Virus record (IMG/VR): IMGVR_UViG_3300028800_000062
Span: 82,743 to 146,742 of that record
Reading direction: 5' to 3' (one strand)
Source of the DNA: a virus
DNA length: 64,000 bases
A program made the position numbers and the translations under genes. This document shows positions 1 to 64,000 of the stretch, in pieces (the stretch's first letter is position 1; every line of letters starts with the position of its first letter). Below the pieces are notes generated by a model. The model searched no databases. It was not told where the DNA came from and worked only from the letters and a program-made list of their open reading frames with translations.

Positions 1-10
1 GCATTGGGGG

Positions 11-628
11 GTGTCCACATTAGGTACCTCTTGCGGCAGTAACATGGTGGCCAGCCAGTCTAATCATCCGGGTATCTTCCAGATCGTGAGCGGCAGCACT
101 CCAGGTGATGGCTGTTCTTTAACCCTGTCGGACAACACCGAAGGTGCTCTTTATCCTTTCATCAACTTCGGGTCCGCCGCCGGACTGTCCTGGGAAATCC
201 AGGCCATAGTGCAGACTGACGTCAGTGGAGTAGGGAACGCGAAGTACTTGGTGGGTTTCAGTGATAGCCAATCAACCTACCACCCGGCCAGCGGTAATGA
301 CATTGCAATTCGGTATGACCATTCCGGCGGAGGGTGCGTTTCGAATGAAAGCACCACCACTTGGGTTTACGAAGTTAGTGTTGGCGGAACTAAGACGTGC
401 GTGAATAGCGGTGTTGCGATTGCTTCGAACACCTGGTATCACCTGCGCATATACTCCACCGCGCCAGGCACTATTCAGTTTCAGATCAACGGAGCGAACG
501 CTGGCAGCATTGCAACGGCTCCCACGGCTAACATGGCGCCCCAGTTCCTCACCACGAGTACAGGCGGCTCTCAGGAGTCATTGTTTGTGGACTGGTGGGC
601 CATGAAGATTCAAGGGTTGACTCGATGA
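11..628 (+). CDS. 5'-truncated beta-sandwich (ConA/LamG-like) domain protein
   Basis: Frame open from window start; NTWYHLRI...IQFQING motif; stop overlaps the next ATG (ATGA). Confidence 0.6.
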   Translation: MSTLGTSCGSNMVASQSNHPGIFQIVSGSTPGDGCSLTLSDNTEGALYPFINFGSAAGLSWEIQAIVQTDVSGVGNAKYLVGFSDSQSTYHPASGNDIAIRYDHSGGGCVSNESTTTWVYEVSVGGTKTCVNSGVAIASNTWYHLRIYSTAPGTIQFQINGANAGSIATAPTANMAPQFLTTSTGGSQESLFVDWWAMKIQGLTR

Positions 629-3600
629 AGATTCTCGTCCTACTCACGATTTGTGCTTGTTCCGGGTGGGCTGCCATCACCGGTTTTCAGGTGCAGGGTA
701 CCACGTCCACCCAGGTTCTGGTCTCTTATAAAGCGCCGGATGCCAATGCGTGCACGATTCAAGTTAGTCAGAGCGCGAGTCTGACGCCGCTGGCACTCGA
801 TGTGGACCCTGCCACGTTTGCGAATTCCAATCTCGATCTGAGCCGGCCTAGCACCGTGACTAGTGGAATGTCCAGAACGTTGCTGATCGGCCAACGCACG
901 GTGCAATATGCGACCGCTGGGACATACTCAGGTGTCCGGCACTTTTCCCGCGCACTCCAGGCTTATACGCCTTACTTCGGAATGATTACCTGTCCCTCCA
1001 CCGGGGATACGTACAACTTCACGTTTTCCACCGGCAACATTCCGCTGGGCATGTCCTACGGGGATCCGTTACCGGCCGATCCCGCCGATCCGGGAAATCA
1101 ACCCTGGCCGGAGGCGGTGGGAGGCTTGTCCCCGGAATCCTTCATCGACCCTTTTACCGGAACCTATCTCACGCGCCTGGGCCTGCGTTCGAATAACTTC
1201 GGGTATTGGGGCAGCTTTCCATTCGGATCAGCCTTTAATCAGGGTCAGTTTCCATGCGACAGCGCGGGGCCGTGGACCAACCCCTGCGGCACGATCGTGA
1301 CCGGAGGCGCCGGCAGCGTGACCGTACTCAATAGCCAGGCGCCCCTCATCATCCGGCCGCCGCTCGCCGGAGGCAATGCCTTCAATGGAGGGTATGGGTC
1401 CAACAATTACGGCAGCATGTGGACACTCGATCAGTTTGCGGTTTCTCTGACCGGGCTGGGCAGCTCGACCACTTCCGCATTCCGTGTCCTGGATGTCTGT
1501 CTGTCACTTAACGGCGGCGCTTCCTGCGCCAACTCCGCACAGCAGATCACCATGGGCCAGACCAGCAGCGTGCAGAAGGCCGGCCAGTACAACACCACGC
1601 AGTATGGAGTCATTCCCTGGTTGCTTGATACCAAGCCCAGACTGAACGTACAGGAGGCCTCGCCACACTCAGGAGCGGCTACCGTGAGCGGGAATACCGT
1701 CACCTGGGTTTCCGGCAACCTGTTCAGTCTTTATTGGGTGACGGGCGGTAATGGCACGGTCCGGCTATCGACTGTCTCAAGCAGCGACGCCTGCGCCACA
1801 CCTCCCAATACCACCAGTTCGACGGAATACACCATCCTGGGTATGCCCGATGGAAATCACCTGACGGTGTCCGGAACTCCTCCCGCGGGCAGTGTGTACT
1901 GGTGTGCTGACAATTTCGCTGTCATGGTGTGGCGCGATCAGGCGCCCTCCGACGGAAGCAGTATCACGCTCACGGCCGCTTCCATGGCCGCCATCGAGAG
2001 CACTTCTCCCACTTATCCGGATAACGGCGCGGACCACGCCTGCTTCAACAAGCTGGTGCAGGGTGGATACTTCTGCCTCTATGGCGGCCTTTACTGGATC
2101 AATCCTCAGACAGGTGCCTCTGCCTACTACGGTTACATGACGGCCCCGTCCAACAACCAGAGCGGGCAGGCGATCACTAATCCGTGGCATACCATAGGCA
2201 TCATCCCAGCCAGTGAGTCAGCCAACATCGATCAATCGCAGAATGTCCTGACGTTTTACACTACCGCGATCGATCCGACGAGTGCCACCGCACTGGTGAT
2301 TCAAGGGGTATTCAATCCCACGACGATCGCAACTCCGGCGGCGCCTTACGTCAACGGGAGTCAGATTGGCAGCGCCAATGTGATCGGAAGCACGGCCTAT
2401 TCCGTCACCTACAACAACGGTCTGACCTTTTCCAATCTCACGCCGCAGGTCAGTTTGAATCAAGGAATTGTGGCTCAGATGGCCACACTCGACCCGACCT
2501 TCAAGGTCTCCCAGATAGGGTCGCCGTGGAATTGTCAAGCCTACGGGTTCTCAGGATCCCTCTTCTATTTAGGATGCTACACGAGTTATGAAGATGGTCC
2601 TGGTTGGATTCTGGCCTTCTCTCCAGGGGACGGCAATCCAGCGCATGCCGGCCAAGCCGGAGGGCCTCAGATTGTAGGGGCGATCAGCACTTTCAACACG
2701 CCCAGCAATGCGCCGGTTACCCCCGGGTATGTGGGGATGTACGGCCATGGCCTGCACGCTGTGGTGGAAGCCGACAGTGGCTGGGTGCAGGTCAACACGC
2801 ACTTCCTGCAGCCGATCAACACCAGCAACAACACGTTGCCGGCAACCGGGGTGGATTGCTCTACCTACGGCCTGGCCAGCGGAAAGCAATGCACACTGCT
2901 GAACATCAACAGTTATACGCATGCTTCGGTGACCAGCTATGAGCCTTATTATGCATCGCCTTCCACTCCATTCACCGGAGCTCCCGGGGAAACCCGCACA
3001 GCACAGATCGGGGATACTGCCTGCGTGGCAGTCAGTACGTCGGGGAGCTGCAGCTATACCAGCTCTCAGGAATTGCTGACGCTGGTAGCGAAGAACTATC
3101 AGGGAGTGCAGGGCGCCTGGGTCTTTCAGCGCAACGGCTACGGTGTAGAGAAGGCGATCGCTACTGGGCCTATCACCCTCTGGTGGGCCGCGATCGCTGC
3201 GAACATGCCTCCCGGCAGCGCTGCGGCAGGATCTTTCAGTGTCTACTGGAACCCGGTGACGGGTTGCGCCGGCTCGCCCGATCCGCACGGCAATTGTATG
3301 ACGACCGATACCAATGAGACGGCCGGACACGGAGAATGGCGCAATGGCGGTGAAGCGGTGACTACCAACGTGCCGGACTGGTCGGTACCCATTATGGGTT
3401 GGGGCAGTGTATATCAAACCACTCTGGGAAATGTGCCCGGCATCCTCAGCTTGAACCCGACCAACGTGACACCTGATGTGACTCCCGGCATAAACTACGT
3501 GAACGACGAGCCTCCCTTTGCTGGAGTGTATGGTCATCCTTTCGGCTTCGACGCCGGCAGTCACCCGAATGCGCCGGGAAACCTGGCTCCAGCCAACGAG

Positions 3601-4587
3601 CAGATCCGCGCATTCGACAACGTCCCTCTACAGGGCGGCCAGAATGAACCGACCTGGGTGAGTATTTCCGGGCAACTCTATACCGCGGCGCCGGCATCCA
3701 ATCTGGACGCTGACGATCCTTTTGGTTACGGATCCATTATAGCCATGAACCGTAAATTGTATGCCCAGGGAGCCAGCTGTGGACCCCATCCGCTGACGGA
3801 TATAAGCGGACCGGCATCGAGTATTTCGACCTCTACTGCCAGCTCCTACACTTATTGCTTCGCGCGCACCGCGGGCGAATGTTATTCCGGTAGTTCGGTG
3901 GGTCAAGTCTATGTGAACTGCCCGGGAGTGACAGCAGTTACCTGTCAAGGTTCTGGGATTCACGGCGGGGCGCCCTTCGGGGCCGGTGCGGATATTTGCC
4001 TGGGCAATATCAACAATACGGCCAATGCGGTCCGTCAGTTCACATTGGACCGGACGGACATGGCCGGATTGCGCAGCCGCACCGTGGTTGCCGCCACGGC
4101 GCGCACCCGCATGGTGTACGGGTTCGAGAACAATGAGTTAGTGCCGGACAACTCCTGGCTGTTGTACCGCTCGGATTGGCTGGACTTTCAGCGCGCGGAG
4201 ATGTGGGCGGCTAAGCTGCCGCCGTATCCGCCTGTCGATTCGGTGACGCGCAATACCTTCGTGCCTGTGACGGTCAGCCTGAGACCGGCTGCCGGCCTGC
4301 AGGTCAACAACGCCATCGTCGAGTTTGGGTATCAGGAATATGGGAATACGCTGCTCAACTGTACTACGCGTAACGATATCTGCGTGTCCGCATCGAACGT
4401 CAGGATTTCCGGTACGCAACCGTTTTCCTTCATCTCTGAAAACCCGGCCGGGTTGGCCTGCGCCACCGGCTGCACTCTCGTGATTCCGGCCCTTTCGCAG
4501 AGAGTCCTGTATTACCGGGTCGTGTATCGTAGTCTAACTAACAGTGTGTTGTACACGGGTCCACTGACGTCAGTGGTGGTTCCGTAA
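625..4587 (+). CDS. Large secreted Cys-rich beta-rich protein with Fn3-like ends
   Basis: About 1320 aa; start at ATGA overlap gives signal peptide MKILVLLTICACSGWA. Confidence 0.8.
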   Translation: MKILVLLTICACSGWAAITGFQVQGTTSTQVLVSYKAPDANACTIQVSQSASLTPLALDVDPATFANSNLDLSRPSTVTSGMSRTLLIGQRTVQYATAGTYSGVRHFSRALQAYTPYFGMITCPSTGDTYNFTFSTGNIPLGMSYGDPLPADPADPGNQPWPEAVGGLSPESFIDPFTGTYLTRLGLRSNNFGYWGSFPFGSAFNQGQFPCDSAGPWTNPCGTIVTGGAGSVTVLNSQAPLIIRPPLAGGNAFNGGYGSNNYGSMWTLDQFAVSLTGLGSSTTSAFRVLDVCLSLNGGASCANSAQQITMGQTSSVQKAGQYNTTQYGVIPWLLDTKPRLNVQEASPHSGAATVSGNTVTWVSGNLFSLYWVTGGNGTVRLSTVSSSDACATPPNTTSSTEYTILGMPDGNHLTVSGTPPAGSVYWCADNFAVMVWRDQAPSDGSSITLTAASMAAIESTSPTYPDNGADHACFNKLVQGGYFCLYGGLYWINPQTGASAYYGYMTAPSNNQSGQAITNPWHTIGIIPASESANIDQSQNVLTFYTTAIDPTSATALVIQGVFNPTTIATPAAPYVNGSQIGSANVIGSTAYSVTYNNGLTFSNLTPQVSLNQGIVAQMATLDPTFKVSQIGSPWNCQAYGFSGSLFYLGCYTSYEDGPGWILAFSPGDGNPAHAGQAGGPQIVGAISTFNTPSNAPVTPGYVGMYGHGLHAVVEADSGWVQVNTHFLQPINTSNNTLPATGVDCSTYGLASGKQCTLLNINSYTHASVTSYEPYYASPSTPFTGAPGETRTAQIGDTACVAVSTSGSCSYTSSQELLTLVAKNYQGVQGAWVFQRNGYGVEKAIATGPITLWWAAIAANMPPGSAAAGSFSVYWNPVTGCAGSPDPHGNCMTTDTNETAGHGEWRNGGEAVTTNVPDWSVPIMGWGSVYQTTLGNVPGILSLNPTNVTPDVTPGINYVNDEPPFAGVYGHPFGFDAGSHPNAPGNLAPANEQIRAFDNVPLQGGQNEPTWVSISGQLYTAAPASNLDADDPFGYGSIIAMNRKLYAQGASCGPHPLTDISGPASSISTSTASSYTYCFARTAGECYSGSSVGQVYVNCPGVTAVTCQGSGIHGGAPFGAGADICLGNINNTANAVRQFTLDRTDMAGLRSRTVVAATARTRMVYGFENNELVPDNSWLLYRSDWLDFQRAEMWAAKLPPYPPVDSVTRNTFVPVTVSLRPAAGLQVNNAIVEFGYQEYGNTLLNCTTRNDICVSASNVRISGTQPFSFISENPAGLACATGCTLVIPALSQRVLYYRVVYRSLTNSVLYTGPLTSVVVP
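4534..4550 (+). promoter_or_regulatory. 17-bp operator-like motif CTAACTAACAGTGTGTT (copy 1)
   Basis: Identical to the reverse complement of 52726-52742; lies just upstream of the 4604 gene. Confidence 0.65.
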
Positions 4588-4603
4588 TAGGACTGAGATC
4601 TCT

Positions 4604-6307
4604 ATGATTACCAAAAGGTTGATTGCTTTCGTGCTGCTGGCTGGCGGGTTGTTCGGCCAACAGCCGATCAAGAGAAACATGATCTGCGTGGCGGCCAGCG
4701 GGTCGGGCACTGCTTATGCCTGTAACATCGCATCGGCTCCTTCTGCGTATACCCTGAGTGAACGTTATCTGTTCAAAGCGGATGTGGCCAACACCGGCGC
4801 TGCGACTATTTCCTTCAACGGTATTGGCGCAGTACCGATCGTGAAGCTGGTGGGTGGGGTCGCCACCAATCTGGCCGCCGGGGATATCCAACTCGGCGAA
4901 TGGGTTAGTGTGATCTATGACAACACCGGCAGTCCGGTAATGCAGAAGCAGTCCATTCCGCAGGTTGTCGCGGACTGGAATGCCGCTTCCGGGCTGGCGC
5001 AAATCCTCAACAAGCCTACTATCCCAACCGGCGCTCCCAGCACCTGGCCCAGCTTCGCTGGTGTGGCAACATCCGGTAGCTACTCCGACTTGTCGAACAA
5101 GCCGACTGTGCCTGCAGCAGCGAGCACCACACCTGTAATGAATGGAACCGCAGCGATTGGATCCGCGGCAACCTACGCGAAAGCCGATCACGTTCACCCT
5201 ACTGATACTTCCAGGCAGGCCACCATCACCGGAGCTCCCGGGACCTGGCCTAGTGCCTTTGCACCGGTTGCTCCCACGGTATCGACGCTGGGCGGAATCA
5301 ACGCAAAGGATTGTTCCGTAGGTGGCCAGGTCATGCAGAAAGTCAACACGGATGGCAGTGTGACCTGTGTCAACCAAACTGGCGGAGGAATGGCCGACCC
5401 TGGTTCAAACGGCCTGTTGAAGCGCACGGGCATCAACACTACAGCAGTCGCTATAGACGGACTGGGTGGCGATTACGTGTCGGCCGCCTCGGTCAATAAC
5501 GGCACTTTGCCCATGAGCATTCTGAGCCTGCTGGTGGCCAATGGCATCACTGCCACCGGTAACATTTACGCCAACAGCACCAGTCTCGTAGCAGGTTGTG
5601 TGGTGCTCTCCGATTCCAACGCGGTGCACGATATGGGACTGTGCGCCCCGAGTTCCGGATATTCAGGTTTCCTGAATCTTCCCACCGCCGCCGGCACTCT
5701 CAATCAGTTTCTGCTCAGTGACGGGAACGGGGGGCTCGTGTTCTCAGGCACGGCTCCGGCGGGAGCTGTAGTAGGTACCACGGACGCCCAGAACCTGAGC
5801 AATAAGGTCATCGATGGAGTGTCTGCGACCACGATGGCGTTCATGGATGCGACGTCTTCCATCCAGACCCAGTTGAATACCAAGTTCGCTACGGCGAATG
5901 CCGCCGCGGCTGCCACTCTAGGAGTTCCGATACCGCTAGGCTGTTCGGGATCGTCCACCGCTAATACAACCGGGGGTGTCACTTACCTCTGGCCCTCCGG
6001 AGGTACTTATAGCTGTGCTAGCGGCACAGCGCCTGTAGGCATCATGGGTATCCCGATGCCCTACAACTGCACAGTCAAGTCGATGTATGTCAAAGTCAGC
6101 GCAGCCCCTGCCACAGGCAGCGATGCGGTAACGTTGTACCACAACGGCACAGCGAGCGCAGTGACTTGTTCTATAGGCCCGGGTCTCTCTTGTAATGACA
6201 CGGCGCACAGCAGCGTGTTTTCCGCAGGTGACACTCTGGCGGTCGGTGTGGCTGTGCAGGCGTCGGATGCCATTGCAAATATCCGAGTTGGGGTTTCCTG
6301 CCAATGA
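4604..6307 (+). CDS. Tail-fibre-like protein with signal peptide
   Basis: Phage fibre motifs NTGAATISFNGIGAVPI, ADWNAASGLAQILNKP, ATSGSYSDLSNKP, AKADHVHP; N-terminus MITKRLIAFVLLAGGLFG|Q. Confidence 0.75.
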   Translation: MITKRLIAFVLLAGGLFGQQPIKRNMICVAASGSGTAYACNIASAPSAYTLSERYLFKADVANTGAATISFNGIGAVPIVKLVGGVATNLAAGDIQLGEWVSVIYDNTGSPVMQKQSIPQVVADWNAASGLAQILNKPTIPTGAPSTWPSFAGVATSGSYSDLSNKPTVPAAASTTPVMNGTAAIGSAATYAKADHVHPTDTSRQATITGAPGTWPSAFAPVAPTVSTLGGINAKDCSVGGQVMQKVNTDGSVTCVNQTGGGMADPGSNGLLKRTGINTTAVAIDGLGGDYVSAASVNNGTLPMSILSLLVANGITATGNIYANSTSLVAGCVVLSDSNAVHDMGLCAPSSGYSGFLNLPTAAGTLNQFLLSDGNGGLVFSGTAPAGAVVGTTDAQNLSNKVIDGVSATTMAFMDATSSIQTQLNTKFATANAAAAATLGVPIPLGCSGSSTANTTGGVTYLWPSGGTYSCASGTAPVGIMGIPMPYNCTVKSMYVKVSAAPATGSDAVTLYHNGTASAVTCSIGPGLSCNDTAHSSVFSAGDTLAVGVAVQASDAIANIRVGVSCQ

Positions 6308-7935
6308 GACGTCTCCTGTGGTTAGTCTTGCTGGTCGCGCCAGTCTTCGCGCAGACTTGCAATATTCTGACACCGAGCAACTGTAAGGACACTGGTTCGC
6401 CGGTTGGTTTTACCGGCAACCAGGCCTGCTCGGCGACGGACTTACTGCCTGGCGGAGCTTGCCAGAACGGCCTGTATGCCCAGTCTCCCACACTGAAGTC
6501 CTTCGTGACCGGTTTGTCTACTTCTTTGCCGGCATTGACGAGTTGGGCCGCGGCACAGCCGGCCAAGCCGCCAATCTATTTCTCAGGCGAACTGGTGCCG
6601 CTGTCCATGAATTACGTCAACCTGGATTCGCACTCCTGCGGAGGTTCCGGGGTGACCAAGTCCCTCAGTCCCTGCCCCTGGAACAATTACCTGAATGCCA
6701 ACGCCTGGACGGATAAGCTGGTCAACGCACCACCATCCGGTGTGGGCTTGAACTCGCTGGATATCAATATCTGGACCAGCCCTCTGTTTACCTCGTCAAC
6801 CTACGCGGCCGCCTGCACGAGTTATATCGCTGCAGGTGGCGGCAACATCTGTTCTTCGATCGTGGCCAGCGTGACGGCCAACAGTCCGCAGGGTGCCTGT
6901 ACGCAATGCACCGCCTCCAATATCGCCTGGTGGGCGCGCGGACTGACCACCTACCAGAATGCGATCGCGCATATCAAGGCTAAGGCAGGTGTGCGGCTCC
7001 GGCTGGCACCAATGATCAATGGCGATACGCTGCTGGCCTGCAACATGAATCAGGGAGTTGGCAACTGGACCGCTCAACAGTTGCAGGATTGTATGATTCC
7101 CGCCGAAATCGCCATGGCAGCCTTGTGGAGTGTGGATGATCTTTCCATCTGGCACGAACCTTGTGGCGTGGCCAAGCTGGTAATGAACGGCGGGACAGGT
7201 GGTTGTGTGCCGGCTGTTAGCGACCTGCACGCTATGATCACGATGGCTATCCCGCTACTGAATGCCGCTTCCATCAACCCCAATATTCAGTTGGGTGCAG
7301 GTGTGACCGCGGGTGATATCGGAGGCATTCCGTATAATGCCAGCAATTCCGGCAACTACTGGTCGGACTGGTTCACGATCCCTGGATTGAACTTCCAAGG
7401 TATCGACGCTTATCCTATTTCTAGTCAGCCGAGCAGCAACTACTTCACTTATACGATCAACGTCTTCACCATGATGACCCAGGACGCAATCGCGCATGGC
7501 AAGAAAGTATGGGACAGCGAGTCGGCGCCGCCGAGATGGGAAACCACAAATGCGTCGATCGGTGCCGGTGAAAGCTCCGCTTACCTGGGGTGCGGCGATC
7601 AGGAGTGGTATAACGACGGAACCGGGCCGGCCTGGCTGCTCGCCTATACGTCTTATGGGCGGGCCGTAGGGCTAACCGGCTTCAGTCTGTTCGGTACGGA
7701 GATGTGGCTCGTCCAATCGACGGATCCAAACAATAACCACTGCAGTTCGAGCGGGGATGGAACTCCGGGGCAATTCGACCAGTGGGCTCTCAATGCAGCG
7801 ATCACCAATGCTCCGCTCTCCCCTTTGGGAACAGTGATGGGTCAAATCACATCGGATAATTCCACGGATACGGTGCCGGGAGTCTCTTTGACAGGTAGGG
7901 CACGGCTGACCGGCCGCGCGAGATTAGGACGGTAA
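6304..7935 (+). CDS. Secreted putative clan-A glycoside hydrolase / depolymerase
   Basis: Signal peptide MRRLLWLVLLVAPVFA|Q; WHEP, FQGIDAYP and GKKVWDSE motifs in TIM-barrel order. Confidence 0.5.
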   Translation: MRRLLWLVLLVAPVFAQTCNILTPSNCKDTGSPVGFTGNQACSATDLLPGGACQNGLYAQSPTLKSFVTGLSTSLPALTSWAAAQPAKPPIYFSGELVPLSMNYVNLDSHSCGGSGVTKSLSPCPWNNYLNANAWTDKLVNAPPSGVGLNSLDINIWTSPLFTSSTYAAACTSYIAAGGGNICSSIVASVTANSPQGACTQCTASNIAWWARGLTTYQNAIAHIKAKAGVRLRLAPMINGDTLLACNMNQGVGNWTAQQLQDCMIPAEIAMAALWSVDDLSIWHEPCGVAKLVMNGGTGGCVPAVSDLHAMITMAIPLLNAASINPNIQLGAGVTAGDIGGIPYNASNSGNYWSDWFTIPGLNFQGIDAYPISSQPSSNYFTYTINVFTMMTQDAIAHGKKVWDSESAPPRWETTNASIGAGESSAYLGCGDQEWYNDGTGPAWLLAYTSYGRAVGLTGFSLFGTEMWLVQSTDPNNNHCSSSGDGTPGQFDQWALNAAITNAPLSPLGTVMGQITSDNSTDTVPGVSLTGRARLTGRARLGR

Positions 7936-7947
7936 GCGAGGATCCCT

Positions 7948-8193
7948 ATGTTTCAGTCTTTTAGCGATGTACAAACGGCTGTGGATGCACTGACTGCGCG
8001 GGTCAATGCTCTCGATGGGCAGAATCTCCCGAATCCGTCCACAGCCGCCATCAATGTGTTGCAGGCTAATGTTGCCGGCGCTCAGGAGACCATCAATCAG
8101 CTGGTGCTCACCCTGGATTCCCAATTACAGGACCTGCAGACCACAGTCAATAACCTGCAACTGGCGGTGAACCGGCTCAACGGCATATCATGA
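7948..8193 (+). CDS. Small coiled-coil protein
   Basis: Heptad pattern; GAGG SD. Confidence 0.7.
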   Translation: MFQSFSDVQTAVDALTARVNALDGQNLPNPSTAAINVLQANVAGAQETINQLVLTLDSQLQDLQTTVNNLQLAVNRLNGIS

Positions 8194-8369
8194 TTCTGAA
8201 TCTGACTGAATCGGAGATCGAGGTGTTGTGGTGGGCGGTTGGAAACAGCCGCCGCGTCCTGCATCCGGATCCGGCCACTAATGTGACCTGTCAATGTTCT
8301 TGTTGTACGGCTTTTCGCAGAGTGGATGAGCGCTTCCGGGACGTGGTCGCCAACCGGCACCGCGTCTAA
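8190..8369 (+). CDS. 59-aa hypothetical protein (not in ORF track)
   Basis: ATGA overlap with previous stop; MILNLTESEIEVLWWAVG...CQCSCC...; fills the gap to the convergent gene. Confidence 0.5.
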   Translation: MILNLTESEIEVLWWAVGNSRRVLHPDPATNVTCQCSCCTAFRRVDERFRDVVANRHRV

Positions 8370-9085
8370 CGGAAGGCTCCCGCGGCGGCGGCGCCGGTGA
8401 GCATGCCGGCCGCGGTCGGGGCAATGGCGCCGGTGATGGATAACGGGATCCGAAGCCAGTTGGGAAGAGGCTTGGTAGCGATCGCCAGGTTCGTCATCAT
8501 GTGTTCCGTAGCCTGGCTGGCCTTGGCGCTGGCATCCGTGGTAATGGCCACGTTGTGACCGATGTCCTTCCAGGTGACTAGCATACTTGGCAGTGCGCGC
8601 TGAAAGTCCCGGCTGGATTCGGCCAGCTCGCCGGCGGTGACTTTTGAGGCCGCCACCAGTCCCAGCAGCTGCGGATGCAGATCCTTGATGGTCTTATCCG
8701 TATCAAGCACCGTCTGATCCAGGTGCGCGGTGATCGCTCCGGCGTTCTGGAGTACCGGCTGCAGATCGGTGCGCAGCCCATGCACTTCGCCTACCGCAGT
8801 ATCCACACGTTCGAGACCTTCCTGAATACTGACATGCGCGGTATCCACACCGTGGCGGATCTCAGTCTGGGACGCGAAACGCAGATCCGTGAGCTGCCCG
8901 TGCACTTCCTTCAGTAATTCTCCGCGTGTACGATCGAGCTGTGCATTGATCAAGGACCGGGTCTTGTCCGATTCCCTCTGGGCCACGCCGAACTGAGCTT
9001 TGACCAGCGCGCGGGCGTCCAGGAGCAGCAGGCACAGACAGATGGTAACGGCGACAGCGCAGCCGGCGTAGATGTATTTACCCAT
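8366..9085 (-). CDS. Membrane-anchored coiled-coil protein (possibly spanin-like)
   Basis: N-terminal TM, long helical region, hydrophobic C-terminus. Confidence 0.65.
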   Translation of the reverse strand: MGKYIYAGCAVAVTICLCLLLLDARALVKAQFGVAQRESDKTRSLINAQLDRTRGELLKEVHGQLTDLRFASQTEIRHGVDTAHVSIQEGLERVDTAVGEVHGLRTDLQPVLQNAGAITAHLDQTVLDTDKTIKDLHPQLLGLVAASKVTAGELAESSRDFQRALPSMLVTWKDIGHNVAITTDASAKASQATEHMMTNLAIATKPLPNWLRIPLSITGAIAPTAAGMLTGAAAAGAFR

Positions 9086-9668
9086 GGAGAAAAGCTCCTT
9101 CTTTGCCTAGATATTGGCGAGCGTTCAGCAGGCTGCGCGACATTTCCTGCGCGGCGGCCTGGCGCATCGTCCAGGCGGGCTCGCTATCCACGTAATCGCC
9201 TCCGGTCTGCAGCCTGGTCATGTTCCGGCCGGCGTCGGCGGCATACTGCATCGCTTTGCCAACAGAGGCCTGCAACATCGGATCGAGAACAAAGCCTCCC
9301 ACCAGGCCTCCCAGGCCGCCTCCTAAAGCCGTGCCGATGGCCATACCGAGGAAGGGCGTGGCGCCGGCAGCAAATGCGGACAGTTTGTGGCGATGGGGTG
9401 CTTGTGCCGCGCTGAATAGCGCGATCGGTAAACCGAAAGTGAGATAACCGCCCAGCAGGGAACCGCCCGCTAATTTGCCAGCGTCGTTCAGGTGCGGTCC
9501 AGCTTCCTTGATACCTGCCCAAGCCGTGGCTCCGCGCTTTCCCCGCTCGGCAAACATGGCGGGGATGATTCCCTGCCGGGAAACCAGGTTTCCCCAGTTG
9601 CCGGGCCACAGCATCCGGGCCATGTCATCGACTTGCCCGCCTACTATCGGAACTCCGAATATGTTCAT
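9078..9668 (-). CDS. Glycine-zipper phage protein, possibly virion-internal
   Basis: GTALGGGLGGLVGG; C-terminal TMRQAAAQEMSRSLLNARQYLGKE. Confidence 0.6.
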   Translation of the reverse strand: MNIFGVPIVGGQVDDMARMLWPGNWGNLVSRQGIIPAMFAERGKRGATAWAGIKEAGPHLNDAGKLAGGSLLGGYLTFGLPIALFSAAQAPHRHKLSAFAAGATPFLGMAIGTALGGGLGGLVGGFVLDPMLQASVGKAMQYAADAGRNMTRLQTGGDYVDSEPAWTMRQAAAQEMSRSLLNARQYLGKEGAFLHG

Positions 9669-10126
9669 CAGGCAGCCTTGGCGTATCCCATCAGGCGGTC
9701 TTTGGCGCCCTTCGGGTCTTTAACGATCTGGTGTTCCCAGAGAAGCATCAGGTGGTAACCGGCGTTGGTCAGGAAAGTAAACCGTCGCGCATCCCGCCGG
9801 CGCCAGCGCAATTGTTGCTTGGTCAGACTCGAAGTTGGGTTACATACCGGGCAGCTGTGCCAATAACAGCCCTGGACTTCCAGTACGGTTTGTGGCGGCA
9901 GGAAGAAGTCCACGTGCGTCCTGGAGATGGCATGCTCCGACTTATAGGGGATGCCCAGTTCCAGCAGCCAGCCTTCGACGATCGCCTCGATTCCGGATTG
10001 CTTGTGTACCTTGCGCTGAATTGTGTGCCAGGAGTGTCCCCGGCGGGCTTTGGCCTTAGCCGAGACCACCAGGCGCAGCTTGCGTTTGCGCGCGGGAGGT
10101 TTAGTCCCTTTGCACTTCCGGGCCAT
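9668..10126 (-). CDS. Vsr/DUF559-like endonuclease
   Basis: VDFFL...LEVQGCYWHSC...RDARR...GYHLMLLWEHQI. Confidence 0.8.
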   Translation of the reverse strand: MARKCKGTKPPARKRKLRLVVSAKAKARRGHSWHTIQRKVHKQSGIEAIVEGWLLELGIPYKSEHAISRTHVDFFLPPQTVLEVQGCYWHSCPVCNPTSSLTKQQLRWRRRDARRFTFLTNAGYHLMLLWEHQIVKDPKGAKDRLMGYAKAA

Positions 10127-10932
10127 TAGAGCGCCCGAGCAAGTACGTGTAGGATCCCCGTCGGCGCGGTTGTGTCTGTGATCAGGTTTACGGTCAATCC
10201 TGAACCGTTCGCCAGTTTGACGAAGTCGCCGACCACGACGGCATCGAAAGTAGCTGGAGTGCCGTGACCTGTGGGCGTATCCGCGTCCACCGGGATCTCG
10301 ATGCTGAACGTGGGGGTGTAATTATTGTCAGCAAAAGGCGGTGAGAACAGCACGGTGACCGGATTGATGCCGGCCGGTAGGGCGGTGAACGGGAGAGACA
10401 GGCCACGGAAGTTACTGGCCGCCAGGGTAGCGCTCGAAACGCTGGCCGCCATGCTGTTCAACGTGGTCTGAATACTCAGTACGGAGTTCTGCAGCGCCTG
10501 CACGGAGTTCTGCAGGTTGTTCTGGTTGGTGGTGGCCAGGCGGGTCTGCAGGGCCAGAATCTGGGCATTGACGCTGTCCATGGAGGCACTGAGGGATTGC
10601 TGCGCGTTGGAGAGCGAGGACAGTACATCCGACACCAGGTAGAAGTTGCCGTTCTGGTCGTGAAACAACGGACTGTCGATACTGCGGCTGGCGTAGGCGG
10701 TGGACCCGTCGAGTCCGGAAGCCGCGGCAGTCGGCAGGGCATTAATCACCGGCAGGATCTGTTCATTAACCAGGTTGCAGATCTCCGCCAGGTCGTTCAG
10801 GACTTCTTCCTGGAAGGCGTTGAAATCGGAACTGGAGGGGGATCCGTTCAGCGGAACTTTGGCCACCACGGTGGTCAGCTCTACGGTGGGCAGATCAAGG
10901 TTCGTATTCATTGGTAAAAGGTACCCTTTCAC
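10126..10932 (-). CDS. Structural protein with coiled coil and C-terminal beta domain (start may be 10911)
   Basis: Long heptad region then VLFSPPFADNNY. Confidence 0.65.
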   Translation of the reverse strand: MKGYLLPMNTNLDLPTVELTTVVAKVPLNGSPSSSDFNAFQEEVLNDLAEICNLVNEQILPVINALPTAAASGLDGSTAYASRSIDSPLFHDQNGNFYLVSDVLSSLSNAQQSLSASMDSVNAQILALQTRLATTNQNNLQNSVQALQNSVLSIQTTLNSMAASVSSATLAASNFRGLSLPFTALPAGINPVTVLFSPPFADNNYTPTFSIEIPVDADTPTGHGTPATFDAVVVGDFVKLANGSGLTVNLITDTTAPTGILHVLARAL

Positions 10933-10954
10933 CAGTTGTTAGTATAGGTGCGGA

Positions 10955-12220
10955 TCAATAAACGTTCTCGAGATAAGCACCCGTAAAGATGGGGGTTAAT
11001 GCCCGGTTGGCACTGGACAACTGCACTCGCAGAGTGGCTGGAACCTGCGCCGGACCTTGGACGTAGATTACCTGGAACGTGCGGCCGCTTTCGTTCGAGA
11101 AGTCCCCGTTGATGATGGGCACGCGGAGCAGCTGCCATTGCAGGTTGACTTCCTGTACACCGACGTACTCGTGCGTCAGTCCCGGCTGCAGCTGTGTAGG
11201 ATCCAGCCCGTAAGCCACGTTCATGTATTCGTTGGCTGCTACATCCAACACATCGAGAGAGCTCGGGTATATTGAGGCAGGCAGCATGTAGGGATTCTGG
11301 CTGCCAGTGGGGCATAGAACCCAGCTGGTGTTGATCTGAGTGTTCTGTGCCACATCCGTAACTCCCGGCAAAGACAGGATGTCGTCGGGATTGACCTTTT
11401 GTGGCAATTGGTCGCCCAGGGTCAGATAGTAGTTTAGGCCGGCGGGCGCCCGGAAGCGCACCTGGCTGGTAACCGGCGCGATCATCACCGGCTTGCTCAC
11501 GAATTCCGAATACAGCTGGTAATCGACGATGTACACGTTCAGGTTCGACAAGCCGAAAGTGAAAGCGGTTCCGCTCAGAGTATCCGGATGCGTTGGCGTG
11601 ATCTCCACCCGAAGATACTGAAAAGATTGGTTATTGAACCAGGCATTGACCCTGGATCCATTCTGCGAAACGCCGGCCGCCGCTTCCCAGGTGACTCCGG
11701 TCTGGCTGCCGTAGACCTGGATGACAGGGGTTCCAGGAGGCATGGTGGCGTCAAATACCAGCAGCGTAAGGGCCTGCGCATTATAAAGCTGGAGTTCGAA
11801 GATGCCGGTGGGCATGGAGTCGTCGGTCAGGCTGACCTGGTACATGTCGCCGAACTGGTTCACCGTGCCGGTAGCCGAGGAAAAGACCGTCGACTTGATA
11901 TTAGCCTCCACCAGGGTCGTCGATTCACGCAGAGTGACCGCCTGGCTGTCCGCCCGCACCGCGGCGCTGGTCAGGGTCTGGTCAATATCCAGAAAGTCGC
12001 TGGTGATGAACCGGCAGGCGATATCCGGCGAGAGCAGTCGCACGGCCCGTTGCCGGCGGGAGGTCAGCGCATTGAAATCCTGCTCGAAGCGAAACAGGGT
12101 GTCCTGCTGAACCTGCGCCATGGCCGCCAGCACTTGGCTGCCGGTGTTCTGCAGTGCAGACAGCAGCCCCATCAGCTGGCTGGCGGATGACGCCGTGTTA
12201 TCGCTCAAGTTGGTAGACAT
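10955..12220 (-). CDS. Putative baseplate/virion structural protein
   Basis: 421 aa, helical N-terminus plus beta-rich body; operon context. Confidence 0.6.
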   Translation of the reverse strand: MSTNLSDNTASSASQLMGLLSALQNTGSQVLAAMAQVQQDTLFRFEQDFNALTSRRQRAVRLLSPDIACRFITSDFLDIDQTLTSAAVRADSQAVTLRESTTLVEANIKSTVFSSATGTVNQFGDMYQVSLTDDSMPTGIFELQLYNAQALTLLVFDATMPPGTPVIQVYGSQTGVTWEAAAGVSQNGSRVNAWFNNQSFQYLRVEITPTHPDTLSGTAFTFGLSNLNVYIVDYQLYSEFVSKPVMIAPVTSQVRFRAPAGLNYYLTLGDQLPQKVNPDDILSLPGVTDVAQNTQINTSWVLCPTGSQNPYMLPASIYPSSLDVLDVAANEYMNVAYGLDPTQLQPGLTHEYVGVQEVNLQWQLLRVPIINGDFSNESGRTFQVIYVQGPAQVPATLRVQLSSANRALTPIFTGAYLENVY

Positions 12221-13755
12221 TAGAATGTTCTCCTGAAACTGACTTGGTACAGCCGGGGCGTGTAATATCCTTTGCGAGCCACCAGGCCGGCATTGGCTAA
12301 AGCGGAGGTCTGGTAGCAGATCAGCACGTTGGGCATGCCTTCCGAGCTGGAGAAGGTCAGCGTATTGCCGTTGAACTGATAGACATCCGGACCCAGCAGA
12401 GCGTTGCTCTGGTAAACGGTCAGGGTATTGGGAAGCGGCGTCTCCTGCAATACCAAAGACCGGGTGTCGTTGCTGGGCGGGTTCTGCGGCTGGATGTTGA
12501 TCTTGATGCTGCGCTGCAGGATGTTATTGCCCATATCTAGCGTGGCGATGTTGTTGATCTGGAACCAGCCGGTGGTCGCCGGATCCGCGCCTGGGTCATT
12601 GATGGGCGAGGCGGCTTGCGCAAAGTTGGCGTCCAGCCTCTGCAGCATAGCGCGGTACCAGCAGGTGGTTGCACCAAGATCGATCTCTTGGCCCGGCACA
12701 AGCCCCTGGAAGCTGAGCCCGTCATAACTGATTTGATGGGTAATCGAAGTCAACTGGTCGGCCTGGTGTGAAACGGCATCGAAGTTGACCATTCCCAAGC
12801 TGTCAAAGGTGATCGGATCGGTTTGTACTGAAGCTGTGGTGTCGTAGGTGCGTGCGGAGAAATAGATGTTGCGCAGGGAGATCTGATTGGCGCCGGTTTG
12901 GTCCTCGAGCACCAGGCGTAATTGCGAGACATGCCGCGGATCGAAGTCCAGTGTGACATCTCCGGAAAACTTGTTGGAGCTGCCATCGAGAGACAAGTCT
13001 TCCGCCTGCAGTTCGGCGCGCAGGTCTTCGATGAGCACTCCGTCCGGCGACGAGACCAACTTGTTCAGATAAATTCCCTGATAGCTGTTGAGTTCAATGG
13101 TGATCCGGTTCAGGATCGTCGGCGTGGCAAAGGTGAAGAACAGTTCCAGCAGGGATCCATTCCAGGTCACGTAGGTGGTCAGATCTCCATCCAGCAGGTC
13201 GCTAAGGTTGCCGGTCAGTGTCCCCGTATCGCAGTTCACACCCAGGACCACCGTGGAGGGAACCGCCGGCTGATCCGTGAGCAGTGGCAGGAATGCCGCG
13301 CCCACGCCGAAGTCGATCGAGGCAGAGGTGTGTGCCGCGTCGAGCACCTCGTTATCGATGAAGTTCTCCTGATACTTCTGGCGGGTGGAGGTATAGACCT
13401 GTTTTCGCACCTGCTGGCGCAGTGAGTTCTGGGTAGTGGCTGCCAGATTGAATAACTGGGCCGCGTCTTGTTCGAGGGCCAGCAGCTGCTGACTGATGCC
13501 GAGGGCATCTTGGCTGAGTAGGCTCAGGTTCTGGTATATATCATCCGCCACCGCCGGGGTCTCACCATGCAAGGGGACCAGCCGGGAGACCTGGTTGCCC
13601 TGGGCTATGATGGCATTCAACAGGCTGTAGATCTGGGATTGCAACTCGACTTGCGTGGGCATGGAGAGACTTCGTGCAGTCTGCAGCAGATTGTTGAGCC
13701 TGGACTGCAGAAGTTGGTCTCCACTCGATAAGTTGAGATTGTTGAGAGTAGACAT
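12220..13755 (-). CDS. Putative baseplate/virion structural protein (discoidin-like domain)
   Basis: 511 aa; LLDGDLTTY...FTFATPTILNRITI. Confidence 0.6.
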   Translation of the reverse strand: MSTLNNLNLSSGDQLLQSRLNNLLQTARSLSMPTQVELQSQIYSLLNAIIAQGNQVSRLVPLHGETPAVADDIYQNLSLLSQDALGISQQLLALEQDAAQLFNLAATTQNSLRQQVRKQVYTSTRQKYQENFIDNEVLDAAHTSASIDFGVGAAFLPLLTDQPAVPSTVVLGVNCDTGTLTGNLSDLLDGDLTTYVTWNGSLLELFFTFATPTILNRITIELNSYQGIYLNKLVSSPDGVLIEDLRAELQAEDLSLDGSSNKFSGDVTLDFDPRHVSQLRLVLEDQTGANQISLRNIYFSARTYDTTASVQTDPITFDSLGMVNFDAVSHQADQLTSITHQISYDGLSFQGLVPGQEIDLGATTCWYRAMLQRLDANFAQAASPINDPGADPATTGWFQINNIATLDMGNNILQRSIKINIQPQNPPSNDTRSLVLQETPLPNTLTVYQSNALLGPDVYQFNGNTLTFSSSEGMPNVLICYQTSALANAGLVARKGYYTPRLYQVSFRRTF

Positions 13756-13756
13756 G

Positions 13757-15751
13757 TTAGACCGTGGTTACCTGCAGGAGAAACCGCTCCATTACCGCGT
13801 ACGGATCCCGCAACACAACTTTGAGATAGAACTGGACCTTGGAGGTGGTTGGAATGGTGGAAGGTGGAATATAGGAGAAGACCGCTCCAGGCGATATCGG
13901 GTAGCCGTTGGGATTCGAAGTCAGCATGGAAGAGGTGACCTGAATCTGGCCGGCGTTGAAGGGCACGTCGAGCAGATAGAACTGAGCCGTGCCGCAATAC
14001 TGCGCATCCATCCGGAGAAGTTCTGGAGTGCCTTCCACTTCAAACGGACCGGAGACAATTACCCCATAGTCCTGCGGCATGGTGACCTGGTTGTCTTCGC
14101 CGCGGATGTCGGTAATCCCCAGATCGTATTGCACTCCGTTGATCTGTGCCGGCTGCGAGATGTTGATGCGCCGGAAGGAGAATGGCAACACGGCTTGAAT
14201 ACTGACCAGGGCGTCGCGGCGCAACTTATCAGTGGGATCGACGGTGTAACTTTGGTAAGAGTAATTCTCCTGATATAGCGTCAGTGTGAGACAGGATACC
14301 AGCTGCCGGTCAAAGCGAATGGACATCGCCCGATCAAGCAAAACATCTCCGCTCCAGATGGTGGATGCCGTATCCGTAGTAAGGCCGGTGGCCTCAAGCG
14401 ACAGGATGTGCGCCGGAAAAGTACTGAAGGGAGCCAGGTGCAGACCGTCCATGTAGGTCGGCTTATCCAACTGCACTGTGAGCGTGGCGGTGACCCCGTA
14501 GGTAGCTGCCACAGGTGTGTCAATACGCAGCAGATATTCGTCGAGGATCGTCTGCAACGGCTCGAGAAATACACCCAGCGGATTGTTCTGATCGTCCAAA
14601 ATAGGGAATTGGTTATCCTGGATCTGCAGCGGACCGTTGCTGTTCCAGTAGGGATTCGAGGCGTCGAATACCAGGATGGAACTCCAGTCCTGCTGGTTGA
14701 GCGAGCTCTGGTAACCGGGCAGCAAGGCAGTGAACAGAATCGTCAGGGATTTATTGGCAGTGGAACTCTTTGCCACGAAGCGGCCTAGGGAGTCCACGGT
14801 ATAATCGATACCCACGTCGTAGCTTTGAGCGTTATCGAGCACCGTGAATTGATCTCCGGTGACCGGGTAATTGCTGAAGGCGATCGGCACCCCGGCGTCC
14901 AGGGTATTGATGGAGGCTTGTATCAGCTGTTCCACCTTGAGGATGCGAACGTAAATCGGGACATTGCCTGCTGCATTCTGGCCGGAAACCGTCATCACTT
15001 CGTTGAAGGATGCGTTCGCCGGAGCCTGCAGCAATGTGACCACCGGAGACTCATAAGTGAGCAAAGGGCTGCCGTACAGCATGCTCAGCTGGGCGTAATC
15101 CGTCCCGGTCTCGTTGTCCAATTCCTGAGCTCCATCCGGAAACTGCCAGGTTAAAGTGACGGGAGGATATTGGACCTGTTGAGATGGCACCCCCAGGCCG
15201 AACCGCAGGGGTTCACTCTCAAATCCGTCTACCGGATTGAGCATGACGCCAACATCCTGTACCTGCGCGGTGTAAAGCACTCCGTTGCTCGGATCGGTGA
15301 GCGGGATCGTGGAGTCCGTGGGCCCGTGGGTGGCGGCGAAGTCCTGGTAGAACTGGGTGGCGCCGGATAGTGGACCCTGCCGGGCTACCCATAGCTCGAG
15401 ATTGCCTTCCGCGAGCAACTGGTCGATCAGCCCGGATTCACTTTCAAGCAGGGTGAGTAGTCTGCCTATCTTGGTATTGAAGTCCTGTCGTTCCTGGTCG
15501 AGCGCGTTGTACCGGGCACTGAGCAGACTCAACATGTAGGTGATCTGATCCGCGGTGGCGCGATCGCCGGCGGCCAGCATGGGCAATGAAGAGAAATCCT
15601 GAGCAGCCTGCTGGAGTTGCGCAATGACGGTCGCGTTCACAAGCGCGCCGCCGCCGTAGTCTCCAGTAGCCAGGGACTGATTGAGCAGGTCCAATAACTG
15701 GTCGTAGTGTTTCGCAACCAGGCCGGACGGATAAGACCCTAGAAGATTCAT
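13757..15751 (-). CDS. Putative baseplate/virion structural protein
   Basis: Start revised to MNLLGSY (AAGGAGG SD, ATGA overlap). Confidence 0.6.
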   Translation of the reverse strand: MNLLGSYPSGLVAKHYDQLLDLLNQSLATGDYGGGALVNATVIAQLQQAAQDFSSLPMLAAGDRATADQITYMLSLLSARYNALDQERQDFNTKIGRLLTLLESESGLIDQLLAEGNLELWVARQGPLSGATQFYQDFAATHGPTDSTIPLTDPSNGVLYTAQVQDVGVMLNPVDGFESEPLRFGLGVPSQQVQYPPVTLTWQFPDGAQELDNETGTDYAQLSMLYGSPLLTYESPVVTLLQAPANASFNEVMTVSGQNAAGNVPIYVRILKVEQLIQASINTLDAGVPIAFSNYPVTGDQFTVLDNAQSYDVGIDYTVDSLGRFVAKSSTANKSLTILFTALLPGYQSSLNQQDWSSILVFDASNPYWNSNGPLQIQDNQFPILDDQNNPLGVFLEPLQTILDEYLLRIDTPVAATYGVTATLTVQLDKPTYMDGLHLAPFSTFPAHILSLEATGLTTDTASTIWSGDVLLDRAMSIRFDRQLVSCLTLTLYQENYSYQSYTVDPTDKLRRDALVSIQAVLPFSFRRINISQPAQINGVQYDLGITDIRGEDNQVTMPQDYGVIVSGPFEVEGTPELLRMDAQYCGTAQFYLLDVPFNAGQIQVTSSMLTSNPNGYPISPGAVFSYIPPSTIPTTSKVQFYLKVVLRDPYAVMERFLLQVTTV

Positions 15752-15909
15752 TGCCGCGCCGCCTCCTTTACGGCATCGGAAACCGCTTTCCAGCTTTTCT
15801 TGATCCGGGGCGGCAGGGCCATCCATTCAGGCAGGATCTTGCCAGTCATGGGACAACGTCCCTGATTCTCCGTACGGTAGGTTTCGTATGCGATGCCAGC
15901 GAGTGTCAT
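15748..15909 (-). CDS. 53-aa hypothetical protein (not in ORF track)
   Basis: ATGA overlaps at both ends; MTLAGIAYETYR...LPEWMALPPRIKKSW. Confidence 0.65.
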   Translation of the reverse strand: MTLAGIAYETYRTENQGRCPMTGKILPEWMALPPRIKKSWKAVSDAVKEAARQ

Positions 15910-16454
15910 AACACGTCCAAATCAATTCCAAGAGAGAGTCGATATTGCCCAAACTGAGCCACACCAAACGGTACCCGCAACCGCAGTTGCAGCACCGCCT
16001 GGTTGGTGGGAGGGAAAGGCCCCAGCTGTCCGTCCGGCGCGCCCAGGGCTACAGCGCTCCCCTTCAGCGCCACCCAGGTCGACGGGTCCGACTCAAGGCC
16101 ATGGTCGGAATCGAACAGAGTCCAGGTGATTCCCTGGTCAAAGCTGATCTCATATCCTCCTCCCAGTGCCGGCCACACCTGCTGTACCTGCGCCGCGGAA
16201 TCCCCGGTTAGGTACAACCTGATATTGCTGTAGGTCTGTACATTACCGGTCACCGACTGACCTTCGAGCTGTGCCTCCAGCCGGTAGTCGCAAGCCGGGT
16301 TGCGCAGCACCACGGACTGAATGGTGCTATATTGCGCCGGGAATAGCACACCCTCGAGCAGTGCCTGGTATTGCCAGGTCTCCTCGGCGAAATCTCCGCC
16401 GCGATAAACGATGCTTCCGGTCGGATCGGTCCACTGAACGTGTAGAGGTAGCAT
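15906..16454 (-). CDS. Putative structural protein
   Basis: 182 aa beta-rich ORF in operon. Confidence 0.6.
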   Translation of the reverse strand: MLPLHVQWTDPTGSIVYRGGDFAEETWQYQALLEGVLFPAQYSTIQSVVLRNPACDYRLEAQLEGQSVTGNVQTYSNIRLYLTGDSAAQVQQVWPALGGGYEISFDQGITWTLFDSDHGLESDPSTWVALKGSAVALGAPDGQLGPFPPTNQAVLQLRLRVPFGVAQFGQYRLSLGIDLDVL

Positions 16455-16459
16455 GATTC

Positions 16460-18016
16460 CTAAACTCCGTAACCTGCCAGCGCCCCGTCGGCAGGGTAAT
16501 CGTCTCCGGTCGATGGATCGTAATACCGGACCAGTGCCATGGTTCCCATGGGGATCACTGCGTTGATTTTGGCCTGGATCTGAGCAGCGGTGAACTGGTT
16601 GAGTATGGAAAGCGGCAGCTCGACTACCAGGGCGCCGCCGGCAGGATAGGGCTTACCGTCGAGAAAGCCGAGATCCCAGAAGTTGGCAGCTTGCGGGATT
16701 GACTGATATGCGGGCGCCAGGCCGCCGCCGCGCTGTCGGACATCGGTCACGGTGATCTGGTTCAATCCAACTGAAAAACCCACCACCAGGCTGCCGAAGT
16801 AGGTCTTGACTCCTGTCGAAGGGCTGGGGTCATTCGTCGAGATCACGTTATTGTTGATGTCCCGGACCTCGTGATAAACCACGTGTTTGGGATCTACGGT
16901 GGGCTGCGGCTTATAGTAAAAGAACAGAACCATCTCTTTGACCGCCGGGTTAGAGTAAGGGTTCACGTCCAGTCCACGGTAAATGAAATCCATTTCACTG
17001 TAGGAATAGAAACCGAATACCTGGTCGGTAGGGTCCAAATCCACCTGCGTTTGCACTCGACCGTTCTTGGAATCGATGTCCACCATCTGGGAAAGGCGCC
17101 AGGGAAACAGATAGCCTTTATCGGCCGGCTGCTGCAGGTTGGGAGGCAGGCCTTCCAAAGCGTACTTCAACTGGTAATTGGAGTCGTAGACCAGAATATC
17201 CGGATATTGCCGCTGCACCGGATCGAACCAGATGCCGGGCCGCTCGAACTCGATGAGGTTATTAGCCAGCACCTTGCCGGGTACCCAGCTGGCCAGCTGA
17301 AAAGGTAGCACAGGCTGAAAGGGCTGCTGGCCCCATTCCGGCGCCACCGGTCGCAGATTGAAGCGGATGCGCGGATACCAGGGATCGTTCGGATGCGTGT
17401 TATAGGGGGGCAGCACGGTGTAACCGTTGACCGCCGTAAAACGCAACCGGAAAGTGGTGTTGCCATCCACCACGGTGATCAATCCAAGGGAATTGAAGAT
17501 GTAACTGCTGGGGCCGACGGAGTCACTCTGCGACATCACCGGCTGATATTGCAGCAGCTTGGTGCAATACACCTGGTTGTAGTAATAGTTGATCCAATAA
17601 GGACTGCCGTCGAAGGAGTGATAGACGGTCGCCCCGTCGATCAGGTAATTCTCTGTGCTGACGTTGCCCGCGAGGTCCGTGATCGTAATATTGGTTACCT
17701 GATCGCTCGGCAGGGCGTGCTGATAGTAGAGAGGGTTTCCCGAGTTGTCGATCTGATTGGTGATCTCGAAGAACTGGTTCTGCACCATGTACTGAGATGC
17801 CCCGCTGAAGACCACAGTGTTGTTGACTACTTTGGCATCCACCGGGGTTCCGGAAGGAACCGGCGTTACGGTAAAGGCGCCGGACAGAAAAGGCGTGCTG
17901 TTGACCGTTGTCAGGTCGCTGGCAAGGTAAGGTTTGGCGCTGATGCTGGCAATAGCCACAGCACCATCCGGTAAGGCACGCCCGTAATAAAGTTGTGCGA
18001 CTCCAAGGCTGTCCAT
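16460..18016 (-). CDS. Baseplate-associated structural protein
   Basis: C-terminal DVRQRGGGL...WDLGFLDGKPYP...IPMG, recalled from large-phage baseplate genes. Confidence 0.55.
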   Translation of the reverse strand: MDSLGVAQLYYGRALPDGAVAIASISAKPYLASDLTTVNSTPFLSGAFTVTPVPSGTPVDAKVVNNTVVFSGASQYMVQNQFFEITNQIDNSGNPLYYQHALPSDQVTNITITDLAGNVSTENYLIDGATVYHSFDGSPYWINYYYNQVYCTKLLQYQPVMSQSDSVGPSSYIFNSLGLITVVDGNTTFRLRFTAVNGYTVLPPYNTHPNDPWYPRIRFNLRPVAPEWGQQPFQPVLPFQLASWVPGKVLANNLIEFERPGIWFDPVQRQYPDILVYDSNYQLKYALEGLPPNLQQPADKGYLFPWRLSQMVDIDSKNGRVQTQVDLDPTDQVFGFYSYSEMDFIYRGLDVNPYSNPAVKEMVLFFYYKPQPTVDPKHVVYHEVRDINNNVISTNDPSPSTGVKTYFGSLVVGFSVGLNQITVTDVRQRGGGLAPAYQSIPQAANFWDLGFLDGKPYPAGGALVVELPLSILNQFTAAQIQAKINAVIPMGTMALVRYYDPSTGDDYPADGALAGYGV

Positions 18017-18023
18017 ATAGGTT

Positions 18024-20009
18024 TTAGGAAGAAGGAGAAATACTGATGACTGTGATATAGACCCACCAGTTCGTCGGATCTGAGGGGGCTGTGCCGTTGA
18101 TTTGGATCTGCGCTTGCCAGTTATTGGCGGCGTTCGGCGGAATGAGCTGTAGCGCGGTGAAGTTCATCCGCGGGATGACGGAAAGAGAAGGAATGGCTAC
18201 GGTGAATCCGCGGTTCCAGTTCTGTGTCGGAAACGGCATGATGTCCCCGTGGCGCAGGGCTCCATACCCGAAGGCCACTTTGTAGTTGCCCAGCTGCAGG
18301 ATGTTCCAGTTGAAGGGCTGCGGGTTGGTCTGCGTGGCCGGAGAACTGGAATTGGTTAATGTAGGAGTGCCGGAGGCCGCTACGCCGGTAATGTGGGTAC
18401 CGTCAAATCCCAATACCTGGCCGCTGGTTAGCGCGGCGAGATTGAGGGGCTTCCCTTGTAGGGCGGATACAGCCGTGGCTGTGGGTGCACCGGTGACATC
18501 TCCCTGCAGGTTGGGAATGGATCCACCTCCGGACACCGGCGGCGCCGGCCGCAGAGTGCCGTTTGAATACGTGAGCACGTCGCCGTTGGCGATCGCCGAA
18601 TTGTCGCTGCGGGTCTTGGCCACAGGCATACCCTCAAGGGCCACCACAGTTGTACTGCCCGGGGTACCGTTGACGTCACCTGAAAGCGTGGTGATCGGGG
18701 TTCCGCCTCCGCCGCCGCTGCTGCCACCACTTGAGCCGGCTGATAATCCTTTGAGCGCCATGCCCACCCAGATCATGAAGCCAGTCAGGGTGCTGATTCC
18801 AGTCAACCCGGCATCTGCTAAGGCCGGCAGGATCTGTGGATTGGCGATCAGAAGATCGCCGCCCAGGGTCAAACCTCCCATGGGATTCCCCTGCGAGTCC
18901 TTCACCGCGAAAGCGTAGTGACCGGTGGCGGCTCCGGATCCGCCCGGCGTGGCGGCATAGGCTTCGAAGTTCTGCGTGTCGCTGACACTGACCGGAGGGT
19001 GGGTCAACCCGCTGCGGTCGAGCGGTTTGCCGATGTGATAGCTGAGATCGAGCGGCTGAGCGGTCTTGTTCTCAAGAGCGGTGAGCCGGTTGCCGTAGCC
19101 TGTGAGCACTCCCAGGATGGCCAGGATGTTTGAGTAGGTCCAATCCAGGAAGTCCGTCAGCTTCGCGCGAAGCGTATCGTAGAAACTCACGTTCGTCGAG
19201 ACGCCGGGCGGCGTGTTCTGGTATAGCTGGCTATTGATGGGCGTCTGTTGGCCGGCGACCGGAACCAGGACACTGACCTTGGTTGTGTCGACAGAGTTGG
19301 GGAGAGGCACACGTTGATCGGAAAGCCTGGGATCGTTCGTGGCCGCCGCCACACCTCCGCTGGTCGAGGTGGAAAGCTGCACGAAACCAGCCTGCTGTGT
19401 ATTTGCCAGGGCTGCCGTATTGGCATTCAGCAGAATGGACGCAGTCTGTACATTGCCTGACTTATTGAGCTGCACGACCTGCAGAGCCGTGGTGCTTTTC
19501 GAGAGCATCCGGATGGGATCCAGAGGTTCCTGGCTATAGGATTGATCGGTGCTCAAAATCAACTGGAGCTGTCCGCGGTTAGCGGTGGCTTCCCCGGTGA
19601 CGGCATCTGTCAGACTGACGTCCACCAGGCATCCGGACTGTCCGTTATAAGTGCCGTCGGAAGTGACTCTCCAAAGCACCCAATGCAGGTAGATGTAACC
19701 GATACCGCCCACCGGCAGGTTGAGGGTGGTATCCGGCAAGGGCTCCCAAGCCCCATTGCAGTACACCTTCATGCCCGCTGAGGAGGCCCGGCCGAGAGTT
19801 GCCAGGTTACCGTTGATCGAGATGGTTCCATTCGAGATGGCCCCTTCCCGGAACAGGGTATCGCCAGCATTCAAGTCCTTGGCGACCTGCATGTTCTGCA
19901 AGGCTAGGACCTCGGATTGTTCCAGGATGCGGGCGCCCTCGAATTCGACATATCGGTATCCTGCGCCATTCTGTGTGGAGCGAACGTCTAACCATGCCAT
20001 ATTGTTCAA
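18024..20009 (-). CDS. DUF4815-like tail/baseplate fibre protein
   Basis: N-terminal YRYVEFEGARILEQSEVLALQ; repeated LxGDVxG fibre motifs. Confidence 0.6.
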   Translation of the reverse strand: MNNMAWLDVRSTQNGAGYRYVEFEGARILEQSEVLALQNMQVAKDLNAGDTLFREGAISNGTISINGNLATLGRASSAGMKVYCNGAWEPLPDTTLNLPVGGIGYIYLHWVLWRVTSDGTYNGQSGCLVDVSLTDAVTGEATANRGQLQLILSTDQSYSQEPLDPIRMLSKSTTALQVVQLNKSGNVQTASILLNANTAALANTQQAGFVQLSTSTSGGVAAATNDPRLSDQRVPLPNSVDTTKVSVLVPVAGQQTPINSQLYQNTPPGVSTNVSFYDTLRAKLTDFLDWTYSNILAILGVLTGYGNRLTALENKTAQPLDLSYHIGKPLDRSGLTHPPVSVSDTQNFEAYAATPGGSGAATGHYAFAVKDSQGNPMGGLTLGGDLLIANPQILPALADAGLTGISTLTGFMIWVGMALKGLSAGSSGGSSGGGGGTPITTLSGDVNGTPGSTTVVALEGMPVAKTRSDNSAIANGDVLTYSNGTLRPAPPVSGGGSIPNLQGDVTGAPTATAVSALQGKPLNLAALTSGQVLGFDGTHITGVAASGTPTLTNSSSPATQTNPQPFNWNILQLGNYKVAFGYGALRHGDIMPFPTQNWNRGFTVAIPSLSVIPRMNFTALQLIPPNAANNWQAQIQINGTAPSDPTNWWVYITVISISPSS

Positions 20010-22453
20010 TACCTCGGTACGTTGACCAGGGAAGGCAGAATGAGCGCGCCTCCCAGTCGATTGATGTTGAGCCGGCCCATATTCGGGCGCAGATAGTCCG
20101 ATACTCCGGAGTTGTCATTGATTGTTGGCGGAGGAGCCAGGCTGAGGAGAATCTGGTTGCTGATGACACCCGTATCGGGGGCCATCACACTCAGCGTGAC
20201 GTGACCGACAAAAGCCAGGAAGAAGCTGCCTATGGTGCTTGATTGCGGCAACGCCGTGGGAAATACCAGGCTGGATACAAATCCGCTGAATGCCGGATCG
20301 GTGGAAGCGTGGCCCTGGGCATCCAGCGCTTGCAGGGGAAGGACCGGCTGGTTGCCGGCCATCCATAAGGCCCGCGCTCCGTTGGTGGTGTAACCTGCAG
20401 TACCCGGCGTCCCACTGACAGACCACGCGATCTCGCCTAGATTGGGATCTGCGCCTACCATGCCGAAGAACGGATTATTGTTGGCCACCTGATACAGGCG
20501 CACCAGCCATCCATCGTCGACGTTCCACAGTTGCTGCAGGGCGATCTGCGTCGGCAGATGCACCGTGGCGCCGGATACGGAGCTGAGCGCCAGATACTGC
20601 CCGTACACCTGCGGAGGCAGATACAGGAAAGTGGCTGTTCCATCACCGCCGGTTACCAGGGACACGGCCTGAGACACGGGATTCTGATAATTGATGCTGC
20701 CTTGGAAGTCCGAAGTGACCAACAGCTCGAGTTCCGCGTTAGGCACTTCTTCATCAGTTGAGTATCCGTATGCCGCGGCGAGCAGCATGGCATAATCGTT
20801 CTCGTAGTAGACCGGCCCGAAGGACACCAGGTCCACCATCAACGCGTAGGACTGGGGTGTTATGATCCTGGGCTTGTCCGCGAACAATTGGATGGACTGC
20901 ACTCTCCGGCGGCGGTGGTCGAGGAACAGGTAGCCTCCTGCAATTCCCGCAAAGGCAGGGTTCAGGTCCACGGCTGTTAACAGTGCGTCGGTGCTGGGGT
21001 TCCCGGCCGCCTCGTAAATGACGGCAACGGCCGGCGTGGCGTCCACATAGATGTCCCGGCCGGGAGCATCCAGGGGAAAGTTAATGGTAAGTTTCCCGGA
21101 AGTCGGATCATAACTCCAGGTAGAAACCGTTTCTTCCAGATATTGTCCGAAGGCACCCAGAAACACACGCAGGATCTGACCTACCGGAAATATGGGGATG
21201 TTATAGATTCCGCTGGGACCTTCCGGGGCTGTACCTACAAAGAGCGTGGGCAAAGTGAAGGCCTGGTTGAGAGTCACCGTACCCTGTGTGCGGTTGATGA
21301 GATACTGATAAGCTGGACCGTCTGGATCGAAGCTTCCTACCTGATACTGGTATTCTGTGCTGGCGCGGTATTCCTGCCGGTAGTCGATGCCGTAAGTGCC
21401 AACAAATACAGGCAGTTGCGGCTTGACGCCCTGACTCAGGGTCAGTACCTGTCCGTTGTCGGTGACCGGGAAGATCTCGAGCTGGCCGGCGTCCGAAGGC
21501 AGGTAATAGCGGTCGGGGCCTATGAAATATGTCCCTGGATTGATCCGTGGGCGAATAGCGTGAGGAGTGTCCGCGTCGAGCGACTTCTCAATGTCAATCA
21601 CCGCTAGGTCATTGCCATCGCCGATGCCTGAGATGAACTTCTCCAATCCGATCGCTGTGACATCCAGGTCCCAGGTCGTCGGCATAACCGTCTGGGCGTT
21701 GGCAGAACTCTGGTCACGCCAGCGGTAGGATCCCCAGTTAAAACCTGGCAGCTGCTCCGGGATCTGCCTGCTGGCCGGAAACACCCGGAAGATCTGGTCT
21801 AAGGTTTCATCGCCGCGATACACGTGGCCGGGAGCGCTGGCACTGATTCCAGTGAACCCTAATTCGGGGATGGAGAACTGACTGGTGGATAATCCCCAGT
21901 CGGTCAATTCTCCAGCATCGCCGGCGGGCACAGTGATCTGGACATCGACCTGGGCCAGCACAGACGGGTTGGCCCCATCCATGGAAGACCCGGACTGGAA
22001 ACTGAACAAGGCAGGCGTCCCGGGGATGCCAAACCGGGTACTTCCACCGGGCCGCAAAGCCAGGCTGACGCTCCCTGAAGAGGACATTACCAACAAGCCG
22101 GTGGCGCCGGTATACGTCAGGATTGGATACACCGAGGAGCCAGCCGGCAGGATCATCGGAATGGATCCCGATCCCGTGGCCGGAATTCCGGACAGCACCG
22201 ATCCTGTTTTACCGGTGTAGCTGATGACGGCACCCAGGATCGAGAGATGGCCGGCCACGGGAAGTGCGCCGGTATCCGATACGTACAAGGTAGTGTCCCC
22301 GGGATTGGCCGTTGCCATCAGGAGAACCGAGTAGGTGTCCGCCAGCCATAACGAGAACGTCTTGGTGATCCCTTTGGTGGGAGCCAGTACCCAGAGCGGA
22401 TTGCTGCCGGTTACCGGTATGGTCAGGGCTGCATCTTTGAAGAAAGTAAGCAT
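20006..22453 (-). CDS. Large structural (baseplate/tail) protein
   Basis: 815 aa beta-rich, overlaps neighbour. Confidence 0.6.
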   Translation of the reverse strand: MLTFFKDAALTIPVTGSNPLWVLAPTKGITKTFSLWLADTYSVLLMATANPGDTTLYVSDTGALPVAGHLSILGAVISYTGKTGSVLSGIPATGSGSIPMILPAGSSVYPILTYTGATGLLVMSSSGSVSLALRPGGSTRFGIPGTPALFSFQSGSSMDGANPSVLAQVDVQITVPAGDAGELTDWGLSTSQFSIPELGFTGISASAPGHVYRGDETLDQIFRVFPASRQIPEQLPGFNWGSYRWRDQSSANAQTVMPTTWDLDVTAIGLEKFISGIGDGNDLAVIDIEKSLDADTPHAIRPRINPGTYFIGPDRYYLPSDAGQLEIFPVTDNGQVLTLSQGVKPQLPVFVGTYGIDYRQEYRASTEYQYQVGSFDPDGPAYQYLINRTQGTVTLNQAFTLPTLFVGTAPEGPSGIYNIPIFPVGQILRVFLGAFGQYLEETVSTWSYDPTSGKLTINFPLDAPGRDIYVDATPAVAVIYEAAGNPSTDALLTAVDLNPAFAGIAGGYLFLDHRRRRVQSIQLFADKPRIITPQSYALMVDLVSFGPVYYENDYAMLLAAAYGYSTDEEVPNAELELLVTSDFQGSINYQNPVSQAVSLVTGGDGTATFLYLPPQVYGQYLALSSVSGATVHLPTQIALQQLWNVDDGWLVRLYQVANNNPFFGMVGADPNLGEIAWSVSGTPGTAGYTTNGARALWMAGNQPVLPLQALDAQGHASTDPAFSGFVSSLVFPTALPQSSTIGSFFLAFVGHVTLSVMAPDTGVISNQILLSLAPPPTINDNSGVSDYLRPNMGRLNINRLGGALILPSLVNVPRY

Positions 22454-22456
22454 GAC

Positions 22457-23251
22457 TTAGTCGCCCCAGTAGCTTTGGTCTAGGCCCATAACGTTCCACA
22501 GATATTCCTGTAACTGATACACAATCTGGCCGTTGCTGCCGGTTGCGATCCGGGCCATTCCTGGATCCGTGAGTGAGATCAAACCGACAGGCGCCGCGAT
22601 CAAACTGTAGGGCAACAGCCTGTATTGATAGGTGATCTGACAGTCGTCCGGCACCGGACTGGCGAACCGCAGGGTTTGTCCGTCGGCACTGTAAGCGTAT
22701 GCAGGTACTGTGACGCTAAAGCTCTCCGACCCCTGAACCAGTGCGCCATACTGCAGATGCACGGTCTGGCCTGAGATGTTCTCCGCCAGGATCTGGTTGG
22801 TGTTGGACTGTCGCACCAGTTGCAGCGTCAGCCCATCCTCGCCGAGCAGTGTCGCAGAAAAGCCGGCCACCAGGTTGATGGCGTCTGTAAGTCCGGAGAA
22901 TGTCTGCCATTGCCAGAAATTGTCCACCGTGAGCGTCACCAGCGGAAGGGTGACGGGGACGCCTGCAGTTGTGAGGACCAAACCAGCCAGGGAACTGGTG
23001 ATCGTCGAGTCGGCGGGACCGTTGATCTGAATGGCCTGGGACATGGATAGCCCTAGAGCCAGGCAGATCTGATTCATCAAACCTATGTAGCTGGCGTCCC
23101 GCCGGGAAATCACCGCCAGTGCCAGCCGGTCGAGGTAATCCGCCGCCGGCTCGCCGGGTAGACGATCGATGCCCACCAGCACACCCAGGGAGTCCGCGTA
23201 GGTGGAGCTGTTGATCTGTTGGATGTTTGGGCCTGTAACTTCGACGATCAC
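22457..23251 (-). CDS. Baseplate wedge (gpI-like) protein
   Basis: DSLGVLVGIDRLPGE...YLDRL motif; GTG start overlapping the upstream TGA. Confidence 0.55.
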   Translation of the reverse strand: MIVEVTGPNIQQINSSTYADSLGVLVGIDRLPGEPAADYLDRLALAVISRRDASYIGLMNQICLALGLSMSQAIQINGPADSTITSSLAGLVLTTAGVPVTLPLVTLTVDNFWQWQTFSGLTDAINLVAGFSATLLGEDGLTLQLVRQSNTNQILAENISGQTVHLQYGALVQGSESFSVTVPAYAYSADGQTLRFASPVPDDCQITYQYRLLPYSLIAAPVGLISLTDPGMARIATGSNGQIVYQLQEYLWNVMGLDQSYWGD

Positions 23252-23376
23252 TTGGATCCTTTCTTCTTGGGAAGCGGCGGAGGCCAGTGTTCCGGCCGGC
23301 CAGGCTTCCACAGATCGTTGGGGCGTTGTGGTGCAATGATGCCGTATTTCCGTGGTCTTGCTGTAGCGCTTTTCAT
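23248..23376 (-). CDS. 42-aa basic Pro-rich microprotein (not in ORF track)
   Basis: ATGA and GTGA overlaps; MKSATARPRKYGIIAPQRPNDLWKPGRPEHWPPPLPKKKGSK. Confidence 0.5.
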   Translation of the reverse strand: MKSATARPRKYGIIAPQRPNDLWKPGRPEHWPPPLPKKKGSK

Positions 23377-24869
23377 GCGGTCAACCTGATGGAATCGTAT
23401 TGATCCGTGGTGTACACGGACCGTGAACCTGGATCGAAGATGTATGCGTCGTACTGGAAACGCACCGGCACCAGATAACTGCCGGTCCAGATCCAGGGGC
23501 GCTGCCGGGCATCAAAACCCAGACCGGCGATATCAGAAACTACTTCGCTTAGATCCAGCTGCACGGCCGAAAAGGCGAAGTTGCCGTAAACCTGCACGTC
23601 CTGAGTGATGAGGTTATTCAGATCGGAGCACTCCAGGGTGAACACGTAGGTTCCCGTCCACGGCAGTTGCAGGCTCATGTTGGGCAGTGGCCCTCCGATC
23701 CATCCGGAAGCACCATCCAAACTGGCCAGAGTACCGGAAGACGTCACTACGTAGCTCATTCCATTCGGAGCATCTACCCGCAACCGGCACTGCCTCAGGT
23801 TGCCTGAGGTCTCGTGTGGAATGGCATGGATAGCCACCGCGGCAATCTGCCCCACATGGGTTTGATCGTAAGACAAGCTCAAACTGTACAGGGGCTCGGT
23901 GGTGATGACTGCCCGGCTCAACATGTCCGGCATCGGTTCCCGCCGGTCGGCGTAATACAGGTTGGTGCCCGCGTAGAGGAACAAACCGTATGTGTTCGGT
24001 TCGACCGTCAGGCCAAGCATGTTGGATGGCAGCAGGCAGCTGTGCACAACCTCAAATCCGGACCAGCGGTTGATGGCGTAGACTTCCTGCAGGTGCAGGG
24101 AATCCAAAGTCCAATAACGCCGGAAGGTTACGTCCCGGTAGGCGGCCAGCGAGACCGGCCGCATATCGTCGGGCTGGTAGGGGCAACCAAATGGAAACAG
24201 CAGCACCTGAAGGGTGGCGCCGGACGGTAATCCGAAGACCTGAATATCATCGACGGACTGCCAGGTCCCGCGCGTGCTGAACAATCCATTGTCATTGATC
24301 GAAACCGTTTCCGATTGCGATAGTAGGTCGGCCGCCCAGTAGTCACAAGGATAAGTCCGGCCTTTAAGGATTACCGTGATATTACTGCTGAAGTTTCCCA
24401 GGTCGGTGACCCAGAAATAGAGCTGATTGGGCAGAGGGAGGTCCAGAGATCCGCCATCCTGAGGATCGTCCGTGCCGCTGAAAGTAATCAGCACAGGGTC
24501 GCCGCAGGCTACCGTAGAGCGATCCGGGTCGGGCACTATGGCCGTGGGGACCGGAATCGTATCGTCGTAGGGTTGTAGGCTGACGTAAGTGCCGTTGCGG
24601 AGGCCTTCGACTTTAGTGGGCCCGGTTGCAGGCAGGCTCATAGGCACCGGAACCCTGTAGTAGATTCCGCGGCCGTCCAGATTGGCCGGGCAGGTGTCGA
24701 AGGACTGCGCGTCGATCTCCCGCTGCATGCGAGTTTCGCCTTCCTCGAGTGATATGGCCGCGGCATTGAGCAGTTGCCCGTCCAACGTGAACGGTAATTC
24801 TCTGCTGCGTGGGTCCAGGTGGTCGAAGTAATTGCGCAGTGCCTGCGTGCGGTGAGAATGATGAATCAT
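23373..24869 (-). CDS. Putative baseplate structural protein
   Basis: 498 aa ORF in baseplate cluster. Confidence 0.6.
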   Translation of the reverse strand: MIHHSHRTQALRNYFDHLDPRSRELPFTLDGQLLNAAAISLEEGETRMQREIDAQSFDTCPANLDGRGIYYRVPVPMSLPATGPTKVEGLRNGTYVSLQPYDDTIPVPTAIVPDPDRSTVACGDPVLITFSGTDDPQDGGSLDLPLPNQLYFWVTDLGNFSSNITVILKGRTYPCDYWAADLLSQSETVSINDNGLFSTRGTWQSVDDIQVFGLPSGATLQVLLFPFGCPYQPDDMRPVSLAAYRDVTFRRYWTLDSLHLQEVYAINRWSGFEVVHSCLLPSNMLGLTVEPNTYGLFLYAGTNLYYADRREPMPDMLSRAVITTEPLYSLSLSYDQTHVGQIAAVAIHAIPHETSGNLRQCRLRVDAPNGMSYVVTSSGTLASLDGASGWIGGPLPNMSLQLPWTGTYVFTLECSDLNNLITQDVQVYGNFAFSAVQLDLSEVVSDIAGLGFDARQRPWIWTGSYLVPVRFQYDAYIFDPGSRSVYTTDQYDSIRLTA

Positions 24870-25360
24870 CAGAATGTGCGCCCGATACCGAGTTCAAACT
24901 TGGAAGTCATGGAAGATCCACTCGAAACAGCCTTCACGCCGACTGTAAACATGGTCTGCTTCCGAGAATAGGCCAGCATGCCTCCGCCGGAGAATGTTCC
25001 TACCATGGACGGGCTGGTGGAACTGCCTCCATCGGCCAGGGCAATGAGTGAAAAGGGACCGGATACAGCTACTACCATCGCTACGCCGGTGCGGACCTGG
25101 GATTGCTGTCCGGTCATTTCGATCGTGGTCATGGAGTAAAGTCCCCCCACACAGCCATAGACCGGGTTTTCTGACGCAGTGCAGACCTGCACACCAAGCT
25201 TGATGCCGAAGGTAACCCATCCTACCGCCACCGGGGATCCGTAGGGAGTCACCCCGGCGCCCGCGAAGGCAAAGTAACTGGTCTGGGAAACCGGTGGAGT
25301 TACAGGAGTTTGCGCGAAGATCGGAAGCACGAACAGAAGAACGGCAAGTAGGCGTCTCAT
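24869..25360 (-). CDS. Small outer-membrane beta-barrel protein (Lom/Ail-like role)
   Basis: Signal peptide MRRLLAVLLFVLPIFA|Q, amphipathic strands, C-terminal FELGIGRTF beta-signal. Confidence 0.6.
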   Translation of the reverse strand: MRRLLAVLLFVLPIFAQTPVTPPVSQTSYFAFAGAGVTPYGSPVAVGWVTFGIKLGVQVCTASENPVYGCVGGLYSMTTIEMTGQQSQVRTGVAMVVAVSGPFSLIALADGGSSTSPSMVGTFSGGGMLAYSRKQTMFTVGVKAVSSGSSMTSKFELGIGRTF

Positions 25361-25372
25361 TAGAACCTTTCC

Positions 25373-26572
25373 TTAATTAGTGATGGCTAGGGAAATTGCA
25401 GTGGGAATCTCTTCCGTGATTACTCGTTCTCCCAGAGCTGGAGTGTAGTTCGCAATCAGGAAGCGGCTATAGCGGGTGCCGTCTGTACGGCTGCGCCAGA
25501 TGAGTACATTGCCCAACGGACGGTTCGGGTCTCCCACATCTAGGATCCTCGAGTCTGAGTTCAGGATCTGGTCGGCGATATCGTTCAGCACCAAGGTGTC
25601 ACCGATAGCCAGATTGTTGATGTAGTTCTCGACAGCGGAAACCGCGGCCGCTACGATGGAGGTCTGGTCACTCTGACTGGCAGATGCCGTCAGGGTCAGG
25701 GTGGTCGCCAGGCTGATCCCCACCAGATCCGGCGCCACGGCAATACCCGTGAGCGGAAAGGCGACCGTGTTGTTGATTGCCTGCTGTACACTCTGTAACA
25801 GCGCCGCCGAACCATCCGAAGCAATGCCGTAGACATAACAGGTGAACGTGCCCGCGGCCGGCGCAAACACTACGTCCTGAATCCCAGGAATCTGCAGGAT
25901 CTGAAAGCGCAGCGCCGCCTCATTGGCTCCATTCTGCGCCTGCAGCTTTAATCTGATCCGATACCGGTAATCATCATCGAGCTCGGCATCGCGCCCGCCC
26001 ACAATTCCATAATTGTTGGTCACCAACAGCGACCCATACCGGCTCTCGGTATAGTTGGTGAAATTCGACTGCGAGAAGATCCCGGAGGCCGCGTTGCCCG
26101 CCGCGCCCGAATACAGAGCCGTGGCACTAAAGGACATCGAGCTGGCCGCCGCCGGCAGCGTCATAGGGTCCGCGATATACACCGGCCCGTTCACCCCCGC
26201 CGCCGTATAAATGCGCACCCCCGAAGGAATCACAATGTCCTGGCCACTGTTGATTGAACCAAAAGTCCCATTGCGGACAAACCACTCAAAGTTCTGATCG
26301 CCAATATCCACGCTGGCAGTCTGCTGCGCCAGGCGCGGCACACCGAAGATCTCCCCGATCAAATCCAGGCTGGTATCGGTGGCAAAAGGCAGAAGCGACT
26401 GGGCAATATTCAGGAACTGGCGGTTCTCCAGCTCGGCCAGCTCGTTGGCCACGATGTCGCCGAACGCCCGCGCCTTGCCTCCCGGCGCCAGCTGCCGGAT
26501 GCCGGTGGCGGAGAGGGCAGCCAGGATGTCGGATTGGTAACCGGAATAGTTCTTCGGAGACTGAATAGCCAT
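25373..26572 (-). CDS. Baseplate J/gp47-like protein
   Basis: ATDTSLDLIGEIFGVPR, GAAGNAASG, GGRDAELDDDYRYRI; start revised to MAIQSP. Confidence 0.9.
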   Translation of the reverse strand: MAIQSPKNYSGYQSDILAALSATGIRQLAPGGKARAFGDIVANELAELENRQFLNIAQSLLPFATDTSLDLIGEIFGVPRLAQQTASVDIGDQNFEWFVRNGTFGSINSGQDIVIPSGVRIYTAAGVNGPVYIADPMTLPAAASSMSFSATALYSGAAGNAASGIFSQSNFTNYTESRYGSLLVTNNYGIVGGRDAELDDDYRYRIRLKLQAQNGANEAALRFQILQIPGIQDVVFAPAAGTFTCYVYGIASDGSAALLQSVQQAINNTVAFPLTGIAVAPDLVGISLATTLTLTASASQSDQTSIVAAAVSAVENYINNLAIGDTLVLNDIADQILNSDSRILDVGDPNRPLGNVLIWRSRTDGTRYSRFLIANYTPALGERVITEEIPTAISLAITN

Positions 26573-26580
26573 AAGAGCGC

Positions 26581-27069
26581 CTATTGCCCCATGATGGGAA
26601 TGATCTGCACGGAGGATCCGAGATCGGTGAATACCTGGGTTGAAATGATGCTGGCCCCGTTCAGCGTGTTCCAGGTGGGTGGCAACTGTGGGCAGCTGTT
26701 GGTCTGGCAATAGGTCTGTAGGGCAGGTACTCCAATCAATCGAATGGAAGCTTGCATCAGCAGATCCTGTATCGAGGAGAATTTGGCTTTAACCACGAAG
26801 GAGCCATCAGCTTGTTGTATCTTCCAAGTTTGCCCGGTAACGAATGACTGCAGGGCACTAACTTGATAGTTTGGCAACGGCTGAATCACCACAATTGGAA
26901 CCGGCGCCGGGGTTGGGGTGCGCATATCGAGTGTGATCATGGTGACGGTGCCTGGTTGAAATGTCTGGCAGGTCTGCGCCCCGGTGCCTAAAGACCAGCA
27001 TACGTTCACTGGTTGTTGAGCCAGCATCGTGATTGCACCGGCCAAAAGTAAGAGAATGACTTTCTTCAT
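26581..27069 (-). CDS. Secreted hypothetical protein
   Basis: Signal peptide MKKVILLLLAGAITMLA|QQP; paired Cys. Confidence 0.7.
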   Translation of the reverse strand: MKKVILLLLAGAITMLAQQPVNVCWSLGTGAQTCQTFQPGTVTMITLDMRTPTPAPVPIVVIQPLPNYQVSALQSFVTGQTWKIQQADGSFVVKAKFSSIQDLLMQASIRLIGVPALQTYCQTNSCPQLPPTWNTLNGASIISTQVFTDLGSSVQIIPIMGQ

Positions 27070-27076
27070 CGTTGCC

Positions 27077-29362
27077 TCAGAACTGAGTAAGAGTGTGGAA
27101 ACTATACACGCCGCTGGCGGACTTGCCGCAAACCTGCTCGTTATCGCCCAGCAGGTCGTCCTCGACGAAGAAATGCTGACCACGAGTGGTCTGGTTACAC
27201 ATTAGGGGCTGGGACACATCCACCGGCTGTACTGTTTGCACCGCTAGATTCTTTACAGCATTAACCAACACGTAAGTCAGCGCACCTGGGTTGAGATCGT
27301 AGAGCTGCGTAGGCTCCGCGTCGGTGGGATTCAACTTCGCCGAAAAGGTCCCAACGCTGTACGGGATTACGTTCATAGCATCCTGAGCCAGCAATCCGAT
27401 GCCGGTCATGCCGGCGGTCAAACCAGCCAGGCCGTTGTATTCAAACGCCACCGGATTCAAAGCATTGATAGTACTGAGGCCGTCAAGAAAAGGTCGGATA
27501 TTGGTCTTCAGCCGGGCATCTGAATATACGGTCCAGGTAGCGGTAGCGGCTTTGGATGCTGAGTCGGTAGATAGTTCCAACTGATGGGTGGGGTTGGTGA
27601 CACCGATTCCGATGTTGCCACTTGAATTGATAAAGAGGCGCGTACCGCCGGCGGTGGCCAGGGCGATTGAAGCGTTTGCATCGCCATTATTGATAGTAAA
27701 ATCCCCGGTTGCGTGCTTTAGAATGTCCACGATGGCGATGCCGGTCCCTGCCGAGTTTTCCGTAATCATACGCAGATCGAAGCCACTCGCGGCAGGTGCG
27801 GTATTGGAATTGTATAAGTCTAGGTAACCTAAGGAAGCGTTGGAGCTGAGGAACCTTCCTACGCTGGAATTGGAACCTTCCGCTTGAAAGATGTAAGTAG
27901 GATTTGTGACCCCGATGCCTAGACTTCCACCGGCTGTCCATCGACCGTACTCCGTGAACGTTTGCGTAGAACCGTTAAATTTGCCGAATGCAATGTTCCC
28001 ACCAGCAGCCCCGGCGTAGATTTGCAGCGTACTCGCCGCGATTCCCAGTCCGTATGAATCGACTCCGCCTGAATCGTAGACGTACAACTTATTCGATGCA
28101 ACGGATGACCCGAGAGACAACAGTGCACTTGGAGCAGTTGTTCCGACGCCTACATTCCCTCCGGTATAATCCGCGGTCGATCCATTCAGAGTCCACAGTC
28201 CCACATTGTTCGGGATGCCGCTCAGACGCGCCCAAGGTACTGTACCTGAAGACAGCGTGCCAACAGCTGTAATGAAACTACTCCCGGCCCAGGTAGAGAG
28301 CGCTGTGTTCTGCACGTTGCCAAGGCCCACTTTGTTGGCGCTGATGTTTAGCCAGGGGGGATCGCTGTAGGAACCGTTGGTGTAAACCCCATTGGTCACC
28401 GTACTCGCGTTCGTAGCCGTGGTGGCGTTGCCTGAGATGTTGATGGAATAGGTCCCGCTGGTGATCTTCGTCGCATAGTTCCCGGCGGCCAGAGCTGCGA
28501 TCGGAATGCTCGCCGCGGTCAGGCCCGCTCCGGACCCGTTGAATTGACCGGTGATCGTTGCGTTACCCGCCACCTGTAAGGTATCGATCCCATTATCGGT
28601 GGCAGTTCCAGCCAACACCCGACCGGTATAAGACAGAGCCCCGCTCAGGACGGTCCAGGGGTTGGCCGCGTTGGTCACGGTGGATATAGAAGTCACGCGG
28701 CCAGCAGCATCGATGGTAAGGACTGGGATGGCAGAGGTACTGCCGTAGGTACCTACCGCGGCGCCGGAGGCCGGCAGCTGCGACACGCTGATGGAAGGGG
28801 AGCACCAGAATGGAGGACCGGCTACTGAACCATTTCCCTGAGAACACAACGTATGGATCGTGGTTGAATTCAGACCGTGCAGGATCGAAAGAGCATTATC
28901 ACCCGATCCGTAGATCAGATCGCCGACGGCGTAGTGGGAATTGCCTATATCCATGAATGCGGTGGGGTCGTTGGCCAGCGGAATCGCGGTAGAGAGGTTC
29001 CAGGTAGGACCTGCGATCATATAATTCTGCGTATAGACCAGCTGGCTACCCGCGTAAATATTCACCTGATAGTAGGTCTGTCCAAGTACGGTGCCGCAGG
29101 AGATGATGTCGTTGCCCACCAGGGTTCCGCGCAGGATGCCGGCCGGGTTGGGGACCATGGTCGCCGTAGCCGGCACGATGATGGAGGAGCCTATAACCAG
29201 GGGGATATTGCCGCCGCAGTTCTCCAGGGTGAATTGCACGGTGCGATTGGAGCTCATCGGCTGCCCGGTGAGATTCACGATGTTGCCGCTGATCACCGTG
29301 GCCGGAAGGGAACGAAGCAGGAGCAATAGGCCGGCGGCCAAACGTAAATAACGCAAGGTCAA
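27077..29362 (-). CDS. Tail fibre with peptidase S74 intramolecular chaperone and N-terminal signal peptide (start may be 29356)
   Basis: GNVGVGTTAP/GNIGIGVTNP repeats, IDAAGRVT, SDARLKTNI...IGLLAQD...LVNAVKNL. Confidence 0.85.
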   Translation of the reverse strand: MTLRYLRLAAGLLLLLRSLPATVISGNIVNLTGQPMSSNRTVQFTLENCGGNIPLVIGSSIIVPATATMVPNPAGILRGTLVGNDIISCGTVLGQTYYQVNIYAGSQLVYTQNYMIAGPTWNLSTAIPLANDPTAFMDIGNSHYAVGDLIYGSGDNALSILHGLNSTTIHTLCSQGNGSVAGPPFWCSPSISVSQLPASGAAVGTYGSTSAIPVLTIDAAGRVTSISTVTNAANPWTVLSGALSYTGRVLAGTATDNGIDTLQVAGNATITGQFNGSGAGLTAASIPIAALAAGNYATKITSGTYSINISGNATTATNASTVTNGVYTNGSYSDPPWLNISANKVGLGNVQNTALSTWAGSSFITAVGTLSSGTVPWARLSGIPNNVGLWTLNGSTADYTGGNVGVGTTAPSALLSLGSSVASNKLYVYDSGGVDSYGLGIAASTLQIYAGAAGGNIAFGKFNGSTQTFTEYGRWTAGGSLGIGVTNPTYIFQAEGSNSSVGRFLSSNASLGYLDLYNSNTAPAASGFDLRMITENSAGTGIAIVDILKHATGDFTINNGDANASIALATAGGTRLFINSSGNIGIGVTNPTHQLELSTDSASKAATATWTVYSDARLKTNIRPFLDGLSTINALNPVAFEYNGLAGLTAGMTGIGLLAQDAMNVIPYSVGTFSAKLNPTDAEPTQLYDLNPGALTYVLVNAVKNLAVQTVQPVDVSQPLMCNQTTRGQHFFVEDDLLGDNEQVCGKSASGVYSFHTLTQF

Positions 29363-29796
29363 ACTCCTTTTACGTGCATGAGACTCTGAACGAGACGCAC
29401 TACGTAGTAGCCAAATGAGGCGACCCCCATAATGCAGCTGAGGATGAGTCCCACGGCCATGTAGCCTCCGCGGGCGAGCGTCAGGACTTTGTCCTTCTGC
29501 TTTTCACCCTTTTCCAGGTCGTCAATCCGCGAGCCGCTCTGTTCCAGTCTTTCTTTCACCAGCGCGACTTCTCGCTCTTGGAGCGCATTCTGTACCGCCT
29601 GTGCGATGTTGATCTTTTCGTGTTCGGCGATCTTGCCGTTCAACCGCGCCAAGTGATCTATGGTTTGGCTCCCGATGGCCTTTAGGCTGGAAACATCCGT
29701 TGCCATCCCGTTCAACCGGGTGTCTACCCCGGCAAACCGGTCATTCATTTCGTGGCGCAGCTCTTTCAGCTCAGCAAAGATCCGATCCTCTGTCAT
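29359..29796 (-). CDS. Holin-like coiled-coil protein with C-terminal TM
   Basis: Follows the lysin; single TM GYMAVGLILSCIMGVASFGYYVV. Confidence 0.55.
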   Translation of the reverse strand: MTEDRIFAELKELRHEMNDRFAGVDTRLNGMATDVSSLKAIGSQTIDHLARLNGKIAEHEKINIAQAVQNALQEREVALVKERLEQSGSRIDDLEKGEKQKDKVLTLARGGYMAVGLILSCIMGVASFGYYVVRLVQSLMHVKGV

Positions 29797-29905
29797 GTGG
29801 CGGCCTCCCTATACAACGCCACACAGGAGGGTACCAGGGTAAAACAAAAGGAAAAACAAGAGAGGAATGGAGGAACCGGTCCATGGTGGGTGTTTAAGTC
29901 CGAGC

Positions 29906-30610
29906 CTAAGACGGCTTCTCGTCCTTTGCTAGTATAGCGGCGGGCTCTATCAGGAGCTGGCGGTAGGGAAAATAATCGATGTTGGGCAAGCCGTTTGTGG
30001 TGAGCGACATAACGGCATTGAAGTTCTCCGTGAAGCGGTTGGCGTGCGCGCCAGTGCCGCGGGGATACTGGCGCAGACGCCAACGATTCCCGGGAAGGGC
30101 CTCCTGGTACAAGCCTCCGGCGTTGTAAGCACAGGCGGCATAAACCGGGTCAAACCCGGTAATAGGTTTTAATTGCAATAGATAGGAGGCACAAGCCTCC
30201 AGGGAATTGGTGGGATTGATCAGCCAGGCGCGGTCGATCTTCGGGTTGTGCATGACGGAACGCGCGGTGCTGATCAGGAGCTGGCAAAAGCCGGCGCTGA
30301 TCCGGCTGGGAGTCTCCTCATCGGAAATATAGCCCGGCTCTTCGCGAATGGAGGTTTCCGGATGAATAGGGGCGCCCTCGGTCAACGCGCAGGCCGCCAA
30401 CAGTTCGAATGGAACGCGCTTGTCATTGGAGACTTTCCCAAACAAGGGAGCATAGAGATCCGTGTAATGCTTGGCGCGCTGTTGCACGGCGGCGCCGGGC
30501 AGTACCAAACCCAAACCTTCAATCTCTAACCCCTGCATTCCCACTCTCCAGCGCACACCGCCGGGAAACTTCGCATGGAATTCATTCAAGTTGACGTCAG
30601 GCATGTTCAC
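29906..30610 (-). CDS. Lytic transglycosylase (SLT) endolysin
   Basis: LLAACALTEG catalytic Glu, SAGFCQL, AYNAG. Confidence 0.85.
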   Translation of the reverse strand: MNMPDVNLNEFHAKFPGGVRWRVGMQGLEIEGLGLVLPGAAVQQRAKHYTDLYAPLFGKVSNDKRVPFELLAACALTEGAPIHPETSIREEPGYISDEETPSRISAGFCQLLISTARSVMHNPKIDRAWLINPTNSLEACASYLLQLKPITGFDPVYAACAYNAGGLYQEALPGNRWRLRQYPRGTGAHANRFTENFNAVMSLTTNGLPNIDYFPYRQLLIEPAAILAKDEKPS

Positions 30611-31700
30611 ACTCCACTACGGCTTGCTGCAACAAGCGCAAGATCTTGCTGTAAGACGATCGGACGGTTTGTACTGGAATCAGCAGGGCATCCGCCACCT
30701 TTTCCCAAGTGAACTCCCGGACGAACACCAGATAAAGCAGATACCGGTCAATTTGAGATAAGTCCCGAAACAGAGGGTCTTCCGTGTGCTTGACCCAGTC
30801 CAGATTGATCTCGCCTAGGTCCAACGGATGCAGATGGTTAATTACATTCACTGCCCACCATTTCCCAGAGCGTTCCACAAACGCACCAGTGGAATTAAGA
30901 ACAGCGCCGTCATCCCGGCCATCTGATTTCTCGCGGCCGAAGTCGAGGGAATAGATTCCTTCCTTGGTTTCGATCTCCGATCGGCCATGTTCGATGTACT
31001 GCTGGAGATAATACCGGAACCACGTCTGTAGGTAATATGTAAATCCGATGGGTCCGGCATGCAGGTACTTGGCTGGGGGCGGCCAGGCAGCAGCCTTCCG
31101 CCGATATCGGCGCGGGCAGCCGACTTCCGGTGCCGGCTCCAGAAACCCATGGCGGCAGAGGATGCGCACAAAGCGAGTCCCGTCAAAGTCCAGGTGCTGG
31201 TTGAGTTCATCAATAGAAAAGTCATCTCCACAGGGTTTCTTCTTCTTCAGAATGGCCACCACTTCCGCCACCTTGTCGGAATAGAGTGGATCGTACTTCT
31301 TGGCGGCCTTGAGCAGTTGTTCCATCAATACGTCGTAGATCTCATCCGATCCGAACCCTTTGAAAACCAGATGGAATGTGCGACATACCTGTAAGGTAGT
31401 AGCCTTGCTCATCTTCGTACCCTTGGGCACGAAATACTGGATGAACTGCTTGGTGTCAGCGTTAACCACCTTGGACATCCCGTCGAAACTGACGGGCATA
31501 TGACCGCGGCAGATCATCAACAGGTACTTCATCAGATACCCGTGGAAAGCCTGGACTATCTCGAGAAACTTGGCCCGTTTCTCTGCACCTTCTTCGAGCA
31601 GCGCATACTCGCTGCCCAGCCGGTTGGTCTCATCCAACGATAAGACCTTGCTTTCCCAGCCGGACGCATAATGGGACGCCGGCAATAAGACGGACTTCAT
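30597..31700 (-). CDS. Sigma-70-family phage sigma factor with insertions
   Basis: DEIYDVLMEQLLKAAKKYDP (2.2), GFTYYLQTWFRYYLQQYI (2.3/2.4), TWEKVADALLIPVQTVRS (region 4 HTH). Confidence 0.7.
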   Translation of the reverse strand: MKSVLLPASHYASGWESKVLSLDETNRLGSEYALLEEGAEKRAKFLEIVQAFHGYLMKYLLMICRGHMPVSFDGMSKVVNADTKQFIQYFVPKGTKMSKATTLQVCRTFHLVFKGFGSDEIYDVLMEQLLKAAKKYDPLYSDKVAEVVAILKKKKPCGDDFSIDELNQHLDFDGTRFVRILCRHGFLEPAPEVGCPRRYRRKAAAWPPPAKYLHAGPIGFTYYLQTWFRYYLQQYIEHGRSEIETKEGIYSLDFGREKSDGRDDGAVLNSTGAFVERSGKWWAVNVINHLHPLDLGEINLDWVKHTEDPLFRDLSQIDRYLLYLVFVREFTWEKVADALLIPVQTVRSSYSKILRLLQQAVVECEHA

Positions 31701-31752
31701 ATCGGACCCCTTCTCTCCAGGAGGAGGGTTGTACGGCTGTCTATGCAGCCTG

Positions 31753-32412
31753 TTAAATGAAACTATCTAGCGAGTTGGTATCTTCGCTCTCTGCTGTCTT
31801 CAGGATCTCGTCCAGCCGATTGAGATCCTGGGTACTGCTGGTCTTGATCTTCTTGGGGCGAGGGGTGACCACTTTAGCCGGCAGAAGGCCCAGGCATTTG
31901 CGCCGGGTGTACTCACCGATCAAACAGGCCTCCGCACGGCCGTCATGCTTCACCAGAGTCAGGTAAGACACGGCGCCCTTGATGATTTGCTGGGCTTTCA
32001 GAATGGAGTCGGCTTTATCGCTCCCCGAGAGTCCGAATACCTTCTTCCAGACCTGCGGAGTAATATAGTCCAGGGTCAAGCCTAGGGCACCGATAATGCC
32101 CTCCCAGGTCCCTACGCCACGGCCCATCGAGAACATGCTGGTGACACCCTGTTCCGGCCGCGCTGAAACCTGTTCGAGCCCAATCATCTGTACATTTCCC
32201 TGGTCCTGCGCCAAACGCAACAGCTGGACCATAGACCCGACCATATAGTGCTTCTTGTGCATGGCGCCGCCGCTCTTGCTCTTCTTGCCCTTCTGAACCA
32301 CACTGATCACCGGGGTATCGGAAACCGATACCAGCGTTCCGGACGCATCCAGCACAGCTAGCGCGCCGCTCAGCCCGGGATCAATGCCAATGTAAAAGTC
32401 GTTGTTCATCAT
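31753..32412 (-). CDS. ruvC: RuvC-like Holliday junction resolvase
   Basis: IGIDPGLSGA, LEQV, ITPQVWKK, HDGRAEACLI. Confidence 0.85.
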   Translation of the reverse strand: MMNNDFYIGIDPGLSGALAVLDASGTLVSVSDTPVISVVQKGKKSKSGGAMHKKHYMVGSMVQLLRLAQDQGNVQMIGLEQVSARPEQGVTSMFSMGRGVGTWEGIIGALGLTLDYITPQVWKKVFGLSGSDKADSILKAQQIIKGAVSYLTLVKHDGRAEACLIGEYTRRKCLGLLPAKVVTPRPKKIKTSSTQDLNRLDEILKTAESEDTNSLDSFI

Positions 32413-32427
32413 CGCCTGCCTGTTTAG

Positions 32428-32456
32428 AATATAACATACTGTTAGTTAGACCACAA
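32428..32456 (-). promoter_or_regulatory. Promoter TTGTGG-17-TATATT with operator CTAACTAACAGTATGTT (32433-32449) in the spacer
   Basis: Extended -10 TG; motif copy 2; points into ruvC-sigma-lysis-structural genes. Confidence 0.6.
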
Positions 32457-32500
32457 GGGAAAAAGAGTAGGGAAATGTCTGAAATAGGGGAAAAAAGGCC

Positions 32501-32529
32501 TTGACAGCCGGCAGCAGAAGATTTAGAAT
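32501..32529 (+). promoter_or_regulatory. Near-consensus sigma70 promoter TTGACA-17-TAGAAT
   Basis: Direct reading; A-rich UP-like tract upstream; no ORF downstream. Confidence 0.75.
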
Positions 32530-32534
32530 CGAAC

Positions 32535-32626
32535 CAGGTCCGGACCTTCCTCGAGAAGGCACAAGCTGGATTTAGAACTTCTAAACTCGGGGGCCGGCGG
32601 CTCGTACAGAGTCTCCGGCTCTTCCC
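32535..32626 (+). ncRNA. Candidate ~90-nt antisense sRNA
   Basis: Strong promoter, hairpin CCTT..AAGG, palindrome TTTAGAA-C-TTCTAAA and terminal GC stem. Confidence 0.45.
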
Positions 32627-32629
32627 GTA

Positions 32630-32998
32630 TCAGTAACCGCGACGGACAATCTCTTCCGCCTCTTCCATGGAAATCGTCTTCTTGTCTACGGCGCCATTGA
32701 ACCGCCGCAGATCCTGGCCCCCTTCTGGAAAACGAATCAGGTAGAGATCCCCATGGACATCCTCCACTACCATCGTTATACGGTTGGGGGACACACCCCA
32801 GCGCTCGCAGATATGGACCGCCAGGCTATCCACGCTGGCCAAGGCTCCCAAGCCGACATCCCAGTCGGTATCTGTGATCCAAGCCGTGGTCCAGAATGAA
32901 CCGATAAACAATCGAACGCGCGCCTTTGAAGGCCGGTCGTTCTGCGTCATATAGACCAAAGGACGGTCCATATTCGGCTTGGGTAATGCAACAGTCAA
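32630..32998 (-). CDS. Hypothetical protein
   Basis: ORF with GGAGG SD. Confidence 0.6.
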   Translation of the reverse strand: MTVALPKPNMDRPLVYMTQNDRPSKARVRLFIGSFWTTAWITDTDWDVGLGALASVDSLAVHICERWGVSPNRITMVVEDVHGDLYLIRFPEGGQDLRRFNGAVDKKTISMEEAEEIVRRGY

Positions 32999-33001
32999 AC
33001 T

Positions 33002-33394
33002 TTAACCTCCTGCTTGCGATTCCAGGCGTACGGGCCGGTAGCCCTTGGCGGTCTTCGACAACCGTCCCTTCTTCGTCAGCTCATAGATAGCGGAATAGAT
33101 CCGGCTCGATTTGGTATCTGCATTCAGGTATTGTGCGTCTCGCAGCAATTGAATAATTGCACCCGTAGGTAACGCACGGCGCGATGTTTTCAGGACTTCA
33201 TAAACCGCGTCGGTAGTGGGTAAGCCATGCAATGCAACCTGGTCTAAATGCTCTCCCAAACGAGGTGTGGGCTCCGATGCAGCTTTGGCCGGCTTATGAT
33301 TGAGTACGGAACTCAAGGTGTCCCGTGCGGATTCCAAATTGTGTAGTTCCTGCCGGCGTTGTTCAATGAGTGTGTCCAGTTCAGACAAATCCAT
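33002..33394 (-). CDS. Winged-helix DNA-binding protein with N-terminal coiled coil
   Basis: AVYEVLK...LPTGAIIQLL...IYSAIYELTKKGRL. Confidence 0.6.
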   Translation of the reverse strand: MDLSELDTLIEQRRQELHNLESARDTLSSVLNHKPAKAASEPTPRLGEHLDQVALHGLPTTDAVYEVLKTSRRALPTGAIIQLLRDAQYLNADTKSSRIYSAIYELTKKGRLSKTAKGYRPVRLESQAGG

Positions 33395-33398
33395 GTGG

Positions 33399-33857
33399 CT
33401 ACCTCGGTAAAAAGATGCGGATGTCTACATCCGTCAGACTGCCTAATTCTTTGTCGAGAATAGAACGAACTTCGGCAAATTGCAAGCCTCCCAGGCCACA
33501 ACCGAGAGCCGGCACGGCAATCGAAGCGATCCCGATCGACCGTATCGCGCGACGGATTTCCGCAATTCCCTGCCCCACCCATTCGATCCGCGAAGGCTGC
33601 TTCCAGTGGTCCTTGGTGGCCACATTGAACACCCATTCGGGAAAGACTCCGTCCGGATTGACCTTGACTGGCTGTAGGTTGCCTGGTTGCAGCTGCCCCT
33701 GCGCGCAGAAGCGTTTGTACTCCGCAAACATGCGCGGCCAGTGCATGCGAAACTGCAACGCCAGGCCGGCGCCCATCACACCTTGTGTGTTGACGGCATT
33801 GACCAGCGCCTGGCAGCCGCTGGTGAGTATATTACCAGATGTCAAATAACTCAGCAT
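33399..33857 (-). CDS. Macrodomain ADP-ribosylhydrolase (DarG-N/TARG1-like)
   Basis: LVNAVNTQGVMGAGLALQF, ATKDHW, PALGCGLGGL. Confidence 0.9.
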   Translation of the reverse strand: MLSYLTSGNILTSGCQALVNAVNTQGVMGAGLALQFRMHWPRMFAEYKRFCAQGQLQPGNLQPVKVNPDGVFPEWVFNVATKDHWKQPSRIEWVGQGIAEIRRAIRSIGIASIAVPALGCGLGGLQFAEVRSILDKELGSLTDVDIRIFLPR

Positions 33858-33867
33858 GTTTCCTCCT

Positions 33868-34104
33868 TTACCATTTCGATAGCAGAGTCAACCGCTCATA
33901 ACTGTCCCGGCGGTCGCGTTGCTGGGATGTGGCCACGCCGGCATTGCAATCGACTTCGCAGGCATTGTAGTCATCCCATTCCGCAGCATTCAGCATGGAC
34001 TTCAATTTGTCGCGAAACTCAGTGTGCCGGATCCACGACCGCGCGCCCTGCACCAAAGGAGAACCGGATTGGGGCAGAGGGTTTGATTTGTCGTTTGTAT
34101 TCAT
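33868..34104 (-). CDS. Hypothetical protein
   Basis: Coupled to the rep stop. Confidence 0.55.
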   Translation of the reverse strand: MNTNDKSNPLPQSGSPLVQGARSWIRHTEFRDKLKSMLNAAEWDDYNACEVDCNAGVATSQQRDRRDSYERLTLLSKW

Positions 34105-34982
34105 GGAAATCCTTTCATTTTGCGTTGTTTCATCATAGCCTCAACAATCGGCCGTAATCCAGGGGCGCCGACGCGTTCGCATTCACAGAGACCGCAGACC
34201 GTTTCTCCGGAAGGCAACTGCTTCCAGGACCGGGTCTGACATCTGGGACAAAACGCGACGCTTGCGTCGCTGCTTACGGTTCTTAAAGGTTTAAGACTGT
34301 ATGTCCTGCTGGCAGGACTACCTAGTCTCGCTGGCAGGACTTCTTGTGGAAAAGAAGTCTCGCTGGCAGGACTACTAGTCTCGCCCGCAGGACTACTTTG
34401 GGGAAATTCCAAAGAAGTCCCGGCAGCAGGACTACTTTCCAAGGAAGTCGTGTCAGGCTCCGATACGGAAGTGACTGAGGATGCAGTGCTTGCGTGAAAA
34501 GAAGTCTCGCTGGCAGGACTTCTTCGCACCGTTTGTGGATCGCCGGACCGGCGGCCCATCAGAATTACCGGATCGCCACTGTACAGCACATCCAGATTCA
34601 CGCAGTATTCATGCACGGCGCCCTTGTGGTAACCATCCTTGCGAATCAATCCGCAAGCCAGAATGGGAGCCAGGTGGACATGCACATTCGAGCGGGTCAC
34701 GCCCATCCCTGCCCGGCCGGCAATGCCGTTGGCAAACTGGTCGACCGAGATAGGATCCGTTGATTTGCCGAAACCGAGAGTCTGGCGCAGGATAAACTCC
34801 ACCGCGCGGTACTCCGGAGGCTTCAGTACACCAGCCCAGTGATCCTGCAGCGCGAGCATGGCTTTGGCAAACTTCACCAGGTGCGCCTGGTCCCGCAATC
34901 TCTGGAGTTCGTCCCAAGGGAATACAGAAGTACTTGACTTCCCTTCCGCAGGCTGTGCTACACTTCTGCTGATACGGTTCAT
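34101..34982 (-). CDS. Replication initiator (lambda O-like wHTH) with internal origin
   Basis: FILRQTLGFGKSTDPISVDQF wHTH; SPASET peptide repeats encoded by iterons; C-terminal CxxC..CxxC. Confidence 0.8.
   Translation of the reverse strand: MNRISRSVAQPAEGKSSTSVFPWDELQRLRDQAHLVKFAKAMLALQDHWAGVLKPPEYRAVEFILRQTLGFGKSTDPISVDQFANGIAGRAGMGVTRSNVHVHLAPILACGLIRKDGYHKGAVHEYCVNLDVLYSGDPVILMGRRSGDPQTVRRSPASETSFHASTASSVTSVSEPDTTSLESSPAAGTSLEFPQSSPAGETSSPASETSFPQEVLPARLGSPASRTYSLKPLRTVSSDASVAFCPRCQTRSWKQLPSGETVCGLCECERVGAPGLRPIVEAMMKQRKMKGFP
34302..34520. repeat. Iterons: six copies of AGTCTCGCTGGCAGGACT (replication origin)
   Basis: Copies at 34302, 34324, 34356, 34377, 34416 and 34503, three of them exact; AT-rich tract at about 34280-34295. 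Confidence 0.85.
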
Positions 34983-35016
34983 AGGCCGTTCACTACTCGT
35001 CGGAATTTAGAATCCT

Positions 35017-35047
35017 AAAGAGGTCCTGCTCGCTACAGGGCCTCTTT
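35017..35047. terminator. Terminator-like hairpin in the rep leader
   Basis: AAAGAGGTCCTG-7nt-CAGGGCCTCTTT. Confidence 0.6.
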
Positions 35048-35141
35048 GCATTTCCGATTACGATATCAGTAAACTCCTACCATAACAAGAGCGTGGCGCA
35101 TTTTGGATGCAGTTCGTCAGCTTGCAACCTTGTCAGCTTGG

Positions 35142-35246
35142 CATGCAGGCAGGCAGGCATTTGCACATGCAGCCAGCCATGCAGCTTGGCATGCAAGTGT
35201 TCATGCAGTCATACATGCAGCCAGTCATGCAGATGCACATACAGCC
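35142..35246 (+). repeat. Centromere-like array: nine CATGCA units at an exact 12-bp period
   Basis: Units at 35142, 35154, 35166, 35178, 35190, 35202, 35214, 35226 and 35238 (two variants). Confidence 0.85.
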
Positions 35247-35264
35247 ACCAAACTGTCTGACCAG

Positions 35265-35293
35265 TTGACAAGCCACGCAGCTGCCTGTATAGT
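35265..35293 (+). promoter_or_regulatory. parA promoter TTGACA-17-TATAGT
   Basis: 8 nt upstream of the ATG (leaderless-like). Confidence 0.8.
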
Positions 35294-35301
35294 TGGCAAA
35301 C

Positions 35302-36021
35302 ATGTCAACAGTCATTGCAGTTGCCAACCAGAAAGGCGGTTGCGGCAAGACCACGGTCACCCTGAATCTGGCCGCCGGCCTGGCCGAGGCAGGGAAGCAA
35401 GTCCTTGTAATTGATGCAGATCCGCAGGGAACCGCACAATACTGGCGGAGCCTGCGGCAGGACAACAACCCACCCTTCCAACTCATCACGCTGGCCTCGG
35501 CCGTCATCCATGAGGAGATCCGGGGACTCCTCGAGCACTCCGAGTACGATATCTTCCTGATCGACTGTCCGCCCGGCGGCAACCTGAAAGGGCAGGGAAC
35601 TGCCCAGATCACCCGCGCCGCGCTCCTGGTGGCGAACATGGTCATCATCCCGGTGGTGCCGAGCGGCCCCGATTACTGGGCAGCGCAGGATATGCTCCTG
35701 CTTATTGAAAGCGCCCAGCTCATCAATCCGCAGTTGATCCCCATGGTGCTGATCAACCGCAAGAATCCCACCACCCGGACGGGCAGGGAAGCCCGCGTGG
35801 CGGCCGAACATTTCCACCTCTCCGTCTTCGAGACCGAAATCATCCAGCGTACGGCCATTATCGACAGCATGCTGGACGGCCGGACCGTGCTCGAATATCA
35901 CCGCGGCAATCAATCGATCGCCGAGTTTCAACTCTTAACCAAGGAGGTCCTGGACATCAATGAGCGAACCCAAACCAAGTCTGTTGAACAGCATGCGACG
36001 TCCACCGTCATCGGAGGTTGA
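35302..36021 (+). CDS. parA: ParA (type Ib) partition ATPase
   Basis: NQKGGCGKTT deviant Walker A, IDADPQG, IDCPP. Confidence 0.95.
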   Translation: MSTVIAVANQKGGCGKTTVTLNLAAGLAEAGKQVLVIDADPQGTAQYWRSLRQDNNPPFQLITLASAVIHEEIRGLLEHSEYDIFLIDCPPGGNLKGQGTAQITRAALLVANMVIIPVVPSGPDYWAAQDMLLLIESAQLINPQLIPMVLINRKNPTTRTGREARVAAEHFHLSVFETEIIQRTAIIDSMLDGRTVLEYHRGNQSIAEFQLLTKEVLDINERTQTKSVEQHATSTVIGG

Positions 36022-36274
36022 ACGCGCCTTTGTGGAGGGCGGGGAAGTCCAACCCAAACCGATCCGGAGTCCCATCGAGAACCTGGATATCGCCAGGCTG
36101 CAGCGCCCGAAACGGGTTCTGCGGGTGCATGCAACCTTCAATCTTCCCGATCGGATCCAGACCCGGTTGAAGAAGATCTCAAACCGGACCGATATCGACA
36201 TGGTCGACATCGTGGCCGCCGCGCTCGACAAATACCTGGATACGCTGGCCGCGCACTTCAATATAGAGGACTGA
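35960..36274 (+). CDS. Ribbon-helix-helix centromere-binding protein (ParG-like)
   Basis: Flexible N-terminus, C-terminal ATFNLPDRIQTRLKKIS...DIVAAALDKYL. Confidence 0.8.
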   Translation: MSEPKPSLLNSMRRPPSSEVERAFVEGGEVQPKPIRSPIENLDIARLQRPKRVLRVHATFNLPDRIQTRLKKISNRTDIDMVDIVAAALDKYLDTLAAHFNIED

Positions 36275-36325
36275 ATTTGTAAACCTTAGGTAGGCAAATC
36301 CGGGGAAAGTTAAACCACAGCCAAG

Positions 36326-36368
36326 CTGCATATGCAGCTGCATGATAGGCTGCACGTGCAACTGCATG
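36326..36368 (-). repeat. Second, inverted centromere-like array (four units, 12-bp period)
   Basis: CTGCA(T/C) at 36326, 36338, 36350 and 36362. Confidence 0.75.
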
Positions 36369-36801
36369 TGTAATCGTAGGCAACGGTGTTTCGCCGCTGA
36401 TCCTGGAAACAGCCGGAAGTGGCAGCGCTTCGACAATCGTCGGCAACCAATCAACTGATTCTACTGCACTTGGATAGCGCATGGTAGATGCCGGAGAACG
36501 GCAGCGATTATGCGCACCTGCGCAATACGGCCTCCCAATGCACGATAAGGGTACATATCGTGCATTCGCTCCAAATGGGGGTATTATCGCTAGCTCAAAC
36601 TCGATCGCATCCAAGCAGACCCCTATTTGCGGCATCCTTATCACCTGATATCTTCAAGAAGAACTCGCCAATAGACGACCTATTCAAGGCGCGAAGCGAG
36701 TTTGCACTTGAGAATCGGAGGAATACCCTTATGATGCACGACCCTATCATCATCATCATTGATGGGCTGTTGAAGTGGATAGCATTCCTGCTGGCGACCC
36801 A

Positions 36802-36833
36802 CTGCACTGCGCCTTTCTTTCTCCTACACTGAA
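36802..36833 (+). repeat. Duplicate of the HNH gene promoter (CTGCAC-17-TACACT)
   Basis: CGCCTTTCTTTCTCCTACACTGAA also at about 37484-37507. Confidence 0.75.
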
Positions 36834-36973
36834 ACACGCCAACTGGCGCCGCTCCTGGAATGTGCTATCTTCAAGGGAACCCGCCGAAAGACGTCCTTCG
36901 AGGCGCAGGGCGAGTTGCAGTATAATGAAGGAAGGCCTGCAGGCCAGTCGAAACCGACCTGCAGGATCGAAGA

Positions 36974-37069
36974 CTACTTGGAACGGCGTTTGATCCGTTT
37001 TACACGGATCTTGACCGTGATCGCCACTGTAATGACGATCGTAGCGGTGATACCGAGGATAGACATCAT
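36974..37069 (-). CDS. Putative type I toxin peptide (31 aa)
   Basis: MMSILGITATIVITVAITVKIRVKRIKRRSK; GGAGGTG SD 7 nt upstream; hairpin in leader. Confidence 0.7.
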   Translation of the reverse strand: MMSILGITATIVITVAITVKIRVKRIKRRSK

Positions 37070-37202
37070 CCCTGGCCACCTCCTCTCCGTCCACACAGCC
37101 GGGCCTGGTTTACAGGACCAGACCCGGTCCGTTCTGGACGCCGAAACGTCCCGGTAGCCGTGCAACGGAAACCCGATCATACCACCAGAAGGTCAGGCGA
37201 CC

Positions 37203-37361
37203 TTACACTCGGTTCACCAGCAGGATGACCCACACTCCCATCGACAAGAGCGTAAGGGCCAGGAAGAACATGGCAATCGCACGAATGGACTTCAGCGATT
37301 GATCGATAGAGACCAGACGGTCCTGGACTATGACTATCGGAAGATGTTTGATTGATCCCAT
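37203..37361 (-). CDS. 52-aa single-TM membrane protein (not in ORF track)
   Basis: MGSIKHLP...IAMFFLALTLLSMGVWVILLVNRV; AAGGAG SD. Confidence 0.55.
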   Translation of the reverse strand: MGSIKHLPIVIVQDRLVSIDQSLKSIRAIAMFFLALTLLSMGVWVILLVNRV

Positions 37362-37510
37362 CCATAGGATTCTCCTTTATTTCGCTGGCAATTCCAGATT
37401 GTGCTATATCACCAGGTGAACTCAGCTTTGCCAATGCCACCCGTCTATGTTCATTTCCTGCCCTCGTGAATGTCATTGCACTTCGCCTTTCTTTCTCCTA
37501 CACTGAATCC

Positions 37511-37849
37511 ATGCCCATACGGGCTGAATACCGACATTACTACAACTCCGGCTGGCGCCGCTTCCGCCTGGAACGCCTGGCAGCCGCTGGCTACCGCTGC
37601 GCGCACTGCTATCGCTGGAATTCCCGGCTGAACCTGGCGCATCTGACCCATGATCCCACCAGCCGCGCGGCGCTGGCAGTGCTGTGCCCCAGCTGCCACG
37701 CCAAGAACGATACGGCCCAGCGCCTGGCGATGACCCGGCGGACCTGGGCGGAGCGCCGTGGTCAACTATGGCTGAGCGAGGAGCTGCGCTGGGCGCCCTA
37801 TCCAGCCTGGACTTGGCCGGGCGGCTTGCAGCAGTTAGTATTGTTCTGA
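37511..37849 (+). CDS. HNH endonuclease (leaderless)
   Basis: CAHC...LAHLTHDP...LCPSCHAKND; TTGCAC-17-TACACT 6 nt before the ATG. Confidence 0.8.
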   Translation: MPIRAEYRHYYNSGWRRFRLERLAAAGYRCAHCYRWNSRLNLAHLTHDPTSRAALAVLCPSCHAKNDTAQRLAMTRRTWAERRGQLWLSEELRWAPYPAWTWPGGLQQLVLF

Positions 37850-37894
37850 TATCACAAGATTCCCAAAACCGGTGCCAGCGGGTTACAATGGGAA

Positions 37895-38023
37895 CTGGAG
37901 CCAGCACCCGTCGCAAGCCGGGCGCTGGATTGGATCACTCGATTTAGTCAGCTATTCAAGGTGGTTCTATATAGACCACCTCCCTTAAGCGCCCGGCGTT
38001 CCCGCGTCGGGCGCTTGGCGTTT
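37895..38023 (+). ncRNA. Candidate structured RNA with three hairpins
   Basis: TACAAT at 37884; stems 37901-37928, 37959-37981 and 37987-38016. Confidence 0.45.
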
Positions 38024-38110
38024 ATGTGCGGTAAGCTGGCATATCGCGTGGGAATCCACGTCTGCGTAGGAATTGTAATTAAACAACAGGAAATTCGTAT
38101 GAAAACCGGC

Positions 38111-38145
38111 TTGACTTACTACGTAGTTACCAGTACGATTACTAC
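38111..38145 (+). promoter_or_regulatory. Promoter TTGACT-17-TACGAT with TTACTAC repeats
   Basis: ATG 6 nt after the -10; ACTACGTAGT palindrome in the spacer. Confidence 0.7.
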
Positions 38146-38379
38146 ATGAAAGGTGGCTTCATCGCAATTCACTTAGAATCATGCCGACAACTCCGCAGTC
38201 AAATGGATGCGTTACTCGGTCTGGACCGAGACCACCAAAGCTCTGTCTCGCAACGAATTCCAGCCGAAATGATCAACATATCCCGAGACCTCAACCGGTA
38301 TATGGAATGGGTTGCCATGAACAAGGAATACCTGGAAGCCTTGAATAGCTCCAAAGAATTCCTTGCCGCTGCCAATTGA
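38146..38379 (+). CDS. Leaderless 77-aa helical protein
   Basis: Own promoter, opposite strand to the early operon. Confidence 0.65.
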   Translation: MKGGFIAIHLESCRQLRSQMDALLGLDRDHQSSVSQRIPAEMINISRDLNRYMEWVAMNKEYLEALNSSKEFLAAAN

Positions 38380-38406
38380 AACGTCCGTAGACTGACCATT
38401 TAAGAC

Positions 38407-38440
38407 GGGGTATTCCCCAAGATGAACAGGGGAATACTCC
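38407..38440. terminator. Hairpin between convergent genes
   Basis: GGGGTATTCCCC-10nt-GGGGAATACTCC. Confidence 0.6.
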
Positions 38441-38443
38441 AAT

Positions 38444-38659
38444 TTATTCCTCAGTAATATGAATGGGGCTACGGCTGGTCAAGTGGAACACTGAAGAAAG
38501 TGGACCGACCTCCAACCGGATCCAAACATGCTTCTCGGTCATCCGCTCGATATGGGCGCTGGTATCGTTGTGGGCCAATACTATATCCTCTGGAGCGTCT
38601 TCCGGATCCCGGCGGATCCGCAACTTCCCCGAATCCGTAAGTCTCTTCTTCGACATCAC
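38444..38659 (-). CDS. Hypothetical protein
   Basis: Coupled ORF. Confidence 0.6.
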   Translation of the reverse strand: MMSKKRLTDSGKLRIRRDPEDAPEDIVLAHNDTSAHIERMTEKHVWIRLEVGPLSSVFHLTSRSPIHITEE

Positions 38660-39045
38660 AGGGCCTCCACGACTTCCTGCGCCTGAATGATGGCCAAACG
38701 TTTGTTCGTCTCGGCAAGTTGGGCGATCTCAGGGATCATGGGATCCAACTGGGCGGCGATTTCCTCGAGCTTACGGGCATTCTTCCGCTTCAGAGGCAGT
38801 AACATGCCCTTGAGCCCGGAATGTTCGCCGCCGATCGAGATGACCCGGGTCTTGTAGGTCCGGCCCTCATAGGAGCCTTCCTCAATCGTGGTAGGTGTGA
38901 GGTAAATGTAGATACCCCGCCGACTTACACCGCCTGTGAGGAAATTGCTCCCGCCGACTTCGTAACCCACTTTGACCTGCAGGCTGAAACCTATTTCTGC
39001 AGTATCGTACTCGTAATCTTCGTTATTCAATGTAAGGTTCGTCAT
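38656..39045 (-). CDS. Hypothetical phage protein
   Basis: AAGGAG SD; GGSNFLTG...RRGIYIYLTP. Confidence 0.65.
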   Translation of the reverse strand: MTNLTLNNEDYEYDTAEIGFSLQVKVGYEVGGSNFLTGGVSRRGIYIYLTPTTIEEGSYEGRTYKTRVISIGGEHSGLKGMLLPLKRKNARKLEEIAAQLDPMIPEIAQLAETNKRLAIIQAQEVVEAL

Positions 39046-39137
39046 GACCTACTCCTTGCTCCAACACCTCTCCGGCGGAATCAGTAGTTGTCTCCTCCGT
39101 AACCGCCGTCGAAGACACCATCCAGTATTCTCCCCAC

Positions 39138-39281
39138 TTACAGTTCGTCGAATTCGATCTTCCAGTCCTCGGCTTCCGTCAGGAGCCGCTCCAGGAACTG
39201 CTGGTATTCAACGCCGCGCAAACCTTCGGATGCTTCGGACACGGTGTCGCGCACCATTTGTACTCGATCTTCTATGGACAT
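39138..39281 (-). CDS. 47-aa acidic protein (not in ORF track)
   Basis: AAGGAG SD; MSIEDRVQMVRD...EDWKIEFDEL. Confidence 0.55.
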   Translation of the reverse strand: MSIEDRVQMVRDTVSEASEGLRGVEYQQFLERLLTEAEDWKIEFDEL

Positions 39282-39702
39282 GCTTTCTCCTTGCGCCTAA
39301 TGACAACATGTGACGGAGCACCCGATCCGGGTAGTCCAACTCGGAGTTGTACACGTGCAGTTTGCTACGCAGGGTCTTACCGCGATAACGGAATCCACTG
39401 CTTAAGTTGTAAGCCACCAATTCGGCGGCCTCCGGAACCGATCCAAAACGCGCCTGGCCGGAGTCCCATCCAAACCAGTTGTTCCGGGAACGCACGTGCT
39501 TGCCGCCGCTGGTTTCGACGATCGTCAAAGCCGGTAACAGCCGCCAGTCTAACCGGTAACGGTCAGCAATACGGATGAACGGGACGACGTAGGCCTGCAC
39601 CGGCCGCCCTTCCAAAGCACGCTCCAGCTGGTCAATTCTCCAGTCCCTGGCCGCGAAGGCGCAGGTACAGAGCATGCCAATGTAAAGTAGCCTGTGCATC
39701 AC
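39208..39702 (-). CDS. Secreted lysozyme-fold (glucosaminidase-like) muralytic enzyme
   Basis: Signal-like N-terminus; LDWRLLPALTIVETSGGK...NNWFGW. Confidence 0.7.
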   Translation of the reverse strand: MMHRLLYIGMLCTCAFAARDWRIDQLERALEGRPVQAYVVPFIRIADRYRLDWRLLPALTIVETSGGKHVRSRNNWFGWDSGQARFGSVPEAAELVAYNLSSGFRYRGKTLRSKLHVYNSELDYPDRVLRHMLSLGARRKHVHRRSSTNGARHRVRSIRRFARR

Positions 39703-39858
39703 GGTATTAGTCCTCCATCGTCTTCCCAGCGTCCCAACTCGCCGCGGCCGGCTGGGTCATAGTAGGGACACCGGGAGGGCAAACGGCACACATTGCAGTC
39801 GCGCGCCCCGCATCCGGAAATCCGGGCGAAGCGCATACAGCAACCAGTGAGAAGAATA

Positions 39859-40275
39859 TTAAACGGCAGGCGGCACCTTGGGAAAGCATGGAGCTGCCGG
39901 CCCAAACAACTTGTGAAAGAGCTCGCAGCAGACGTAAGCCGTCAGGTTGTGCCGGGCATACAGCCAGGCCGGAAACCCCTCCGGCAAAACCGCAGGCAAA
40001 GGCTCATCCTGCGGGATCTCTTCGCCCACTTTATGCGTCGCCGGCCGGCCGCAGTGCGCACAAGCCTCCCCGGTACAGGAAGCACTGACGAAATGCGAAA
40101 CCGGCTGCGCCTCTTCTGGCTTATCCAGCAGGCACCGGCAATACTGCTTCAGTACCTTGGCATGGCATTCCATGGAACATACCCGGGAATGGCTCAGGCT
40201 TTCCACAATGCCGCCGAAGTTCGTAGGGTATGGCAACCCACATCCGTTGCAGTAGAGGGTCTGCTTAGAGAACAT
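39859..40275 (-). CDS. Zn-finger hypothetical protein
   Basis: CNGC, CSMEC, CAHC. Confidence 0.55.
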   Translation of the reverse strand: MFSKQTLYCNGCGLPYPTNFGGIVESLSHSRVCSMECHAKVLKQYCRCLLDKPEEAQPVSHFVSASCTGEACAHCGRPATHKVGEEIPQDEPLPAVLPEGFPAWLYARHNLTAYVCCELFHKLFGPAAPCFPKVPPAV

Positions 40276-40615
40276 CCGGATCCTTCTGTTTCAGCTCCGG
40301 CGTAAACTTAGTCCAGCCACCGTTAGGAAGAGGCTTGCCTTTCTCCCGGCGCTTGGGAAACAGGGTGCCACCTTCCAGTGCCTGGCCGTACTCAAACCGT
40401 GCCCGACAGTCGTTGCAGACCATCTCGAAGTAGTCATACTTCCCGGACTTGCGATGCTGAAAGCGGATGCGAGTTGAGGTGCACGCCCCACAGGCGCACT
40501 CTGCCTCGAAGACCTCCTGCAGCTTGGCGATCTCTTTGAAGACGCCCTTCTGGCCGTCGGCCTCCACTTCAAAAGTGATGCGGCCGTCGCCGGTTCTATA
40601 ATGGACTTTCATCAT
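40265..40615 (-). CDS. Zn-ribbon phage protein
   Basis: CGAC...CNDC...LFPKR...GW. Confidence 0.7.
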   Translation of the reverse strand: MMKVHYRTGDGRITFEVEADGQKGVFKEIAKLQEVFEAECACGACTSTRIRFQHRKSGKYDYFEMVCNDCRARFEYGQALEGGTLFPKRREKGKPLPNGGWTKFTPELKQKDPDVL

Positions 40616-40854
40616 TCTCCGTTCGGCGGATCCAATTCGTCCGCCCGCTTCCGCAATAAGGCCGCGGCTTCCTTACGCTCATCCAAAGTTAGAGTTCGGT
40701 CATTGAAGCCGGCCTCGCGCCGCATCGATTCAGGCCAGATCGCAACATCCACATTGACTCCGTGAAACTGGCGATCAAGCCAACCCTTCCGCAGTAACGC
40801 AGCGCTCATTGCAACCTTACCTTCGGCCGGCCGGGATAAGTCTGCCCGATCCAC
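40612..40854 (-). CDS. Hypothetical protein
   Basis: ORF in dense operon. Confidence 0.5.
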   Translation of the reverse strand: MDRADLSRPAEGKVAMSAALLRKGWLDRQFHGVNVDVAIWPESMRREAGFNDRTLTLDERKEAAALLRKRADELDPPNGE

Positions 40855-41054
40855 TCATCGGCGAGACCTACCGCGGAAGACTCCGTCTCCGCCAGGCCCA
40901 TCTTGCCGTCGAGCGTCCGGCCGCATTTGACAATGTGCCAGCGCCAGTTCCCGTCGATCGTCTGGGTTATCTTGTATTGCACCGGAGCGTCGCCCAGAAC
41001 ATCCACATCCCAGGACCAGGGTTGTATCTGGCTGGCATCTACGTAAGAACGCAT
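40806..41054 (-). CDS. Hypothetical protein
   Basis: AGGAG SD. Confidence 0.55.
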   Translation of the reverse strand: MRSYVDASQIQPWSWDVDVLGDAPVQYKITQTIDGNWRWHIVKCGRTLDGKMGLAETESSAVGLADEWIGQTYPGRPKVRLQ

Positions 41055-41057
41055 GAA

Positions 41058-41444
41058 TTACTCCTGACTATTAGGAATGTCCTCGCGAGGATTGGAAACA
41101 CGAATCGCCGCCGCCAGGGCCTTGATCTTCTGTGCGGCTGAAAGATGCAAGAGCACCTTCCGCCAACGGTTCAGGAAGCTGATCTCGTAATCGTTTGCCG
41201 TAGCCGCCTCGGTATACCACTTCCAACAGCAGACGCTGTATTGGAGCCATTGACCCTCTGTAAGCCGCTCTTCCACAGCGTACAGACGATCAAATGTTAG
41301 TCGCACAGGATCCCACTCCCTGCTGCGGCCCGCTATAGCCGCGAGCTCCCACCAACCCAAAGGAGATTGTTGCGTGCAGCACCACGTTGGCAACGCGGGC
41401 CGCGGTTCCATAAAGCCGCAGATAATGCTTTCATCGCTGATCAT
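41058..41444 (-). CDS. Hypothetical Trp-rich phage protein
   Basis: Start revised to MISDES (ATGA overlap). Confidence 0.55.
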   Translation of the reverse strand: MISDESIICGFMEPRPALPTWCCTQQSPLGWWELAAIAGRSREWDPVRLTFDRLYAVEERLTEGQWLQYSVCCWKWYTEAATANDYEISFLNRWRKVLLHLSAAQKIKALAAAIRVSNPREDIPNSQE

Positions 41445-41869
41445 TCCCAAATCCCCTTGCCGCCCTGGCGCGCCGCATCGATCTGTTGCTCCAGCTGGGC
41501 TTTGCCATCTCGCGCCTCCGCCAGTGCTTTGAGGATCTCTTCCGGATCCTGTTGGAAAGTAGCGATAGGCACCATCCGGAGACCTCCCACCGCCGGCTTG
41601 CACTGGCCGAACTTCGACCAGATCTGTTGCATATCCGCGGTGACTTCCCATTTCGGCCGGACCAAACTCAGGATCCGCACCATGTGTTCAAACTCCTTGG
41701 CATGAAAAGGAATCTGTACCAGACGCATGGTAGGGATGTTGACGATGACGCCGCCTTTATCCAAAAAGGGGCGGGTGGCGTACACTTCGCCGCGCGGCCA
41801 AGCCGCCACCCACGCCTGCACCGTACGGAACAGGCGATCGCAAATGCCTGGAAACCAGATAGGACTCAT
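41441..41869 (-). CDS. Hypothetical protein
   Basis: Coupled ORF. Confidence 0.6.
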   Translation of the reverse strand: MSPIWFPGICDRLFRTVQAWVAAWPRGEVYATRPFLDKGGVIVNIPTMRLVQIPFHAKEFEHMVRILSLVRPKWEVTADMQQIWSKFGQCKPAVGGLRMVPIATFQQDPEEILKALAEARDGKAQLEQQIDAARQGGKGIWE

Positions 41870-42375
41870 GCCGCCCGATACATCTCCGGATCAAGGATCT
41901 TCTGGTTCATGAGATAGAACACCAGACTTTCATGGATGCCTTCATCCTCGACCGGCGCCAGCCACTCGAAGAACCAGGTCTGGCCGCTCACACCATGAGA
42001 CTTAGCCAGCGTCTTTGGATTTGCCGTCACCTGGTAAATGTGGATCCGCAGCTCCGTCTGCTTCACCTGCTCATTGAAGATCCAGGCAGGATACCGCTCC
42101 GGGTTCTGCTGGCGGCCCATCAGGGCGTCCATGGTCTCCCGGAAGGCCACAAAGATCTTGCCACTCGGTTTATGGCGCACGCTGGCCAGGTGCTCGTAGA
42201 ACGTGAGCACATCGCTATCCTTGGGATGGTCGATATGCAGCCGCGGGTCGGGCTCCTTGCGCTGCGCCGAACCCCCAGGCAGGGGGTATACACTGGCATC
42301 CAGGACCTCGAGCTGAGCCATGAACTCCAGGTTGACCGGACGCACCGGCAGGTATAGCTTTTTGTCTTCCGGCAT
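41866..42375 (-). CDS. Hypothetical protein
   Basis: Coupled ORF. Confidence 0.65.
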   Translation of the reverse strand: MPEDKKLYLPVRPVNLEFMAQLEVLDASVYPLPGGSAQRKEPDPRLHIDHPKDSDVLTFYEHLASVRHKPSGKIFVAFRETMDALMGRQQNPERYPAWIFNEQVKQTELRIHIYQVTANPKTLAKSHGVSGQTWFFEWLAPVEDEGIHESLVFYLMNQKILDPEMYRAA

Positions 42376-42914
42376 TAGCGCCCCTTCTTGGCTTCCGGAC
42401 GGGTTTGCAGGTCTTCGACCATCACGCGAACTTCTTCTCCGCGTTGGGCCAAGCCGTCGACCACTTCCTGCAGGCTGGTTACCTGCGCCATCAAATCCTT
42501 CTTCAACTCGACAAATTGCTCGAGCAAAGAAGCAGTGGACGGGTCTTTATCCTCCGCCTCCGCCGCTTTCGGCTCCGGCTCCAGGGACTTCTCATAAGCA
42601 GCCACTGCATCCAGTGCCGTACGCAAGCTGGCCAGATCCTGGCTGGCCGCGCGGCCGCCGCGAGAACCGCCGATGTTCGGCGCAATCACATGTCCGCAAG
42701 GACACATGCGTACCGTGTGATAGGTTTCCGTCAGATACTGAATGTCACCGCCCGGCATCGCCGAGTAGGAGTTGGCCTGGTACTGCCGCAGATTGATCTC
42801 GTATAACCAATCCGACCCGCACCGCGGACACGGCAAAGGCCGCAAGGCCTGCTGCTGCAACCGCTGAAACCCGCTCGGTTGATCATTCGAATACGGATTT
42901 GTTGTTGGCGTCAT
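42375..42914 (-). CDS. Zn-ribbon plus coiled-coil protein
   Basis: CPRC...CPCG; GAGG SD. Confidence 0.65.
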   Translation of the reverse strand: MTPTTNPYSNDQPSGFQRLQQQALRPLPCPRCGSDWLYEINLRQYQANSYSAMPGGDIQYLTETYHTVRMCPCGHVIAPNIGGSRGGRAASQDLASLRTALDAVAAYEKSLEPEPKAAEAEDKDPSTASLLEQFVELKKDLMAQVTSLQEVVDGLAQRGEEVRVMVEDLQTRPEAKKGR

Positions 42915-42970
42915 CGATTACCTCTTTCTTCTTCTTGCAATAAATACAGCGGTCATCTAAAAACAAGTGC

Positions 42971-43705
42971 TTACAGGTAGAAAGCACCCGGTTGTCTTGA
43001 TCCACGCGAAACCGGGACCGTCCGGTTGCAGGATCCACTATCTCCATGTCGTCCATCGCCAGCTCCCTTGATACAAACCTTGGCCTGACAGGTGTCACAG
43101 TAGCTGCTGGGCACCGGGTAAGCTTCCTGATCCCGGTCCTGATGCACATAGGCATGCACCGCCGACTCCAGATACCGCACCATGCGTTCTTTCATCAACT
43201 GGCGGGTATAAGATCCGGTGGCCAGAGAATAATGAATCACATCCACCCGCGGATAAGCCTGCTCGAAGCGGCGGAAATGCATCCAGCGAGCCACAGTCAT
43301 GACATCCGGATAAGGATAGGCCAGGCCCTCGTGCAAGCGCAGGATCAGAGGCTTCTTGCCGGAAAGCAATACCGCATACCGGCCCGTGACTTCTACCTGT
43401 CCAAAACTCAACAGATAGTCCGTAGCAGGCTGAAATACACCGTGCAAGTCCAATAGATCCCGCAACTTACGACAAATACCCGGAAGGGCTAACAGCACCT
43501 TCCGGGACTTGGTGGGCATGCAGAATTCAAAGCGCTCGCGCAGCTGTGCAAGCGACGGCCGGCGCCCATGAAACTCCTCGAGCAACAACCACTTCAGGGT
43601 TTCCATTCCGGCTTTCATATCGTCTGCATAAATACTCTCCTGCAGGCGCAAAGGGCAGCGGGTGTACTCCAGCAGATGACTTTCCGGAATGGTTACGCCC
43701 TTCAC
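42971..43705 (-). CDS. Degenerate PD-(D/E)XK/Cas4-like protein
   Basis: YTRCP at the N-terminus and YCDTC...C at the C-terminus; catalytic motif not evident. Confidence 0.5.
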   Translation of the reverse strand: MKGVTIPESHLLEYTRCPLRLQESIYADDMKAGMETLKWLLLEEFHGRRPSLAQLRERFEFCMPTKSRKVLLALPGICRKLRDLLDLHGVFQPATDYLLSFGQVEVTGRYAVLLSGKKPLILRLHEGLAYPYPDVMTVARWMHFRRFEQAYPRVDVIHYSLATGSYTRQLMKERMVRYLESAVHAYVHQDRDQEAYPVPSSYCDTCQAKVCIKGAGDGRHGDSGSCNRTVPVSRGSRQPGAFYL

Positions 43706-44079
43706 TTCTTCGCCGGATCGGCAGCCGGCGCAGCAGGCTTCCGGACCAGGGTCCAGGTATTCGAGTCGAGATCGTAGTCTTCCGACTGTACCTTGGCCCG
43801 CAGATAAATCTGCTGCACCAGAGCGTTGACCTGACCGTTGGCCTGTTCCACTTGCGCCTTATTGCGTTCCGCGCGCAAAGAAAGGTTATCGGACTCCAGG
43901 TTCAGCTCGCGTAATGTACGCAGAATATCTTTCACCTGGTTGACTAGCTCCGGCGCGATGGCAATCCGCTCAGCGGCAACTGCCTTGGAGGCTGCCGGCG
44001 GCGCCGGGGTCTTGGGGGCCTCGGCTGCCATGACAGGCAAACAGGCCAAAACGAACAACATGAAATATTGCTTCAACAT
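43702..44079 (-). CDS. Secreted coiled-coil protein
   Basis: Signal peptide MLKQYFMLFVLACLPVMA. Confidence 0.65.
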   Translation of the reverse strand: MLKQYFMLFVLACLPVMAAEAPKTPAPPAASKAVAAERIAIAPELVNQVKDILRTLRELNLESDNLSLRAERNKAQVEQANGQVNALVQQIYLRAKVQSEDYDLDSNTWTLVRKPAAPAADPAKK

Positions 44080-44099
44080 CAGTTATATTGCTCCTTGTC

Positions 44100-45641
44100 T
44101 CACTTCCATTGATCAGCGCCGCGCGTCGTCGTCTGTTCGGCTTGATGCAACTGCTCCGTCTTGGACGACTGGCAGGCGGACACCAACTTGACCATTGGTG
44201 CGGCTTTCCGGACCGATACTTTCCGGGGCTCAACCAGCACGGCTTTAACCTGGGCGGGTTGCTCACGAATCAACAGCATCCGCTTTCCCGCCTCGAGGAT
44301 CTGTTGCGCAGCATCCCCTTCCAATTGGCGGGCCTGCTGCAGTACCGATTCCCAGAGAAACTCCGGCGGAATGGTAGTAGCCTCCGACAACTGGCACAGC
44401 ATGTCATATCGCAGCAGGGGATCCGGCTGCAGCATGATCTTGCGCACATAGGCCGCCGCCACCGACACCCGGTCGGTAGAAAGAGTGGCCTGCACGGCAT
44501 TCCAGTAAAAGTAGCTGCGCCGCGGCAACTCCCGGAAGGACTTCAGGCCATGCCGACGGATATACACATCCGGATCGACCTTCTCCCCGTCCAGCGACGG
44601 CAAGTCGATTAATTCAGCCCGCACATCCGGCCGGCTGGCCAGCTGTTGGTCGAAGAACTCAGCGAACTTCTGCTTGCCGCCCTCGCCTCCGCGATCGGAG
44701 TCGAAACAGCAGATAAAGTGGCGAACCCCGTTATCCAAGGACAACTGCAGATGTTCCTCGTTGAAGCGCGCGTTGCAAACCGCCACGCTGTTCAACAGTC
44801 CGAAGTTATGTGCCGTGACACAATCGGCGTTTCCCTCAAACACATAAATCGAGGAGTTGCCTTTCGCCAGGTGAAACCCGAACAGCACCTTGCGCTTGGC
44901 GAAAGAAGTGTTCACATACTTCGGAGCGTGCTGAAACGACTTGGTTTTGTATTCCGGCGAGTTCTTATCCAGGCCCTCCAGCTCAGCTTCTTCCTTCTCG
45001 AACAACAAGTTACGGCCAGCAAAAGCGATGGGACGGCCTACCGGGTCTTTGATCGTGTAGATCAGGCTCTGTTCACGGAAGATCCGACTGTCACAAAGCC
45101 CAATTTCCTTCAGGAACTTCTCCGAGAACCCTGCCTTATTCATTTCCTCCAGGTACTCGAAGAAACCGCTCACTCCGCCGATTCCAAAACTGCGCACAAT
45201 CGGAGCCGACCAGCCGTAGTCGGTCAACTTCGACCGCACCATGTCGGACTGCTTCATGCACAATACCAGGCGGGCAGCCTTCTCAAAGGCCTGATCGACC
45301 AGTAATTGATGCTGTTCTTCTTCCGTCAGTTCCTGGTTCCGGTTGGGGACCTCCACGCCGAATTCCCCAGCCAGGTAACAGAAAGTCTCCTTGTACCACT
45401 CCACACCACTCTTCGGCCGCCCATCCAAATAATGGCAGGACTCGAAGATGTCGCAGGTTTCTCCACACCCGTGGCAATGCCACAGTCGTTCCTCGGTACC
45501 CGGCACGAAGTTACAACTGGCCACCGAATCTTCATGAATGAAGCACTTCCAGCGGCCTTTCGCGTTGATCTCGACGCCCCGACTGGTCAGATAGGCCCGA
45601 TGAAACTGATGCAATCGGTCTTTGGCCGAACTGGCGAACAT
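44100..45641 (-). CDS. dnaG: DnaG-type primase
   Basis: CFIHED...WHCHGC Zn finger, FAGR, PKYVNT, FEGNAD, CFDSDRGG TOPRIM, DPD. Confidence 0.92.
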   Translation of the reverse strand: MFASSAKDRLHQFHRAYLTSRGVEINAKGRWKCFIHEDSVASCNFVPGTEERLWHCHGCGETCDIFESCHYLDGRPKSGVEWYKETFCYLAGEFGVEVPNRNQELTEEEQHQLLVDQAFEKAARLVLCMKQSDMVRSKLTDYGWSAPIVRSFGIGGVSGFFEYLEEMNKAGFSEKFLKEIGLCDSRIFREQSLIYTIKDPVGRPIAFAGRNLLFEKEEAELEGLDKNSPEYKTKSFQHAPKYVNTSFAKRKVLFGFHLAKGNSSIYVFEGNADCVTAHNFGLLNSVAVCNARFNEEHLQLSLDNGVRHFICCFDSDRGGEGGKQKFAEFFDQQLASRPDVRAELIDLPSLDGEKVDPDVYIRRHGLKSFRELPRRSYFYWNAVQATLSTDRVSVAAAYVRKIMLQPDPLLRYDMLCQLSEATTIPPEFLWESVLQQARQLEGDAAQQILEAGKRMLLIREQPAQVKAVLVEPRKVSVRKAAPMVKLVSACQSSKTEQLHQAEQTTTRGADQWK

Positions 45642-45655
45642 ACTGTCTCCTCGAA

Positions 45656-45973
45656 TTACTTCTTCTTCGACTTGGCCACCTGATGCAGGCACCATTTGCA
45701 GATGGGAGGTTCGTAACTGGCGCCGCGCTCACGGAACAACTGCTGCATGCGATCGGCGGGATAGGACTCCAGGTCGTCGACATACATTTCCAGGACCACG
45801 CCACACTTACATTGCACTGCCACCCGATGCGGCGGCATTCCCTTACGATAGGAAACCGGATTCTGTGCCGCCAGTTCCGCTTCCGGATCCGGCATTACCA
45901 CATCGGGAACTTCCAGCACTTCCAGAACTTCCACTCTAGGGCTCTTGCTGATGTTTCGTTTAGTCAAAGTCAT
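45656..45973 (-). CDS. Zn-ribbon protein
   Basis: CKCG...CKWC. Confidence 0.55.
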   Translation of the reverse strand: MTLTKRNISKSPRVEVLEVLEVPDVVMPDPEAELAAQNPVSYRKGMPPHRVAVQCKCGVVLEMYVDDLESYPADRMQQLFRERGASYEPPICKWCLHQVAKSKKK

Positions 45974-45998
45974 TACACTGGGGTCCCCGCCCCGTTGG

Positions 45999-46047
45999 CT
46001 AACTAACCGTTAGTTCGATTGTACAACATGCTGCGGCAGGCTGTCAA
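45999..46047 (-). promoter_or_regulatory. Promoter TTGACA-18-TACAAT with palindromic operator AACTAAC-C-GTTAGTT (46001-46015) at +1
   Basis: Direct reading; upstream of the primase operon. Confidence 0.7.
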
Positions 46048-46168
46048 CAGTCTGGATATCATTCGAAGCAGTTAAACACGGCCGCATACGCCAGTGTTCC
46101 CGCAAAGGCCGCTGGCAAACTGAGCATTTCTCTGGTTCTGGGTATTCCCACCAATCCGTTGTCACGCC

Positions 46169-46447
46169 TCAACCGTGAACATCATACTGGTCGACGCCCC
46201 AGGACAGAATCTGACTGTTCTCCAGCTCTTCATCAAGGACCGCTTCCAAAGTCACTTCATCCATTTGCGATAGCGGGATATCCGGATCGTTGTCCTGATC
46301 GCCTTCCATAACAAAAGACTCGCCCTTGGCCCACTCCACCAGGTCACGGAGTGCCCCAACCCTCGACCGTAAAACAGCCACACGCACATTTCCCGTGTAA
46401 CTGTCGGCACCTTTCACAGGCACCAACGTGCTTACCCATACCTTCAT
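46169..46447 (-). CDS. Acidic hypothetical protein
   Basis: Coupled ORF. Confidence 0.6.
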   Translation of the reverse strand: MKVWVSTLVPVKGADSYTGNVRVAVLRSRVGALRDLVEWAKGESFVMEGDQDNDPDIPLSQMDEVTLEAVLDEELENSQILSWGVDQYDVHG

Positions 46448-47028
46448 AGATCTTTCCTTTTCAACTTACGGATCAAAACCGCAAAGTCCTCTTCGAACAT
46501 CACCACCACACCTTGCTTGTACTTGTTCTGCAATAACAGAGCACCGAAAGTCGTACCGCCGCGCATGGCATCCTGGGTTACCTTAATCAGTTCCCCCATC
46601 AGCACCACCGGATGAATGCGGTCGCTCTGCATCTTGGTGTCGATAGTGATGCTCCCGTCGTCGAGAACATGATCTCCATTCTTGTTCACCCGGCCGGAAT
46701 TCAGAGTGGCCTTGATGATGGAGCGTTCGGTCCGGCGCTCGGCGGCCCGCGCCAGCCTCTGTATCTCCATACGGGCCTTGTCTTTGAGCAGCCTCGCCGT
46801 AGACTGCTGCTTACGCCGCGCGTCGCGCGCCGCACGTTTGTTGACCGCTTCCTGAGGATGCTTCTTCGAGGCGCCCGCCGCCGGCCGCCAGCGATTGTAG
46901 ATGCCGGCAAACCGCGAGGCATATTTGCACCCGAAGCAGGACGGGTAGTCTGGTTCGACCAGGTTCTGACACTCCTCCGACTCGGCACAGGGCTCGGCCT
47001 TGCCCGACAACTGCAGTAATGCGCTCAT
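46444..47028 (-). CDS. Hjc-like PD-(D/E)XK nuclease
   Basis: NSGRVNKNGDHV...IDTK. Confidence 0.55.
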   Translation of the reverse strand: MSALLQLSGKAEPCAESEECQNLVEPDYPSCFGCKYASRFAGIYNRWRPAAGASKKHPQEAVNKRAARDARRKQQSTARLLKDKARMEIQRLARAAERRTERSIIKATLNSGRVNKNGDHVLDDGSITIDTKMQSDRIHPVVLMGELIKVTQDAMRGGTTFGALLLQNKYKQGVVVMFEEDFAVLIRKLKRKDL

Positions 47029-47308
47029 CGTACCTCCAACACAGATAGGTCACCAAGAACAGGGCGCGGAATTCACAGATTACGTCCTGCATGTCCGGAT
47101 GTGGCGGCAACATCCAGTGCCGTAGCATGTGGCATTGACGATGGACCAGCTGCAGATTATCGATATGATCGTTCCCGTGATAGCTGAGCTGTTGGATGTG
47201 GTCAAGTTCATGCCTGGGATGATGCAGCGGATTGCAACACAACCCGCATTGCCCACCCTGGCACTCGAATAACTGCCTGCGGCGCTTGCGTTTCTGCGCG
47301 CGGTTCAT
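46811..47308 (-). CDS. HNH endonuclease
   Basis: CGLC...LDHIQQLSYHGNDHIDNLQLVHRQCH; 3' tail overlaps the next gene. Confidence 0.8.
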   Translation of the reverse strand: MNRAQKRKRRRQLFECQGGQCGLCCNPLHHPRHELDHIQQLSYHGNDHIDNLQLVHRQCHMLRHWMLPPHPDMQDVICEFRALFLVTYLCWRYDERITAVVGQGRALCRVGGVSEPGRTRLPVLLRVQICLAVCRHLQSLAAGGGRLEEASSGSGQQTCGARRAA

Positions 47309-47310
47309 GT

Positions 47311-47589
47311 CTATACAGGGATGGGATAATCGACTGCCGCGGCTTCCACTGGAAACTCGTAGTTCCCAGCGATAGAGTCAGACTGCAGTGTGGCATCCAT
47401 CGCGGCACTCAACTGGGAGTTTACCTTGCCCAGTTCAGCATCCAGTTTGCGGGCCAGGTCGCGCAGGACGCCCCGCGTCAGACCTAATTCCGACTCCGCC
47501 TGGTCAAGCAGCATCTCACGGGCCTGCTCTAAACCGCGGCGCCGGCCCATCAACACATGCACATCTTCAATGATTGCTTCTTGTTCCAT
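47311..47589 (-). CDS. Hypothetical protein
   Basis: AGGAG SD. Confidence 0.6.
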   Translation of the reverse strand: MEQEAIIEDVHVLMGRRRGLEQAREMLLDQAESELGLTRGVLRDLARKLDAELGKVNSQLSAAMDATLQSDSIAGNYEFPVEAAAVDYPIPV

Positions 47590-47597
47590 AACTGCTC

Positions 47598-49802
47598 CTA
47601 CGATGCCTTTGGCATCTCGATTACGTCTTCCCCGTCCACACCTGTGCGAACGGTTTCCATCAGCAGGGGGTGCTCATTGTCCCGCATGGCGCGCACGAAG
47701 TTCAGCATGCCTTGGCGCTTGAACTCACCGGCCGGAATCTCTTCTTCCACAACTTCTCCGGTACTTGCATCGATCAACGCCGGCACCTGAGGCAGCATGA
47801 TCGAATACCAGGCACCACCCTTTTTGACCACCCCGGACTGCACCGCCATTTCCAGGTAGTCATACTACTTGGAAAAGCTGTAATTGAACAGATACGCCAG
47901 CGTGCAGTTGCGGTACTGCGGAGAGATCTTGTTCTTGTCCGTATGGAGTACGACACGCGTCCCCAGCAGAGGTCCGTCTTTAGTATCCTGGATCTTGTAG
48001 TTGGGAAAAGCCAACTCTAGGGAAATGCGGATCGAAGCCCAGAAAGGCAGCCCGCGGCCGCCGGTGGTCACATATCCAGGTCCGCCTGGCCCGGAAGGCC
48101 CGGTCTTCATACGGGTCTGATTGATCCAGATCACGTTGGCCCGTTTGGCTACATTTCGGCGGAGAAACGCCGAGAGCATCTTACTAACCCCGCCTAGGCG
48201 GCCTTCTTCTCCGGCGTCTTTCTCCAGGTCGGCCTTACTTTCCAATGCCGCTACGGAGTCGACCAGAATCACGTCGAACAGCTGACTCAACTGCCGCAGA
48301 GTTTCCAGGATCGCCTCAGCCGGCATCGTCGTTTCGGCATAGCGCACCATGAAGACCGCAGTCTTCAAAGGATCCGTCTGGCTGTCGGTAATGATTCCAA
48401 TCTGATGCAGGTAGTCAGTCGTAATGGTCCGTTCGAGATCGAAGATCGCCGTTCGAAACCCTTGTGCCTGAGCAGAGCGGATCATCTCCAAACCCAAGCT
48501 CGTGTTATGCGTAACCACATAGTTATCTGTTATATACATATGTGATGGATGGCTGACTTTGATGCAGCGCATTTCTTCTACACCGTCGGCTTCAACGGAG
48601 ACTATCGACAATCTTGGCGTATTCACCTTGTTCAGGTTTACTCTCGATCTCTTGCGGCCCAAACCTAACACGTCTCCGATGTTCTTCATGATCACGCAGA
48701 CACGATAGGACTTCTTGCCACTCCGCTGCTTTCCGTTATAGGTATATTTCGTGATCCTTGGTCCGTGAACAGTAGCCATACCGCCCAACGATCTCACGAG
48801 TTCCTCTGTGTCACGCGCCAATTGTAAGCTCGACGTACAGAACTGAACGGCTCCTTTCGCCGTGGCGGTTCCATCTGTGTCTAATAATCCTTTCAACAGC
48901 GACTGTCTGCTACTCTTGTCAGCCAGGAGATATTCTTTCGGAATCCACTTTTCTTCCGAACGCTTACCTAACAGGTGCAGATCTTCTAACACCTGTGCTA
49001 CGGGATTGGCGGATGGGTACCCCTTGGAAGTTCTCGTTGATACTGTTCGAGCGACGTTATAGCAGTACTTGCTGGTTTGATGGAGTCCGCATCCGTATTC
49101 CTTTAACAAACCATTCATTCGGTTCACTAATTCCGGATCAGCTGTTGTGTACCCTGGAGTTCCATGGTCGCTCATCCCACCATCACCCAACATCAGACCG
49201 AGAAGTTCCGGAGACAAAGGAAGTGCGTCCGTACACCCAAAATCGCCAGAGACAGTAGGAATAGAAAGTCTCTTACGATTGGCGGCCACTTGAATATCTG
49301 CCATGATTTCATAGGTGTTCATCAACTGGTAATCCAGTTTCATGCGATGCCACCACACGTGGTTCTTTTTGATCGGCCACAGATGTTCACCGCAGCATCG
49401 GACAGTACGACCGTCGCTGAAGGTGATCTTCCAAACCCTCCGCATTCCCTGTGGATAAATGGCCTCTACTGTAGATTCTGCCCCATCTACAGATGCCAAT
49501 GGATCACCGATCTGAACGTCCCCTATAGTTGTCCACCCGCTGGGAGTTTTAAGCTTGGCGCTCAATGGTTGCGCTTTTCCAACCTCCGGTTGCTTGCTGA
49601 AGATTTCGATATCCCGTCCCCGGGGAATGCCGCCATTCTCCGTACGCAGGATATGGTCCAACTGCGGAAACCCGGTCGAGATGCACTCCACAGTCATGTC
49701 TTCGCAATCTTCGGCCAGCTTCACAATGGTTAACTTACGTTCCACCAACAGCTTACGCAGTTCATCGGTCGCGTTGGTAATTGTTTGTTCTTTCTTCGCC
49801 AT
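47598..49802 (-). CDS. recA: RecA/UvsX-like recombinase with intein; in-frame TAG at 47865-47867 before the C-terminal domain
   Basis: ISTGFPQLD...GGIPRGR, LVDSVAAL, INQTRMK, TTGGRGLPFWAS, KNK; KKGGAWY follows in frame after the TAG. Confidence 0.9.
48504..49574 (-). mobile_element. Class 3 intein (357 aa) with LAGLIDADG homing endonuclease
   Basis: GK|AQPL start, EHLW, RCI, YITDNYVVTHN|T; LLGLMLGDG and LKGLLDTDG. Confidence 0.9.
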
Positions 49803-49809
49803 ATGTTAC

Positions 49810-50070
49810 TCAGTCCTTTGTGAAAGTGAACACCAGCGGCCAGATACTTACGGAAACGCCATCCCGGCTACTGGGCACATACCATCCAACGAAGACGGCA
49901 GCTGTGGCTGAGTCATCTCGGCTCAGTGTCAACCACCCGGTCAACGTCAAACCAATCGCCACAGAGCGCCGGAAACCACCGCCGAGAATCAAAGTGGGAA
50001 CCCCTGTGCACATGAAAACATGCACATATTTACTCAGACGAGTCTTCATGTCCCGAATCGTGTTATACAT
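49810..50070 (-). CDS. Hypothetical protein
   Basis: ORF in operon. Confidence 0.45.
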   Translation of the reverse strand: MYNTIRDMKTRLSKYVHVFMCTGVPTLILGGGFRRSVAIGLTLTGWLTLSRDDSATAAVFVGWYVPSSRDGVSVSIWPLVFTFTKD

Positions 50071-50305
50071 TCTTGTCCTTAAGTGTTGCAGCCAACTTGA
50101 ACAGATCAGCTGCCAAACGCGGGAACTTCACCGCGCATTGTGTTGCATACCGCTCCAGAACCGCCGGCGCAAATTCATTATGATCCAGATCTAAGACGAA
50201 ATAGGAACAGTCATGATGTTTACACCCAGGAGCGCTGCCTCCGTCGGTGCGCGAAACGTAAAACTTCCCGTACAGGCCGCCTATGGCATCATTAAGACTA
50301 CGCAT
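50063..50305 (-). CDS. Conserved-looking phage hypothetical protein
   Basis: GLYGKFYVSRTDG...YFVLDLDH motif. Confidence 0.7.
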   Translation of the reverse strand: MRSLNDAIGGLYGKFYVSRTDGGSAPGCKHHDCSYFVLDLDHNEFAPAVLERYATQCAVKFPRLAADLFKLAATLKDKNV

Positions 50306-50751
50306 CAGCCTACCCTCCGACTGGGCGAAGTCGAAGAGCGATAACCGTCACCCTCTAAACCAAGCAATTTCTTGCACTGGTTTACACGGCTATCGATACA
50401 CCGCACCAGGCCGTCAAGCTGGGACACTAGTGCCTTACCGCCCGCCGAGAAGGTCTTTCGATAAGACTCCACCGAAACGCCCTTCTGCTTGTCCTGCAGA
50501 AACACGGCGCTCTCCCCGTGTTCCTCAAAAGCCACGGCCAGGGACAGCCAACGAACCACTCGAGCCCGCCAGCTTTCGACGTATCCCATGTGGATTTCCA
50601 TGTTCGAGATATCGCCGCTTGAGATATTCTTGTCCAACTTCTCGTATAGCGGGGGCAGGATGCCATCGAGCTCTTCGTCAAACAACAATACCGCCGCCAG
50701 AAACTCTTCAGAAGATGAAATCTTCAATACTTCTCGAATACTCTTAACCAT
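50305..50751 (-). CDS. Helical protein, possibly UvsY-like mediator
   Basis: All-helical, near recA; function speculative. Confidence 0.5.
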   Translation of the reverse strand: MVKSIREVLKISSSEEFLAAVLLFDEELDGILPPLYEKLDKNISSGDISNMEIHMGYVESWRARVVRWLSLAVAFEEHGESAVFLQDKQKGVSVESYRKTFSAGGKALVSQLDGLVRCIDSRVNQCKKLLGLEGDGYRSSTSPSRRVG

Positions 50752-51157
50752 CGTTCACTCCCAGATCGGGGATCTCAAACAACGCCAACCTGCCATTAGC
50801 CAGCGTGCGCTCCAAGATAGTCAGATGGGCGCTTTGTTGTTCTAATTGTGCCATGCACTGACTCAACTTCTCCTGGGCGATTTGTAGCTCGGCCTGCAGA
50901 CTCTGTTCGCTTTGCCGCAGCCGGAGCAATTCCGACCGCGGCGCTGTAGCATGATCCTGCATCCAGAACAACCGGCATTGCAGTTTCTCCGCATCCGCAA
51001 AATCCGCGTCGACCACCCGTTTGCCTTCAGCTCCCAGGTGGTTAGCGGATTCAATCAGAAGTCCCAAGGTTCGAACTCCATCGGGCCCCACAACTGATAC
51101 CGTCAGGACACCGCACTCCTGCTGCGCCGTATATTCGTCCGGCAGATCAGGCGGCAT
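50744..51157 (-). CDS. Coiled-coil protein
   Basis: Heptad C-terminus. Confidence 0.55.
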   Translation of the reverse strand: MPPDLPDEYTAQQECGVLTVSVVGPDGVRTLGLLIESANHLGAEGKRVVDADFADAEKLQCRLFWMQDHATAPRSELLRLRQSEQSLQAELQIAQEKLSQCMAQLEQQSAHLTILERTLANGRLALFEIPDLGVNDG

Positions 51158-52430
51158 TGGCGTCGTCGATCGAGATCAGATCGCTGGCCAGGTTGGCATA
51201 GGCCGGATCCTGCAGGCCAATGCACCGTTTCCGGTAATTGCAGAAGTTGCAGTGCCAGTCACCAAGCACCGGGACTTCCCGCGACTTCCGGTTCTTGCCG
51301 GAAGACACCGTTTTCCATTCCTTGTACTTGGTCTTACCGAGAAACCCCCGCTCGTACAATGCTTCGATCTTCTCAGGTGAATAGTTCCACTCGTACTCCG
51401 CAGGTGGCATGAACTCCAGAGGCAGACTGCGCATTTCCAGGCCGAGCGCCTCCCAATACTTCTTCACCTCATAGTAATGCGCATCCGTGGCAGGAGCCCG
51501 AACACCGCGTAGTTCCAGTCGTCGGACCGCTTCATCGTAAGTGCGCAGATAATAGCCCTGTAACGTCTGGAAGCGCTCGTAGATGGATTCCACGGTAAAA
51601 ATGGGAACCACGGCTCCATCAACCGAGGGATAGTGCCAGCCGTCCAAGGGATCGCAGGAGATCCCAATATTGAACTGGCGGCGCCCCGCTTCGTCCCGGG
51701 AAATGTAGATCAACATTCCGGTGGAAGGCCCGTCGCCCATGGCGGCGAAGTTGTCCCAGTCCACCTGCACCCGGTTCCACTTGCGCTTCCATTCCAGGTC
51801 GTGCAGCTCATGAGCCATGACCTTCTGCTCTTCTTCCGTACCGGTCTTGGCCTCCAGAAGGCGCCGCAATTCAATCGTCCGACCTTCCATAACTGTCTTG
51901 TCGCTGCTTGCCTGGCGGATCGCCTCCTTCAACGCCGCGCCGGTGCGGAATTCGTTGAGGTAGACCAGCAGCTGCATGACTGCCGACCACTTGACCTTGC
52001 CCTTATTGAGGACCTGGTCGTTTGACCAGTAGCCGGAGATCGTCTTGCAATCCGCAATGATCGGCTGCTGCGTCTCCGGATCGATCAGGATGTCGTCCAT
52101 TTCAAGGGACGTATTCAGATGCGGGATCTCCACGCGAACGCCGGCCGCCACAAAGATTCCGGCCTTGCGCGCCAGACCGCCTAGATCTTCTTCGACCGCG
52201 CGGCCCACCCGGAATTGCATGGCCTTTTCCGGCTTGATGATTTCTTCGACAGGAGTGCCCACCAGCCGCAGATAGACCGCCCGGTGGCATGCGCCGGTGA
52301 TCTTGGCTTCCGTCTGATCGAACAGCACCGCCGAGGCGTCGCTCGGACGGGTGGAAGCCTTGCGGGCCACGCGCGCCGTCCAGCCTTCTTCCTGCAGTAA
52401 AACCTTGTCAATATGCTCAAATACATCCAC
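51147..52430 (-). CDS. Cas4-like PD-(D/E)XK exonuclease
   Basis: PSDAS, CHRAVY, MDDILID...ADCKT, QLLVY, CNFCNYRKRC; GTG start with SD. Confidence 0.8.
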   Translation of the reverse strand: MDVFEHIDKVLLQEEGWTARVARKASTRPSDASAVLFDQTEAKITGACHRAVYLRLVGTPVEEIIKPEKAMQFRVGRAVEEDLGGLARKAGIFVAAGVRVEIPHLNTSLEMDDILIDPETQQPIIADCKTISGYWSNDQVLNKGKVKWSAVMQLLVYLNEFRTGAALKEAIRQASSDKTVMEGRTIELRRLLEAKTGTEEEQKVMAHELHDLEWKRKWNRVQVDWDNFAAMGDGPSTGMLIYISRDEAGRRQFNIGISCDPLDGWHYPSVDGAVVPIFTVESIYERFQTLQGYYLRTYDEAVRRLELRGVRAPATDAHYYEVKKYWEALGLEMRSLPLEFMPPAEYEWNYSPEKIEALYERGFLGKTKYKEWKTVSSGKNRKSREVPVLGDWHCNFCNYRKRCIGLQDPAYANLASDLISIDDANAA

Positions 52431-52434
52431 TGCT

Positions 52435-52713
52435 TTATCTCCCTTTCGGACTGGGGTACTTATACTCCAACCGATGACCAGCTTCATCCATATTGATCTT
52501 GCGGCCCACCAGGGCATCAAAATCGACCGTCATGGTCTTCTGTGCCCGCGCCCGATCGCCATTCAGGCGGGCCCATAGAAAGAAGAAGATGGCGAGTCCG
52601 ATGAGGTATACTCCCGGTTCCTGGGACCCTCCCACAAGCTCCACCACTACCGAACTCAAAGCAAAGCCGGCGGCTGCTGAATAGAGAAGCTGGCTCAACT
52701 GATAACGGGTCAT
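52435..52713 (-). CDS. Two-TM membrane protein
   Basis: Two hydrophobic segments; leaderless. Confidence 0.65.
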   Translation of the reverse strand: MTRYQLSQLLYSAAAGFALSSVVVELVGGSQEPGVYLIGLAIFFFLWARLNGDRARAQKTMTVDFDALVGRKINMDEAGHRLEYKYPSPKGR

Positions 52714-52718
52714 AATAC

Positions 52719-53069
52719 CTAGCTTAACACACTGTTAGTTAGCTGTAAAGCCTGGAGGCGGTACAACAAGGCAGCAGGATCGTCGAGGAGCGACAGCGGC
52801 AACCAATGATTGGGACCGCCAGTGTAGTCCTTACGGTGGCGGCAGGTACGCACCAGAATCCCCAAACTGCAGTCCTTGGACACCTGGATATAGATCCAGT
52901 CAGTGTGTAGCGTAATTTCACCCGACACCGCCGGGCCACCCGGATTGAACCGCAAATCGTACTGGTTCGGACTCAGGCCCAGCAACTCGGCCACGATCTT
53001 CAACTGTTTCTTGGCCTTACGCGCAAACTTCCGCTTGACGGGGCTTTCCTCGTATTCTGATTCAGACAT
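52719..53069 (-). CDS. Conserved-looking mobile-element hypothetical protein
   Basis: NPGGPAVSGEITLH...RKDYTGGPNHW. Confidence 0.7.
   Translation of the reverse strand: MSESEYEESPVKRKFARKAKKQLKIVAELLGLSPNQYDLRFNPGGPAVSGEITLHTDWIYIQVSKDCSLGILVRTCRHRKDYTGGPNHWLPLSLLDDPAALLYRLQALQLTNSVLS
52721..52749 (-). promoter_or_regulatory. Promoter TTTACA-17-TAAGCT with operator CTAACTAACAGTGTGTT (52726-52742) in the spacer
   Basis: Motif copy 3; ATG 7 nt after the -10; heads the nuclease-recA block. Confidence 0.7.
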
Positions 53070-53070
53070 C

Positions 53071-53379
53071 TTAGTTCTCCCAAAGCACAATCTTGTTGAC
53101 TTTTCCGCGACAAGGATCCTGCGGTATACCCGCATGCTGCTTCACAGTGCCACACTGTGCGCAAGTCTCGTAGGACATGAACGGCCGCTGTTCCCAGTCA
53201 TGCTGCGTACCGAAAACAGGGTGCAGCACCTGCCAGACCCAGGAGAAATGCGGAGCGCAAAAGCCCTTGTCTTCAAGTAGATACTTGCCCATTCGCCGGC
53301 AGTTGTAGTACCACGTGCCCGGCATTGCGTACTGGCATCGCTTAGTAGTTCGCACAGGTTCCGGATAAGGCACACTCAT
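53071..53379 (-). CDS. Cys/His-rich hypothetical protein
   Basis: Coupled ORF. Confidence 0.5.
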   Translation of the reverse strand: MSVPYPEPVRTTKRCQYAMPGTWYYNCRRMGKYLLEDKGFCAPHFSWVWQVLHPVFGTQHDWEQRPFMSYETCAQCGTVKQHAGIPQDPCRGKVNKIVLWEN

Positions 53380-53777
53380 TTGTGAATATAGTCCCCAGCC
53401 CTACGCGTCCGACCTTGCACGAGATTGTCCAGGCGTACCAGTTGATGGAAGACGTGACTGCGCGCCGAATCACTCCGGGTTCCCTCTTCTCGCACCCGAT
53501 CTTTGTAGTCGTCCAACTCCTCCACCCAGTTGTACTGGATAACGTTGTCCACGGCTTGGATGTCCTCCTTGCCAAGCAACAACAAGTCTCGCCGGCCTGT
53601 CATGGGAATCATTCCGAGCTCGACACGCCGGTCGCGTTCCTGAAACAACAGGGTCAGAGCCTCCACCGCCCGGTCAATCGCCGTATAGACTGCTCCATCG
53701 CCCGCATACGTTCCAGCCAACTCCAGCAACTTCTCTACTTGGCGCAAATCAACAGGCTTCTGCTGTTTCTTGCTCAT
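53376..53777 (-). CDS. Hypothetical protein
   Basis: GAGG SD; start MSKKQQ. Confidence 0.6.
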   Translation of the reverse strand: MSKKQQKPVDLRQVEKLLELAGTYAGDGAVYTAIDRAVEALTLLFQERDRRVELGMIPMTGRRDLLLLGKEDIQAVDNVIQYNWVEELDDYKDRVREEGTRSDSARSHVFHQLVRLDNLVQGRTRRAGDYIHK

Positions 53778-54000
53778 TGTTCGAATACCTCGTCTCGTCA
53801 TTCCATTCCACTTGGAAGCGGCCTTCTGGGCAGCTAACCATGTTATTGCAGTCGTCTACCAGATATAACCCGCCATCCTGGTCGACCATAAAACCGTCCA
53901 TGTCCATAGACAGGAGGTTCTGCGCCCACGCTTCCCTGATAGCGATTTGCTTCAGATTCGGCTTCTTGCCGGTCTGCTTGTCAATTACCGTGAACTTCAT
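53749..54000 (-). CDS. Phage hypothetical protein
   Basis: FTVIDKQTGK...DMDGF...DDC. Confidence 0.65.
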   Translation of the reverse strand: MKFTVIDKQTGKKPNLKQIAIREAWAQNLLSMDMDGFMVDQDGGLYLVDDCNNMVSCPEGRFQVEWNDETRYSNNEQETAEAC

Positions 54001-54185
54001 AGCTTGTTGCCCTCGCGGTCACAACGATATAGACGCAAGCCGCCGATCAGAATTCCAAGCCGGTTGCTGGCATAGGCTGGCACCACTGGAGATTTACGTC
54101 TGGACATATGATCCGCCCAGGAGTTCTTGTACGGAGTGTCCACTCGGATCTCCTTACCATAAATGTCGCGACGTATCTTGGACAT
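53997..54185 (-). CDS. Hypothetical protein
   Basis: Short ORF. Confidence 0.4.
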   Translation of the reverse strand: MSKIRRDIYGKEIRVDTPYKNSWADHMSRRKSPVVPAYASNRLGILIGGLRLYRCDREGNKL

Positions 54186-54387
54186 CTACCCTACCACTCA
54201 GATCGGCATACTTCTGGCCGCATTGGTCACAGCGTAGTTCGATAATCCCCAAAGCTTCCGCCAACCGGCTGGAAGGGATCCGGATCAGGATGCCACAGCG
54301 GTGCTTGGATGTTTTGTTCGCCTTATTGGGGCACCAGATACCGGTCATATCCAGGTTATGGTGGCGTGAGTCATACGTGATCGTCAT
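54154..54387 (-). CDS. Zn-ribbon (Com-like) protein
   Basis: CPN...CG...IELRCDQCG. Confidence 0.55.
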   Translation of the reverse strand: MTITYDSRHHNLDMTGIWCPNKANKTSKHRCGILIRIPSSRLAEALGIIELRCDQCGQKYADLSGRVDVQDTSRHLW

Positions 54388-54441
54388 TAACTTCTACCAT
54401 GTAGGCCAGGTCGCCGATCTTCAGGGTCAGCGGCTCTTGCA

Positions 54442-54660
54442 TTAAAGACTCGCTTTCAGCAACGCAGGTGGCAAAGACCAGGACACTGCGGCCCGTCCTT
54501 CCACAGCCGCTATTACATACCTAGGTTCAACACCACCTGTTGCAATGGCCTGTCGAATCTTTTCCATAGCCTCTTCTGGAGACTGTCCGTAAATCCCGAA
54601 GAATGCTGACGGAGATATGTGGTCGTCTACCGTAACGCAAAGTACCGTATATTCCTTCAT
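54442..54660 (-). CDS. Hypothetical protein
   Basis: Short ORF with SD. Confidence 0.55.
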   Translation of the reverse strand: MKEYTVLCVTVDDHISPSAFFGIYGQSPEEAMEKIRQAIATGGVEPRYVIAAVEGRAAVSWSLPPALLKASL

Positions 54661-54718
54661 CGCTTTCCCTTGTGGTGAGCCTTCAGATAGTGCACAGATA
54701 CAAAGCCGTAAGCCAACA

Positions 54719-55516
54719 TCACATTCTCCAGTCTGTAACCGGACCGATCTGTTCGTCGGCGAGAATCGCTTTCTGGATATCGGCCAAGGATAGGCCTACC
54801 TTGAACGTGTGACCGGTCTCCCGCTCCACCTGAACGTACTCTTCGAGCAGGTCAGGCCGCTGTTTGCCGGCCAGCTTCAATGCGGCCACCGGGGCGAAGA
54901 TACAGAAACTGCAGCTGAGCCTGGGCATGCCAACATCGTAGGCGTAGTGATGCGGAACTCCGCTCTTGCGGATGTCCGACCAGACTTCTTCTACGGGCCA
55001 TTGGTGAATCGCCAGCCAGTCCCAGACCTCTCGGCGGCCATTGCTGGCGCGCTGGTTCAGCTGGTAGGGTAGCTTCTTCGCCCGCGCCGGCGACTCCTCG
55101 GCCCGCATCCCCATACAGTTCAGGATCCGGATCGGTCGATTGCCCCCCAACTCCGTGGTCAGCTTGGTCATTACACGCAGGATGGGCCCGCGTTTGAAAT
55201 CGCTGGTACAGTAGCGCTGTTTGCTGCTGGGCCACTTGCCGCGGCGACGTACGGACTCCAGCAGATCGCCACCGATACGCTTTACGACTTCCAGGCTTAA
55301 TCCGTAATGCTCTGCCTGCTTGCCGGCGAGCTCCGGACAACCGGGCCATTCTATTTTGCCTAAATCTGCGTGGACCGCGACAAGACGTCCGGCCTCTACG
55401 CCGGCTTCCTTGCAGTGCTGCACAACATACCGAAGAATCGTTTGCGAGTCTTTGCCGCTCGAAGTATTGACCAGAATCCAGTCAAAACTGCAAAGATCGG
55501 GAATCATTTCACTCAT
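54719..55516 (-). CDS. PAPS-reductase-family (PP-loop) protein
   Basis: SSGKDSQ, YCTSDFKRGP, GMRAEESPAR, RLSCSFC. Confidence 0.88.
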   Translation of the reverse strand: MSEMIPDLCSFDWILVNTSSGKDSQTILRYVVQHCKEAGVEAGRLVAVHADLGKIEWPGCPELAGKQAEHYGLSLEVVKRIGGDLLESVRRRGKWPSSKQRYCTSDFKRGPILRVMTKLTTELGGNRPIRILNCMGMRAEESPARAKKLPYQLNQRASNGRREVWDWLAIHQWPVEEVWSDIRKSGVPHHYAYDVGMPRLSCSFCIFAPVAALKLAGKQRPDLLEEYVQVERETGHTFKVGLSLADIQKAILADEQIGPVTDWRM

Positions 55517-55674
55517 CGCTTCCCTTTGTGCCGGGGCTTCAAGTAGCGGACCGGCACTTTGTCTTGTAACTGTTGCAGATGTTTCCGATCGTCTAGGGCC
55601 TTCTGGCACGCATAACAGCGCACCGGTCGGCCCCAGACGTTTAGTTCACGCGAACAATCCGCGCACCTGGCCAC
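55513..55674 (-). CDS. 53-aa Zn-finger protein (not in ORF track)
   Basis: MARCADC...RCYACQK; ATGA overlap. Confidence 0.6.
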   Translation of the reverse strand: MARCADCSRELNVWGRPVRCYACQKALDDRKHLQQLQDKVPVRYLKPRHKGKR

Positions 55675-55677
55675 GGA

Positions 55678-57843
55678 TTACTCCCGCTCGTAGCTGACCT
55701 CGCCGAGATTGGCGGTTTGGTGGGATTCCTTCAGACCGTTCAAGCCTACGTTACGAACTTTCAACGCACGCTCTTTCCAGTCATCCGGACAGTACTTCAT
55801 GTTATTCACGAAGAGCAGGGACAGGTCAATCTGGAAGTCCACTTCACCGGTGTTGGGCTGCACGGCATCCATAGCCGCGTCCCAGTCAGGCTGGGTGATC
55901 ACCGGCTTCTCGTTGATCTCCAGCAGTTGGCTGTTGATCGCCTGCTGATCGGTCCAACTCAGGTTCTCCCATCTCTCGGCCAGAGTACTGCCGACTTTCT
56001 GCTCGGCGTACTTCTTAGCCAGGACGGTGTTGACCAGATCCTCTTCGTTCCGGTCGACATAATTGCCGACGGACTCCTTCAGGACCGATTCGATCTCCGC
56101 TCCAGTCCAGATGCGCGTATCGTTCAGCAGCCGGCCCAGACCTGCTGCATCGGAATGCACGGTCTCCGCCAGCTTCTTCACGAAGGTAACCTGCTTGCGG
56201 ATGCACAACGCCTTCAGAATGGCCAGGCGGCCTTTGGCGTCGCCCTTTGCCGGCGGCAATGCCGGAATCATAGCGTCGAAGCGGCCGTTGCGGATCAGCG
56301 CGGCGTCCAGCAGATCCGGACGATTCGTGGCGGAAATCACCACGACTTTGCCAATCCTGCCCTGATCGCTTAGGAAAGTCATCAGGGACTGAATGACTCT
56401 CTGCGTAGTCCCGGAATCGCCGCTGGCGCCGCGGCCGCCGGCGGTCACGAAGTCCAGCTCGTCGAGGAACAACACGCAAGGAGCGGCACTCTCCACCGCG
56501 GAGAAGAACAGGCGCGTATTGCGCTCCGTGTCTCCCACCAGGCCACCGAAGAGTTTGCCCAGGTTGCCAGACAGGAAGTTCATCTTGAGTACTTTGGCGA
56601 GCGCCAGCGCGATCTGAGATTTCCCCGTTCCGGGAGGTCCGGTCAGGATAAACCCGGCCGCGCAGGTCCGCTTGTCGTTCCGGCGCAGCGGGCTGACGAT
56701 CCGGCGATAGAACGCTTCCTTGATATTCTGATGTCCGCCGATCACCTCGAAGCCGAACTCCGGCTCGACGAAATCGACCAGGCCACCGAAGGTCTGCTCA
56801 ATGGCCTTCCGCTTCCGGCCGGCAATCATCGGGATATCGATCGAAGTATCGTCCTGCCAGCTGGCGCGCACGATCTGCTCCATCTGCCTCAGATTCAACC
56901 CGGCCGACTGATTGACCATCACCCTAGCATCCACGCCAGAGGCAAAGTTGACCGAATTACGCTTCTTGCCGCCGACGATTTCCTGCTTCTCCGCCGGCAA
57001 CTTCGACAGGCTGGTCATGAAGTTGTTCATCCACACTTCACGAGCTTTCACATCCGGCCGGCGAATACGCACCGCCAGAATACCGGAGTCTCCGCCGCGA
57101 ATAGTTTCATGCACATCGTCCAGGTTGGGCGTCAGGATCATGATGCGGCAGCGCGTTCCAATGGCCATATCCTGCGCCCAGTTATAAACGTAAGCGACCG
57201 GATCCCGATCCGCGGACAGTTGCGCAATGGGCGCCGAAGGAAACAGGAAGTTGCCGTTGAAGAAGCACATGGTGAACCAGCCCGGCTTGTTCATCTGCTT
57301 AGCTTCCTTGTAAGCGTTGAAAGCGAAGTTCAAGGTGACCATCACTTCCATGATGTTGGGTCCTGGATTCAACAAGGTATCCAACTTCTTTTCGCTCATG
57401 CCGATCTGGCCGGCGTACCAGGTGAGAACATCCACCCACTGCTGCCGGCTCTCATCGTCCACGAACTTCAGGCCTTCGTTGATCGTGTAGTAGGCGAACA
57501 CCCGCCCCGGCGGTACACTGAGTTTCTTGCCCTGCATCTTGGGTTGATGCGCCAGCCAGTTCGTATCGAACACGGTGGCAAGCAGCATCTTCATGTCGCC
57601 GCGGTTGCCGGTCGTATCCGGGTAGTCGGTGATGTTGTCGTGCACCACGAAGATATGCGCCGAAGCTGCCAGGTATGCCGCATGGCATTCTTCCACCCAG
57701 TACGGAATCTTGTGCACGCTCGTCACGGCGTCTACCGGTGCCAAGGAGGTCACTGCCTGCTTCGCTGCCGTATTCTTGGCCTTTTCATTGGCCGCATCCA
57801 ACGCCAGTTCCAAATCAGCGAAAGTCGTATCTGCTGCGCTCAT
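55678..57843 (-). CDS. AAA+ ATPase (Ycf46-like; degenerate N-terminal plus active AAA domain)
   Basis: GPPGTGKS, GLVGDTERN, FLDELD, ATNRPDLLDAALIRNGRFD. Confidence 0.9.
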   Translation of the reverse strand: MSAADTTFADLELALDAANEKAKNTAAKQAVTSLAPVDAVTSVHKIPYWVEECHAAYLAASAHIFVVHDNITDYPDTTGNRGDMKMLLATVFDTNWLAHQPKMQGKKLSVPPGRVFAYYTINEGLKFVDDESRQQWVDVLTWYAGQIGMSEKKLDTLLNPGPNIMEVMVTLNFAFNAYKEAKQMNKPGWFTMCFFNGNFLFPSAPIAQLSADRDPVAYVYNWAQDMAIGTRCRIMILTPNLDDVHETIRGGDSGILAVRIRRPDVKAREVWMNNFMTSLSKLPAEKQEIVGGKKRNSVNFASGVDARVMVNQSAGLNLRQMEQIVRASWQDDTSIDIPMIAGRKRKAIEQTFGGLVDFVEPEFGFEVIGGHQNIKEAFYRRIVSPLRRNDKRTCAAGFILTGPPGTGKSQIALALAKVLKMNFLSGNLGKLFGGLVGDTERNTRLFFSAVESAAPCVLFLDELDFVTAGGRGASGDSGTTQRVIQSLMTFLSDQGRIGKVVVISATNRPDLLDAALIRNGRFDAMIPALPPAKGDAKGRLAILKALCIRKQVTFVKKLAETVHSDAAGLGRLLNDTRIWTGAEIESVLKESVGNYVDRNEEDLVNTVLAKKYAEQKVGSTLAERWENLSWTDQQAINSQLLEINEKPVITQPDWDAAMDAVQPNTGEVDFQIDLSLLFVNNMKYCPDDWKERALKVRNVGLNGLKESHQTANLGEVSYERE

Positions 57844-58130
57844 TACTGTTCCTTTTTACCCTCGGTACTGAGAGGCCCTAGGACCTCCACGTTGATACCA
57901 TACAAGTCAGCCGGACCGTTGGTCACCGGCATGGTCGCCAGGATCTGTTCATCGCTCAAATAACTGATCATGTATTTGGTGACGGCTTCCTTCTTCTGCT
58001 CGGGATCGGCCAGGTCATAACGCTCGGCAAACCTCTGCCATTCCGGGTCCTGTTCCAACCGCTCCCAATCCATCTCCAGGGAGCCGCTAATAGAAAACCG
58101 AACCTTAATCAAGTCGCTCAAATCGCGCAT
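57843..58130 (-). CDS. Hypothetical protein
   Basis: Coupled ORF. Confidence 0.6.
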   Translation of the reverse strand: MRDLSDLIKVRFSISGSLEMDWERLEQDPEWQRFAERYDLADPEQKKEAVTKYMISYLSDEQILATMPVTNGPADLYGINVEVLGPLSTEGKKEQ

Positions 58131-58424
58131 TTACTTAGTCTCCCGAATGTGGTCGCGTAACTGGTCCACACTATACAGCTTGTTAACCCACAAAACACCC
58201 TGGACAAAGGCCAGCCAGCGATCAAGCTTGCCCGAATCCGACTTGCCTGATATCAGCCAGCGCTTAATCTGCAATAGCATGAACCATGCATGGTTCAAGT
58301 TCTGGCGCGCATCTCCCGCGCACCCTTCCTTGGACCCCGAATAAATACTATCAGGTAACAGATCTTCCCGGTCGCGCAGACAGTTGAGATACATCTCAAT
58401 CAGTTCGAGGCGTGTCATACTCAA
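58131..58424 (-). CDS. Phage hypothetical protein
   Basis: KLDRWLAFVQGVL motif. Confidence 0.65.
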   Translation of the reverse strand: MSMTRLELIEMYLNCLRDREDLLPDSIYSGSKEGCAGDARQNLNHAWFMLLQIKRWLISGKSDSGKLDRWLAFVQGVLWVNKLYSVDQLRDHIRETK

Positions 58425-59023
58425 ATGCCCTCGGGAGGAAATCCGGTGACCTGCACCAGGCCGTCCCCGTCGATCTGCATCTCGAACTCCTGCGACGCGA
58501 AGTCGGCATAGGTGTACCGATTACTGAACAGGACCAGCTCCTGGTTACGGGACGAGCACAACGGACGCGAGTCATCCGCCTGATGCTGGTTGTAGCGACC
58601 CATAACAGCGAAATCCAGATCCCGTTTGATCATCTGCCACCACTTCTGTCTCAATGTGTCCGAAGACGGCAGGCCCGCCGTGAAATAATCTCCAAGTTCG
58701 AGCTCCCGTAAGGTATAACCGGTATACATCCCAACCGAGAAACCGTCGAACTTGGTACGGCGCCACAGATGAAACAACAGACCGCCCAAATCGAAAGCCT
58801 GGTGCATTGGTTCGCCGCCGGAGAGTGTTACACCTTGGGTACCGGCAATATCCACCAGTTGGTTGGCAAGGTCCGCGTCATAAACCTGCAGGCCTCCCGT
58901 AAAACTATGGGTATCCTGGTTCCAGCAGCCTGGACAGGCCAACTGGCATCCTTTCACCCAGACCACCGAACGGTCGCCGGGCCCATTCACCTTGCTATGC
59001 TCAATGACTGCGTGCAGGTTCAT
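58421..59023 (-). CDS. NrdG-like radical SAM protein
   Basis: VNGPGDR...GCQLACPGCWN, LSGGEP, YTGY, SSRNQ. Confidence 0.9.
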   Translation of the reverse strand: MNLHAVIEHSKVNGPGDRSVVWVKGCQLACPGCWNQDTHSFTGGLQVYDADLANQLVDIAGTQGVTLSGGEPMHQAFDLGGLLFHLWRRTKFDGFSVGMYTGYTLRELELGDYFTAGLPSSDTLRQKWWQMIKRDLDFAVMGRYNQHQADDSRPLCSSRNQELVLFSNRYTYADFASQEFEMQIDGDGLVQVTGFPPEGI

Positions 59024-59220
59024 TTCTTTACCACTTTCAGATCGTAGAATGTGATCAGGCGACAACTCTGACAATAGAGGCCGTATTGCCCGCGGCCTTT
59101 CGGATAGTGGGCATCGATCGCCCGATTAGGATCCAGCGGAACATGACACTCAAAACAACCAGCCAGCGCCGCCTCAACGTGCGACGCATACTGTGGAAAC
59201 TTCCGCGGATCAGGTACCAT
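59020..59220 (-). CDS. Small Zn-finger protein
   Basis: CFEC...CQSC; ATGA overlap with the rSAM gene. Confidence 0.55.
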   Translation of the reverse strand: MVPDPRKFPQYASHVEAALAGCFECHVPLDPNRAIDAHYPKGRGQYGLYCQSCRLITFYDLKVVKK

Positions 59221-59483
59221 CACACGCCCCATAACTTCCTGGTTACCCAAGTGGCTGCCAGAGAACCAGAGGCGCCGCCCAGGACATAACCGGCCATCGC
59301 TGCCGGCGAGTCGGCCTGCGCCACCTGCTTGATCAGGATGAACCCCAGCGCAGCACAAGCCAGGTCCGATACAATCAGATGCCGGTACCTGGCCTGCGCC
59401 ACGGCGCGGTAGTTCCATGCGACTACCGCGTAGTTCAACGCCTGGGCGAAGAAGAACAACAGGAAGATGACAACCGACCGCAC
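59220..59483 (-). CDS. Small multi-TM membrane protein
   Basis: Three hydrophobic segments. Confidence 0.65.
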   Translation of the reverse strand: MRSVVIFLLFFFAQALNYAVVAWNYRAVAQARYRHLIVSDLACAALGFILIKQVAQADSPAAMAGYVLGGASGSLAATWVTRKLWGV

Positions 59484-59911
59484 TACGCCTTAGCCTGTGC
59501 GCGCGCAAAGCGCACAATAGTCTTCGGCCTTCCCAGGTTGTCTTTGGTTACTTCCTGAGACGTCACGGTGAAGCCGCGCTTCTCGGCCGCGCCGATTCCG
59601 CGACGCACCGAGTACGCCTGTTTGACCTTGTTCAACCACTGCTCATTGTGGTGCCCGCGGTCATACTCACTGATGATCGCCTGGAACGTCCCATTGGCCT
59701 GCTTTTTGAAGCCAATGTCGTTGGCTGCCCCGTTGATCTGATTGCGAGGCACCACGATTTCCGCCGTCTCCGGACGTTTCTTGCCGACATAGTCGTACAA
59801 CGGCTGCGCTTTGTCGTGCACGATCGCCTTATAGCCGCTAACGTCCTGCAGCGCCTGCACCGTGCAGGCCTGGTCCTCGAACTGCGTCGCATACTGATGA
59901 TAAGCACTCAT
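59483..59911 (-). CDS. DUF1257 (Ycf35-like) protein
   Basis: LYDYVG...AEIVV...NDIGFKKQANGTFQAIISEYD...KQAY. Confidence 0.85.
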   Translation of the reverse strand: MSAYHQYATQFEDQACTVQALQDVSGYKAIVHDKAQPLYDYVGKKRPETAEIVVPRNQINGAANDIGFKKQANGTFQAIISEYDRGHHNEQWLNKVKQAYSVRRGIGAAEKRGFTVTSQEVTKDNLGRPKTIVRFARAQAKA

Positions 59912-60292
59912 CTAATTCACCTTTCCTTTCTTCTCGTCCACTACGGTCAAACCGCGGTAGGTAGCCACTTCCATCTGCAGATCGACGATGATCTTGTGCA
60001 GCTCGTATAAGCTCCGGGGAGACAGCAGAAAGCGCGTATGGCAGTCTCTGCAATTGATCGCCACAATGGTCTTTTCGAGACTCTGCAGCTGCTCTCCCAG
60101 GGAGATGCCCCCGGAGAATTCCTCCAGGAAGGCGCGCCGAAACACACCTTCCCACAGAAGGTCGACTCCTCCGCATCCGGGGCACTTGCCGGCGTCCTGA
60201 ACCATGTCGGGATGCAGCGAAACCTCCCGCAGGACTTCGCCTTCGATCTCCATGCGGCCCAGTTCTACGGGCTTATCGATTGGATCTGACAT
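59912..60292 (-). CDS. Zn-ribbon plus coiled-coil protein
   Basis: CPGC...CRDC. Confidence 0.6.
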   Translation of the reverse strand: MSDPIDKPVELGRMEIEGEVLREVSLHPDMVQDAGKCPGCGGVDLLWEGVFRRAFLEEFSGGISLGEQLQSLEKTIVAINCRDCHTRFLLSPRSLYELHKIIVDLQMEVATYRGLTVVDEKKGKVN

Positions 60293-60473
60293 TCTCCCTG
60301 ACCACAGCGTTATTACGCTGATAATATTCCGGCTTGAACCCTGTGTCGGCCGGCTTTCCCAGCTCCTCGTCGAATTCCTGCAGAACCTTCTGGCAACTGG
60401 GACCGGAACCGTTTTCTACGTCTACCGTAATCTTGCCCTCGAAATCGATCTCGATCATAATCTCGTCTTGCAT
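60273..60473 (-). CDS. DUF2997 protein
   Basis: IEIDFEGKITVDVENGSGPSC...LG...KPEYY. Confidence 0.85.
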   Translation of the reverse strand: MQDEIMIEIDFEGKITVDVENGSGPSCQKVLQEFDEELGKPADTGFKPEYYQRNNAVVRENVRSNR

Positions 60474-60490
60474 TTGATCTCCCTTCCAAA

Positions 60491-61108
60491 CTACAAATTA
60501 GCTATTCCCGCCAAATAACCGAACGTGCTCCCACTCCAGTACTGATTATGAAGCTGGATCACCCTGGGGCCTCCCGGAATCACATCCGGAGACTCATAGG
60601 TATACTGGTGCGCGAGACAGTACTCCAGTATCTTGTGTGCGCCCTCATCTTTCCACTTAGGCCGGATCACGTTGTCCCATTCATACTCCGTAACGAAACC
60701 CTGGGACCGTGCCCAACGAATCAAGCGGCGCACATACTGAACCGAATCGTCCTTCGGCGACAGGATCGCCGATTGGGAGTCACACCGCTCCTCTGCATTA
60801 TGCTCGCCGATCGACCAGTGATACTGTTCAAACAGAACCTGGGCCCCGTTGAGTGTATAACTGGCGTACATCGGCGATACATGATGCAGGTCACGCACCC
60901 CTTCGCACGCCGCCACGGTGTCGCATTCTATCCAACGCTGTGATAACTCCTCCTCCACCGGCCGGTCGGTTTCAAAAAAGGCATGCATCACGATGCCACA
61001 CCGTGCACAGACATGACCGGAGATCAACTTGCGATCTACCGGCTTGCCTCCGACTCCACGCCACGCTCGCGGCGTGAAGAAGATCCGGCCTTTCTTCAGT
61101 CGAATCAT
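60491..61108 (-). CDS. Hypothetical protein
   Basis: Coupled ORF. Confidence 0.6.
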   Translation of the reverse strand: MIRLKKGRIFFTPRAWRGVGGKPVDRKLISGHVCARCGIVMHAFFETDRPVEEELSQRWIECDTVAACEGVRDLHHVSPMYASYTLNGAQVLFEQYHWSIGEHNAEERCDSQSAILSPKDDSVQYVRRLIRWARSQGFVTEYEWDNVIRPKWKDEGAHKILEYCLAHQYTYESPDVIPGGPRVIQLHNQYWSGSTFGYLAGIANL

Positions 61109-63963
61109 GCGACTCTCTCCTCCCCTGCCTGGAACATATCGAGTTCCGGCAAAGTCAACAACTCCTGCATGCCGAGCTGTTGCAGATACTGCGTCAATTT
61201 ATCCTGGCTGGCCATCACCTGTTGAATAAACGACACGGCGTCGAAGGTCATGGCTCTCTTGCTGACGATCTTGCGATCGAGCGCCAACTCCTGTGCGTGC
61301 ATCTTGGCGTAGAAAGTGTTATAGATCACCAGATCCAAGCTATTAGTCAGCAAGGTCATGTAGATCTCACACGTCCGATCCAGGCTACTGGGCTTCAGGA
61401 TACGGCTCCAGGCCTGTAACATCGTCGATGGATTCCACAGCAGATCCACGAGAATACAGGTGTTACAAAGGGAACCGCCGGCCAGGTCTGTACCTAGCCC
61501 GATCGAGCGCGGCCCAGCGATGAACAACTTATAACTGGGGTCATACTCGAAGCGGTCAAACGCCTCATAGCGTTTGTCTTTGTTCCACGCGGGATCAAAC
61601 AGGATCGGATTAAACTCCGACAGGTCCTGACTGATAAGCTTCCGCATCTGCGGATAATCGGACAACACCAGGACCTTCTCGTCGTTCACGCATTTAGTGA
61701 GACAGAGATTGTGAATCGACTCCATCTTGCCGCCGCCGCGCTTGCCGTTATAAATGGGCGGCTTGCCCATCTTCGCGGCCAGCTCGTTGACGTAATCCGG
61801 AACCGTTGCAATCTTCTTCATGCGCGACATCTGGCTGATGATGAAGCTGGTATTGATCTCCTGGATAGCCTCCTTGTCGACGCTCTTCGCCTCCAGCTGT
61901 TTCTGGTACTCCTGCCACTTGAGCTGGAACTCTTCCAGGCTCTTTACCAGCAGAACCGCCTGCACTGGATCCGGATCGCACAGGACCGGCTGCGGAGTCG
62001 CCTGCGGCACCTTCATACCGGCCGCCTCCATCGACTGTTTCACCATTTCGTCGTCATAACTGCGCCGGATCATCACCGGAGCCATTAATTCATGAAACTT
62101 ACGAGGATTCTTCAATCCGGGAAGGCGTTTGCGATACGAGTTGTCTCCAGACTTGGTAACGGTATAAGTACGCACGAAGTCTTCCGCAAAAGCCTGCGGG
62201 CCCTTGTAGGGAACCTGCTTGTTATTGCGGCCGAACATTCGCACCATGGGCCAATAAGCCTCGGCCGGAGAATTCGGCATCAACGTGCCGGTCAGACCGC
62301 TGCAGGCTCGGATATTGTGCAGAGAGAGGGCCGCGGCGGCCGTGGCCGTGCTGCCATCCTTCATTACATGAATCTCGTCGAAGATGGCTCCCCGCCAGCG
62401 ATTCCGCACCCGCCGGGATAAGGGAGGCGTCCAGGTGACCATCGGGATCTTCACCTGCATGGTGGTCTTACCAACATCAAGCTGGCGAACCAGCACCCTC
62501 GGGCCATGAAGCTGAAATGGTACATGGGAGGGTATTTTCGCCACCGACTTCCGCAACCAGTCTACATAGCCACCTTTATGCTTGATGGTTTCCTCTGAAG
62601 ACCAGGCGGCGCCTTTCTCCGGTGCCGATTCTTCCCAGGTACATTCCCGATTCCGGCACAAGTAGCCGCCGCTGGCAATCCAAAGCGGCAGGCCTTCCGC
62701 GTCTTGCACCAGTTGCTCCAAGTTCTGTCCACAGTGTGGGCATACCTTGACAGAGTCCCCGTACACCTCCGATTTCTCTTTCTTCTGCTTCTTAAGCGTG
62801 TTATAGGAGATGAGCTCCATCCAGGGTTGCGGGCCTTCTAAATCCTTATAGTCCCCAATCACGCGATAGTCGGAGATTCCCAGGATGTCCAACTCCCGAG
62901 TAATGAACGGCAGCACGTTCTTAGGGCACACGAAAACATTCCGTTTCGTGCCGCGTAAGTACAGGAAGGCCAAAGCTTCCCGGCTCTTGCCCATGCGCAT
63001 TGGCTTGCCGTTGAAGTAGGCACGCTTGACCGCAGCTTGGGCCGCATCGAACTTAGTGTGCTCGTACAGTTGCCACCCAGTAGCATCCAGTTTCGCCCGA
63101 TTCGCCGCAACTAAGCCGGCATATACCTCGGGGACGCACGTCGCCGGATTGTATAAAGCCTCGGTACTCTCGTCGACATTGAAATAGTCCTCGAACTTGC
63201 CGTTGACCAGGCTACTGGTAATCACACGGGCACTCAAGGACGACTTTCCGTGCAACTGATGAATCGTTAAGGTGTCTTCCGTTCCTTCCGACTCGGATCC
63301 CAGCTTCTTATCCCCAATGACATACGTATAGCCGGAATGCGCTGGAGGATTAAACGTGGCACTGTCCGTCACAGTCTGGATGCATCTCAACACGACGCCT
63401 TCATCGACTCGCTCGAACAAAGGACGATCGTCGACTACTTCCGGCAGCAGCATGGGCGTCTTCTGTCTCTGCGCCCGGCGATACGCCTTAGGCACCCAAC
63501 CAGCCAGGCTGGGAGTAGCAATCACTTCGAACCCTTCGTATTGCAGGTGATCCCATAGCACAGAGTCTTCGATCGACTGCGCGAAGACTTCCTCAATAGG
63601 AAACAGCATATGCGTGGGATCATGCAACTTGTTACCCACATTGTCCAGCTTCAATAAGTGAGGAACCGGAAATGCAGTCATCGTGGCGGAAGGCCCGAAC
63701 TGCATATACAGGATCATGTTATGGAAGGCCTGCGCATCGGCCGGACTGGCCAACACACCTTTCGATCCCAACTTGGACAGGATCAGCGTATTGGGTTTCG
63801 AGACCAGTGACTGCACATACTGCAGTTCCCGGTAATTCGGGAGCACAGGCGACACTTCAACGGCGGGCGGAGTTACCAGAACCGGAGACTCTTCTTCCAA
63901 CTCCAGAGGGATAACGAACTCCCCTGCGGTAAATAACGAATAGCTTTCAAACATGGCACTCAA
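61105..63963 (-). CDS. SNF2-family helicase with Zn-ribbon insertion
   Basis: MRMGKS, FDEIH, LTGTLMPN, GLGTDL, WNP...QAWSRI; CPHC...CRNREC insert. Confidence 0.85.
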   Translation of the reverse strand: MSAMFESYSLFTAGEFVIPLELEEESPVLVTPPAVEVSPVLPNYRELQYVQSLVSKPNTLILSKLGSKGVLASPADAQAFHNMILYMQFGPSATMTAFPVPHLLKLDNVGNKLHDPTHMLFPIEEVFAQSIEDSVLWDHLQYEGFEVIATPSLAGWVPKAYRRAQRQKTPMLLPEVVDDRPLFERVDEGVVLRCIQTVTDSATFNPPAHSGYTYVIGDKKLGSESEGTEDTLTIHQLHGKSSLSARVITSSLVNGKFEDYFNVDESTEALYNPATCVPEVYAGLVAANRAKLDATGWQLYEHTKFDAAQAAVKRAYFNGKPMRMGKSREALAFLYLRGTKRNVFVCPKNVLPFITRELDILGISDYRVIGDYKDLEGPQPWMELISYNTLKKQKKEKSEVYGDSVKVCPHCGQNLEQLVQDAEGLPLWIASGGYLCRNRECTWEESAPEKGAAWSSEETIKHKGGYVDWLRKSVAKIPSHVPFQLHGPRVLVRQLDVGKTTMQVKIPMVTWTPPLSRRVRNRWRGAIFDEIHVMKDGSTATAAAALSLHNIRACSGLTGTLMPNSPAEAYWPMVRMFGRNNKQVPYKGPQAFAEDFVRTYTVTKSGDNSYRKRLPGLKNPRKFHELMAPVMIRRSYDDEMVKQSMEAAGMKVPQATPQPVLCDPDPVQAVLLVKSLEEFQLKWQEYQKQLEAKSVDKEAIQEINTSFIISQMSRMKKIATVPDYVNELAAKMGKPPIYNGKRGGGKMESIHNLCLTKCVNDEKVLVLSDYPQMRKLISQDLSEFNPILFDPAWNKDKRYEAFDRFEYDPSYKLFIAGPRSIGLGTDLAGGSLCNTCILVDLLWNPSTMLQAWSRILKPSSLDRTCEIYMTLLTNSLDLVIYNTFYAKMHAQELALDRKIVSKRAMTFDAVSFIQQVMASQDKLTQYLQQLGMQELLTLPELDMFQAGEERVA

Positions 63964-64000
63964 TCGATGTTGACGTTGGGCAGGAACTTGATATTGAAGG

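Follow-up and report, generated by a model that had tools for sequence, protein, structure and literature searches.

The late operons of an uncultured soil phage appear to encode at least 13 proteins with host-style Sec leaders, and the tail-fibre-like proteins among them very probably fold in the periplasm, since every recognised fibre-like protein combines a Sec leader with paired cysteines. The window analysed here, a stretch of 64,000 nucleotides, is the last 64 kb of the 146.7-kb phage record, which is about 68% complete. The phage is of the contractile-tail type, probably with a host in the Bryobacteraceae (Acidobacteriota); no close DNA relatives were found among cultured phages. A ParA-like gene is present in the window, and neither an integrase nor a phage-encoded DsbA was found in the ~68% complete record.

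Leaders and cysteines of the late gene set

Sequence analysis directly shows what is reported below on the occurrence of the leaders, their conservation and their statistics, on Cys parity and on domain identities. Our own rule-based scan, defined by a basic n-region, a hydrophobic core of 7 to 15 residues and small residues at -3 and -1, accepted 13 of 163 ORF starts against 3 of 575 internal-Met controls (p ~6e-12). The earlier note had named six genes that start with signal peptides, and all six (6/6) show the n-h-c layout predicted for Sec export and signal peptidase I; seven further leader-bearing genes lie upstream in the phage record, and one of these reaches into the window, ending at position 628. 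Altogether the 13 proteins amount to about 8,070 mature residues and about 16% of the record length. They include four mosaic tail-fibre proteins, one of them ending in an S74 chaperone, a GDSL esterase (match at 1.1e-09), a likely glycosidase, an outer-membrane beta-barrel and six proteins of no recognised family. Their genes are spread over five late blocks, several overlap their neighbours by 4 bases, and no N-domain is common to all 13. When all 13 proteins were compared with the whole record by tblastn, fibre repeats were confined to the signal-bearing genes. Core virion proteins lack the leader segment, baseplate J and the portal-like protein among them.

The leaders are 16 to 19 residues long and strongly hydrophobic, with cores of 8 to 14 residues that follow one or two basic residues and precede small-x-small sites, and the start codons of these genes have Shine-Dalgarno motifs. 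Homologues keep the signal peptide while its sequence drifts. In the relatives L002 and L003 a leader stands on every counterpart, and in three of four orthologue pairs the leader is 25 to 44% identical against 63 to 72% in the next 60 residues. Homologues starting downstream of the hydrophobic segment, which had been held to speak against export, number only two; both are homologues of the S74 fibre and both are truncated remnants. Other kinds of signal were considered and rejected. MRRLL occurs without the rest of the S/T-R-R-x-F-L-K motif of Tat signals, the leaders being short and strongly hydrophobic, and no leader contains the canonical L-[AS]-[GA]-C box of lipoproteins. A leaderless isoform made from a downstream start was also rejected, because the downstream Met residues vary among homologues and are not conserved.

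An even number of Cys was counted in 12 of the 13 predicted mature chains (p = 0.0017), and Cys density is 1.67 per 100 aa in signal-bearing proteins versus 0.92 in leaderless ones, so that the Cys richness ascribed to most of the named proteins holds as an about twofold enrichment of the whole set. Such an even-Cys bias would be expected of proteins folding in an oxidising compartment; together with leaders kept in kind across orthologues, it favours the proposal that the proteins are exported and disulfide-folded. Gln directly follows the predicted cut in 11 of 13 proteins, compared with a background of 4.8%, and four of the six named genes (4604-6307, 6304-7935, 24869-25360 and 26581-27069) have it by sequence, in agreement with the number given in the earlier note. 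In a 160-kb sample of one Bryobacteraceae genome the leaders mostly end before Gln, and two genomes of this family encode a glutaminyl cyclase (Glu_cyclase_2, 1e-100 and 5e-87). The idea of pyroglutamate capping therefore gains support from the cyclase genes and the leader habit of the host family. On cleavage, the processed N-termini would be expected to read pyroGlu-QPIKR, pyroGlu-TCNILTPSNCK and TVISGNIVNLTGQPMSSNR.

Fibres, enzymes and neighbours in the window

The upstream block (2-8193, plus strand throughout) begins with the C-terminal 208 aa (2-628) of a 1045-aa signal-bearing fibre, whose gene starts 2,509 bases before the window at genome position 80233 with the leader MKRFFGLLILCAAGLHG, predicted to be cut before QPKYP. 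Its tip is a concanavalin-like lectin domain (Pfam SO2946-like_C, 6.2e-08; Laminin_G_3), its fibre repeats share 66% identity with the repeats of a 1182-aa signal-bearing protein farther upstream, and its orthologue in L002 also has a leader. A 1320-aa predicted exported protein at 625-4587 has the leader MKILVLLTICACSGWA (625-672, predicted cut between SGWA and AITG) and 28 Cys in the mature chain; it found no match in Pfam, PHROG or PDB sequences, and its 1396-aa orthologue in L003 is 25% identical in the leader and 63% at the mature start.

The 567-aa fibre at 4604-6307 carries the leader MITKRLIAFVLLAGGLFG (4604-4657, predicted cut between LFG and QQPIKR) and 12 Cys. The tail-fibre motifs attributed to it are indeed present, as the repeats SGSYSDLSNKPT and AKADHVHP, and no Pfam or PHROG match was found. 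Searching with its repeat retrieved 319 proteins, several with tail-fibre Pfam families including Phage_fiber_2 and PTR; leaders occur in 17 of the 120 homologues listed from this search, and the repeats are common to leaderless tail fibres of other phages. P0001, the closest relative among the matches listed, keeps both the leader and the QQPIKRN start. The following gene (6304-7935), whose start overlaps the preceding stop by 4 bases, encodes a 543-aa predicted exported, enzyme-like protein with 16 Cys and the leader MRRLLWLVLLVAPVFA (6304-6351, predicted cut between VFA and QTC). A clan GH-A glycoside hydrolase with a TIM barrel is a likely but tentative assignment for this protein: it has an Atlas feature score of 0.90, its ten best named matches all belong to the GH5/53/39/Glyco_hydro_cc clan, and its sequence contains a WHEP motif, while the structural TM of 0.46 to 0.58 with a model pLDDT of 0.52 is a lead only. 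Pfam and PDB gave no match and the homologue search was empty at E <= 0.001; a weakly similar, syntenic gene is present in L003. The last member of the block, an 81-aa leaderless coiled-coil protein (7948-8193), is a conserved neighbour of signal-bearing fibres, since its homologues of 79 to 81 aa adjoin such genes in L002/L003, L005, L006 and L007.

The S74 fibre lies on the minus strand at 27077-29356 and consists of a leader (about 29300-29356, with ...RYLRLAAGLLLLLRSLPA, predicted cut between SLPA and TVISG), an N-domain of some 170 aa that is conserved in the family, fibre repeats and the S74 chaperone at 27353-27523; it has 6 Cys. The chaperone recognised earlier is borne out by a Pfam PF13884 match over residues 614-670 (42.7 bits; cut-off 22), the SDxxxK catalytic motif as defined in PMC10769870 reads SDARLK at residues 614-619, and the protein matches PHROG tail-fibre families at 7e-10. 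Its start had been placed at 29362; the second TTG, at 29356, is more likely because of its better Shine-Dalgarno spacing and its match to the MRYLRL start of the homologues. In all 11 intact N-termini of the family (11/11), among them one Bryobacteraceae chromosomal remnant from a profile search of genome contigs, a leader of varying sequence precedes an invariant TV(I/V)(S/T)G start. Within the family, the N-domain is conserved and the distal parts vary, with lengths from 355 to 1731 aa, which by sequence resembles the usual design of virion fibres. A large search found leaders in 41 of 138 Met-starting S74-containing representatives. The N-domain had no tblastn match among cultured phages, and its alignment had none in an IMG/VR scan; the whole fibre gave one weak IMG/VR match, at the S74 end. 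No PDB chain had sequence similarity to the fibre at E <= 0.01, and an AlphaFold2 model of the N-domain from a six-row alignment had a pLDDT of 37.6, too low to be of use.

Just upstream of the fibre, 29359-29796 (minus strand) encodes a 145-aa protein that by hydropathy is a coiled coil with one C-terminal membrane segment. With this layout and no family match, calling it a holin overstates the case, and we treat it as a holin-like candidate. Its stop overlaps the first TTG (29362) in TTGA, the preferred start at 29356 lying just downstream of the stop, and its counterparts precede the fibre in L005, L006 and L012. A leaderless SLT-type lytic transglycosylase at 29906-30610 (minus strand; Pfam SLT, 6.5e-06, 26.2 bits against 21.3) is an endolysin candidate and belongs to a conserved block of sigma-like, SLT and membrane-protein genes upstream of the fibre, whose order is identical in L005. 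In relatives the fibre keeps its place after this block, without baseplate J following it, and in prophage L012 a signal-bearing fibre is the last-but-one gene, adjoining host genes.

The operon of the virion baseplate is marked by a leaderless baseplate J-like wedge protein (25373-26575, minus strand; Pfam Baseplate_J, 2.8e-23, 83 bits with a cut-off of 21.1) and also holds large leaderless proteins of no recognised family (815, 689, 661, 518 and 511 aa). By tblastn, baseplate J found only distant matches, to baseplate proteins of cultured phages, and the IMG/VR scan with it gave no match. Between it and the fibre, 26581-27069 (minus strand) encodes a 162-aa predicted exported protein with 4 Cys, the leader MKKVILLLLAGAITMLA (27019-27069, predicted cut between MLA and QQP) and no family match in Pfam or PHROG. 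On its other side, the 163-aa protein at 24869-25360 (minus strand; leader MRRLLAVLLFVLPIFA, 25313-25360, predicted cut between IFA and QTP) had been described as a beta-barrel, in agreement with which its predicted fold has an Atlas TM of 0.64 to 0.80 to PagL/OMP_b-brl clusters and a feature score of 0.96. Its C-terminus, ...GIGRTF, resembles a barrel-assembly signal; there is no Pfam match at sequence level, and a similar signal-bearing gene of 177 aa is present in prophage L012. Sequence searches of the PDB with six proteins gave nothing usable.

Possible destinations of the fibres

Textbook tailed-phage assembly is wholly cytoplasmic. Under the course proposed here, late in infection the signal-bearing proteins would pass unfolded through SecYEG, signal peptidase I would cleave the leaders, mostly before Gln, host glutaminyl cyclase could cap the exposed Gln as pyroglutamate, and the host disulfide machinery would oxidise the proteins, which would trimerise in the periplasm. 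The S74 domain would cut itself off after trimerisation, the barrel would insert in the outer membrane, and the enzymes would act on envelope or matrix sugars. The membrane protein and the SLT enzyme encoded just upstream would then open the inner membrane and the cell wall, so that the stored fibres come into contact with leaderless particles assembled in the cytoplasm, and the fibre-type members would dock via their conserved N-domains. Cleavage, oxidation and capping are steps that we infer, and docking to the particle above all.

The reading we favour, at somewhat less than even odds, is that the fibres join the particles at lysis. Every recognisable fibre repeat in the record sits in a signal-bearing gene, and free receptor-binding fibres would presumably compete with the phage's own particles for receptors; both points speak for a virion link, as do the placement of the genes in late blocks, the fibre family's design of a conserved N-domain with variable distal parts, and the MS/MS annotation of leader-bearing phi18:3 proteins as virion or tail proteins. 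The position of the S74 fibre in the late operon, from which such a link had been argued, is weak evidence, because the gene directly after baseplate J in the same operon encodes an outer-membrane barrel, a protein that can have no place in a virion; in relatives, moreover, the fibre is not followed by baseplate J. As the set includes a barrel and enzymes, a signal-bearing late gene need not be a virion part, and the true fibres could be the large leaderless proteins of the baseplate operon; the ~68% completeness of the record also tells against a firm virion link. It is more tentative still, and rather doubtful, that particle building is split between two compartments in tailed phages of Acidobacteriota (and, judging from the records of Cellulophaga phages, of Bacteroidota), with heads, tails and baseplates made in the cytoplasm and Sec-exported, trimmed, pyroglutamate-capped, disulfide-bonded fibres fastened only immediately after the holin opens the inner membrane. 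In the literature we found no published precedent for this two-compartment route and no paper describing tail fibres with signal peptides in tailed phages; a contractile-injection paper and a pilus-fibre preprint were set aside because "signal peptide" has other senses there.

The exported proteins may instead never enter the particle. They would form a disulfide-hardened set, matured in the periplasm, of sugar-binding fibres and sugar-cutting enzymes that is freed at lysis or acts on the infected-cell envelope; by stripping or masking sugars of the matrix and of receptors it would keep progeny from being trapped, and leaderless proteins of no recognised family would be the true virion fibres. 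All the export evidence applies equally to this account, which we judge unlikely; a GDSL esterase, a likely GH-A glycosidase, a lectin-like tip and an outer-membrane barrel in one set suit it, as do the big unassigned leaderless proteins in the baseplate operon, and Porphyromonas phages have been reported with Q-rule secreted proteins thought to alter the host surface (PMC10367356). However, enzymes are freed by lysis anyway, so a leader would be needed only for folding chemistry, free fibres would be expected to block the phage's own receptors on neighbouring cells, and about 16% of the record length is a heavy investment for accessories. The absence of fibre repeats from leaderless genes also tells against it, and the exchange of distal parts behind a conserved N-domain points to a docking partner that stays the same.

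Display on the carrier cell, as lysogenic-conversion or infection-time fibres for adhesion or phage exclusion, is improbable. It would match the layout of the Bdellovibrio MAT adhesins (a leader and a conserved beta-rich N-domain, then a long trimeric fibre with a mosaic tip, often with S74; PMC10769870); the 41 leader-bearing S74 representatives indicate that exported S74 fibres are common outside known phages, and the fibre beside host genes in prophage L012 and the ParA-like gene of the window fit as well. Yet no integrase was found in the ~68% complete record, the genes are embedded among late structural genes and overlap them, and do not form units apart with individual promoters, a path through the outer membrane is neither encoded nor apparent, and the 13 proteins lack one common N-domain, unlike the 21 MATs. 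Least probable of all, in our estimate, is that the hydrophobic N-termini stay uncleaved, as membrane anchors, baseplate-insertion segments or start-codon artefacts, with cytoplasmic folding and disulfides formed after release. Cleavage does rest on rule-based sequence calls, the annotated start of the S74 fibre had to be corrected, and virion disulfides can form without export, as is reported for Agrobacterium phage Milano (PMC10811340). Against this, the cores are too short to span a membrane, the leader changes among relatives in front of an invariant mature start, Shine-Dalgarno motifs stand at the start codons and the downstream Met residues are not conserved. Moreover, homologues without the segment are broken remnants only, the sampled Bryobacteraceae genome likewise favours leaders cut before Gln, and baseplate J and the portal-like protein have no such segment.

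If the fibres do mature in the periplasm and join particles at lysis, virion assembly would include a late extracytoplasmic step tied to lysis. The fibres would acquire features of secreted proteins, namely disulfides, pyroglutamate and perhaps glycans, suited to protease-rich soil; host range would depend on the host Sec, Dsb and cyclase machinery; and annotation pipelines that discount a virion role wherever they see a signal peptide would mislabel such genes. This would bear on the engineering of receptor-binding proteins and on the interpretation of soil viromes. Even on a modest reading, about one-sixth of the recorded genome spent on exported sugar-binding or sugar-cutting proteins would be a notable answer to the thick Acidobacteriota matrix.

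Comparison with known systems

Known S74 fibres resemble the protein at 27077-29356 in their C-terminal intramolecular Peptidase_S74 chaperone, Ser-Lys dyad and trimer attached via an N-terminal domain; unlike it, they lack a signal peptide, and their folding is cytoplasmic. Lambda Lom and Bor are envelope proteins encoded among late tail genes. Likened by layout, Lom corresponds to the barrel at 24869-25360, as a small signal-bearing outer-membrane barrel inside a tail operon, but Lom stands alone as an accessory gene and is expressed in lysogens, whereas the barrel here is one of 13 signal-bearing late genes.

The MAT (mosaic adhesive trimer) fibres of Bdellovibrio bacteriovorus (e.g., Bd3182; Caulton et al. 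2024, PMC10769870) combine a signal peptide with a conserved beta-rich N-domain of about 130 aa and a long trimeric fibre. Their tips are mosaic, and 13 of the 21 members end in an S74 chaperone that has the SDxxxK motif. Their layout is identical to that of 27077-29356, the N-domains being likened by layout only; however, MATs are chromosomal genes of a predatory bacterium that displays them on its own surface, while the genes described here stand in phage late operons beside baseplate J. In Porphyromonas gingivalis phages, leaders of phage genes expose an N-terminal Gln in the host manner (Matrishin et al. 2023, PMC10367356). That Q-rule set comprises five genes of Bacteroidota prophages that have no assigned function and are not described as fibres, whereas the window phage shows the Gln habit in an Acidobacteriota-linked phage and on fibre proteins.

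In Cellulophaga phage phi18:3 (Pachyviridae, NC_021794), gp085, gp086 and gp087 have leaders ending in GYS, VSA and LNA, each directly before Q. These genes adjoin lysis genes, and the record annotates their products as virion structural or tail proteins from MS/MS; MS/MS of purified Cellulophaga particles could include envelope debris. We found no paper in the literature discussing the leaders of gp085-087. This phage differs from the window phage in its short tail, its Bacteroidota host and the 0 to 3 Cys of gp085-087. Compared by leaders and annotation, the two phages are alike in host-style leaders cut before Gln, and phi18:3 is a cultured phage.

Predicted signal peptides and their conservation

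A rule-based scan assigned Sec-type leaders to 13 ORFs of the record. Six of them (625-4587, 4604-6307, 6304-7935, 24869-25360 (-), 26581-27069 (-) and 27077-29362 (-)) had been described in the earlier note as beginning with typical signal peptides, which both their N-terminal sequences and the scan bear out: in all six, one or two basic residues precede an 8- to 14-residue hydrophobic core, and a small-x-small site follows. The seven others start at genome positions 37280, 40825, 56340, 62354, 65313, 79002 and 80233, the last of these genes ending at window position 628. The rule was positive at 13 of 163 ORF starts and, with internal Met positions as the control set, at 3 of 575 (p ~6e-12). 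The predicted cut precedes Gln in four of the six named genes, as the note had read them, and in 11 of the whole set of 13, against a background of 4.8%; predicted processed N-terminal peptides would include pyroGlu-QPIKR, pyroGlu-TCNILTPSNCK and TVISGNIVNLTGQPMSSNR. Shine-Dalgarno motifs accompany the start codons of the signal-bearing genes, and for the S74 fibre the second TTG (29356) is the favored start because of its Shine-Dalgarno spacing and the MRYLRL start of the homologues. Two small proteins of the nonstructural region, neither fibre-like, also have signal-peptide-like starts with the cut before Ala: 164 aa at 39208-39702 (-), between ...CAFA and ARD, and 125 aa at 43702-44079 (-), between ...PVMA and AEA.

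The earlier note had proposed asking whether homologues keep the signal peptide, and we found it retained both in the syntenic relatives and in the S74-fibre family. The two syntenic contigs, L002 and L003, hold counterparts of the genes for the 1045-aa (genome 80233), 1320-aa (625-4587), 567-aa (4604-6307) and 543-aa (6304-7935) proteins, each with a leader. In three of the four orthologue pairs, leader identity is 25 to 44%, versus 63 to 72% over the next 60 residues, and a leader that diverges faster than the mature start is what functional signal peptides typically show. With the S74 fibre as query, HMMER returned homologues of its first 190 residues within proteins 114 to 1731 aa long; all intact N-termini of this family, and also a Bryobacteraceae chromosomal remnant, show TV(I/V)(S/T)G after a variable leader. 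Both homologues with a downstream start are broken genes: one lacks mature residues 1 to 40, and in the other the end is frameshifted and a stop lies 12 codons upstream. The pattern that the earlier note named as refuting, homologues beginning past the hydrophobic segment, was thus not seen among intact genes. We consider it very probable that the proteins are exported.

Identities, cysteines and gene neighborhood

At the C-terminus of the S74 fibre (27077-29356) is a Peptidase_S74 chaperone (42.7 bits), which contains SDARLK; the protein also matches PHROG tail-fibre families. Tail-fibre repeats are common to 4604-6307, the 1045-aa protein and an 1182-aa upstream protein; they recur in hundreds of fibres elsewhere, the majority leaderless. 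A concanavalin-like lectin domain forms the C-terminal end of the 1045-aa protein, a GDSL esterase domain is present in an upstream protein of 469 aa, and 24869-25360 is a small outer-membrane barrel, while a clan GH-A glycosidase identity for 6304-7935 is a lead only. The cysteine richness claimed in the earlier note extends to the whole set, with 1.67 Cys per 100 residues compared with 0.92 for leaderless proteins at least 200 aa long, and leaderless tail and baseplate proteins mostly have just 0 to 3 cysteines per 400 to 800 residues. Of the 13 predicted mature chains, 12 have an even number of cysteines (p = 0.0017). Parity and density agree with disulfide pairing in an oxidizing compartment.

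The record is a single linear sequence of 146,742 bases, G+C about 57%, with the window as its final 64 kb and a completeness of about 68% as estimated by the virus collection. Megablast gave no close DNA relatives among cultured phages, and baseplate J (25373-26575) matches them at only 23 to 33% identity; a weak match to portal proteins and an Ig-like Big_5 protein were identified upstream of the window. A sigma-70 region-4-like protein (30597-31700 (-)) comes first in a block with the SLT lytic transglycosylase (29906-30610), a membrane protein and the signal-bearing fibre, as does its counterpart at 7244-8386 of the related contig L005; the protein may serve this operon as a phage-encoded late sigma factor. 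L005 and another relative, L006, keep the order sigma-like, SLT, small membrane protein, JAB-domain protein and signal-bearing fibre, with no baseplate J after it; the Prok-JAB gene (L005:9558-9992, L006:1146-1574) directly precedes the fibre, and no such gene stands there in the window. A 204-kb contig shares the gene order of the record's upstream part, with a signal-bearing 332-aa protein and then a GDSL protein. In L012, a different and smaller prophage, there is a barrel-like gene with a leader, and a signal-bearing fibre that contains collagen and fibre repeats comes immediately after a coiled-coil gene. A leaderless 81-aa coiled-coil protein (7948-8193 (+)) has counterparts of about 80 aa in four related contigs (L005:14267-14512, L006:8411-8650, L007:83-322, L003:11054-11296), where they adjoin signal-bearing fibre genes; a role as an adaptor or as a helper in assembly is possible.

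Three other genes were also observed. A 239-aa protein (8366-9085 (-)), in which one membrane segment at the N-terminus precedes a long helical body, resembles an inner-membrane spanin in layout. Within the late baseplate-side operon, a protein with weak Pfam matches to Vsr/DUF559 (9668-10126 (-); a 119-aa counterpart in L002/L003) may be a homing or nicking endonuclease. A ParA-like ATPase (35293-36021 (+), N-terminus ...VANQKGGCGKTT), in a record where no integrase was found, hints at plasmid-like maintenance, or merely at partition during replication.

Probable host family and the cut before Gln

Among species-representative genomes, the fibre N-domain matched only in Bryobacteraceae MAGs, where two truncated copies each adjoin mobile-element genes. 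Such truncated domains lie near integrase, transposase or excisionase-like genes in Bryobacteraceae and short metagenome contigs (L004:2-319, L017:290-570, L018 and L019), and the copies look like decayed prophage ends. We hold Bryobacteraceae as the host family with moderate, not firm, confidence. Both Bryobacteraceae genomes tested encode Glu_cyclase_2, and in a 160-kb sample of one (L022-L029, G200:C16:100001-260000), the cut precedes Gln in about 8 of 12 convincing leaders, for example after ...VWA, ...LTA and ...LAA; the phage leaders thus mimic a feature of the likely host family. The Q-rule is said not to hold outside Bacteroidetes (PMC10653852). This sample, although small, questions that restriction, and together with the cyclase it suggests that a Q-rule-like habit may exist in Acidobacteriota.

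Destination of the fibres and known systems

Whether the fibre-type members end up on particles is a more delicate matter, and we regard it as somewhat short of an even chance. Their kinship with tail fibres, the embedding of their genes in late operons and an N-domain conserved while distal parts are swapped all point to the particle, as does the confinement of fibre repeats to signal-bearing genes, since no leaderless copy emerged when the complete record was searched by tblastn with all 13 proteins; but unassigned leaderless proteins could instead be the true fibres, and the barrel and enzymes make the exported set a mixed one. Besides baseplate J, the leaderless proteins of the baseplate operon measure 498, 284, 815, 661, 518, 689, 511 and 421 aa. 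Holin lesions are large enough for cytoplasm and periplasm to mix before the outer membrane fails; therefore, a brief encounter of particles with stored fibres is physically possible.

We found no published account of tailed phages whose tail fibres bear signal peptides. The Hankyphage paper describes phage DGR target proteins as being without signal peptides, in contrast to bacterial ones, and Porphyromonas phages are reported to encode Q-rule secreted proteins of unknown function (Matrishin et al., PMC10367356). Against joining of the particle, Bdellovibrio MAT fibres use the same layout as the S74 fibre for surface display (PMC10769870). The precedent in its favor is Cellulophaga phage phi18:3, whose gp085, gp086 and gp087 have the leaders MKNKITIIMILMSISFGYS, MKKTIYILSILLLTISGVSA and MKHTFSIVLFFILSIGLNA, each cut before Gln like most of those in the present phage, and are named virion or tail proteins from MS/MS in their database record.
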